A stretch of DNA of 64,000 bases from Convolutriloba macropyga. Lineage: Eukaryota. The stretch covers positions 44,888,001-44,952,000 of the forward strand of contig NC_134475.1 of assembly GCF_964194025.1 (NCBI RefSeq), in the 5' to 3' direction. The first letter of the stretch is position 1; each line of letters opens with the position of its first letter. This document shows, in pieces, positions 1 through 64,000 of the stretch. A program made the position numbers and the translations under genes. Below the pieces are notes generated by a model. The model saw nothing but the letters and a program-made list of their open reading frames with translations, was not told the origin of the DNA and did not search any database.

Positions 1-11419: not shown

Positions 11420-14400
11420 CTTTGGGACCAAGTAAGAGTGAATAAGTTTTTTTATCCCCTATAACCATTTGAGAAACGCTAAGTATCGATTAGGTAGGCT
11501 GCAGGGGGCCAGGTATGAATGAATATGCTTTTTACCCCCCATAACCCTCTTGAGAAACGCTAAGTATCAATTTATTAGGCTGCAGGAGGACCAAGAATGA
11601 GTGAATAATTTTTTTTACCCTCTACACTATTTTTCAGAAATTCTAAGTATAGATTAGATAGGCTGCAGGGGGGCCAGGTATGAATGAATAGGTTTTTTAC
11701 CCCTATACCCTTTTTGAGAAACGCTAAGTATCGATTAGGTAGGCTGCAGGGGACCAGATATGAATGAGAAAGTTTTTTTTATACCCTGTACCTATTTTGA
11801 GAAATGCTAAGTATCGAATAGGTAGGCTGCAGGGAGACCAGGTATGAAAGAAAAAGTTTTTTGTACCGTCTCTACCCCTTTTGAGAAACGCTAAGTATCA
11901 ATTAGGTAGGCTGCAGGGGGACCAGGTTTGAATGAATAAGTTTTTCTGCGCCCTAAACCCCTTTGAGAAATGCTAAGTATCGAATAGGTAGGCTGCAGGG
12001 AGTCCAGGTATGAATGAAACAGTTTTTTTTACCATCTATGTCCCTTTTGAGAAACACTAAGTATGGATTATGTAGGCTGCAGGGGGACCAGGTACGAACG
12101 AATACGTTTTTTACCCTCTCTGCCCCTTTTGAGAAACGCTAAGTATCGATTAGGTAGGCTGCACGGGGAGCACGTATATATGAATATGTTTTTTTATCCA
12201 CTATACTCCTTTTGAGAAACGCTAAGTATCGAATAGGTAGGCTGCAGGGAGACCAAGTATGAACGAATAAGTTTTTTTACCCTCTGTATCCCTTTTGAGA
12301 AACGCTAAGTATGGATTAGATAGGCTGCAGGGAGACCAGGTATGAATGAGTAAGTTCTTTTACCCTCTGTATCCCTTTTGAGAAACGCTAAGTATGGATT
12401 AGATAGGCTGCAGGGGGACCAGGTATGAATGAGTAAGTTCTTTACTCACTATACCTCTTTTGAGAAACGCTAAGTACCGATTAGGTAGGCTGCAGGGGGA
12501 CCAGATATGAATGAATAAGTGTTTTACCCTCTATATGCCTTTTGAGAAAAGCTAAGTATCGATTAAGTAGGCTACAAGGAGACCAGGTATGAATGAAAAA
12601 GTTATTTTACCCTCTCTATCCCTTTTGAGAAACGCTAAGTATCAATTAGGTAGGCTGCAGGGGGACCAGGTTTGAATGAATAAGTTTTTCTGCGCCCTAA
12701 ACCCCTTTGAGAAATGCTAAGTATCGAATAGGAAGGCTGCAGGGAGACCAGGTATGAATGAAACAGTTTTTTTTACCATCTATTACCCTTTTGAGAAACA
12801 CTAAGCATCGATTAGGTAGGCTGCAGGGGGACCAGGTACGAATGAATGAAGTTTTTTACCCTCTCTACCCCTTTTGAGAAACGCTAAGTATCGATTAGGT
12901 AGGCTGCAGGGGGAGCACGTATATATGAAAATGTTTTTTATCCACTATACCCCTTTTGAGAAACACTAAGTATCAATTAGGTAGGCTGCAGGGAGACCAG
13001 GTATGAATGAATAAGTTTTTTTACCATCTCTACCCTTTTGAGAAACGCTAAATATCGATTAGGTAGGCTGCAGGGGGTATGATTGAATAAGTTTTTTACC
13101 CTCTACACTACTTTTCAGAAATTCTAAGTATAGATTAGATAGGCTGCAGGGCGGCCAGGTAGGAATGAATAGGTTTTTTTTACCCCTATACCATTTTTGA
13201 GAAACGCTAAGTATCGATTAGGTAGGCTGCAGGGGACCAGATATGAATGAGAAAGTTTTTTTTATCCCCTATACCCATTTTGAGAAATGCTAAGTATCAA
13301 ATAGGTAGGCTTCAGGGAGACCAGGTATTAGCGAATAAGTTTTTTACCCTCTACACTACTTTTCAGAAATTCTAAGTATGGATTAGATAGGCTGCAGGGG
13401 GACCAGGTATGAATGAGTAAGTTTTTTTACCCTCTGTATCCCTTTTGAGAAACGCTAAGTATTGATTAGATAGGCTGCAGGGGGACCAGGTATGAATGAG
13501 TAAGTTTTTTACTCCCTATACCTCTTTTGAGAAACGCTAAGTACCGAATAGGTAGGCTGCAGGGCGACCAGATATGAATGAATAAGTGTTTTACCCTCTA
13601 TATGCCTTTTGAGAAAAGCTAAGTATCGATTAAGTAGGCTACAAGGAGACCAAGTATCAATGAAAAGTTTTTTTACCCTCTCTATCCCTTTTGAGAAACG
13701 CTAAGTATCAATTAGGTAGGCTGCAGGGGGACCAGGTTTGAATGAAAACGTTTTTTTTACCATCTATACCCCTTTTGGGAAACGCTAAGTATCGAATAGG
13801 TAGGCTGCAGGGGGAGCACGTATATATGAAAATGTTTTTTATCCACTATACCCCTTTTGAGAAACACTAAGTATCAATTAGGTAGGCTGCAGGGAGACCA
13901 GGTATGAATGAATAAGTTTTTTAACCTCTACACTACTTTTCAGAAATTCTAATTATAGATTAGATAGGCTGCAGGGGGGTCAGGTATGAATGAATAGGTT
14001 TTTCTTACATCTATACCCTTTTTGAGAAACGCTAAGTATCGATTAGGTAGGCTGGAGGGGACAAGATATGAATGAGAAAATTTTTTCATCCCCTATACCC
14101 ATTTTGAGAAACGCTAAGTATCGATTAGGTAGGCTGCAGGGGGACCAGGTACGAATGAATAAATTTTTTACCCTCTACACTACTTTTCAGAAATTCTAAG
14201 TATAGATTAGATAGGCTGCAGGGGGGCCAGGTATGAATGAATAGGTTTTTTTTACCCCTATACCCTCTTTGAGAAACGCTAAGTATCGATTATGTAGGCT
14301 GCAGGGGACCAGATATGAATGAGAAAGTTTTTTTTATCCCCTATACCCATTTTGAGAAATGCTAAGTATCGAATAGGTAGGCTGCAGGGAGACCAGGTAT

Positions 14401-17400
14401 GAACGAATAAGTTTTTTTACCCTCTGTATCCCTTTTAAGAAACGCTACGTATGGATTAGATAGGCTGCAGGGGGACCAGGTATGAATGAGTAAGTTTTTT
14501 TACCCTCTGTATCCCTTTTGAGAAACGCTGAGTATGGATTAGATAGGCTGCAGGGGGACCAGGTATGAATGAGTAAGTTTTTTACTGCCTATACTTCTTT
14601 TGAGAAACGCTAAGTACCGATTAGGTAGGCTGCAGGGGGACCATGCTTGAATGAATAAGTTTTTCTGCGCCCTACACCCCTCTGAGAAATGCTAAGTATC
14701 GAATAGGTAGGCTGCAGGGAGACCAAGTATGAATGAAACAGTTTTTTTACCATCTATATCCCTTTTGAGAAACGCTAAGTACCGATTAGGTAGGCTGCAG
14801 GGGGACCATGCTTGAATGAATAAGTTTTTCTGCGCCCTACACCCCTCTGAGAAATGCTAAGTATCGAATAGGTAGGCTGCAGGGAGACCAAGTATGAATG
14901 AAACAGTTTTTTTACCATCTATATCCCTTTTGAGAAACGCTAAGTACCGATTAGGTAGGCTGCAGGGGGACCATGCTTGAATGAATAAGTTTTTCTGCGC
15001 CCTACACCCCTCTGAGAAATGCTAAGTATCGATTAGGTAGGTTTCAGGGAGGCCAGGTATGAATGAATAAGTTTTTTTACCATCTCTACCCCTTTTGAGA
15101 AACGCTAAGTATCGATTAGGTAGGCTGCAGGGGGACAAAGTATGAATGAATAAGTTTTTTACCCTCTCTTCCCCTTTTGAGAAACGCTAAGTATCGATTA
15201 GGTAGGCTGCAGGGAGACCAGGTATGAACGAAACAGTTTTTTTACCATCTATATCCCTTTTGAGAAACACTAAGTATCGATTAGGTAGGCTGAAGGGGGA
15301 CCAGGTACGAATGAATACGTTTTTTACCCTCTCTACCCCTTTTGAGAAACGCTAAGTATCGATTAGGTAGGCCGCAGGGAGACCAGGTATGAACGAAACA
15401 GTTTTTTTTACCATCTATAACCCTTTTGAGAAACGCTAAGTATCAATTAGGTAGGCTGCAGGGAGACCAGGTATGAAAGAATAACTTTTTTTTCACCCTC
15501 TATATCGCTTTTGAGAAACACTAAGTATCAATCAGGTAGGCTTCAGGAGGACCAGGTATGAACGAATAGGTTTTTTTACCCTCTAGATCCCTTTTGAGAA
15601 ACGCTAAGTTTGGATTAGATAGGCTGCAGGGTGACCAGGTATGAATTAGTAAGTTTTTAACTCCCTATACCCCTTTTGAGAAACGCTAAGTATCGATTAG
15701 GTAGGCTGTAGGGGGGCCAGATATGAATGAATAAAGTTTTCACGCTCTAAATTCCTTTTGAGAAACGCTAAGTATCGATTAAGTAGGCTACAGGGAGACC
15801 AGTTATGAATGAATAAGTTTTTTTACCCTCTATACCATTTTTGAGAAACACTAATTATCGATTAGGTAGGCTGCATGGGGACCAGGTATGAATGAAAAGG
15901 TTTTTTTACCCTCTCTATCCCTTTTGAGAAACGCTAAGTATCAATTAGGTAGGCTGCAGGGGGACCAGGTTTGGATAAATAAGTTTTTCTGCGCCCTACA
16001 CCCCTTTGAGAAATGCTAAGTATCGGATAGGTAGGCTGCAGGGAGATCAGTTATAAATGAAACAGTTTTTTTACCATCTATATCCCTTTTGAGAAAGACT
16101 AAGTATCGATTAGGTAGGCTGCAGGGGGACCAGGTATGAACGAATAAGTTTTTTCCCTCTCTATCCCTTTTGAGAAACGCTTAGTATCGATTAGGAAGGC
16201 TGCAGGGGGACCAGGTATGAATGAATAAGTTTTTTTTCCCTTTCTACCCCTTTTTAGAAACGCTAAGTATCGATTATGTAGGCTGCAGGGAGACCAGGTA
16301 TGAATGAATAAGTTAAGATTTTTAACCCTCTCTAACCCTTTTGGGAAACGCTTAGTATTGATTAGGTAGGCTGCAGGGAGACCAGGTATGAATGAATAAG
16401 TTTTTTTATCCTCTCTACCTTTTTTGAGAAACGCTTAGTATCAATTAGGTAGGCTGCAGGGAGACCAGGTATGAATGGATAAGTTTTTTTCCCTTTCTAC
16501 CCCTTTTTAGAAACGCTAAGTATCGATTATGTAGGCTGCAGGGAGACCAGGTATGAATGAATAAGTTAAGATTTTTAACCCTCTCTACCCCTTTTGGGAA
16601 ACGCTTAGTATTGATTAGGTAGGCTGCAGGGAGACCAGGTATGAATGAATAAGTTTTTTTATCCTCTCTACCTTTTTTTAGAAACGCTAAGTATCGATTA
16701 GGTAGGCTGCAGGGGGAGCAGGTATAAAATGAATATGTTTTTACCCACTATACTGCTTTTGAGAAACGCTAAGTATCGATTAGGTAGGCTGAAGGGAGAC
16801 CAGGTATGAATGAAAAAGTTTTTTTATCCTCTCTACCCCTTTTGAGAAACGCTTGGTATCGATTAGGTAGTCTGCAGGGAGACCAGGTATGAATGAATAA
16901 GTTTTTTTACCCTCTCTACCCCTTTTGAGAAACGCTTAGTATCGATTAGGTAGGCTGCAGGGGGACCAGATATGAATGAATAATTTTTTTTCCCTCTCTA
17001 CCCCTTTTTAGAAACGCTAAGTATCGATTAAGTAGGCTGCAGGGAGACCAGGTATGAATGAATAAGTTTTCTACCCTCTCTACCCCTTTTGGGAAACGCT
17101 TAGTATCGATTAGGTAGGCTGCAGGGAGACCAGGTATGAATGAAACGGTTTCTTTTATCCTCTCTACCCCTTTTGAAAAACGCTTAGTATCAATTAGGTA
17201 GGCTGCAGGGAGACCAGGTATGAATGGATAAGTTTTTTTACCCTCTCTACCCCTTTTTAGAAACGCTAAGTATCGATTAGGTAGGCTGCAGGGGGAGCAC
17301 GTATCAATGAATATGTTTTTTACCCACTATACCTCTTTTTTTAGAAACGGTAATTATCGATTAGGTAGGCTGTAGGGGGACCAGGTACGAATGAATAAGT

Positions 17401-17545
17401 TCTTTTACCCCTACACCCCTTTTGAGAAATGCTAAGTATCGACTAGGTAGGCTTCAGGGGGACAAGGTATGAACGAATAATTTTTCTACCCCAAATTTTC
17501 CTTTTGAGAAATTCTTAGTATCGATTAGGTAGGCCGCAGGGGAAT
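11420..17545 (+). repeat. Satellite A array 1 (~82-83 bp unit, about 74 copies)
   Basis: Consensus GAGAAACGCTAAGTATCGATTAGGTAGGCTGCAGGGGGACCAGGTATGAATGAATAAG(T)nACCCTCTATACCCCTTTT. Confidence 0.97.
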
Positions 17546-18247
17546 GGATGATTTAGTTTTAAAAAAGATAGTGTAAAACTCATTTCCTCATTGTCATGGA
17601 ATAGAGACGCGAAAACAACAAGTTCATAGTTACCTCCGTAGATCATCTGTGTTGATTGTAGCAATCTGTCATGATCTACCCTACAACTGACCTAAGTGTC
17701 TAAGTGATCTCAGTGACTGTTTGGGAATGGTGATAAAATTTTGTGAACTGGTGCCGTCTATTTTTCACAATAGAATTTCTCTAAACCAGCTAGTTCTACT
17801 TCCTGATCAATGGGGTTGCGAAAGTCAAGAAGGCAAAGAGTTTACTGTCGTCAAGCGAGTACAGTTCCTGTTACTCTTTGGACTATTTATCTCAATACTT
17901 GTTTCTCCAGACAAGACTTACTAATAAATTCCCCAAAATATAGTAATCATGAACAATTAATTGTACAAATAAGAGCTTCATCTAATGAATTGGAAAGAAT
18001 AATTCCTTCCGAGAAGATTGGGAAAAGATTTAGAAGTAAAGTTTGCCGTAAAAAAGATAGCAAGTTTTAACAGCACTAACCATAGCATCCTTTTCTTTCC
18101 CCCTTGCTCCCACCTTCTGCTCCCATACCCATCCTGCTCCCTACTTGCTTTCAGTTTTGCTCTCCGTTGAGCTCTACCCTCGCTCCCAGGTTTGATACTT
18201 CGCCCTGCTCCCACCTCAGTCTCCGGCATGCTCTCCTCTCCGCTTCG
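17545..18247. other. Unique block U (copy U1) between satellites A and B
   Basis: Non-tandem sequence found four times (17545, 19640, 29903, 32239); ends in a pyrimidine-rich TGCTCCC-motif tract. Confidence 0.85.
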
Positions 18248-19439
18248 TAGCTTAAGACCCAAAACACAAGTTATTTTTCACCTTTATATATATACACTCT
18301 TTATATGTTCAAGTTAAAATTCGTTTAGGTAACCAGCAGTTAACTTAGGATCCAGGGTACGAGTTATTTTTTATCAATACTCTTTATATGTACAAGTTAA
18401 AAATCGCTTAGGTAACCAGCAGGTATCTAGGATCCAATACAAAAGGTGTTTTTCACCAAAACTATTCAAATGTACAAGTTGAAACTCGCTTAGGTAACCA
18501 GCCGGTAGCTTAGAATCATATACACAAGGTATTTGTCACCAATACTCTTCATCTGTACAATTTAAATATCGCTTAGGTTACCAGCACGTAGATTAGGATT
18601 CAATACACAACTTATTTTCCACCAACCCTCTTTAGATGTATAAGTTAAATCTCGCTTAGGTAACCAGCAGTTAGCTTAGAATCCAATTCACAAGGTATTT
18701 TTCACCAAAATTCTTCGTATGTACAAGTTAAAACTCGCTTGGGCAACCAGCAGGTAGCTTGGGATCGAATACACAAGTTTTTTTTCACCAATACTCTTCA
18801 TATGTACAAGTTAAAAATCGCCTAGGTAACCAGCAGGTAGATTAGGATCCAATACACTAGTTATTTTCCACCAACCCTCTGTTTATGTACAAGTTAAAAC
18901 ACGCTTAGGTAACCACCAGTTTGCTTAGGATCCAATACACAAGATATTTTTTTACCAATACTCTTCAAATGTTCAAGTTAAAAACTGCTTATGTAAACAG
19001 CAGGTAGCTTAGGATCCAAAACACAAGGTACTTTTCACCAATGCTCTTCATATGTACAAGATAAAACTCGCTTAGGTAACCAGCAGGCAGCTTAGGATCC
19101 AAAACACAAGCTGTTTTTCACCAATACTCTTCAAATGTACAAGTTAAAACTCGCTTAAAAAACCAGCAGGTATTCCAGTATCCAATACACAAGTAATATT
19201 TTACCAATACTCTTCATATGTACAAGTTAAAACTCACTTGGGTAACCAGCAGGTAGCTTAGCATCCAAGACACAAGTTATCTTTTACCAATACATTTCAC
19301 ATTTGCAAGTTAAAAATCGCTTAGGTAACCAGCAGGTAGATTAGGATCCAATACACAAGTTATTTTCCAACAACCCTCTTTATATTTACAAGTTAAAACC
19401 CGCTTAGGTAACCAGCAGGTAGCTTAGGATCCAATACAC
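18248..19439 (+). repeat. Satellite B array 1 (~83 bp unit, about 14 copies)
   Basis: Consensus TGTACAAGTTAAAACTCGCTTAGGTAACCAGCAGGTAGCTTAGGATCCAATACACAAGTTATTTTTCACCAATACTCTTCATA. Confidence 0.95.
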
Positions 19440-19640
19440 GTTAAGTATCGGTTAGGTAGGATGCAGGGAGACCAGGTATGAATGAATAGGTTCTTTTACC
19501 CCCTACACTCCATTTGAGAAATGCTATGTATCGATTAGGTAGGCTGCAGGGTGACCAAGTATGAACGAATAATTTCTTTACCCCTATTTCCATTTTGAGA
19601 AATGCTAAGAATCGATTAGGTAGGCTGCAGGGGAATGGAT
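19440..19640 (+). repeat. Short satellite A array (about 2.5 units)
   Basis: Abrupt B-to-A switch at CCAATACAC|GTTAAGTATCG. Confidence 0.9.
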
Positions 19641-20082
19641 GAATTAGTTTTACACCGTAAAGGGTTTGCGCAAAAAAGTGCACCTTGAGAATTAGGAGAA
19701 AAGCTTTTTTCCTCATTGTCATGGAATAGAGACGCAAAAACAACAAGTTCATAGTTACCTCCGTAGATCATCTGTGTTGATGGTAGCAATCTGTCATAAT
19801 CTACCCTACAACTGATCTAAGTGTCTAATTGAGCTCAGTGACTGTTTGGGAATGGTGATGCGTGTTAAAATTTTGTAAACTGGTGTCGTCTATTTTTCGC
19901 AATAGAGTTTCTCTAAACCAGCAAGGTCCACTTCCTGATCAATGGGGTTGCCAAAGTCAAGAAGGCAAAGAGTTTACTGGCGTTAAGCGAGTACAGTTCC
20001 TGTTACTCTTTGAACTGTTTATCTCAATACTTGTTTCTCCAGACAAGACTTTCTCATAAATTCCCCAAAATATAGTAATCAT
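19620..20082 (-). pseudogene. OTU-like cysteine protease pseudogene within block U' (also about 32220-32681; more decayed in U1 and U2)
   Basis: Minus-strand frame from ATG at 20082 gives SGSGPCWFRE (19909-19938) and then LRSVVG*IM; after a frameshift, YGGNYELVVFASLF (19724-19765). These resemble the OTU motifs GDGNCLFR, LR..V...M and WGG..EL..F..LF. Confidence 0.45.
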
Positions 20083-20419
20083 GAACAATCAATTGTACAA
20101 ATAAGAGCTTCATCTAATGAAGTGGAAAGAATAATTCCTTCCGTGAAGATTGAGAAAAGATTTAGAAGTAAAGTTTGCCGTAAAAAAGATAGAAAGTTTT
20201 AACAGAATTAACCATAAAATCCTTTTCTGTCCCCCTTGCTCCCACCTTCTGCCCCATACCCATCCTGCTCCCTACCTGCTTTCAGTTTTAATCTCTGTTG
20301 AGCTCTACCCTCGCTCCCAGGTTCGATCCACCGCCCTGCTCCCACCTCGGTCTCCGGCATGCTCTCCACGGATTGTTCTCCGTTTCGCTCACACTTCTGC
20401 TTCCCACACTGCTCTAGGA

Positions 20420-20857
20420 CGTAGCTTAAGACCCAATACACAAGATATTTTTCACCATTACTCTTTATGTGTTTAAGGTAAAACTCGCTTAGGTAACCAT
20501 CAGTTAGCTTAGGATCCAAGGTACAAGTTATTTTTGATCAATACTCTTCATATGTACAAGTTAAAATTCGCTTAGGTAACCAGCAGGTATCTTAGGATCC
20601 AATACAAAAGGTATTTTTCACCAATACTATTCATATGTACAAGTTAAAACTCGCTTGGGTAACCAGCCGGTAGCTTAGAATCCAATACACAAGGTATTTC
20701 TCGCCAATACTCTTCATATGTACAATTTAAAAATCGCTTAGGTTACCAGCACGTAGATTAGGATCCAATACACAAGTTATTTTCCACCAACCCTCTTTAT
20801 ATGTATAAGTTAAAATTCGCTTAGGTAACCAGCAGGTAGCTTAGAATCCAATCAGAA
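20420..20857 (+). repeat. Satellite B array 2 (about 5 units), cut by the duplication junction
   Basis: B consensus; ends abruptly where polB sequence restarts. Confidence 0.9.
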
Positions 20858-22339
20858 TATATGGTAAACAGAGCTTTCAAAAAAACATGTGAAGGTAAAC
20901 GTAACCGGATCAAGGTCAAGCTGGTACATGATGAACATGAAGCATTGAAATCGACTAGCAGACCTTAGGTGAAAACTTTTCAAATCATTGCCAATGATTT
21001 GGCTACAGTAAGTCTCAACAAGACCAAAATATTATATGATAAACCTACAACCGTTGGAGCATGTATCCTCGACCTCTCGAAAAAATTCGTGTTTGAGTTT
21101 CACTACAAAACCATGTAACACAACTTTGAATGCAAAATCCTTTATTCTGACACGGATTAGTTTGTTTACGAGGGGCAAATAGAGGATTTTTTGTGCACAT
21201 AGAATCAAAACAAATGAAGGAGACGTTTGACTTGTCCAACTTTCCAAAGAACCATCAGCAATACGATGAAACCAACGCAAAAGTGACGCTCAAGTTCAAG
21301 AATGAGATGGCTGGTTGAACAGTGTCTGAATTTGTAGGTCTCAAGCCAAAACACTACTCGATCAAACTTTCGGAAGGTAAACATTTCTTTTTTTATTCGC
21401 TAGCTTTTTGCTTCGCAGGCGTCAAGAAAAATCAGTGAGACGACGTGATTGATGATGCACTTTTTGTCTGCTTTTTCTTTAGTAGCTACAATTGAAATCA
21501 GTTTTCTAAAATTGATCGGAAATTTTTTTCTCAAGTGATGGGAAACAGCCAGCTAAAGGTGTCACCAAAGAAGCTGGCCAGAGAATAACTCATGAATTGT
21601 ACAAGCAAGTTCTCATGGGTGGAGATACTGTGTGCCTGGTAAATACAAGAATTGCATCAAGCAAACATCAGTTGATGACAGTTATTAACAACAAAAAATC
21701 GTTGTCCGGATACGACGACAAGCGCTATCTTTGCCAGGACAAAATAACGACGCTACCATACGGCCATGAGCAGTTGCGAGATGAAATGTTTGCAAAACAG
21801 ATTATTGCAACCCAGATTGGGGTTCAAGTGATAAGAGTGAGAACGAAGTCCTGGCAGAGTCTTCCTTGGGACAAAGACCATCACCTACTCATTATACTCC
21901 ACAACCAGAGCTGCAAGGGTTTTGGTCTCCCCCTTAACTGGATCTCAACCAACGATCATACAGCAATGATGAACTTGAAGGGTACTTGATTGACTTTGAA
22001 CTGTTGAGTGAACAAGAAGACACTTCCGACCACGACAGGTGCTTATTTTTAGACGATGAAGCCCTGGAATCAGATTGAAGTGAAAGTATTCTCGACATTT
22101 GCACTACCTCAGCAGTGTTTTCTCTCGAAAACCCTCCTGATGAGCCACGAAAAAAAAAAACAAAATGCAGGTCAGACTCGAATCTGGACAAGAACAGCGT
22201 CCTTAATATTACACCAAAAAAATATCTCACAAGCCCAAAACAGTTTGAAATTGTTTCCGACGACGACAGTGATATTCCTCAGAAAATCAAGAAGCGGTCA
22301 GTAATTGAACTGGACTTTGATAGTGCTGGTCCGCTATAA
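20858..22339 (+). pseudogene. polB: Duplicated 3' part of polB
   Basis: Copy of 9485-10963; has YSDTD; the intron-2 acceptor is mutated (CAG to CAA). Confidence 0.9.
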
Positions 22340-22799
22340 ATTCATGACTCTATCTACCGTTCATGACAATCAGTTATGTGGTAATGTGGTTGTCTACCTT
22401 CCGGTTTGGCCTACATACCGTAAATAAAAAACTTTTCACTTCATCTCCCAGTGAAGTCAAAAATTTTTCTACAACAAGGGACACTATCTAAATCATTACA
22501 CAGTAGGATTTAAATAAACGGATATCTTTTTTTAGATGAGTTCAAATTCTATTGAAAATTTTGTCTAATAGCTTGGCTCCTGGTAGCTAGGATTGAATAT
22601 TTAGATCTTTTTTACCCTTATGAGCACTACAGAACACTCGTCTTGAATGGCTCGGCTTTGTTAACCCCTAAGGTTACTACAGAAGACGATAACCCTCAAA
22701 TAGCTCAAATATCGGTATGCTAGGATTGAACATAATAAATCATTTTTGACCTTTAGGGCACTACAGAACACGTTAAATACCGAAACAATAATTTTCTTA

Positions 22800-25700
22800 G
22801 GGACCAAGTATGAGTGAATAAGTTTTTTTTACCCCCTATAACCATTTGAGAAACGCTAAGTATCGATTAGGTAGGCTGCAGGGGGCCAGGTATGAATGAA
22901 TAAGTTTTTTACCCCCCATACCCCTCTTGAGAAACGCTAAGTATCGATTAGGTAGGCTGCAGGGGACCAGATATGAATGAGAAAGTTTTTTTTTATACCC
23001 TATACCCATTTTGAGAAATGCTAAGTATCGAATAGGTAGGCTGCAGGGAGACCAGGTATGAACGAATAAGTTTTTTACCCTCTATATCTCTTTTGAGAAA
23101 CGCTAAGTACCGATTAGGTAGGCTGCAGGGGGACCAGATATGAATGAGTAAGTTTTTTACCCTCTATATTCCTTTTGAGAAAAGCTAAGTATCGAATAAG
23201 TAGGCTACAGGGAGACCAGGTATGAAAGAAAAAGTTTTTTGTACCCTCTCTATCCCTTTTGAGAAACGCTAAGTATCAATTAGGTAGGCTGCAGGGGGAC
23301 CAGGTTTGAATGAATAAGTTTTTCTGCGCCCTAAACCCCTTTGAGAAATGCTAAGTATCGAATAGGTAGGCTGCAGGGAGTCCAGGTATGAATGAAACAG
23401 TTTTTTTTACCATCTATGTCCCTTTTGAGAAACACTAAGTATCGATTATGTAGGCTGCAGGGGGACCAGGTACGAACGAATAATTTTTTTACCCTCTCTG
23501 CCCCTTTTGAGAAACGCTAAGTATCGATTAGGTAGGCTGCATGGGGAGCACGTATATATGAATAGGTTTTTTATCCACTATACTCCTTTTGAGAAACGCT
23601 AAGTATCGATTAGGTAGGCTACAGGGGACCAGATATGAATGAGAAAGTTTTTTTATCCCCTATACCCATTTTGAGAAATGCTAAGTATCGAATAGGTAGG
23701 CTGCAGGGAGACCAAGTATGAACGAATAAGTTTTTTTGCCCTCTGTATCCCTTTTGAGAAACGCTAAGTATGGATTAGATAGGCTGCAGGGAGACCAGGT
23801 ATGAATGAGTAAGTTTTTTTACCCTCTGTATCCCTTTTGAGGAACGCTAAGTATGGATTAGATAGGCTGCAGGGGGACCAGGTATGAATGAATAAGTGTT
23901 TTACCCTCTATATGCCTTTTGAGAAAAGCTAAGTATCGATTAAGTAGGCTACAAGGAGACCAGGTATGAATGAAAAAGTTATTTTACCCTCTCTATCTCT
24001 TTTGAGAAACGCTAAGTATCAATTAGGTAGGCTGCTGGGGGACCAGGTTTGAATGAATAAGTTTTTCTGCGCCCTACACCCCTTTGAGAAATGCTAAGTA
24101 TCGAATAGGAAGGCTGCAGGGAGACCAGGTATGAATGAAACAGTTTTACCATCTATTACCCTTTTGAGAAACACTAAGTATCGATTAGGTAGGCTGCAGG
24201 GGGACCAGGTACGAATGAATAAGTTTTTTACCCTCTCTACCCCTTTTGAGAAACGCTAAGTATCGATTAGGTAGGCTGCAGGGGGAGCACGTATATATGA
24301 AAATGTTTTTTATCCACTATACCCCTTTTGAGAAACACTAAGTATCAATTAGGTAGGCTGCAGGGAGACCAGGTATGAATGAATAAGTTTTTTTACCATC
24401 TCTACCCCTTTGGAGAAACGCTAAATATCGATTAGGTAGGCTGCAGGGGGTATGATTGAATAAGTTTTTTACCCTCTACACTACTTTTCAGAAATTCTAA
24501 GTATAGATTAGATAGGCTGCAGGGGGGCCAGGTATGAATGAATAGGTTTTTTTACCCCTATACCATTTTTGAGAAACGCTAAGTATCGATTAGGTAGGCT
24601 GCAGGGGACCAGATATGAATGAGAAAGTTTTTTTATCCCCTATACCCTTTTTGAGAAATGCTAAGTATCAAATAGGTAGGCTTCATGGAGACCAGCTATT
24701 AACGAATAAGTTTTTTTTACCCTCTGTATCCCTTTTGAGAAACGCTAAGTATGGATTAGATAGGCTACAGGGGGGCCAGGTATGAATGAGTAAGTTTTTT
24801 TACCCTCTGTATCCCTTTTGAGAAACGCTAAGTATGGATTAGATAGGCTGCAGGGGGACCAGGTATGAATGAGTAAGTTGTTTACTGCCTATACTTCTTT
24901 TTAGAAACGCTAAGTACCGAATAGGTAGGCTGCAGGGAGACCAAGTATGAATGAAACAGTTTTTTTACCATCTATATCCCTTTTGAGAAACACTAAGTAT
25001 CGATTAGCTAGGCTGCAGGGGGACCAGGTACGAATGAATAAGTTTTTTACCCTCTCTACCCTTTTTGAGAAACGCTAAGTATCGATTAGGTAGGCTGCAG
25101 GGGGAGCACGTATATATGAATATGTTTTTTACCCATTATACCCCTTTCGAGAAACACTAAGTATCAATTAAATAGGCTGCAGGGAGACCAGGTATGAATG
25201 AATAAGTTTTTTTTACCATCTCTACCACTTTTGAGAAACGCTAAGTATCGATTAGGTAGGCTGCAGGGGGACAAGGTATGAATGAATAAGTTTTTTACCC
25301 TCTCTGCCCCTTTTGAGAAACGCTAAGTATCGATTAGGTAGGCTGCAGGGAGACCAGGTATGAACGAAACAGTTTTTTTACCATCTATATCCCTTTTGAG
25401 AAACGATAAGTATGGATTAGATAGGCTGCAGGGGGACCAGGTATGAATGAGTAAGCTTTTTTACCCTCTGTATCCCTTTTGAGAAACGCTAAGTATGGAT
25501 TAGATAGGCTGCAGGGGGACCAGGTATGAATGAGTAAGTTTTTTACTCCCTATACCTCTTTTGAGAAACGCTAAGTACCGAATAGGTAGGCTGCAGGGCG
25601 ACCAGATATGAATGAATAAGTGTTTTACCCTCTATATGCCTTTTGAGAAAAGCTAAGTATCGATTAAGTAGGCTACAAGGAGACCAGGTATGAATGAAAA

Positions 25701-28700
25701 GTTTTTTTTACCCTCTCTATCCTTTTTGAGAAACGCTAAGTATCAATTAGGTAGGCTGCAGGGGGACCAGGTTTGAATGAAAACGTTTTTTTTTACCATC
25801 TATACCCCTTTTGGGAAACGCTAAGTATCGAATAGGTAGGCTGCAGGGAGACCAGGTATGAATGGAACAGTTTTTTTTACCATCTATAACCCTTTTGAGA
25901 AACACTAAGTATCGGTTAGGTAGGCTGCAGGAGGACCAGGTACGAATGAATAAGTTTTTTACCCTCTACACTAATTTTCAGAAATTCTAATTATAGATTA
26001 GATAGGCTGCAGGGGGGTCAGGTATGAATGAATAGGTTTTTCTTACATCTATACCCTTTTTGAGAAACGCTAAGTATCGATTAGGTAGGCTGCAGGGGAC
26101 AAGATATGAATGAGAAAATTTTTTCATCCCCTATACCCTTTTTGAGAAACGCTTAGTATCGATTAGGTAGGCTGCAGGGGGACCAGGTATGAATGAATAA
26201 ATTTTTTACCCTCTACACTACTTTTCAGAAATTCTAAGTATAGATTAGATAGGCTGCAGGGGGGCCAGGTATGAATGAATAGGTTTTTTTTTACCCCTAT
26301 ACCCTCTTTGAGAAACGCTAAGTATCGATTATGTAGGCTGCAGGGGACCAGATATGAATGAGAAAGTTTTTTTTATCCCCTATACCCATTTTGAGAAATG
26401 CTAAGTATCGAATAGGTAGGCTGCAGGGAGACCAGGTATGAATGAGTAAGTTTTTTTACCCTCTGTATCCCTTTTGAGAAACGCTAAGTATGGATTAGAT
26501 AGGCTGCAGGGGGACCAGGTATGAATGAGTAAGTTTTTTACTGCCTATGCTTCTTTTGAGAAACGCTAAGTACCGATTAGGTAGGCTGCAGGGCACCAGA
26601 TATGAATGAGAAAGTTTTTTTAATCCCCTATACCCATTTTGAGAAATAATAAGTATCGAATAGGTAGGCTGCAGGGAGACCAGGTATGAATGAGTAAGTT
26701 TTTTTTACCCTCTGTATCCCTTTTGAGAAACGCTAAGTATGGATTAGATAGGCTGCAGGGGGACCAGGTATGAATGAGTAAGTTTTTTTACCCTCTGTAT
26801 CCCTTTTGAGAAACGCTAAGTATGGATTAGATAGGCTGCAGGGGGACCAGCTATGAATGAGTAAGTTTTTTACTGCCTATACTTCTTTTGAGAAACGCTA
26901 AGTACCGATTAGGTAGGCTGCAGGGAGACCAAGTATGAATGAAACAGTTTTTTTACCATCTATATCCCTTTTGAGAAACACTAAGTATCGATTAGGTAGG
27001 CTGCAGGGGGAGCACGTATATATGAATATGTTTTTTACCCATTATACCCCTTTCGAGAAACGCTAAGTATCGATTAGGTAGGTTTCAGGGAGGCCAGGTA
27101 TGAATGAATAAGTTTTTTTACCATCTCTACCCCTTTTGAGAAACGCTAAGTATCGATTAGATAGGCTGCAGGGAGACCAGGTATGAACCAAACAATTTTT
27201 TTAACATCTATATCCCTTTTGAGAAACACTAAGTATCGATTAGGTAGGCTGCAGGGGGACCAGGTACGAATGAATACGTTTTTTACCCTCTCTGCCCCTT
27301 TTGAGAAACGCTAAGTATCGATTAGGTAGGCTGCAGGGAGACCAGGTATGAACGAAACAGTTTATTTTACCATCTATAACCCTTTTGAGAAACGCTAAGT
27401 ATCAATTAGGTAGGCTGCAGGGAGACCAGGTATGAAAGAATAACTTTTTTTTCACCCTCTATATCGCTTTTGAGAAACACTAAGTATCAATCAGGTAGGC
27501 TTCAGGAGGACCAGGTATGAACGAATAAGTTTTTTTACCCTCTATATTCCTTTTGAGAAACGCTAAGTTTGGATTAGGTAGGCTGCAGGGGGACCAGGTA
27601 TGAATTAGTAAGTTTTTTACTCCCTATACCCCTTTTGAGAAACGCTAAGTATCGATTAGGTAGGCTGTAGGGGGGCCAGATATGAATGAATAAGTTTTTC
27701 ACCCTCTAAATTCCTTTTGAGAAACGCTAAGTATCGATTAAGTAGGCTACAGGGAGACCAGTTATGAATGAATAAGTTTTTTTACCCTCTATACCATTTT
27801 TGAGAAACACTAATTATCGATTAGGTAGGCTGCATGGGGACCAGGTATGAATGAAAAGGTTTTTTTACCCTCTCTATCCCTTTTGAGAAACGCTAAGTAT
27901 CAATTAGGTAGGCTGCAGGGGGACCAGGTTTGGATAAATAAGTTTTTCTGCGCCCTACACCCCTTTGAGAAATGCTAAGTATCGGATAGGTAGGCTGCAG
28001 GGAGATCAGTTATAAATGAAACAGTTTTTTTACCATCTATATCCCTTTTGAGAAAGACTAAGTATCGATTAGGTAGGCTGCAGGGGGACCAGGTATGAAC
28101 GAATAAGTTTTTTCCCTCTCTATCCCTTTTGAGAAACGCTTAGTATCGATTAGGAAGGCTGCAGGGGGACCAGGTATGAATGAATAAGTTTTTTTACCCT
28201 CTCTACCCCTTTTGGGAAACGCTTAGTATCGATTAGGTAGGCTGCAGGGAGACCAGGTATGAATGAATAAGTTTTTTTACCCTCTCTACCCCTTTTGAGA
28301 AACGCTCAGTATCGATTAAGTAGGCTACAGGGAGACCAGTTATGAATGAATAAGTTTTTTTACCCTCTATACCATTTTTGAGAAACACTAATTATCGATT
28401 AGGTAGGCTGCATGGGGACCAGGTATGAATGAAAAGGTTTTTTTACCCTCTCTATCCCTTTTGAGAAACGCTAAGTATCAATTAGGTAGGCTGCAGGGGG
28501 ACCAGGTTTGGATAAATAAGTTTTTCTGCGCCCTACACCCCTTTGAGAAATGCTAAGTATCGGATAGGTAGGCTGCAGGGAGATCAGTTATAAATGAAAC
28601 AGTTTTTTTACCATCTATATCCCTTTTGAGAAAGACTAAGTATCGATTAGGTAGGCTGCAGGGGGACCAGGTATGAACGAATAAGTTTTTTCCCTCTCTA

Positions 28701-29903
28701 TCCCTTTTGAGAAACGCTTAGTATCGATTAGGAAGGCTGCAGGGGGACCAGGTATGAATGAATAAGTTTTTTTCCCTTTCTACCCCTTTTTAGAAACGCT
28801 AAGTATCGATTATGTAGGCTGCAGGGAGACCAGGTATGAATGAATAAGTTTTTTTACCCTCTCTACCCCTTTTGGGAAACGCTTAGTATCGATTAGGTAG
28901 GCTGCAGGGAGACCAGGTATGAATGAATAAGTTTTTTTTATCCTCTCTACCCTTTTTGAGAAACGCTTAGTATTAATTAGGTAGGCTGCAGGGAGACCAG
29001 GTATGAATGTTTAAGTTTTTTAACCCTCTCTACCCCTTTTTAGAAACGCTAAGTATCGATTAGGTAGGCTGCAGGGGGAGCACGTATAAATGAATATGTT
29101 TTTTACCCACTATACTGCTTTTGAGAAACGCTAAGTATCGATTAGGTAGGCTGAAGGGAGACCAGGTATGAATGAATAAGTTTTTTTTATCCTCTCTACC
29201 CCTTTTGAGAAACGCTTAGTATCGATTAGGTAGTCTGCAGGGAGACCAGGTATGAATGAATAAGTTTTTTAACCCTCTCTACCCCTTTTGAGAAACGCTC
29301 AGTATCGATTAGGTAGGCTGCAGGGGGACCAGATATGAATGAATAAGTTTTTTCCCTCTCTACCCCTTTTTAGAAACGCTAAGTATTGATTAAGTAGGCT
29401 GCAGGGAGACCAGTTATGAATGAATAAGATTTTTTACCCTCTCTACCCCTTTTGGGAAACGCTTAGTATCGATTAGGTAGGCTGCAGGGAGACCAGGTAT
29501 GAATGAAAGGGTTTTTTATCCTCTCTACCCCTTTTGAAAAACGCTTAGTATCAATTAGGTAGGCTGCAGGGAGACCAGGTATGAATGGATAAGTTTTTTT
29601 ACCCTCTCTACCCCTTTTTAGAAACGCTAAGTATCGATTAGGTAGGCTGCAGGGGGAGCACGTATAAATGAATATGTTTTTTACCCACTATACCTCTTTT
29701 GAGAAACGGTAATTATCGATTAGGTAGGCTGTAGGGGGACCAGGAATGAATGAATAAGTTCTTTTACCCCTACACCCCTTTTGAGAAATGCTAAGTATCG
29801 ACTAGGTAGGCTTCAGGGGGACCAGGTATGAACAAATAATTTTTCTACCCCAAATTTCCCTTTTGAGAAATTCTTAGTATCGATTGGGTAGGCTGCGGGG
29901 GAA
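22800..29903 (+). repeat. Satellite A array 2 (about 86 copies)
   Basis: Same consensus and largely the same order of unit variants as array 1. Confidence 0.97.
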
Positions 29904-30605
29904 TGGATGATTTAGTTTTAAAAAAGATAGTGTAAAACTCATTTCCTCATTGTCATGGAATAGAGACGCGAAAACAACAAGTTCATAGTTACCTCCGTAG
30001 ATCATCTGTGTTGATTGTAGCAATCTGTCATGATCTACACTACAACTGACCTAAGTGTCTAAGTGATCTCAGTGACTCTTTGGGAATGGTGATAAAATTT
30101 TGTGAACTGGTGCCGTCTATTTTTCACAATAGAATTTCTCTAAACCAGCTAGTTCTACTTCCTGATCAATGGGGTTGCGAAAGTCAAGAAGCCAAAGAGT
30201 TTACTGTCGTCAAGCGAGTACAGTTCCTGTTACTCTTTGGACTATTTATCTCAATACTTGTTTCTCCAGACAAGACTTACTAATAAATTCCCCAAAATAT
30301 AGTAATCATGAACAATTAATTGTAGAAATAAGAGCTTCATCTAATGAATTGGAAAGAATAATTCCTTCCGAGAAGATTGGGAAAAGATTTAGAAGTAAAG
30401 TTTGCCGTAAAAAAGATAGCAAGTTTTAACAGCACTAACCATAGCATCCTTTTCTTTCCCCCTTGCTCCCACCTTCTGCTCCCATACCCATCCTGCTCCC
30501 TACTTGCTTTCAGTTTTGCTCTCCGTTGAGCTCTACCCTCGCTCCCAGGTTTGATACTTCGCCCTGCTCCCACCTCAGTCTCCGGCATGCTCTCCTCTCC
30601 GCTTC

Positions 30606-32039
30606 GTAGCTTAAGACCCAAAACACAAGTTATTTTTCACCAATACTCTTTATATGTTCAAGGTAAAATTCGTTTAGGTAACCAGCAGTTAACTTAGGAT
30701 CCAGGGTACGAGTTATCTTTTATCAATACTCTTTATATGTTCAAGTTGAAAATCGCTTAGGTAACCAGCAGGTATCTAGGATCCAATACAAAAGGTGTTT
30801 TTCACCAAAACTATTCAAATGTACAAGTTGAAATTCGCTTGGGTAACCAGCAGGTAGATTAGAATCCAATACACAAGTTATTTTCCACCAACCCTTTTTA
30901 TATATACAAGTTAAAACTCGCTTAGGTAACCAGCCGGTAGCTTAGAATCGTATACACAAGGTATTTGTCACCAATACTCTTCATCTGTACAATTAAAAAA
31001 TCGCTTAGGTTACCAGCACGTAGATTAGGATTCAATACACAACTTATTTTCCACCAACCCTCTTTAGATGTATAAGTTAAAACTCGCTTAGGTAACCAGC
31101 AGTTAGCTTAGAATCCAATTCACAAGGTAGTTTTCACCAAAACTCTTCATATGTACAAGTTAAAACTCGCTTGCGTAACCATCGGGTAGCTTGGGATCAA
31201 ATACACCACTTATTTTTCACCAATTCTCTTCATATGTACAAGTTAAAAATCGCCTAGGTAATCAGCAGGTAGATTAGGATCCAATACACAAGTTATTTTC
31301 CACCAACCCTCTTTTTATAAACAAGTTAAAACTCGCTTAGGTAACCAGCAGGTAGCTTAGGATCCAAAACACTAGGTACTTTTCACCAATTCTCTTCATA
31401 TGTACAAGTTAAAAATCGCCTAGGTAACCAGCAGGTAGATTAGGATCCAATACACTAGTTATTTTCCACCAACCCTCTGTTTATGTACAAGTTAAAACTC
31501 GCTTAGGTAACCACCAGTTTGCTTAGGATCCAATACACAAGATATTTTTTTTACCAATACTCTTCAAATGTTCAAGTTAAAAACTGCTTAGGTAAACAGC
31601 AGGTAGCTTAGGATCCAAAACACAAGGTACTTTTCACCAATGCTCTTCATATGTACAAGATAAAACTCGCTTAGGTAACCAGCAGGCAGCTTAGGATCCA
31701 AAACACAAGCTGTTTGTCACCAATACTCTTCAAATGTACAAGTTAAAACTCGCTTAAAAAACCAGCAGGTATTTCAGTATCCAATACACAAGTAATATTT
31801 TACCAATACTCTTCATATGTACAAGTTAAAACTCACTTGGGTAACCAGCAGGTAGCTTAGCATCCAAGACACAAGTTATCTTTTACCAATACATTTCACA
31901 TTTGCAAGTTAAAAATCGCTTAGGTAACCAGCAGGTAGATTAGGATCCAATACACAAGTTATTTTCCAACAACCCTCTTTATATTTACAAGTTAAAACCC
32001 GCTTAGGTAACCAGCAGGTAGCTTAGGATCCAATACACG
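30606..32039 (+). repeat. Satellite B array 3 (about 17 copies)
   Basis: B consensus; followed by a short A array (32040-32239) and block U' (32239-33020). Confidence 0.95.
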
Positions 32040-33019
32040 TTAAGTATCGATTAGGTAGGATGCAGGGAGACCAGGTATGAATGAATAGGTTCTTTTACCC
32101 CCTACACTCCATTTGAGAAATGCTATGTATCGATTAGGTAGGCTGCAGGGGGACCAAGTATGAACGAATAATTTCTTCACCCCTATTTCCATTTTGAGAA
32201 ATGCTAAGTATCGATTAGTTAGGCTGCAGGGGAATGGATGAATTAGTTTTACACCGTAAAGGGTTTGCGCAAAAAAGTGCACTTTGAGAATTAGGAGAAA
32301 AGCTTTTTTCCTCATTGTCATGGAATAGAGACGCAAAAACAACAAGTTCATAGCTACCTCCGTAGATCATCTGTGTTGATGGTAGCAATCTGTCATAATC
32401 TACCCTACAACTGATCTAAGTGTCTAATTGAGCTCAGTGACTGTTTGGGAATGGTGATGCGTGTTAAAATTTTGTAAACTGGTGTCGTCTATTTTTCGCA
32501 ATAGAGTTTCTCTAAACCAGCAAGGTCCACTTCCTGATCAATGGGGTTGCCAAAGTCAAGAAGGCAAAGAGTTTACTGGCGTTAAGAGAGTACAGTTCCT
32601 GTTACTCTTTGAACTGTTTATCTCAATACTTGTTTCTCCAGACAAGACTTTCTCATAAATTCCCCAAAATATAGTAATCATGAACAATTAATTGTACAAA
32701 TAAGAGCTTCATCTAATGAAGTGGAAAGAATAATTCCTTCCGTGAAGATTGAGAAAAGATTTAGAAGTAAAGTTTGCCGTAAAAAAGATAGAAAGTTTTA
32801 ACAGAATTAACCATAAAATCCTTTTCTGTCCCCCTTGCTCCCACCTTCTGCCCCATACCCATCCTGCTCCCTACTTGCTTTCAGTTTTAATCTCTGTTGA
32901 GCTCTACCCTCGCTCCCAGGTTCGATCCACCGCCCTGCTCCCAACTCGGTCTCCGGCATGCTCTCCACGGATTGTTCTCCGTTTCGCTCACACTTCTGCT
33001 TCCCACACTGCTCTAGGAC

Positions 33020-36000
33020 GTAGCTTATGACCCAATACACAAGATATTTTTCACCATTACTCTTTATGTGTTTAAGGTAAAACTCGCTTAGGTAACCATC
33101 AGTTAGCTTAGGATCCAAGGTACAAGTTATTTTTGATCAATACTCTTCATATGTACAAGTTAAAATTCGCTTAGGTAACCAGCAGGTATCTTAGGATCCA
33201 ATACAAAAGGTATTTTTCACCAATACTATTCATATGTACAAGTTAAAACTCGCTTGGGTAACCAGCCGGTAGCTTAGAATCCAATACACAAGGTATTTCT
33301 CACCAATACTCTTCATATGTACAATTTAAAAATCGCTTAGGTTACCAGCACGTAGATTAGGATCCAATACACAAGTTATTTTCCACCAACCCTCTTTATA
33401 TGCATAAGTTAAAATTCGCTTAGGTAACCAGCAGGTAGCTTAGAATCCAATCACAAGGTAAATTTCACCAAAACTCTTCATATGTACAAGTTAAAAAAAT
33501 TGCTTAGGTTACCAGCACGTAGATTAGGATCCAATGCACAAGTTATTTTCCACCAGCCCTCTTTATATGTATAACTTAAAATTCGCTTAGGTAACCAGCA
33601 GGTAGCTTAGAATCCAATTCACAAGGTAATTTTCACCAAAACTCTTCATATGTACAAGTTAAAATTCGCTTGCGTAACCATCGGGTAGCTTGGGATCGAA
33701 TACATCACTTATTTTTCACCAATTCTCTTCATATGTACAAGTTAAAAATCGCCTAGGTAATCAGCAGGTAGATTAGGATCCATTACACAAGTTATTTTCC
33801 ACCAACCCTCTATTTATAAACAAGTTAAAACTCGCTTAGGTAACCAGCAGGTAGCTTAGGGTCCAATACATAAGATATTTTTCTACCAACACTCTTCAAA
33901 TGTACAAGTTAAAAACTGCTTATGTAACCAGCAGGTAGCTTAAGATCCAAAACACAATGTACTTTTCACCAATGCTCTTCATATGTACAAGTTAAAACTC
34001 GCTTAGGTAACTATCAGGCAGCTTAGGATCCAATACACAAGCTGTTTTTCACCAAAACTCTTCATATGTACAAGTTAAAAAAATTGCTTAGGTTACCAGC
34101 ACGTAGATTAGGATCCAATGCACAAGTTATTTTCCACCAGCCCTCTTTATATGTATAACTTAAAATTCGCTTAGGTAACCAGCAGGTAGCTTAGAATCCA
34201 ATTCACAAGGTAATTTTCACCAAAACTCTTCATATGTACAAGTTAAAACTCGCTTGCGTAACCATCGGGTAGCTTGGGACCGAATACACCGCTTATTTTT
34301 CACCAATTCTCTTCATATGTACAAGTTAAAATTCGCCTAGGTAATCAGCAGGTAGATTAGGATCCATTACACAAGTTATTTTCCACCAACCCTCTATTTA
34401 TAAACAAGTTAAAACTCGCTTAGGTAACCAGCAGGTAGCTTAGGGTCCAATACATAAGATATTTTTCTACCAATACTCTTCAAATGTACAAGTTAAAAAC
34501 TGCTTAATTAACCAGCAGGTAGCTTAAGATCCAAAACACTATGTACTTTTCACCAATGCTCTTCATATGTACAAGTTAAAACGCGCTTAGGTAACCAGCC
34601 GAAAGCTTAGAATCCAATACACAAGGTATATCTCACCAACACTCTTGGTATGTACAAGTTAAAAATCGCTTAGGTTACCAGCCCGTAGATTAGGATCCAA
34701 TACACAAGTTGTTTTCACCAAAACTCTTCATATGTACAAGTTAAAACTCGCTTGAGTAACCAGCGGGTAGCTTGGGATCGAATACACAACTTATTTTTCA
34801 CCAATACTCTTCATATGTACAAGTTAAAAATCGCCTAGGTAATCAGCAGGTAGATTAGGATCCAATACACAAGTTATTTTCCACCAACCCTCTTTTTATA
34901 AACAAGTTAAAACTCGCTTAGGTAACCAGCAGGTAGCTTAGGATCCAAAACACTAGGTACTTTTCACCAATGCTCTTTATATGTACAAGTTAAAACTCGC
35001 TTAGGTAACCATCAGGCAGCTTAGGATCCAATAAACAAGCTGTTTTTCACCAATACTCTTCATATGTACAAGTTAAAAAATTGCTTAGGTTACCAGCACG
35101 TAGATTAGGATCCAATACACAAGTTATTTTCCACCAGCCCTCTTTATATGTATAACTTAAAATTCGCTTAGGTAACCAGCAGGTAGCTTAGAATCCAATT
35201 CACAAGGTAGTTTTCACCAAAACTCTTCATATGTACAAGTTAAAACTCGCTTGCGTAACCATCGGGTAGCTTGGGATCAAATACACCACTTATTTTTCAC
35301 CAATTCTCTTCATATGTACAAGTTAAAAATCGCCTAGGTAATCAGCAGGCAGATTAGGATCCAATACACAAGTTATTTTCCACCAACCCTCTATTTATAA
35401 ACAAGTTAAAACTCGCTTAGGTAACCAGCAGGTAGCTTAGGGTCCAATACAGAAGATATTTTTCTACCAATACTCTTCAAATGTACAAGTTAAAAACTGC
35501 TTAGATAACAAGCAGGTAGCTTAGGATCCAAAAGACTATGTACTTTTCACCAATGCTCTTCATATGTACATGTTGAAACTCGATTAGGTAACCAGCCGGT
35601 AGCTTAGAATCCAATACACAAGGTATTTCTCACAAATACTCTTGGTATGTACAAGTTAAAAATTGCTTAGGTTACCAGCTCGTAGATTAGGATCCAAAAC
35701 ACAAGTTATTTTTACCAAAACTCTTCATATGTACAAGTTAAAACTTGCTTGCGTAACCAGCGGGTAGCTTAGGATCGAATACACAACTTATTTTTCACTA
35801 ATACTCTTCATATGTACAAGTTGAAAATCGCTCAGGTAACCAGCAGGTAGCTTAGGTTCCAAGACACAAGATATTTTTCTAACAAAACTCTTCAAATGTA
35901 CAAATTAAAACTTGCTTAGGTAACCAGCAGGCAGCTTAGGATCCAGTACACAAGCTGTTTTTTACCAATTCTCTTCAAATATACAATTTTAAAACTCGCT

Positions 36001-39000
36001 TAGGTAACCAGCAGGTAGCTTAGCATCCAATACACAAGTTATCTTTTACCAATTCATTTCATATGTACAAGTTAAAAATCGTTTAGGTAAGCAGCAGGTA
36101 GATTAGGATCTAATACACAAGTTATTTTCCACCAACCCTCATTATATGCACAAGTTAAAACTCGCTTGGGTAACCAGCAGGTAGCTTAGGATCCAATACA
36201 CAAGTAATGATTTACCAATACATTTCATATGTACAAATTAAAAATCGTTTAGGTAAGCAGCAGGTAGATTAAGATCCAATACACAAGTTATTTTCCAACA
36301 ACCCTCTTCATATGTACAAGTTAAAATTGGCTTAGTTAACCAGCAGTTAACTTAGGAACCAATACACAAGGTATTTTTCACCAAAACTCTTCATATGTAC
36401 AAGTTAAATCTCGCTTGGGTTACCAGCAAGTAGCTTAGGATCCAATACAAGTTGTTTTTCGCCAATACTCTTCAAATGTACAAATTAAAAACCGCTTAGG
36501 TAACCATCAGGTAGCTTAGGATCCAAAACACAAGGTACTTTTTACCAATGATCTTCATATGTACAAGTTAAAACTCGCTTAGGTAACCGGCAGGCAGCTT
36601 AGGATCCAATACACAAGCTGTTTTTCACCAATACTCTTCAAATGTACAAGTTAAAGCTCGCTTAGGTAACCAGCAGGTATTTCAGGATCCAATACACAAG
36701 TAATATTTTACCAATACTCTTTATATGTAAAAGTTAAATTTCGCTTGGGTAACCAGCAGGTAGCTTAGAATCCAATTCACAAGGTAGTTTTCACCAAAAC
36801 TCTTCATATGTACAAATTAAAACTCGCTTGCGTAACCATCGGGTAGCTTGGGATCAAATACACCACTTTTTTTTCACCAATTCTCTTCATATGTACAAGT
36901 TAAAAATCGCCTAGGTAATCAGCAGGCAGATTAGGATCCAATACACAAGTTATTTTCCACCAACCCTCTATTTATAAACAAGTTAAAACTCGCTTAGGTA
37001 ACCAGCAGGTAGCTTAGGGTCCAATACAGAAGATATTTTTCTACCAATACTCTTCAAATGTACAAGTTAAAAACTGCTTAGATAACAAGCAGGTAGCTTA
37101 GGATCCAAAAGACTATGTACTTTTCACCAATGCTCTTCATATGTACATGTTGAAACTCGATTAGGTAACCAGCCGGTAGCTTAGAATCCAATACACAAGG
37201 TATTTCTCACAAATACTCTTGGTATGTACAAGTTAAAAATTGCTTAGGTTACCAGCTCGTAGATTAGGATCCAATACACAAGTTATTTTTACCAAAACTC
37301 TTCATATGTACAAGTTAAAACTTGCTTGCGTAACCAGCGGGTAGCTTAGGATCGAATACACAACTTATTTTTCACTAATACTCTTCATATTTACAAGTTG
37401 AAAATCGCTCAGGTAACCAGCAGGTAGCTTAGGTTCCAAGACACAAGATATTTTTCTAACAAAACTCTTCAAATGTACAAGTTAAAACTAGCTTAGGTAA
37501 CCAGCAGGCAGCTTAGGATCCAGTACACAAGCTGTTTTTTACCAATTCTCTTCAAATATACAATTTTAAAACTCGCTTAGGTAACCAGCAGGTAGCTTAG
37601 CATCCAATACACAAGTTATCTTTTACCAATTCATTTCATATGTACAAGTTAAAAATCGTTTAGGTAAGCAGCAGGTAGATTAGGATCTAATACACAAGTT
37701 ATTTTCCAACAACCCTCATTATATGCACAAGTTAAAACTCGCTTGGGTAACCAGCAGGTACCTTAGGATCCAATACACAAGTAATGATTTACCAATACAT
37801 TTCATATGTACAAATTAAAAATCGTTTAGGTAAGCAGCAGGTAGATTAAGATCCAATACACAAGTTATTTTCCAACAACCCTCTTCATATGTACAAGTTA
37901 AAATTGGCTTAGTTAACCAGCAGTTAACTTAGGAACCAATACACAAGGTATTTTTCACCAAAACTCTTCATATGTACAAGTTAAATCTCGCTTGGGTTAC
38001 CAGCAAGTAGCTTAGGATCCAATACAAGTTGTTTTTCACCAATACTCTTCAAATGTACAAATTAAAAACCGCTTAGGTAACCATCGGGTAGCTTAGGATC
38101 CAAAACACAAGGTACTTTTTACCAATGATCTTCATATGTACAAGTTAAAACTCGCTTAGGTAACCGGCAGGCAGCTTAGGATCCAATACACAAGCTGTTT
38201 TTCACCAATACTCTTCAAATGTACAAGTTAAAGCTCGCTTAGGTAACCAGCAGGTATTTCAGGATCCAATACACAAGTAATATTTTACCAATACTCTTTA
38301 TATGTACAAGTTAAATTTCGCTTGGGTAACCAGCAGATAGCTTAGCATCCAATACACAAATCATCTTTGACCAATACATTTCATATGTACAAGTTAAAAA
38401 TCGCTTAGGTAAGCACCAGGTAGATTAAGATCCAATACACAATTTATTTTCCAACAACCCTCTTTATATGTACAAGTTAAAACTGGCTTAGGTAATTAGC
38501 AGGTAGCTTAGCATCCAATACACAAATTATCTTTGACCAATACATTTCAAATGTACAAAATAAAACTCGCTTGGGTAACCAGCAGGTAGCTTAGGATCCA
38601 ATACACAAGTGATGTTTTACCAATACATTTCATATGTACACGTTAAAAATCGCTTACGTAAGCAGCAGGTAGATTAAGATCCAAAACACAAGTTATTTTC
38701 TAACAACCCTCTTCATATGTACAAGTTAAAACTGGCTTAGGTAACCAGCAGGTAGCTTAGGATCCAATACACAAGATATTTTTCACAAAAACTCTTCATA
38801 TGTACAAGTTAAATCTCGCTTGGGTAACCAGCAGGTAGCTTAGGATCCAATACAAAATGTTTTTCACCAATACTCTTCATATGTACAAATTAAAAACCGC
38901 TTAGGTAACCATCAAGTAGCTTAGGATCCAAAACAGAAGGTACTTTTTACCAATGCTCTTCATATGTACAAGTTAAAACTCGCTTAGGTAACCAGCAGGT

Positions 39001-39835
39001 AGATTAGGATCCAATACACAAGTTATTTTCCAACAACCCTCTTTATATGTACAAGTTAAAACTGGCTTAGGTAATTAGCAGGTAGCTTAGGATCCAATAC
39101 ACAAGGTATTTTTCACCAAAACTCTTCATATGTACAAGTTAAAACTCGCTTAGTAACCAGCAGTTAGCTTAGGATCCAATACAAGTTGTTTTTCACCAAT
39201 ACTCTCCATATGTACAAATTAAAAACCGCTTAGGTAACCATCAAGTACCTTAGAATCCAAAACAGAAGGTACTTTTTACCAATGCTCTTCATATGTACAA
39301 GTTAAAACTCGCTTAGGTAACCAGCAGGCAGCTTAGTGTCCAATACAAAAGCTGTTTTTCACCATACTCTTCAAATGTACAAGTTAAAACTCGCTTAGGT
39401 AACCAGCAGGTATTTCAGGATCCAATACACAAGTAATATTTTACCAATACTCTTTTTATGTACAAGTGAAAACTCGCTTGCGTAACCATGTAATCAGCAG
39501 GTAGCTTAGCATCCAATACACAAGTTATCTTTTACCAATACATTTTATATGTACAAGTTAAAAATCGCTAAGGTAAGCAGCAGGTAGATTAGTACCCAAT
39601 GCACAAGTTATTTTCCAATAACCCTCTTTAGATGTACAAGTTAAAACTCGGTTAAGTAACCAGCAGGTAGCTTAGGATCCAACACACAAGATACTTTTCT
39701 ACCAATAGTCTTCAAATGTACAAGTTAAAAACTGCTTGGGTAACCAGCAGGTAGCTTAGGATCCAATACACAAGTTATTTTTCTCAATACTCATTTATGT
39801 ACGAGTTAAAATTCGCTTCGGTAACCAACAGCTTA
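33020..39835 (+). repeat. Satellite B long array (about 82 copies) with higher-order duplications
   Basis: B consensus; fades into degenerate units up to about 39960. Confidence 0.97.
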
Positions 39836-40149
39836 TGAACAAAGACACAATTTTTTTAATCAATGCTCTAATTAGACACAATAAAAAAACTGATTGGGCA
39901 CAACCCGGCTTCTTTAGTTTGAAACAAAATTTTTACTTCACCAATACTCCGTTTATAGGCAAAGCTCGAGCAGATAAACAGAGAGCACTTTTTACGATGC
40001 ACACTGATTACGTAAAGCACAAAAGAACTTAACCTAATCACGCTTTTGTTTCTAAAAAAAACTATTAAAAGAAACTTGATCAATAAACAATAAATTGAGC
40101 AAAATTCACAGTATACAGACATTTTCAAGGTTTAGTTCAAATCAACAGC

Positions 40150-41465
40150 AGTTTCAATGGCTAAATCTGGTTTTTTAAGATTATATTATCAGAGCTTGGC
40201 GAGCTTTTGTGGCCTCTCTTCTTTCAAACTTGGCTTCTTGATAGAACGGCACTTTCTTTATTATACGCTTCAACTTTTGGTTGCGGCTGCAAAGTAATAC
40301 TCTTTTGCTTTTACCCATGCCCTTGCTGCCTCAGTGGCATTCTTTCTAGCCTCCTTCAGCTTCAACGCGCCCGCGTTGCAATAAACCCGTGCTTATTTTT
40401 CATCTTTATAGCATCTGTACATTTTTCACCTTGCTGAGCCATTGCTGTTGGAAAAAGCAGGGATGGGTTTGTTCTCATGACCCATCTCTCGGCGCTGGGG
40501 GAGAGACATGGGTTTTCAGACTCCTGTAAAACGATATAATTTGATATTAGAGATGTACACAATCGGGGATGACAATGCAATTACAGTTAGCTGTAGTGGG
40601 TAGGTACAGAAAATCAAGCAAGAGAAAGATACTCACTTTCCATAGACATTTGAAGCGAACTTTAGGAGGGTGAAGAATCGCTTTGTCTAGGCTCGTAGAG
40701 ATCTCTTTGTCAGTAGTCAAGTCGACAGCCAAATTCTCTGTACCCCGTCTAGTTATAGGGTTCCCTTCTTGATTTTAACAATCTGCGAATGAAATTTCGT
40801 CACCTGAAATTTAACCAAGTTGTTTTCTGATTTATTCAATTATATTTTGGATCTACTTCAGCTTGGCGTGCAAAATCCTTTTGCTTTCACGATCCTTTTT
40901 GACTCTTTAATCATAATAACTAGCCTGATTTGTCTAGGTCAGACAGAATTTAACTTACAATTACAACATTGTAGAATAATCAGTTTTGGAGTGATACAAA
41001 TTACGTTATATGTCACAGTAAAAGTGAGTGGGATCGAATTACCTGTCAAATTTGCTCGCTGGTAGTCCTTATTCTAATCCACTGTCAACATCGCCTGTAG
41101 TATTCAAGACAACACGAAAAAAAAAGCTTTTCTGGAATATTGTACTGGTAAACGAATTAAGAAGAGAACTGGATAACTTCCCGAAGGTAAGAGTTGCTGT
41201 AAAGTGATTAACTGTAATCTTTATAAATAGTCCAGACCGAGAATTGATTCGTTGTTTCTTCAAGTTGAACACTTGATACAGCTGTCAGCACTTACCCCCC
41301 ACAAATATGCTTTGAAGTGTCACATTATTACTCTTCCATGTTTTCGTATATTTCTTAGTTCGCCGGGTTGCTTCTGCAGAATTACAATTGTGTCAATTTG
41401 TGGTTTTAAAATGGGGCGAATGTTATTTGTAGCATGTTGTTCTTTTGCTCCACTATGGCGGCAAC
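40150..41465 (-). pseudogene. Four-exon spliced pseudogene of unknown function (exons ~41465-41296, 41094-41043, 40803-40637, 40523-~40150)
   Basis: Three GT-AG introns (donors GTAAGT, GTAATT, GTGAGT; acceptors CTACAG, TTTCAG, TTTTACAG) with compatible phases 0, 1, 0; one stop in each of exons 1-3. Confidence 0.6.
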
Positions 41466-41579
41466 TACAACTAATCTCAAAGTAAACAAATACAATTAGA
41501 CACAGCGCTTCGATAAACAGGACAATTGAAATTACTACAGTTGTAGAATTTGAACTAAATCTTCAGAGAGGCGAAAGTG

Positions 41580-41739
41580 CAAATAGCCGAACATTTTTCT
41601 TTTCCCAGAAAATGTTTTTCTCCTCCCATGACCCTTCAAACAATTCCCCAATTTTTTCGGAAAAGTGATTTTTTGGTCAAAAAGCCGAAATGTCCCCCCC
41701 CCAAACCGTAGAGGTTACTACACAGCTATGTATACTACT
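41580..41739 (-). mobile_element. Candidate right terminal inverted repeat end of the Polinton
   Basis: Reverse complement begins AGTAGTATACATAGCTGTGTAGTAACC, matching the AGTAGT terminus known for many Polintons; sequence becomes very AT-rich beyond it. Confidence 0.55.
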
Positions 41740-43050
41740 AATAAGCCATTTTATATTTAAAAATCAAATATTTTTCATAGGCTTTCAAGTAATAAACTAC
41801 ATACAATAATTTGGAGCTAATTAGAGAGCAAACTTGACTTATCCCCAGTGGGCTTTGATTGAAATGTTCTGTTATTTAATTAAATTATGAAAAAAATCAA
41901 TTTTTTTAATAAAAAAAACCGACTGATTACAATCCGAGTTTTTTGGATTGTAACTGTCCAAGATTGGTCCCAAATTAATTCTGCTAGTTCTGTTGTTCCA
42001 TTAAAAACACTAAATTTTTCAAATGTTATAGATAAAGATATTTTGTTATTTAAAAAAATTTTTTGTTATTCAAAAATAAATGCTGCGTTTTTGATAATCA
42101 ACGAGTAAAGTTAGCAAAAACGGGCAAAGTTTTAATTACGGAGCACTCATAACGGAAATTGAAGTATAAATAGCCCCTTTTTGAGTCTGCGAAGATTGTG
42201 TTAGTGTTGTTTGGGGATTGTGGTTTTGTGTTTTGTGGATTGCCTTTGCACTTCCTGTAAATTTAATCAAAGGGGACTAAAGAAACTTATTTCGTGCTGT
42301 TTTTGACGAAAAAGTCTGAATTTTGAAAAATTTGGACAGATGTTTTGACAAAAAAATTAGATAAAAAAGCCGACCACAATTTTTTGTCTTTGAAAATGAA
42401 ATCAACAACACTTTCTTTAGAGAATTTATAAAATCTTAGCAAAATTAGCAAAATTCCTGAAAATGTGAATAAAATCAAAGGAATTCACTCTTGTTTAAAT
42501 CTCGATAATTCTCTGTAAAAAACGAAAATCAGAAATTTTTTTTAACTTTCGGCTACGATGAACATATCGATCGGCCAAAATTTAAATTTCTTTACTCTCT
42601 ACGATGAATAAATCGATCGGCCAAAATTGTCTGAACAAAAAAACCCATTTGAGTATATATTTTCTCCCCCTCCCCCCTCCTCAAGAGGGGTCGGAACAAT
42701 TAAAATTGATCTTTAAAATGAATAAAGATGAGGATATTTTATTAACAGACATGGATCAAATATAGTTTAAATCAAATGATGGAGCCTTTATATAACACTT
42801 TAAAATAATATATGCAAAAACAACGGCTAGGATTTTTAAAACTAAAAATTCAGGTTGTTCTGCTAGGTTAGCGACATAACAATGGATACAATGCTATAAA
42901 CAAAAAGAATCAGTTACATAGTATAATCCACAATAAAAGATTCTTATATAAAAAAGCACATTTGTTTGGTACTGGCATATAATATGCACCCACTAAACTG
43001 GGGGCAGAAACAATAAATCCCAATTTCTTGTTATTTCTTGTTCTAGCTGA

Positions 43051-43307
43051 CCCCCGTTGAGAATTTCGTCGGAATAAAACATAAGAAATCGTCGATTTTC
43101 GTCGGTTTTACTTTGCCAAAACCGATCAAAGCCCTTACGTTCTTTTCGTCGTTTTGATCAGTTTTCGTCGGGATTCAAACGTCAGAATCGTCGGTTTTCG
43201 TCGGTTTTAAACGTAAGAAGCGTCGGTTTTCGTCGGTTTCAAAACGTAAGATGCGTCGGTTTTCGTCGGTTTTAAACGTAAGAAACGTCGGTATTTCTCA
43301 ACGCGGG
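43051..43307. mobile_element. Non-autonomous CMC/EnSpm-like DNA transposon (257 bp)
   Basis: Terminal repeats CCCCCGTTGAGAA and TTCTCAACGCGGG (12/13 match), 2-bp flanking duplication GA, internal TTTCGTCGG motifs in ~33-bp units. Confidence 0.7.
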
Positions 43308-43432
43308 GAGCGACAAAGAAGGTTATCCCGTAGTGACGAGATCATCATTACATCGCTAATCGTACATTTTGAGCAAACTAATTTGCTTGCAAATGTCAGC
43401 GTTGTCCGCTCGCCCAAGTTATAACATTTGGC

Positions 43433-43597
43433 GGATCTTTTCCGTTTGTGCCCCCCCCCCCAGCTTACTGGGTGCATATTATTTGCAACCCCCAGAGGCA
43501 CGTGCAATATTTTTACATAATGATTTACTATGTAATGACACGTGCTCTGTAACTGGGGCGAGCATAACGTCCTGGGGGGCACAAACAGAAAAAATCC
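43433..43597. repeat. Palindromic MITE-like foldback
   Basis: Outer arms GGATCTTTTCCGTTTGTGCCCCCC..CAG and CTGGGGGGCACAAACAGAAAAAATCC; inner arms GCACGTG..TTACATA and TATGTAA..CACGTGC. Confidence 0.65.
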
Positions 43598-44238
43598 CAT
43601 TTGGCTTTACAACAGTGACAGAAAGGGAAACTAGTTCAAATTTGCTCAAAAGTGAGAATATTCGTTACTGATATCCGCGATTGTGGAACTTGATCACGAG
43701 CGAGAAGCGCTGACAGATTTGTGTCACTTTTGTCCGGAAATTTATGTCAAGCTAATGTATCTACTTCCCGTGATTTGAACATCACTGATTCTCGCAGTTG
43801 AATTGTCACTGTTATGTCCACAATTGAACAATATTTCTTCTGGTAAGTAGTGACAAAGGGTCGTCTCTCTTTTTCGCATACGCGGAGACTGCTGAATTTG
43901 TAAGATTGATAATTACTCTTATGAGTCTCAATTCTTTAAATAAACTTAAGGGTGTGTTGTCAGTATGATGCAAGATAAATGAATCAAAAAATGGAAATAT
44001 CTGAATCATGCATGTAGTAAATGTGCTGAATGTGTTGAAAGTTTGTAAATAGATCCCATGTTTGTTATATGAAATGAAAACATTGGAAAACAGTAAGCTC
44101 GCCGCCGTGAGCACATTTATCACGTAACGTAATCTCAATTCTTACCGAAAACTTACCAATGCTAAGTCTCACACAATACTTATATAATATTCAAAATTTG
44201 ATCAAGGAAACATCTTGGCGTCTATTTCTTGTGTGACG

Positions 44239-44450
44239 TCAGGGCCAGAGGTTCTCATCCACCAAGGAAATTTGCGTAGGTGACAGAGTGATATATACAT
44301 CAAGGGAAGCGTCCAACACACTGAGTTCTACATTGAGTGTTACTGTACTGTCTCCTATGTTAACAATTGAGATATCGAACGGGTAGGCTTGCGGGTTCCA
44401 TCCGTGTGATAGAGTGGAGCAATCTTCTCTGTCGTACGAATAGACGCACG
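44239..44450 (-). CDS. Possible host gene exon, product unknown
   Basis: TTTTTAG acceptor at 44451-44457, a more GC-balanced open frame ACVYSYDREDCSTLSHGWNPQAYPFDISIV..; no partner exon identified. Confidence 0.3.
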
Positions 44451-46650
44451 CTAAAAACATTACCATATAAAATTACAGTCTTACATCAGTTTTCCATCCA
44501 TTTTACTATAGTATTCCGTTACATAAGAGTTAGACTGGAATTCTGATTTTTTAATTAAAAATTTCTAAAAGGAGAAAGGATTGTTTTGTCTTGTATATCA
44601 GGATGTTGCTATTTTTGACGGATTTTTGACAGTTTTTTAGAATTGAAATGGCTTTTTCTTCGCTATTTATTAGAAAATTAGTTTTGAGCTTTTTTAAACC
44701 TAAAAATTGGCCGTTTTGGACAGTTTTTTTTCATTGCACTGTAGTTAGGGTGTCGAGTAACATTATCTCTACATATATCGGAAATGAAATGGGTTACAGA
44801 TAAAACGCACCTTTTGAAACTCAGCAAAGCTACTATGTTTGTTAACGTCAGAGTTGTCGGCGCTAAGAAACACAAAATTACGTGGAAATGGCGATGAATT
44901 TGTTGAATTTATGGCTGATTACGCTAAAAGCATTCATAGGAAATTGTCATTGGTCATTGTTTATAAGCTTTATTTTTTATATATTATATCGTTTTCTAGC
45001 GCTGATCTCACATAGATTAACTCCTTACACTTAGTGATTCTCTTTCATAAGTTAAAGTTTATCTGATGTTGATCTTGAATAGAATCCGGAAATTAAAAAC
45101 AGTAAACTCGTGTGAAATGAATTTTGCGGCGGTTTATGAGTTTAAGCCAAAAAAGGATGTTGTGCGGCTCAGGTCTTCCGCCTGCCAGAGCTGGAAAACT
45201 TTATCAGTTTAAATTTTCATATTTTTAAAACTGTGCAAAATGAGCTGTGTGCTGGATTTAGAGTAGTCAAGATTAAATTTTTTCTTAGCTCTTTATTTGT
45301 AAAGGTAATTTTTTGATTGAGGCCAAGTGGTGGGAGGGGGGAGGGTTTCTCAAGAATTATTTCCCACTGCACATAGAGTTTTTTTAAGCGTTGATATATC
45401 ATGAATCACATTTTCTTAGGATTGATTCTGTTTGAGTTACTTTGGGGTTGATAATATAATTTTGCACTTTTCAACTATAGCAATGAACAATTCAGCGGTA
45501 TCAAATTAGAGCGGGCTGCTACAGCTCACACAATGCTGGATCTCTTTATGTATGCCGATCTAACTTGAGAACAGATATAACAAATCGAAGACAAAGATAT
45601 ATGCCTAAGACCGGTTTGTGCTATATATCCCAATATAAAAATTGGGGGCTGAAATAGTTAATTTATAGAAGAATGAATATAAACTTATACGATTACTAAT
45701 TACCAGTTGAATAGTCAAATCGAGATGAGCTGGGGATTCCTATTGTTGTGGTGTTGAGCCGAAAATACAATCTTCTGATATTGAAATTGACTTTCTGAGG
45801 ACTCAAAAAATTGTTGTTGGTATAATTTGAAAAAAATGGTTTTCTTCTAGTTTAGTCTAGAACATTTCTGAAGATTTATCTCAAGAAAGGAAGACGACTG
45901 TTGTCTTCAGTCTGACGAAATTTCAAAAAAAGTTTTTGTTCCAACTTTAATGGGAACAATCCTAAAAAATTATTCTCAGCTCCGTTTGGGCCGAAAGAGG
46001 GCTGGGGGACCATGCACACACGTTCACAGTGGAACGGCCTCTTAATTTTCCTATTGGCCGAGAAATCGAGAGAATTATTTGTGCTCATCTCAAGAAATTA
46101 TATTGTTCGTCTGTTAAAAAGTATAAGAAAAACGGGAGCTTTTGAGTATGTCTCATCATTGCGTAGGCACCCTAATTCTTCCCCTTCTGCTCTTGTAACC
46201 TTGAAGTTCAATGGGGAATTTATTGCTTTTCATCAGATGCACCTGCTTGTTTTTAGTAGTTCCACTGAGTTGCAAATGTCAGTCAAAGAGAAGGGAAATT
46301 GAGCACTGTTAGCGGCGCCTGCTCTTGTTTAGTTCTAATTCCAGTCTGGATTTGGTCTTGGATAATGCAGGCCTAAGCAGAGGCTTGTTTGTTAATTAGG
46401 AAAGTAAAGGTTCAATTGTTAATATACTGTTAGCGCAAGCGCGCGTTAATTTGATTTGCGGGTGCTAAGAGTTGTAGCAATTAACACTTAAATGTATGCG
46501 GCCGATTTGCTTTGCAGGATTAATTATCTGCTCGTTTCTAGCAGTTCTGTAATATTACAGTTCACCCCGATTTTCAGTTTCAAAAAAAATTATGAAGGTT
46601 AAAATACATCAAATGAAAATTTAAATAAAAGGCAGCCAGTCTAAGTTTTG

Positions 46651-47047
46651 TGATAGTGTTGAAGTATACTCGTATCAACTCTTGGTACTGACTTGCAATG
46701 AAGTTAGGTAATGACGTGCCGAAGAACACAACTGTTGGAGATGAGAAAAAACTGATTTAAAGTTTAATAATTTAACGACAATAAGTATGTTGAAATGTGA
46801 ATGCAATCGCAAAGGCGATAAAACACAAATTGTATAAAAACAATAGCGAATGGCGACATATTGGGTGTTGCTTATAATACTGGTTAAAACCTATTGCGTT
46901 ATTGGTTCAAACGGTAAAGAGGTTACAAGGTGCCGGGAATTGGTAATTCAGCTAAATAGAATTACATCAAAAACTCGGGAGGTAAAGCAATGGGACTGTG
47001 GACTAGACTATTCCTATTATCAATCACGTCAACCAATTCCACTATGT
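46651..47047 (-). repeat. Candidate 3' LTR
   Basis: Preceded on the minus strand by purine tract AAAAGAGAAGGA; ends ATAGTG...CACTATCA; contains CCAAT, TATAA and ATTAAA in order. No second LTR visible to confirm. Confidence 0.45.
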
Positions 47048-48699
47048 CCTTCTCTTTTGCTGAAAAAAAAGTCCATGGGATATTATGTTGCTTGCTTTGA
47101 TTTCTTCTTCATTTTTTCCGTTTTTGGTGATACAGCTTTCGTTTCGTTTTTTCTAGTTCTTCATTTAGTTCTTTAACCATGCACAAGCTTTTTCTTCTCA
47201 GTACCTAGTTTTTGATTCGCCGAGATGATTTCAATTTTTTTGGGCTTATGCGTTGTTCATCTGTTTCAGATTGCTTTCATCTTTTTTCTGTAGCTGCTTT
47301 GTCAGTCTGTATTGGCGTCTTCATTAGTCGTCTGTTGTTGTCTTTTCCGTTTCATTGCTCTCCATTTTCAAGGAGCTCTTGTAACTCCGTTGCTTTCAAG
47401 AAACATTTTTGCCTGAATTTAGAGTTTTTGGAGATTAAGGATTCTTTTGTGGTTTCCTCGTGGTAGTCTTATATGAATGGGAAGGCGATAATACTAATAT
47501 AGTGCACATCGGCTCAAATGTCTAACCAGTTTTTTTGATGTTTAATGTTTTTGAAACTTTGAGTCTCGATTTTTAATTCTCCAGGCGTTTAGTTCACAAT
47601 GTAACAAAAACTCTTGTATAATGGGTATGTTTGAAGATTGAAGAAGAGTTTTCATGAAGTGTTCTCCTATGGTGACATTTTGGGTTTTGATTTTGTATCA
47701 GACGACAGACTTTTTAAAATCTCGTTTTATGGAATAGTTGAGATTCGCCACGAACCTCGGATTTTCTGTGTTCATTTTTGTTTCTTTGATTTTTTGTGTA
47801 ATTAGGCAATGGTTGGGATTAATTCTGTCCTTGTCGTCAATATTAGACACTCTTTTGATTTTTTTTGGGATTGGCCGTTGGTCGTTTTGTCCAGTGTCTG
47901 CAGCTGGTCTCTTTCGGTTGACTTTCCATTTGTTTTGAACGCATGGGAGTGAAAAATGGTGTTGCCAAGTGTGCGCCAATGGGCTAGAAAGGAGGAGCTG
48001 CAAATGGTTGTTTCAGTTGTTGTTGTTTCGGAGTTGGTAAGACTACACTCTTTCGCCAGCGGTTTTCTGGTTATTTTGCAATATTTGTTGCTTGGGATCT
48101 AAAATATTTTTTTATTATTTTGCCTGTGTCATAAGTATCACACATTATGGCGTATTTTCTTGTCTGCACTTATATTGCTACTTCTTGTAAAAAGTATTTT
48201 TCTATTTTTTTTGTTGCTAATTGCTCTAATTAATAACATTTACGGTAATTGCATTTAGTAGTAGGGTTTTTAAAAAGGTTTTCGTTTTGCAGATAGCTAT
48301 TTTTCGAAGTTTCTGTCTTTTTGTTTAGTTTGTGTTCTGGCTCAGCCCTCCCCACGAAATAAATAACATAAAAATTTAAAATTGGTCAGGAATATAACAA
48401 AATTTGCGTGCAACTTTATTTCTTGCCAGTTTTTCTGAGCTTTTCCAGCAGATATATCTCAACACCACTTATGGGAATATAGGCTGACGGACAGATATTT
48501 GAGAATAGACGCTTGACTGAACCGTAAAATAAGGTTGTTTTTCAATACAGAGCATTTACCTAATGAGTTGGTACACATTCTGCAGAATATTTCTTCGTAA
48601 TTCTGGAAGTGTTTTTTTTGTTACTGCTAAATGCGTTTGGAGTTTTCTGCAAGAGTAACATATAATATGATATGTTATCGTGAATGCCATGCATGTTCT

Positions 48700-48835
48700 T
48701 AAGCGGACGGGGCTTTTTGATTTTGGATGTCTTTGTAAAGGGCTTCCTTACAAGGAATGCAAAGTTGGTTTTTTCATTTGATGGGGCTCTGTGTAATCTT
48801 TCACATTTCTGGCATTTTTTGAACAAATGGGGCAT
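48700..48835 (-). pseudogene. RING-finger remnant (accessory ORF)
   Basis: KCPIC ... LCIPCKE ... K[S]PV[R]; AGC and CGC are each one change from TGC; frameshifted. Confidence 0.5.
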
Positions 48836-50184
48836 TTAATGCTTTGGCTTTTGTTAAACCAATGGTTAGTTAACTTCAATGAAGAGGGAAAAGTTCCCAC
48901 TCTGGAATTTAATATTATTGTGAATACTTCTAGGGGTGGGGTCAAAAAAAATTTTATACTGATGCCATACGGGCAGCCTTGGCAAAACTTTGTCTTTCTA
49001 CGCTGCCCAGAGGCGCATCCTCGGGGAATGTGCTGCACTAACACCGTTGCAACAATCCGTGCAGCTGGGAGACAACCTTTTCTAAACGTTTTTGTTTTCT
49101 GAAAAATGTTTAGCTCAGTTAAAAATTTCTTGTTTAACTTTTATATGTAAACTCTTCTATTTCGTAAAGGATGAAGATTGAACTTGCGACAAAACTTGCT
49201 AAGATAGTTTTTATTTCCTCTTCAAAGAAGATAGAACTGTATGGATCAAAGCGGGTACTAATATAATGGTGAATAAATTAATGGTACATAAATATTAAAA
49301 TAAGGTAGTTTTTATTTCCTAGTTTTTATTAAAGAAGATAAAAACTGTATCGATAAAAGCGAATGCTAATATAATGGTAAATAAAATAGCCAATTGGACA
49401 TAAACGAATGCAGAAGGGATGGATCAATCATCTTTAATGTGGTGTTTCAAAACACTTTTGCTGTTGGAAAATTCGCTAATACAGCATATACAAAAACTGA
49501 GAATAGCATGAGAAGAAAATTATACAATATTAGCAAGGGAGTTTTGGAATTTTCGCAGTCTGCAAGACTCTCAATGAAGCAAAAATGATATTTAGAAAAT
49601 AATATTAACTTTTCTACGTTTTGGGCATATTTGGTATCCCATATCAGTGATGACATGTTTGTAACATAAGAAACACGCAATGTGTGGCTGTTCATCTTCA
49701 CTATTTGCTTGCAATTTTTTTTAGCACGGTTACGAAATTGATGTGGAATTGAAATGTTCCCATTACAGAATTCGTTAATTCTGTCATTTTGATTCGTGAA
49801 TTCGTTTTGAGCGAAAAATGAAGGGTTTGTTACCATATAATTGCTCTTCTTGTTATTTGTTGCGTGTGACTGACGATGAAGAGAAGTAACAGGGTGGAAG
49901 GGAGAGTTGTAGTTACAAGGAAGGAAAATTAAATGCCACTAGACAAAAATAGGGTTATTAAGAGAACTTCTCTTATCAAACTATACAAAGTTTTGGGGGA
50001 GCATAACGAAGATATTACTTTGAATAATAAGAAAAAAAGATAAGGTATTTGAGGGAGAAAACTAACAAAATTTTTAAATTTATGGCAGGTATGTAATTAA
50101 CTGTTATTGAAGGCATCTATAGGAGAAATACTGGAAGGAATATTATGCGAAGTGTGTTGTTACCAAGGATTATTGGGGTCAGTG

Positions 50185-50500
50185 GGTAGGTTGCATAACG
50201 GGCACATAGTTGTATCATAAGTTATAAAACATTAAAAGTAAAAATTAGTAAGATGAGTTGTTCTGAAGTGGCTATGGGCAGAACCTGTTTTTTCTGCTTC
50301 TTGGCAGGATTTGGACTGAAAATTATTGCACTGGGTTTTCGTATAAATAGGGGTTGCACCAATTGGACACTTAGATTTATCCCAATGTTTGAAAAAACGT
50401 TGCGGCAAGGAATGCAAGCGAAGTGAGGGCGCTGCTCTTTGGGATTTTGATGAAATTTTTTGAATGATCTACAGGCAGGTAACAAATGGGGCATTCAACT
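50185..50500 (-). pseudogene. C3HC4 RING-finger remnant plus a further CPLC-ending finger (accessory ORF)
   Basis: ECPIC ... [R]PHFACIPC ... KCPI[G], then ..TMCPLCN. Confidence 0.6.
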
Positions 50501-52509
50501 TTGGGAAAAGGGTCAATTTGTATCTTCTGCAAGGAGGTAAGGAGCTTGTCCATGAGGAGAGTTTTCTTTAAATAGTAAAGTGGCGTTACCAATGGTCTAA
50601 TTTCGTAGGGATTGGTGAAATTAAGTCTATTAATCTGAAGAAGAATTCCAAATGAAGTTGATCTGATTTTATCGTCATACCTTCAAAATTTTGCAGTATC
50701 CAATTTTGTCAAGTTGCAGTATGACAAAATTGGATTTTAATCGATGGTATAAAACTAAAATTTGTTATTGTGATGCTTCTTTCAATTAAATTAGTTTTGA
50801 TTACCTTATTATTGAGATACAGGAACATTTTGCTGAATGCTGATTCTAAATGGGGAAAATTTGAGTTTTGATGAACCTAAAATGATCAAGATAAAAAGGA
50901 AAGGAAAAGAAAAAGGAAATAAAATAAGGATAAAACGAAGAGGAAGTTCTATTTCCAGAAGCGTACTTTGTGCTGATGTTTTTGATTCAGCGATGTCAAA
51001 AAAAATTGAAGTTGACATCTGAGGGATAAATTAAAAAATTGTTTGTTACACCGTTGCTATGGTTGAAAAAGGAATTCTTAAACAAGGTGCTAAATGTCCT
51101 GTTTAATTTTGGACTTGGACTTCTTGGACATCTTGGACTTTTATGACTTTGATCTTTTTAATGTTTAGAAAACAAGGTTTGATAACAATTTAAGACAATT
51201 TAAATTTATAGTAAGGTGGGCAGTTGGACGGGGGATCCAATATTTTTTCCCATTGTTACTTCTGTCGTGTACTCTCTGCCATTTTCTCAATCTGCGAGGT
51301 GTAGGATGGAGCAAGATTTTAGCTCGCCAGTTAAAGTTGCAGTGAAAGATTTTTCCAATGAACTCATTTGAACTAGTCGTTCGTTGAAAAGGAAGAGCAT
51401 TATAGGACATCTAAACCAAACGTATGGGGTAAGTTAGATCTAGTGTGTTAAATAAGTATGTGAAAAAATCCCAATAAGGAGATGCTGGTGACACTGTGAT
51501 GAAGCCGTCAGACCAGATTTCCTAGTCTTCAAAAAATGATTCAAGTAGGGGAGTAACTTCGGATCGTTTTTGGATGTTTTGAACAGTTTTTCAAAAAAAA
51601 ACTGTATTCGTATTATACGATCATTGAGGCAAAAAGATCATACTAAGATTTTAATATTAGAAAAGATAAAAGTATTGTTGTAATATGAAGCTACTGTTTT
51701 GTTGGAATGCCCAGAAAAAAATAATTTCTATAAATTTGGGATTGGTAATTAAGACGGCTAATGTTTTGTTTACAATGCTATTAGGCAGTGTTACGAAGTT
51801 AACTACCATGCACTCCGAAGTGCGTTCTATAGCTAAAAGCAGATGTTTCTGATTCCCTGCCTTTGCAAATATGTTTTTGCCTTTTATGTGAATCTTTGTT
51901 GCGATGATAGGTCTATAGGTGGAGTAATTAAATAGCGCTAAATACGAAAAATATTTTCAATATGGGCACCGAGGAGTGATGGCTATGCTGCGAAATTCCC
52001 AAGTAATCAAAACTCGCAGTCTAAAATCATTAGAAGGGTTATAATGTTTTTGTGCGAAACTTTTTCAATTTGGTATTTGGAGACTATACGGTCTTGAGAC
52101 CAAAAACACAATACACGACTAATACAGTTTTATTATGATGTAGGGTGATGTAGAAAATGAATAAAAGTCAAGCTAATATGGTCCTAATGATAATAATGTC
52201 GTAATTATTTAATTTTTTGGTAGGTCTTGACGTTTTGGAAAATTTTACCATGTAAACAAAGCTGATTGATTCATCAACTAGTGCTCGGAACACTTAAAAT
52301 AATCACAATTTTTGGAGGTACACTACAACCTTTTACATTGTCATAGTGGAATGATCATAGTGCAACTCTTATCGTAAAATTTTTGCCTCCCCATGCAATA
52401 TTTGAAGAAAATAATTGTTCGGTAAATTGTCATATTTGAATAATAAACATTGATTATTTGATAAAATTTTTGTGCATATTCAGTTCTCACGTTTTCGTGT
52501 CTAAAACTG

Positions 52510-54795
52510 ATAAATGAAGTTTTTTTTAAAAAATTTTATGGGGCTAAAACCTGGTTTTCTGTTTCCCAATCTTGTTGCATTTTTGGCTATTTTTTTTCAT
52601 TCTATTTGTTATCTTCGATTTTGGATCATTAGTACAATCTTTCTGTTTTTCATTTGTACGGTAAGTGTGGTTTTGATCCTGTATCGGAAGTTGGAAAATT
52701 GGGGCACTAGGTCTATTTTCGCTTGAAAAGATGGCTGTGGAAATAGATAGAATGTGTAAATTGTACGTTGCTCCTAGCATTTTCTCTAGATTTCGAGAGT
52801 TTTGTTCGAGATGGTATGAAGTTCAAATGCTCCTCTTATTACGACGACTATATCTGCGATGAACATGAAACAAAGAAAGAACGCAAACTTGAATTTGAAT
52901 TTGAATTTGAAGTTAAAAAGTTATTTTACCAAAGTACGCTTGAACCAATTCGAAAAAAAATGTGTTATCAATAAAGAATCAAAGAGGATTTGTCTGTTTA
53001 TTCCGATTGCAGAAGAAAAAGTATTGTTTTTTGTGTGATCAATTTGTCTACCCATTAAAACCTCTCTTGAAATTTTTGTCAAGACTGTTTTTGATTCAAC
53101 TGAACGTAAAATATTGTCCCAGAAGGCTTTTGTTTGATTAGGTTTATAAATACCGGCACTTTGCGATTCCTATACGGTAAATTTGGGAATTGAACCTGCG
53201 AAATTTGTTGCAAATATTCAAGGCGGTTGTTAAGGATCAATTGCTGACAATAAATGGTATCATGAATTATCGCTATCGATATCAAGTTGGTAGGCATTTT
53301 TGTAATCTTCAACACATTTTACTTCGTAAACAGCAAAATAGGTTCTTCGGGTAGTTGGTCGCCAAACATTTTTCCATCATCATAAGGTATAGGAAACCTG
53401 TTATAACACAGATCAAGAACTTTGAGTGGTGAATTTCGTTTTGGTCATTGATAAAGCCAGCCTATGCTACCACGTGTTGAACAATTTTGAAATGCTGCCT
53501 GTTAGCATGAATCCAGCCAAACGATTGCTTTGAGTGGATAACATAAAATTAATTTGTATTTGAGTTTGGTCAAATTCACATTGATTCATGATAACATTTG
53601 TCATGCTTGTTTAATTTGCGAGTAATTTTGATAGAATATGTAGTCTATTTTTACCGCGAGATTAAGATCATAAACCAGTTTATCCTTTATTTCTTGTCTG
53701 CCAATTTGGAAACCATTATAGGCGGCTGAATTCTCTTGATCAGCAGACGGTACTCGTTTTAATGCATTGACAAATAAGCTATAGTCAGGTTCATCAAAAA
53801 GTTTATGAAAAAATTGTTGTATAACTTCACATTAAATCTGCCGGTATGAAAACATATGGAGAATGTAAATTTGTTCTATAAAGAAATTCAAGTTTTCCAC
53901 ACACCTTTTCTTCTTCATCAACTATTCTATATTTGATATTTTTTTCAGCCAGAGAATATTTTCCGGAACCTTCATATGGCGTCTCCAGTTTTTCATCACT
54001 ATGAAACACTGTACGTTGCCAGGATCGTTTTCATGTTATAGCATTTTAGCATTTTATGGAAGCCATTTGGAAACTACACATTTTTCCGATGCCTTCCATT
54101 TATAGGCGAAGCTCGATGTTAAACAACAACCACCTTCTCGAAGAGTACAAGAAAGTTTAGGTCTGTTGTAAATGGTTCTATTTTTTTATCAATGTCTAGA
54201 ACACTTTGCTGCATCAATATTTCAAAAGAGTAGTGTTTTAATTGTTGGCGATAATCACACGGGGTAGGGGAGTCGTTTTCTAATTTTCTTATTCTGTTGT
54301 GGTAGGACAATATGTTTACAGCGTTCAATATCAACCTCTATTTCAACACCGAACTCTGTTGTTTTTTTTCTGTTTTGTTATCTTAAAAACGTTGTTCTGG
54401 AGTAATGGTTAAATCGTAAGTAATTATGGGAGCATTCGGTACAATAGAGGAATGTGACCACATAGCACATTTGTATCTCAAAATCATTGCTTTTGCTCTG
54501 CACATTAGTGCTTTAACGAACGTGCGATAAGCTACTTGATAAAAGTAGCTTGAGTATCTACCATTTGAATGTTATTGGGTGTAATTTCGCAATGTGCTAC
54601 TTCACTTAAGGCATACGTGTTATCTACACCATGTTGAGAACAATTGTAGTGAATAACTCGCAAATTATCAAAACAATTATTCAAATCATCAGAGGGAACA
54701 ATTTTAACTTTAGTATTAGTAATAAAAGTAAAAGTGTATAATTTGGTGACAATGAAAGAAAAACGTTTAATTTGTTATAACAAGGACTTCATCAT
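52510..54795 (-). pseudogene. env: env-like glycoprotein resembling class III fusogens (herpesvirus gB / chuvirus G-like)
   Basis: Hydrophobic N-terminus; HYNCSQ..YALSEVAHC; CRAK..RYKCAMWSHSS..YDLTITPEQ; GWLYQ..LKVLDLCYNRFPI..MFGD; hydrophobic C-terminal segment near 52720-52790. Confidence 0.65.
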
Positions 54796-55449
54796 GTTTT
54801 TGTCAACTAACAGAACCGAAAGAGGTTTCCTAAGATTGATTAGTAATAACTACGTCCAGTTAAAGCTTTGCGGATTTATTCGTACCTAAAACAGAGTTAA
54901 GTAAATCCAGCCTTGTAGCGAGAAGGTGATGATCTAACGGTTTTTTGAGCAGTTAGATGATCTAACACTCGTGTTTTTAATATTTTCTATTTGATTATCT
55001 GGAGGACCTAGTCCTTGTGGATATTGGGGATTTTGGTTAACACTTGGTTGAGGTCGTTTAATTGGACTTAGGTTAGGATAGCATGGCGGTCTAGATAGGA
55101 ATTGATGTATAGAAGTTGATGAACGGGAACAATTCTCACTAATCTTTCCTGTATTTGGGTTAGAGCCACTTGCGCCATTTCCCTTGAAACCTGAAACTTT
55201 TTACTGGTTAGAGTTTTATCTAGATCAACTTCTTTGTCTAGGCTTTGAAGATTTTGTACTAGTTGTTCTACTGGGAGGTACTCTGTATTACACGCATTTG
55301 AAAGGAATTTTTAATTCAAGGGCTGTCTTTTTTTTCGACTTGTCATCAAGTTTTTGTAGAAAATGTCTGAATTACTACCACCGAGGCCATATTCCAATGT
55401 AAATTCTGGAATTGTTTTCTCAGCGGGGTGAAATTCAACTTAATGTTTT

Positions 55450-58400
55450 CGTTATGGTGCCCTCTTCACGGAATTGTCGCTATCTAAAGATGCTTCATAG
55501 TTTACATTTTTAACCTTATTTGTCAATGTGTTGGGTCTTAATTCTTGTAGTTTTTTCGGTTTACTTAACGCAGTATGATAATTTTCCATCAGAAATGTTG
55601 ACGAACCTTTACAGTTCTACCTAATTTAGTTTGTTGCGATTTTTGTGGACTCGGATAGCGTTTTCGAAGTTGTGTTTGCAGGTGTTATCATAAATTTGTT
55701 TTGAGCGGTTTTCTCAATGGACGAGAGAATTGTGAATGGTTGGTTTCAATAATTTGTCTATTTAAACGTTTTTTGATATGTGTAGGTTGTGTCTTTGCAT
55801 TGGAAGATCCTTATAAATTTCCGGATTGCATGTTAATTCAGAATCTCTTAAAACGCCTAGCTTTAGAGAAAGTGGGACTTGATGCTTTTGTCCAAAAACA
55901 ATCTCATATGGAGAAACACCTTTGCTTGAGTTGGGTACAGTATTGTGTGCGAATGCAAACTGTGGAGATATTTCATCCCAGCTGCCTTGGGCCTGATCCA
56001 AAATAAAGTTGCAAGTGTGCACCTAGATGTTTGTTTTGTTCTACAAATTTCTGTTAGTTCATGAGGAGAAAGTTGTTCTTGGAGCGTGAGTTATAACAAG
56101 TTCGTGAATGTAACTCGCAAAGTCTTGATTCATAAAAGCGGAAACTTTATTGTAAACAATTTTTTGTGGAATTCCAAAAGAATAATTTTTTCCAGTGCTT
56201 GAATTGTATCAACAGTGTTTGTTCACCTTCCTGGAAAAAGTTGAATGAAACGGGAGAAAGAATCTACAGATACCAATAATGATGTTTTCCATTGAGTGGA
56301 GTGTTCAAAGGTCCTTTACGATCAATGTGAACATTATGGAATGGAAAGGGTACTGTGTCAGTCCTTTTTTCTAGTTGTGCTTGATGATAACTTTTTCGTT
56401 TATGTTTTTCTTCTCGGACAGTCAGGGCAATCAGCAATTAAGTTGTCAATCCTTTTTTACAAACCGGGCCAGAAGAAAAATCGTTTTATGTTAGCAAGTG
56501 TTTTGTTGAGTCCGACATGTCTTGATAGTTTGCAATGTGCTAACAAGAGAACCTTGGAAGGCAAGGATAGTTGAACAAAAATTTTTAGATATTCGATGTC
56601 TGGGTCATCTGAAGTTTCTTTTATACAAAATTGATTTCACACAAAACGCAGTCTTTCAAAATTGTTGATGTGAGACGTTATTGCTTTTGATTGGCGGTAT
56701 TCGATTTTTTTTGTCATTTTTCTGGTTTTCGGACCTCAATTAACGAATTTGTTGTAATTGTTGTTTAACTGTTCTTGACAAATTATTTTATTATTTAAAT
56801 TAACTTTGTTAGCAAAGTTTTTCAGTTTTTCAATTAGTTCTTTTGCATCGTTTATTTTTGAAGGATAGGGTGAAATTTTGTAATTTCAGTGTCTTTGGCA
56901 AGAAAGATCTTATAAAATCCAATAGAAGAATAACTTCATATCCAGAAAACCCTTGGGTTTCCTCTAGGCAACCTTCAGATTGAGAAGAGACATTTGTTAA
57001 ATAATTCAAAATTGGTTTTAAAATCTAGTAGCTCAATGTCTATTTGTTGCTAATCGTCCACCCGGATTTCAAAATAGTGATCAGAGGTATCAGATTGAAC
57101 CTCATCATTTACTGGGGTTAGGTTACTCTTATTCTGATTGCATTACTGTTTGATGGATGAGCCCTACGCAAAGTTTTCTAATACACTGTTTGTCGAACAA
57201 AGTCTGTTTTGGTTAGGGTCGTATCTCTATCGAATCTTTTTATCATTTTTGTATGTATTTGTCAAATTCTCGTTTTGCACCGTATAAGAATTGGCATGAA
57301 AACATCTGCTGAACCGTTTTCGTTGTCGCGCAGAATGAAGTACTTTCGTTCGTTGCCGTTTTGATCGTAAAAGCTAATGTCTTTCGGTTTTTTTTGTGCT
57401 TTCGTTGGTGTCTGTCAAGATCTTTAATCTTTACATTGCGAGTGAGAATATCTGGGAAGGCTAATTTTTTCCCTCCAGTCCAAAGAATTTTTAAGATTTG
57501 GGATTGTGATAATACTATCTGGTAGCAGAAATAACTGTGCGAGAGATTTCTCCCTCTGCCCTATAAGTACAAAAAATGGGTATGGTCTGCATAGACATAC
57601 ACAGGATGGGGAGAAACAATTAGGTAGTTTTCGCAAGTTTGCAAAACGGATATTACTCCACAAAGCTCACGCGCTGATCTGCTCATTTTTTCTTCCTCCT
57701 TTGTGTAAATTCTGCAGATAAATGACACTATTCGTTTACCTTCTGGGAATTCCTGAACTAGAATTGAGCCTACTCCATTGATAAAGCATCTACAGGCACA
57801 TCAAAGGAGTATTTAGTGTCAGCTATTGCCAAAATTGTGTCGTCTCTAATTCTGCTTTTAATGTCATTAAAAATTTCTTCGTTTTCAGATGTTCAAGCAA
57901 ACTTGGTTTCAGATCGTGTTAATTCGTAGAATGGTTTGCAGTCTACGTGTAAGTTTTTGATATAGCTGCTATAGAATCCCAGGCATCCTAAGACTCTCAT
58001 CACATCACGCTTGATTTTTAGTGATTTTTTTGCTACTTGTCGCTACCATTTTATCTGAAACTCACACTTTTTTATGGGTTGTATTCCATGCATACATACT
58101 AAATGTTCGAGGAATTGTTCCTACCTTAAAAGGAACTTTATTTTCTCAGGTAGTCAGGTGGCGCTTTTGAGCCTAATTTTCTCAGTAGGTATTTGTATTT
58201 ATCAATGATTTCAAATTTTTCTGCTTTTGTTTGCAATTGCATTATTGTATCATCAATATATGTTTTTGTTTGCTTGTTTCTAATGAAAGGTGCCGAGTGA
58301 ATTGTAATTTTGCGACTAAGGAAGTTAGGGAGTTCGCATAAAATATATAATCCCCGTTCAAATGTGTATTGTTTTGGCCCTATTACAAAACTTATAGGTT

Positions 58401-59950
58401 TCTTACTTCCCTCTGTTAGGGGTACTTCTTTGTATGCCGAACAAAGATTACTCGTTCTGGAGAAATTTTTCTTCAGTCTTTTCAACAATGTCCAATAGGT
58501 CCAAGGGGGCATGAATTTGTACTCAAATCTGTCGCTGAATTCTAATATCTAGCGTCTATTACCAATTTATCAGTGTTCCCCTTGTGTAGGACAATAATTA
58601 GACTGAGAAATTCTAATGCCATTTCTTTATCATTAACCACTTCTCGAATGATACCTGATTTGCACAATTGTTCCAATAGATTCTCCAATTCTTCTTGGTA
58701 GTGTATAGGTACCTTAGAGGGTCTTTGTTTTGCAAGAGTTGATTTTGGTAAAAGTTTGAAATGTTTGCTTGATTTTTCCTACGTCATATTTGTGCTGTGA
58801 AAACACGTCTTTTGATTAAGACTTTTATTGACTGCACTAGTTTTTCATTATTGATGTCTGTTTCGCTTAAGTCAATCCTTTTTAGGAAAGTTTGATCATC
58901 TTTGGGGAAACCTTTAATTCGATCGTTGGGTAATTCCGTTTGTCGTATACTTTCGTCAATTTTTTTTTCAAACTGCTACATAAGATCTTTTAAATCATTG
59001 CCAAAATCGTTTTCAAATTCGTAATGATTTGTGAAATCCTGTTGACGTTTCAATTTTTCAGATTTTCAAAGTTTTTCTTTCCTTTTTGTTAGTTCTCTGA
59101 AACCTTGTTCTGATTTCACATTGGGGCATTGTTTTCCACTTTCATGAAAGATCTAATCACAATTTGTATCACTATTCATTAGAGGATTCATGAAGGCTAT
59201 GTTATCAACAACCGGGTTCTTGTTTTATTTCAATGAGACCCGAACACAAAATAAAACAAGAACCCGAACCGAGTTCGGGTTCTTGTTTTATTTCAATGTC
59301 TTCTAAGGTGCAACCAATTGGACCCTTTTCAATGGTAACCTTGCAATTTTGAAGATTGTTTAGCATGATTGGAAGTTCTTTTTCTTGTCTGAAACATTGG
59401 ACATTGTAGGTGTAGATACCATTGACCTGAAGTTTACTTCCTATGACAAACGAAATTCCTTTCCTGAACCGGAAAATTTCACTTGGGGGTCTGAGAGATA
59501 TGACTCTTGATGATTTGGGTGCTAATGGCAACGATTGTTCAAGACTTACAGTTTTAAATACTTTCTTGTATGGATAGCTTTTTGTTTGAATTCGAGAAAG
59601 TAAAACAGAATTTCCGGGTAAGATTTTTAGATCTATTTTTGGGCCAGACACAACGATGTTAATCACAGTATTTTCAATAAAATCTATTCCCACTAGCTTT
59701 GGCTTACATCCATTTTTGCCGATACCCATGCGGTAACATTTAATTTATATTTGCTTCTATATCAAAGGTAGCTTTAATTGTTGTTTGGCCACGAAGTTTT
59801 AATTTTTCACCATTTTTTTCTTCAAGTTTTTGTGTTTTGCAGAGTTCAAGATAAGTGTTGTAAATAATTTTTGAGCTTGAGGGTCCAGTGACTAGCAAAA
59901 GCTGTGTTTCTAAACCATATTTTAATTTGCGTCTCCGATGGATTTGTAAA
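55450..59950 (-). pseudogene. pol: Gypsy pol (protease, reverse transcriptase, RNase H, integrase)
   Basis: LCSAYKEVPL..YTFERG..YIDD (58249-58260); RNase H VDA..GSILVQ; integrase FFWPGL..CPDC, HID.KGPL, FGIPQKI, FAHNT..GVSPYEIVFG. Confidence 0.9.
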
Positions 59951-60029
59951 ATTTAATAAAATTATGTGAACAATGATCTTTAGTAAATGTATTAAAAGTG
60001 TTAATTGACTAACTGACGGAAATTTGGTT

Positions 60030-61299
60030 AGTTTAAATAGATTTCGTTTTTTCTCTCGTCAACGTGGTATCTTCCATGAGTCCCATTAACGAAGTGGACT
60101 CCAGGACTTTTCCCACGACTACTGTCCCTAGAAGTGTATGTTCCACTAGAGCGGCTTGGGGCTCTATAGCGACTATCACGATTGCGATCTCTGTCTCGTG
60201 ATCTATCATTGTACCGTTGTTTACTGTGCGTTTGTTTATCTTGGCTATGGATCTATTACTTTGATAGTTGTTAAGATTATATCTATCTTTATTTTGTCGG
60301 TCTTGTGACCTACTCCGATTATGATAGGTTCTATATTGGTTAGAATGACTTGATGGATGTGGAGACTGACGTCTACTACTTGACGGGAAAGTGTTTTGAT
60401 TGTATCTTGTTTGGTTCTCAATACAAAATTAATGCTACTATTTTGATGGCAACTTTTGTTTCTGTGTTCCTACATAATTGTTTTCGATTGTGGCCAGGAG
60501 ACTGTTTTTAGCTTGTATTTATCAGTAAATTTTTGTCGATTTTAGGGAGATGAACGGTTCTCGTTCTCGAAATCTTTGTATTCAAAGCAATAAGCGATTG
60601 TGTGACCCGAACGTTTGCAGAGTCTACAAACACTAGTTTGTTTTTTTTTAAACCTGGGATTATCTTTCTGATTGTTGTTTGGATAGGTGAATTTGTTTTC
60701 TGATCTTTAAGGAGATTATTCTATTATTTGAGTTGATTTTCTGTTCAATCAATTTCTGATATGTTGACTGTACTGTTGGGAGAAGTGCTAGTGCATTCAC
60801 TGCTCATTGCGTAGCTTAAGTCTTTATTTGCTACATGGTCCTGCAATTGTTGTCTTGTGTCTGGCTTTTCTATTGATAACTGCTGTCCTTTTGTTTAAAA
60901 GGGAGTAAGACCTCTCATGAGGAAATCCATTCATTTCATTATTCGATAGTTAGCATTAAATTCAGAATCCGGCCATGCCTTTTTTATTGCTTTTTGTAAC
61001 CTCTGTATAAAATTTGTAAAAAGTTACCGTTGCCGTTTTATGTTTTCTACTTCGATACGTTTTCTGTTTTTATCCTTAGCTTCAATTAAAACCATTGAGC
61101 CGTAGGTCCTCGTTAAACGGAACCCAACAGGACTCTTTGCCTCATACACCGCTTGAGGGTCTGGATCTGGAGGTTGTTTTCCCAGAGAGAACTTTATTTT
61201 TCTTTGTATTAAATTGAAAAAGTCCTGAGCGTCTTCACATGGATCTAGTCTAGTGGATTTTTCATAGGCAACACCAGGGTATGCAACTACGTTTGCCAT
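60030..61299 (-). pseudogene. gag: Gypsy gag
   Basis: ATG at 61299; CRLCKRSGHTIAYC zinc knuckle (60587-60628); R/S-rich tail. Confidence 0.8.
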
Positions 61300-61876
61300 G
61301 ATAGCAGAGGGTTTTTTTTCTTTTTTAATATGATGTCATTCGAATAAAAAACTTTACGGTAAATTTAAGAAGTTGTATAACAGTTACTGCTTAAATTGAG
61401 TTTTCGTAAAATTGAAATTAGGAATAAACTTAAATTGAAACAGTTTTTGTTTTTCTACAAACTCAATTTGTTTCAGACCGTTCAGTAATTGTATTACGAA
61501 TTCACTCTTTTTTCCGTTGTTTGTGCTAAGAATTTCGATCCAAGAATGGTTATCTGATTATTCAACTGTTTATATCAACAACCAGGGGTATGCACCGTCC
61601 GAATGTTCAATTTCAATACAGTAAAGATGGTAGTTTTGCATTCTGGCAAACTTATTTGTGTTACTTCTCTTTTCTCTAGTACTAATTTAAGCAAATCTGT
61701 TATTTTTTCTGGCTGATCGAAGGATTTATTGTTATACATGGGCATTGTAAATTTAACTTCTTTCAGTGAAATTTGTAACAATTTTCTTTGGCTGTTCATT
61801 AATGTATACAGAACTGGGTATTTCTACTACTGTATTACTTTTTTCTAGAGCATACAAAACTTGACTAAAATTAGAA

Positions 61877-62076
61877 NNNNNNNNNNNNNNNNNNNNNNNN
61901 NNNNNNNNNNNNNNNNNNNNNNNNNNNNNNNNNNNNNNNNNNNNNNNNNNNNNNNNNNNNNNNNNNNNNNNNNNNNNNNNNNNNNNNNNNNNNNNNNNNN
62001 NNNNNNNNNNNNNNNNNNNNNNNNNNNNNNNNNNNNNNNNNNNNNNNNNNNNNNNNNNNNNNNNNNNNNNNNNNNN
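61877..62076. other. Assembly gap (200 N)
   Basis: Run of N. Confidence 1.
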
Positions 62077-64000
62077 CTCCATACCGAGTTTCGTTCGATT
62101 TGGACAACTCCTCGACCTGACGAAATAGACCTATTTTTAAAATTCAATAATTGCAATTTAAACGAAATAAAGGCAACTTTCCGTATGAAAAACTAACTTT
62201 TTTCCTATGCAAGCTATACCAAAAATTCGTTTTGTTTTACACTCTATATACACATGGGATACTCCATACCGAGTTTGGTTCGATTTGAATAACTCCTTGA
62301 CCCGATAAAATTTCTCTATTTTTGAAATTAAATATTCGAAATAATCGCAAATTTCCGTATCAAAAGCTAACTTTTTTCCTAGGCAAGCTATAGCAAAAAT
62401 TCTTTTCGTTGTAGATTCTATATACACTTGGGATACTCCATACCGAGTTTCGTTCGATTTGGACAACTCCTCGACCTGACGAAATAGACCTATTTTTAAA
62501 ATTCAATAATTGCAATTTAAACGAAATAAAGGCAACTTTCCGTATGAAAAACTAACTTTTTTCCTATGCAAGCTATACCAAAAATTCTTTTTGTTTTACA
62601 CTCTACATACCCTGGGGATACTGCATACCGAGTTTGGTTCGATTTGAACAACTCCTTGACCCGACGAAATTTCTATATTTTTGAAAATAGAATAAGCGAA
62701 AAAGTCGAGATTTCCGATTGAGATACGAACTTTTTTTCTAGGACAGTTAGACCGACCATTCTTTTTGCATTACAACCTAAATAGTACTGGTAGTCTGGGA
62801 TATCAATTTAGTTCACTTTGAACAACTCCTTGACCCGATAAATTTTCTCTATTTCTGAAAATAGAATAAGCGAAAAAGTCGAGATTTCCGATTGAGATAC
62901 GAACTTTTTTTCTAGGACAGTTAGACCGACCATTCTTTTTGCATTACAACCTAAATAGTACTGGTAGTCTGGGATATCAATTTGGTTCGCTTTGAAAAAG
63001 TCCTTGATACGATAAAATTTCTCTATTTTTAAAATTCAATAATCTCAAGTTATTCGAAATAATTGCACATTTCCGTATGAAAAACTGACTTTTCTCCTAG
63101 GCAAGCTATTGCAAAAATTCTTTTTGTTTTAGACTCTACATACCCTGGGGATACTCTATACCAAGTTTGGTTCGATTTGAACAACTCCTTGACCCGACGA
63201 AATTTCTATATTTTTGAAAATAGAATAAGCGAAAAAGTCGAGATTTCCGATTGAGATACGAACTTTTTTTCTAGGACAGTTAGACCGACCATTCTTTTTG
63301 CATTACAACCTAAATAGTACTGGTAGTCTGGGATATCAATTTAGTTCACTTTGAACAACTCCTTGACCCGATAAATTTTCTCTATTTTTGAAAATAGAAT
63401 AAGCGAAAAAGTCGAGATTTCCGATTGAGATACGAACTTTTTTTCTAGGACAGTTAGACCGACCATTCTTTTTGCATTACAACCTAAATAGTACTGGTAG
63501 TCTGGGATATCAATTTGGTTCGCTTTGAAAAAGTCCTTGACCCGATAAATTTTCTCTATTTTTGAAAATAGAATAAGCGAAAAAGTCGAGATTTCCGATT
63601 GAGATACGAACTTTTTTTCTAGGACAGTTAGACCGACCATTCTTTTTGCATTACAACCTAAATAGTACTGGTAGTCTGGGATATCAATTTGGTTCACTTT
63701 GAACAACTCCTTGACCCGATAAATTTTCTCTATTTTTGAAAATAGAATAAGCGAAAAAGTCGAGATTTCCGATTGAGATACGAACTTTTTTTCTAGGCAA
63801 GCTATACCAAAAATTCTTTTTGTTTTACACTCTACACACCCTGGGGATACTGCATACCGAGTTTGGTTCGATTTGAACAACTCCTTGACCCGACGAAAAA
63901 TACTATATTTAAAAAATAAAAATTTGAAATAATCGCAAATTTCCGTATGAAATACTAACTTTTTTCCTAGGCAAGCTATACCAAAAATTCTTTTTGTTTT
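62077..64000. repeat. Satellite with 174/185-bp monomers
   Basis: AACTCCT(T/C)GACC-like motif recurs at 62106, 62291, 62465, 62650, 62824, 62998, 63183, 63357, 63531, 63705 and 63879. Confidence 0.95.

What the first reader, a model, noticed from the sequence alone, without database searches (positions are those of the whole stretch)
11420..39835. Satellites A and B are distant homologs with a conserved, phased motif skeleton
Consensus A TAAGTATCGATTAGGTAGGCTGCAGGGGGACCAGGTATGAATGAATAAGTTTTTTT and B TAAAACTCGCTTAGGTAACCAGCAGGTAGCTTAGGATCCAATACACAAGTTATTTT align without gaps at 36/56 positions (hand count). Shared are TCGnTTAGGTA, GCAGG, AGG, AAT and AAGTT. The three AGG start at positions 13, 24 and 33, about one helical turn apart. 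Both keep a ~83-bp period, so a dimer is ~165 bp (nucleosome scale). Fixed length and motifs despite separate homogenisation suggest constraint such as a protein-binding site (inference).
Basis: partly seen in the sequence, partly recalled or inferred. Interest (0 to 1): 0.7.

Follow-up and report, generated by a model that had tools for sequence, protein, structure and literature searches.

The report
Related satellites inside a bloated Maverick transposon
The two 83-bp satellites really are distant relatives, but they are the internal tandem-repeat region of a single giant virus-like transposon (a Polinton/Maverick), and their shared motifs look like inheritance from a common ancestor, not a selected protein-binding site.

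Summary
Majority consensuses from 147 A and 110 B units match at 36/56 positions, exactly as counted, and at 43/83 over the whole unit. No dinucleotide shuffle out of 2000 reaches 43 (z=5.6). All 225 weak profile cross-hits fall on the same strand and in the same register.

The constraint reading is not supported. Shared positions are no less variable than the others in any of 13 arrays. Six of 14 consensus changes between loci hit shared positions. The GCAGG motif is lost in the B arrays of two loci. There is no dimeric higher-order repeat.

The new result concerns context. The whole block lies inside one Polinton/Maverick insertion of about 45.4 kb. It has AGTAGTATA...TATACTACT termini, ~90-bp inverted ends and a 6-bp target duplication (AATAAG). 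Four other copies on other contigs of the same sample carry the same module after the last ORF: array 1, a ~0.7-kb spacer, then the B array. One is an intact 18.2-kb element with a TSD. Array 1 is A in two of them and an unrelated 84-bp repeat, C, in the other two.

In the window the arrays grew from about 6-26 units to 75-87 units, and an 11.4-kb segment was tandemly duplicated. This is satellite DNA born from a transposon's internal repeats, which is a known process, here with an unusual host element.

The parts
1..41739 (+). Body of one Polinton/Maverick insertion. Its left terminus lies 3,627 bp upstream of window position 1 (L079:4840). Total length is about 45,367 bp.
   Evidence: Window 1-9605 is 100% identical to L079 8468-18072. 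Termini, TIR and TSD were read.
2150..2470 (+). Adenovirus-type cysteine protease fragment (Peptidase_C5) of the element.
   Evidence: Pfam PF00770, E=4.5e-5, 23.7 bits against a cutoff of 21.3.
2..6608 (+). Older internal tandem duplication of the capsid-like/protease region (2-3104 matches 3400-6608 at 85-88%). The ORFs are broken into pieces.
   Evidence: Self-blastn; ORF list.
6857..11140 (+). Region homologous to the pPolB gene and the two ORFs after it in the intact copy. Here it is split into short ORFs.
   Evidence: 80.2% identity to L080 12259-16615, which holds DNA_pol_B_2 at 12968-14371. Pfam finds no hit on the window fragments.
9485..11422 (+). Segment L, copy 1: the 3' part of the pPolB region up to the start of the A array.
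   Evidence: 98.3% identical to 20858-22798.
11131..11423 (+). About 3.5 decayed edge units ahead of the A array, mixing A-like and B-like states. The twin copy is at about 22507-22799.
   Evidence: Weak A-model hit at 11190-11248. 36-nt repeats at 11226, 11276 and 11360. Local alignments to A and B. This stretch is absent in the intact copy, where A starts right after CACAGTAGGAT.
11424..17559 (+). Satellite A, array 1 (~75 units of 82-83 bp).
17560..18246 (+). Spacer S, copy 1a: unique non-coding sequence with no ORF and no Rfam match.
   Evidence: 99.4% identical to 29919-30605 and 92% to the two S' copies. 84-86% identical to the spacers of L083 and L080. Rfam negative.
18247..19441 (+). 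Satellite B, array 1 (~14 units). It starts at unit position 27.
19442..19655 (+). A' : 2.5 units of an A variant. It is joined to the preceding B array, which breaks off near unit position 46.
19656..20413 (+). Spacer S', copy 2a.
   Evidence: 99.2% identical to 32255-33012.
20414..20853 (+). Satellite B, array 2 (~5 units), cut near unit position 42 by the junction of the 11.4-kb tandem duplication.
20858..22798 (+). Segment L, copy 2.
22800..29917 (+). Satellite A, array 2 (~87 units), the recent twin of array 1.
   Evidence: Each A1 unit has a 97.6% twin here, with piecewise-constant offsets.
29919..30605 (+). Spacer S, copy 1b.
30606..32040 (+). Satellite B, array 3 (~17 units), the twin of array 1.
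32041..32254 (+). A', second copy.
32255..33012 (+). Spacer S', copy 2b.
33013..39956 (+). Satellite B, array 4 (~84 units). It contains an internal duplication of 19 units and decays at its end.
   Evidence: Lag-19 identity is 0.885 against ~0.81 elsewhere.
39957..41654 (+). Unique 1.7-kb stretch between the B array and the right TIR. It is not alignable with the equivalent 1.8 kb of the intact copy.
41655..41739 (-). Right terminal inverted repeat, ending ...GTATACTACT.
   Evidence: Alignment of its reverse complement to L079 4840-4905.
41740..41745 (.). Target-site duplication AATAAG. Its partner is at L079:4834-4839, just outside the left terminus.
   Evidence: Sequences printed.

Best explanation
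A and B are two anciently diverged subfamilies of one ~83-bp tandem repeat. The repeat belongs to the non-coding region between the last ORF and the right inverted terminus of a Polinton/Maverick lineage. The element carries a fixed module: array 1, then a ~0.7-kb unique spacer S, then array 2 (B). The module is copied whenever the element transposes, so A and B were already distinct in the ancestor of the copies examined. Their shared motifs are residual ancestral sequence.

In the window the element is a dead copy with broken genes. Its arrays grew by unequal exchange or replication slippage from the 6-26 units seen in other copies to 75-87 units. The A-S-B module was duplicated once long ago (S and S' are 92% identical). 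An 11.4-kb segment was then duplicated in tandem recently (98-99% identity). Together these inflated an ~18-kb element to ~45 kb and produced a ~28-kb satellite-like block.

Shown: the homology of A and B; the element boundaries, TIR and TSD; the module in five loci; the duplications; and block indels of whole units. Inferred: the mechanism of expansion, the neutrality of the shared positions, and the order of events.
For: Homology of A and B:
- 43/83 identity against shuffles, z=5.6; gapped z=6.7.
- All 225 cross-hits share one strand and register offset 0.
- Decayed edge units are intermediate between A and B.

Inside one element:
- The left terminus AGTAGTATACATAGC... is at L079:4840, and the right terminus ...GCTATGTATACTACT is at window 41739.
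- The inverted ends are ~90 bp, and both are flanked by AATAAG.
- A second copy (L082+L081 joined, contig ctg37205) is a textbook element of 18,248 bp. It has a ~100-bp near-perfect TIR, the same AG...CT termini and the TSD CACACT. Its genes include rve (34.8 bits), Peptidase_C5 and DNA_pol_B_2.
- In that copy the A array (19.8 units), S and the B array (24 units) lie between the last ORF and the right TIR.

Other contigs:
- L087 has A (13 units), S, B (6 units).
- L083 and L088 have C (22 and 26 units of 84 bp), S, B (11 and 9 units).

Neutrality:
- Shared and non-shared positions are equally variable in 13 arrays.
- 6 of 14 between-locus consensus changes fall on shared positions.
- The B consensus of the C-lineage differs by 4 positions from the window's, while S differs by ~15%. 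About 5-6 changes would be expected per lineage, so the consensus is not slower than the spacer (arithmetic is mine).

Expansion by unit-scale exchange:
- A1 and A2 units pair at 97.6% identity with piecewise-constant offsets.
- The B array has a 19-unit internal duplication.
- The duplication junction lies inside a B unit.
Against: A-B similarity is uneven along the unit: 36/56 against 7/27 (Fisher p=0.002, scan-corrected p=0.028). The 27-bp tail is not significantly alignable (p=0.15). Uniform neutral decay without indels does not predict this.

All five copies keep a two-array module with an 82-84 bp period, even where array 1 is the undetectably related C. That could hint at a constraint on period or function.

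The variability tests use mostly decayed arrays, in which selection would have stopped. They therefore have little power against constraint acting only in active elements.

Only five loci were reachable. The window's 11.4-kb duplication could not be checked against reads, and the independent ENA contig of this locus stops at window 9605, 120 bp into the duplicated segment.
Confidence: 0.78

Rival explanations
1. One reading: the shared, phased skeleton (TCGnTTAGGTA, GCAGG, AGG, AAT, AAGTT) is held by selection as a protein-binding or nucleosome-positioning platform. In the new context it could be a cis-element of the Polinton, for example for packaging, replication or an element-encoded zinc-finger protein.
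For: The similarity is concentrated in one 56-bp core (scan p=0.028). The AGG spacing of 11 and 9 occurs in 1.2% of shuffles that have at least 3 AGG. The module is present at the same place in all five copies, and the period of 82-84 bp is kept even with a different repeat, C. The ORF before pPolB has sub-threshold C2H2 zinc-finger hits.
Against: Shared positions are not less variable in any of 13 arrays. Consensus changes between loci hit shared positions as often as the others (6 of 14). GCAGG is lost in the B arrays of L083 and L088. A has a fourth AGG at position 17, and the W/WW 10.4-bp harmonics are not significant. There is no dimeric higher-order repeat. The units show no fold propensity. 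The array consensus evolves about as fast as the spacer S.
Confidence: 0.12
2. A and B are ordinary host satellites, and the Polinton merely landed next to or within them. The association would then be a segmental-duplication accident.
For: The window copy is heavily rearranged, and the arrays are far longer than in other copies.
Against: The arrays lie between the TIRs, and matching 6-bp TSDs flank the element in two independent elements. Five loci on five contigs, with unrelated flanks, carry the module at the same position after the last ORF. Homology between loci stops at the element ends.
Confidence: 0.04
3. The A-B resemblance is chance between two AT-rich repeats of similar length.
For: A stringent local alignment score is only z=2.1. 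Individual cross-hits have E values of 0.002-10.
Against: 0 of 2000 shuffles reach 43/83 even with free rotation and strand. The gapped test gives z=6.7. The best register is the same one in which both arrays abut the same spacer, on the same strand. The edge units are intermediate between A and B.
Confidence: 0.02
4. The size of the block is partly an assembly artefact, for example two haplotypes or collapsed reads stitched in tandem.
For: The two 11.4-kb copies differ by only 1-2%. The independent ENA contig of this locus ends at window 9605, 120 bp into the duplicated segment L.
Against: The junction is a clean join with no N run and a short AAT microhomology, inside a B unit. The two copies differ by many whole-unit indels. 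The older A-S-B / A'-S'-B duplication (92% identity) is independent of the recent one.
Confidence: 0.1

Closest known systems
Satellite DNA born from tandem repeats inside transposable elements, such as PisTR-A from the hypervariable 3' untranslated region of Ogre LTR retrotransposons in pea, the central repeats of Helentron/DINE-TR1, and Tetris in Drosophila virilis. These examples are from my own knowledge, not a tool result.
   Same: A short tandem array in a non-coding part of a mobile element varies in copy number between copies. In some copies it expands to kilobase arrays that look like satellite DNA.
   Different: The host element here is a Polinton/Maverick. The module is bipartite: two homologous but 48% diverged arrays separated by a conserved spacer. 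The whole expansion is still enclosed by the element's TIRs and TSD.
Polinton/Maverick self-synthesising transposons. Their defining features (TIRs of 46-1,447 bp, 6-bp TSD, sizes of 12.7-24.6 kb, core genes) are as summarised in PMC8097293.
   Same: rve integrase, adenovirus-type protease, protein-primed polymerase B, AG...CT termini, TIRs and a 6-bp TSD.
   Different: The window copy is ~45 kb, about twice the largest intact vertebrate element in that survey, because of internal arrays and duplications. I found no published description of a conserved internal two-array module, though the search was limited.
Satellite DNAs with Repbase similarity to Polintons: LmiSat34-299 in locust (PMC4935994) and CgiSat52-1656 in Pacific oyster (PMC8268682).
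   Same: Tandemly repeated DNA related to Polinton sequence has been seen before.
   Different: The locust monomer matches Polinton coding sequence, and the oyster one is a 1,656-bp monomer labelled DNA/Polinton. Here the repeat is a short 83-bp non-coding unit that is a regular component of the element.
Satellite 'library' or superfamily concept: related monomer families that share conserved and variable segments. From my own knowledge.
   Same: Two monomer families of equal length share a more conserved 56-bp segment and a variable 27-bp segment.
   Different: The two families are not alternatives amplified in different species or chromosomes. They are fixed neighbours within one mobile element.
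Poxvirus terminal tandem repeats: in vaccinia, two blocks of 70-bp repeats separated by a unique spacer inside the inverted terminal repeat. Adenovirus packaging A-repeats are a second analogy. Both are recalled from memory and are analogy only.
   Same: Blocks of short tandem repeats are split by a unique spacer near one end of a linear dsDNA virus-like genome.
   Different: Here the arrays are not part of the inverted terminal repeat: no inverted A or B units occur at the left end. There is no sequence relation, and no function has been tested.

Membership tests
Polinton/Maverick element (the container) | Terminal inverted repeats with 5'-AG...CT-3' ends | tested here: met
   Window element: L079 4840-4905 pairs with window 41739-41655. 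Intact copy: 8918-9017 pairs with 27173-27062, near perfect.
Polinton/Maverick element (the container) | 6-bp target-site duplication | tested here: met
   AATAAG on both sides of the window element. CACACT on both sides of the intact copy.
Polinton/Maverick element (the container) | Protein-primed family B DNA polymerase | tested here: met
   PF03175 on L080 12968-14371 and on L088. The window's own copy is broken into short ORFs with no Pfam hit, but is 80% identical in DNA to that gene region.
Polinton/Maverick element (the container) | Retroviral-type (rve) integrase | tested here: met
   PF00665, 34.8 bits against a cutoff of 32.6, on L080 7420-8130. A weak hit on L079 7309-7578 lies upstream of the window.
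Polinton/Maverick element (the container) | Adenovirus-type cysteine protease | tested here: met
   PF00770 on window 2150-2470, E=4.5e-5, above the cutoff.
Polinton/Maverick element (the container) | Packaging ATPase and jelly-roll capsid proteins | tested here: inconclusive
   Pfam gives no hit on the candidate ORFs of L080. There is only a faint Pox_A32 hit in the distant copy L085. No structure prediction was run.
Satellite DNA (long head-to-tail arrays of one monomer) | Arrays of many kilobases with a defined monomer | tested here: met
   6.1, 7.1 and 6.9-kb arrays of 82-83 bp units, 80-83% matches.
Satellite DNA (long head-to-tail arrays of one monomer) | High genomic abundance, or arrays independent of any mobile element | not testable with these tools
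   The source genome is not searchable here. The one metagenome scan returned only chance hits. All five loci seen lie inside Polintons.
One satellite superfamily (A and B homologous) | Similarity above composition-matched chance, in a single register and strand | tested here: met
   z=5.6 ungapped and 6.7 gapped. 225 of 225 cross-hits are at offset 0.
One satellite superfamily (extended to the C repeat) | C is homologous to A or B | tested here: not met
   z=0.2 against A and 1.7 against B. Only weak profile hits, with a mixed register on B.
Functionally constrained satellite motif (CENP-B-box-like) | Motif positions less variable than the rest, within and between arrays | tested here: not met
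   GCAGG is replaced in two loci.
Dimeric higher-order repeat of nucleosome size | Identity at lag 2 clearly above lag 1 | tested here: not met
   Differences of 0.00-0.02 only. TRF's 165-bp period is no better than the 82-bp one.

The most novel reading that the evidence does not exclude
The two-array module (array 1, spacer S, array 2, with an 82-84 bp period) may be a functional cis-region of this Polinton/Maverick lineage. It could serve as a binding platform for an element-encoded zinc-finger or packaging/replication protein, or as a small-RNA or heterochromatin decoy. On this reading the period and the 56-bp core are maintained in active copies, and the window shows only its runaway, decayed form.
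Probability: 0.12. Interest if true: 0.7.

Novelty: new member of a known kind. Interest (0 to 1): 0.4.

Why it matters

The context is more useful. It is a clean case, still enclosed by TIRs and a TSD, of a satellite-like block of ~28 kb growing out of the internal repeats of a Polinton/Maverick. Intact sister copies show the starting state of 6-26 units.

This gives a dated, stepwise picture of how satellite DNA can be seeded by a virus-like transposon. It also flags a conserved non-coding module of these elements whose role, if it has one, is unknown.

Finally, it warns annotators that long 83-bp arrays in this genome should be masked as part of a mobile element and not called independent satellites.

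Tried and rejected
- Literature search for the unit sequences found nothing. Searches on an 83-bp satellite and on Polinton plus satellite found only incidental mentions.
- A metagenome-contig scan with the shared skeleton pattern gave 78 loci, all chance single hits plus one unrelated 48-bp repeat. None matched the A or B profiles.
- Rfam found no match, either at gathering thresholds on the whole window or in E-value mode on S and on the left end of the intact copy.
- Exact look-up of two window ORFs found no record. A third ORF did have a record, and that opened the way to the sister copies.
- I tested whether the arrays are part of the TIR. No inverted A or B units occur at the left ends, and one weak by-alignment candidate in L083 was not confirmed.
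- I tested whether C is a diverged A or B. This was not supported.
- I tested for hairpin or palindrome units of the baculovirus hr type. DNA folding z-scores were 0.1 to 2.6, so there is no such structure.
- I tested whether an internal sub-repeat explains the AGG spacing. Lag-20 self-similarity is 10/17 in B (p=0.003) and 8/17 in A (p=0.054), uncorrected for 20 lags. This is suggestive only, and lag 11 is not significant.
- The organism was not identified. The sister contigs come from ENA analysis ERZ25071359, and the tools give no taxon for it.
Only the non-coding repeat units were summarised.
Full report
**1. Observation**

Tandem Repeats Finder reports two repeat families in the window. 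A has a period of 82-83 bp and lies at 11424-17542 and 22800-29902. Short A variants lie at 19442-19632 and 32041-32232. B has a period of 83 bp and lies at 18296-19439, 20421-20852, 30606-32038 and 33020-39831.

I used profile searches to cut out 147 full A units and 110 full B units, all on the + strand. They agree at 36 of the first 56 positions, exactly the hand count, and at 43 of 83 overall, without gaps.

The similarity is above chance.
- I allowed every rotation and both strands. Dinucleotide shuffles of B then give a best identity of 32.9 ± 1.8 (maximum 41), and none of 2000 reaches 43 (z=5.6).
- A gapped global score gives z=6.7.
- All 225 weak cross-hits of the A profile on B units, and of B on A, fall on the same strand with the unit origins coinciding exactly.
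- About 3.5 decayed units at the upstream edge of the A array (11131-11423) combine B-like states (GGTAGC-TAGGAT) with A-like states (TGAAT...TTTTTTACCC).

So A and B are homologous.

**2. The constraint inference**

The first, a score not above shuffles, did not occur. The second did.
- Positions shared by A and B are no more conserved within the arrays than other positions. The mean consensus frequencies are 0.910 vs 0.890 in A (p=0.42) and 0.886 vs 0.889 in B (p=0.82).
- After finding sister loci I repeated the test on 13 arrays from five loci, with the same result.
- Between loci, the array consensuses differ at 14 positions, and 6 of these are shared positions, where about 7 are expected.
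- In two loci the B consensus reads CCCAAGG where the window has CAGCAGG, so the 'conserved' GCAGG is gone.
- There is no dimeric higher-order repeat. Unit identity at lag 2 exceeds lag 1 by 0.00-0.02, and TRF's 165-bp period fits no better than the monomer.

The AGG positions are correct at 13, 24 and 33, but A has a fourth AGG at 17. Among shuffles with three or more AGG, 1.2% show two successive gaps of 9-12. That is a post hoc figure for a pattern that counts only once, because it is shared by descent. The general 10.4-bp harmonics of A/T content are not significant.

A weak lag-20 self-similarity within positions 6-42 hints that two of the AGGs belong to an old internal sub-repeat. The units have no fold propensity.

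First, the similarity is uneven: 36/56 against 7/27, with a scan-corrected p of 0.028. Second, the 27-bp tail is not significantly alignable.

**3. What the block is**

Masking the arrays and comparing the window with itself reveals a nested structure.
- A 1.9-kb segment L (9485-11422) recurs at 20858-22798 with 98.3% identity.
- A ~0.7-kb spacer S occurs four times. 17560-18246 matches 29919-30605 at 99.4%, 19656-20413 matches 32255-33012 at 99.2%, and the two pairs are 92% alike.

The order of parts is L, A(75 units), S, B(14), A'(2.5), S', B(5), then L, A(87), S, B(17), A'(2.5), S', B(84). This reflects two events:
- an old duplication of an A-S-B module;
- a recent 11.4-kb tandem duplication, whose junction joins a B unit near position 42 to sequence like that at 9485.

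Each unit of the first A array has a 97.6% twin in the second. The offsets change in steps of whole units, and the long B array contains a 19-unit internal duplication. The arrays therefore change by unit-scale gain and loss, not by rapid homogenisation.

**4. Context**

Upstream of the arrays the ORFs resemble a Polinton/Maverick. A Peptidase_C5 fragment lies at 2150-2470. There are polymerase-like fragments, and an older internal duplication (2-3104 against 3400-6608).

One window ORF has more than 200 relatives, all from one ENA assembly, analysis ERZ25071359. Fetching their contigs gave five informative loci.
- **L079.** It is the same locus as window 1-9605 at 100% identity, and it extends 8.5 kb further upstream.
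- **ctg37205 (L080, L081, L082).**
  - This is an intact-looking element with a ~100-bp near-perfect TIR, AGTAG...CTACT termini and the 6-bp duplication CACACT. It measures 18,248 bp.
  - It encodes an rve integrase, Peptidase_C5 and DNA_pol_B_2.
  - Between its last ORF and its right TIR lie an A array (19.8 units, 95% matches), an S spacer and a B array (24 units).
- **L087.** It has A (13 units), S, B (6 units).
- **L083 and L088.** Each has a different 84-bp repeat, C (22 and 26 units), then S, then B (11 and 9 units). C shows no significant similarity to A or B.

Homology between loci stops at the element ends.

The window's own element has matching ends. The left terminus is at L079:4840, and the right terminus is at window 41739. 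The inverted ends are ~90 bp, and AATAAG lies on both sides. The entire satellite block is therefore inside a single insertion of about 45.4 kb. That is roughly 2.5 times the size of its intact sister. It is also well above the 12.7-24.6 kb range reported for intact vertebrate Mavericks (PMC8097293).

**5. How it most likely works**

The module of array 1, S and B is part of the element and is copied with it. A and B were therefore already distinct in the common ancestor of these copies. The A-B distance of 0.77 substitutions per site (Jukes-Cantor) is several times the 15-25% divergence among the copies.

The array consensuses have changed little between loci: 1-4 positions. This does not call for selection. 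A consensus of many independently decaying units stays ancestral. Where arrays were recently re-expanded, the number of fixed changes (4 in the B arrays of the C lineage) is about what the ~15% divergence of S predicts (arithmetic is mine).

In the window, a dead copy with broken genes expanded its arrays by unequal exchange or slippage and by two segmental duplications. The duplications and block indels are shown directly. The mechanism and its neutrality are inferred.

**6. Comparison with what is known**

Satellite DNA arising from tandem repeats inside mobile elements is well documented for LTR retrotransposons, Helitron-like elements and MITEs (my own knowledge). Satellites with Repbase similarity to Polintons have been listed in locust and oyster.

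I found no description of a conserved two-array non-coding module in Polintons, or of an 83-bp Polinton-borne satellite. The literature search was limited. I therefore file this as a new member of a known kind.

The resemblance to poxvirus terminal repeat blocks or adenovirus packaging repeats is analogy from memory only. The arrays are not part of the TIR.

**7. Limits**

- The organism is unknown.
- The variability tests rest largely on decayed arrays.
- The window's recent duplication is unverified by reads, and the independent contig of this locus ends 120 bp into the duplicated segment.
- The N run at 61877-62076 was left untouched.

**8. Verdict**

The constraint, protein-binding and nucleosome readings are not supported. 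The real finding is a Polinton/Maverick whose internal repeat module has blown up into a satellite-like block. Interest is moderate.

Noticed in passing
window 62077-64000: Another satellite, with a 174-bp unit (359-bp higher period, ~80% matches), starts right after the N run 61877-62076 and runs off the window end.
   Followed up: no
window ~55700-61300, minus strand: Decayed LTR-retrotransposon-like ORFs: integrase-like at 55762-56022, reverse-transcriptase-like with YIDD at 58138-58512, gag-like at 61024-61299. These were judged by eye only; Pfam gave no hit on the two ORFs tested.
   Followed up: partly
window 43161-43297: A 32/65-bp minisatellite (GTTTTCGTCGG...), about 4 copies.
   Followed up: no
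L079 4840-4960 (upstream of the window): The left TIR of the window's element is followed immediately by an inverted copy of itself, giving a foldback of about 2 x 60 bp. The right TIR carries a 22-bp insert relative to the left.
   Followed up: partly
L082 9030-9100 and L083 5255-5325: Just inside the left TIR, both copies share a stretch that resembles the 3' half of a tRNA on the minus strand (TCGCCCCGGTGGGATTCGAACC). ARAGORN and Rfam find nothing there.
   Followed up: yes
L083 16597-18451; L088 16169-18374: In two sister elements the first array is a different 84-bp repeat (C), with no detectable similarity to A or B but the same position and nearly the same period. It is open whether this is a replacement or divergence beyond recognition.
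   Followed up: partly
L086 13982-16445; L085 259-760; L083 2405-2982; L083 20276-20452 and L088 20036-20212: Other tandem arrays occur in and around related Polintons. A 117-bp x21 array sits inside a distant copy. 29-bp CTTGCAAGA arrays lie upstream of two copies. A 48-bp x3.7 repeat follows the B array in the C lineage.
   Followed up: no
L080 11887-12756; window 2975-3352 and 6503-7183: The ORF preceding pPolB in this lineage begins with a C2H2-like zinc finger. Pfam hits are sub-threshold (best E=0.0019).
   Followed up: partly
window 2-3104 vs 3400-6608: There is an older tandem duplication (85-88% identity) of the capsid-like and protease region within the same element, with ORFs broken in both copies.
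   Followed up: partly
window 33013-39956: A 19-unit (1,577-bp) internal duplication lies within the long B array. Unit identity at lag 19 is 0.885, against ~0.81 at other lags.
   Followed up: yes
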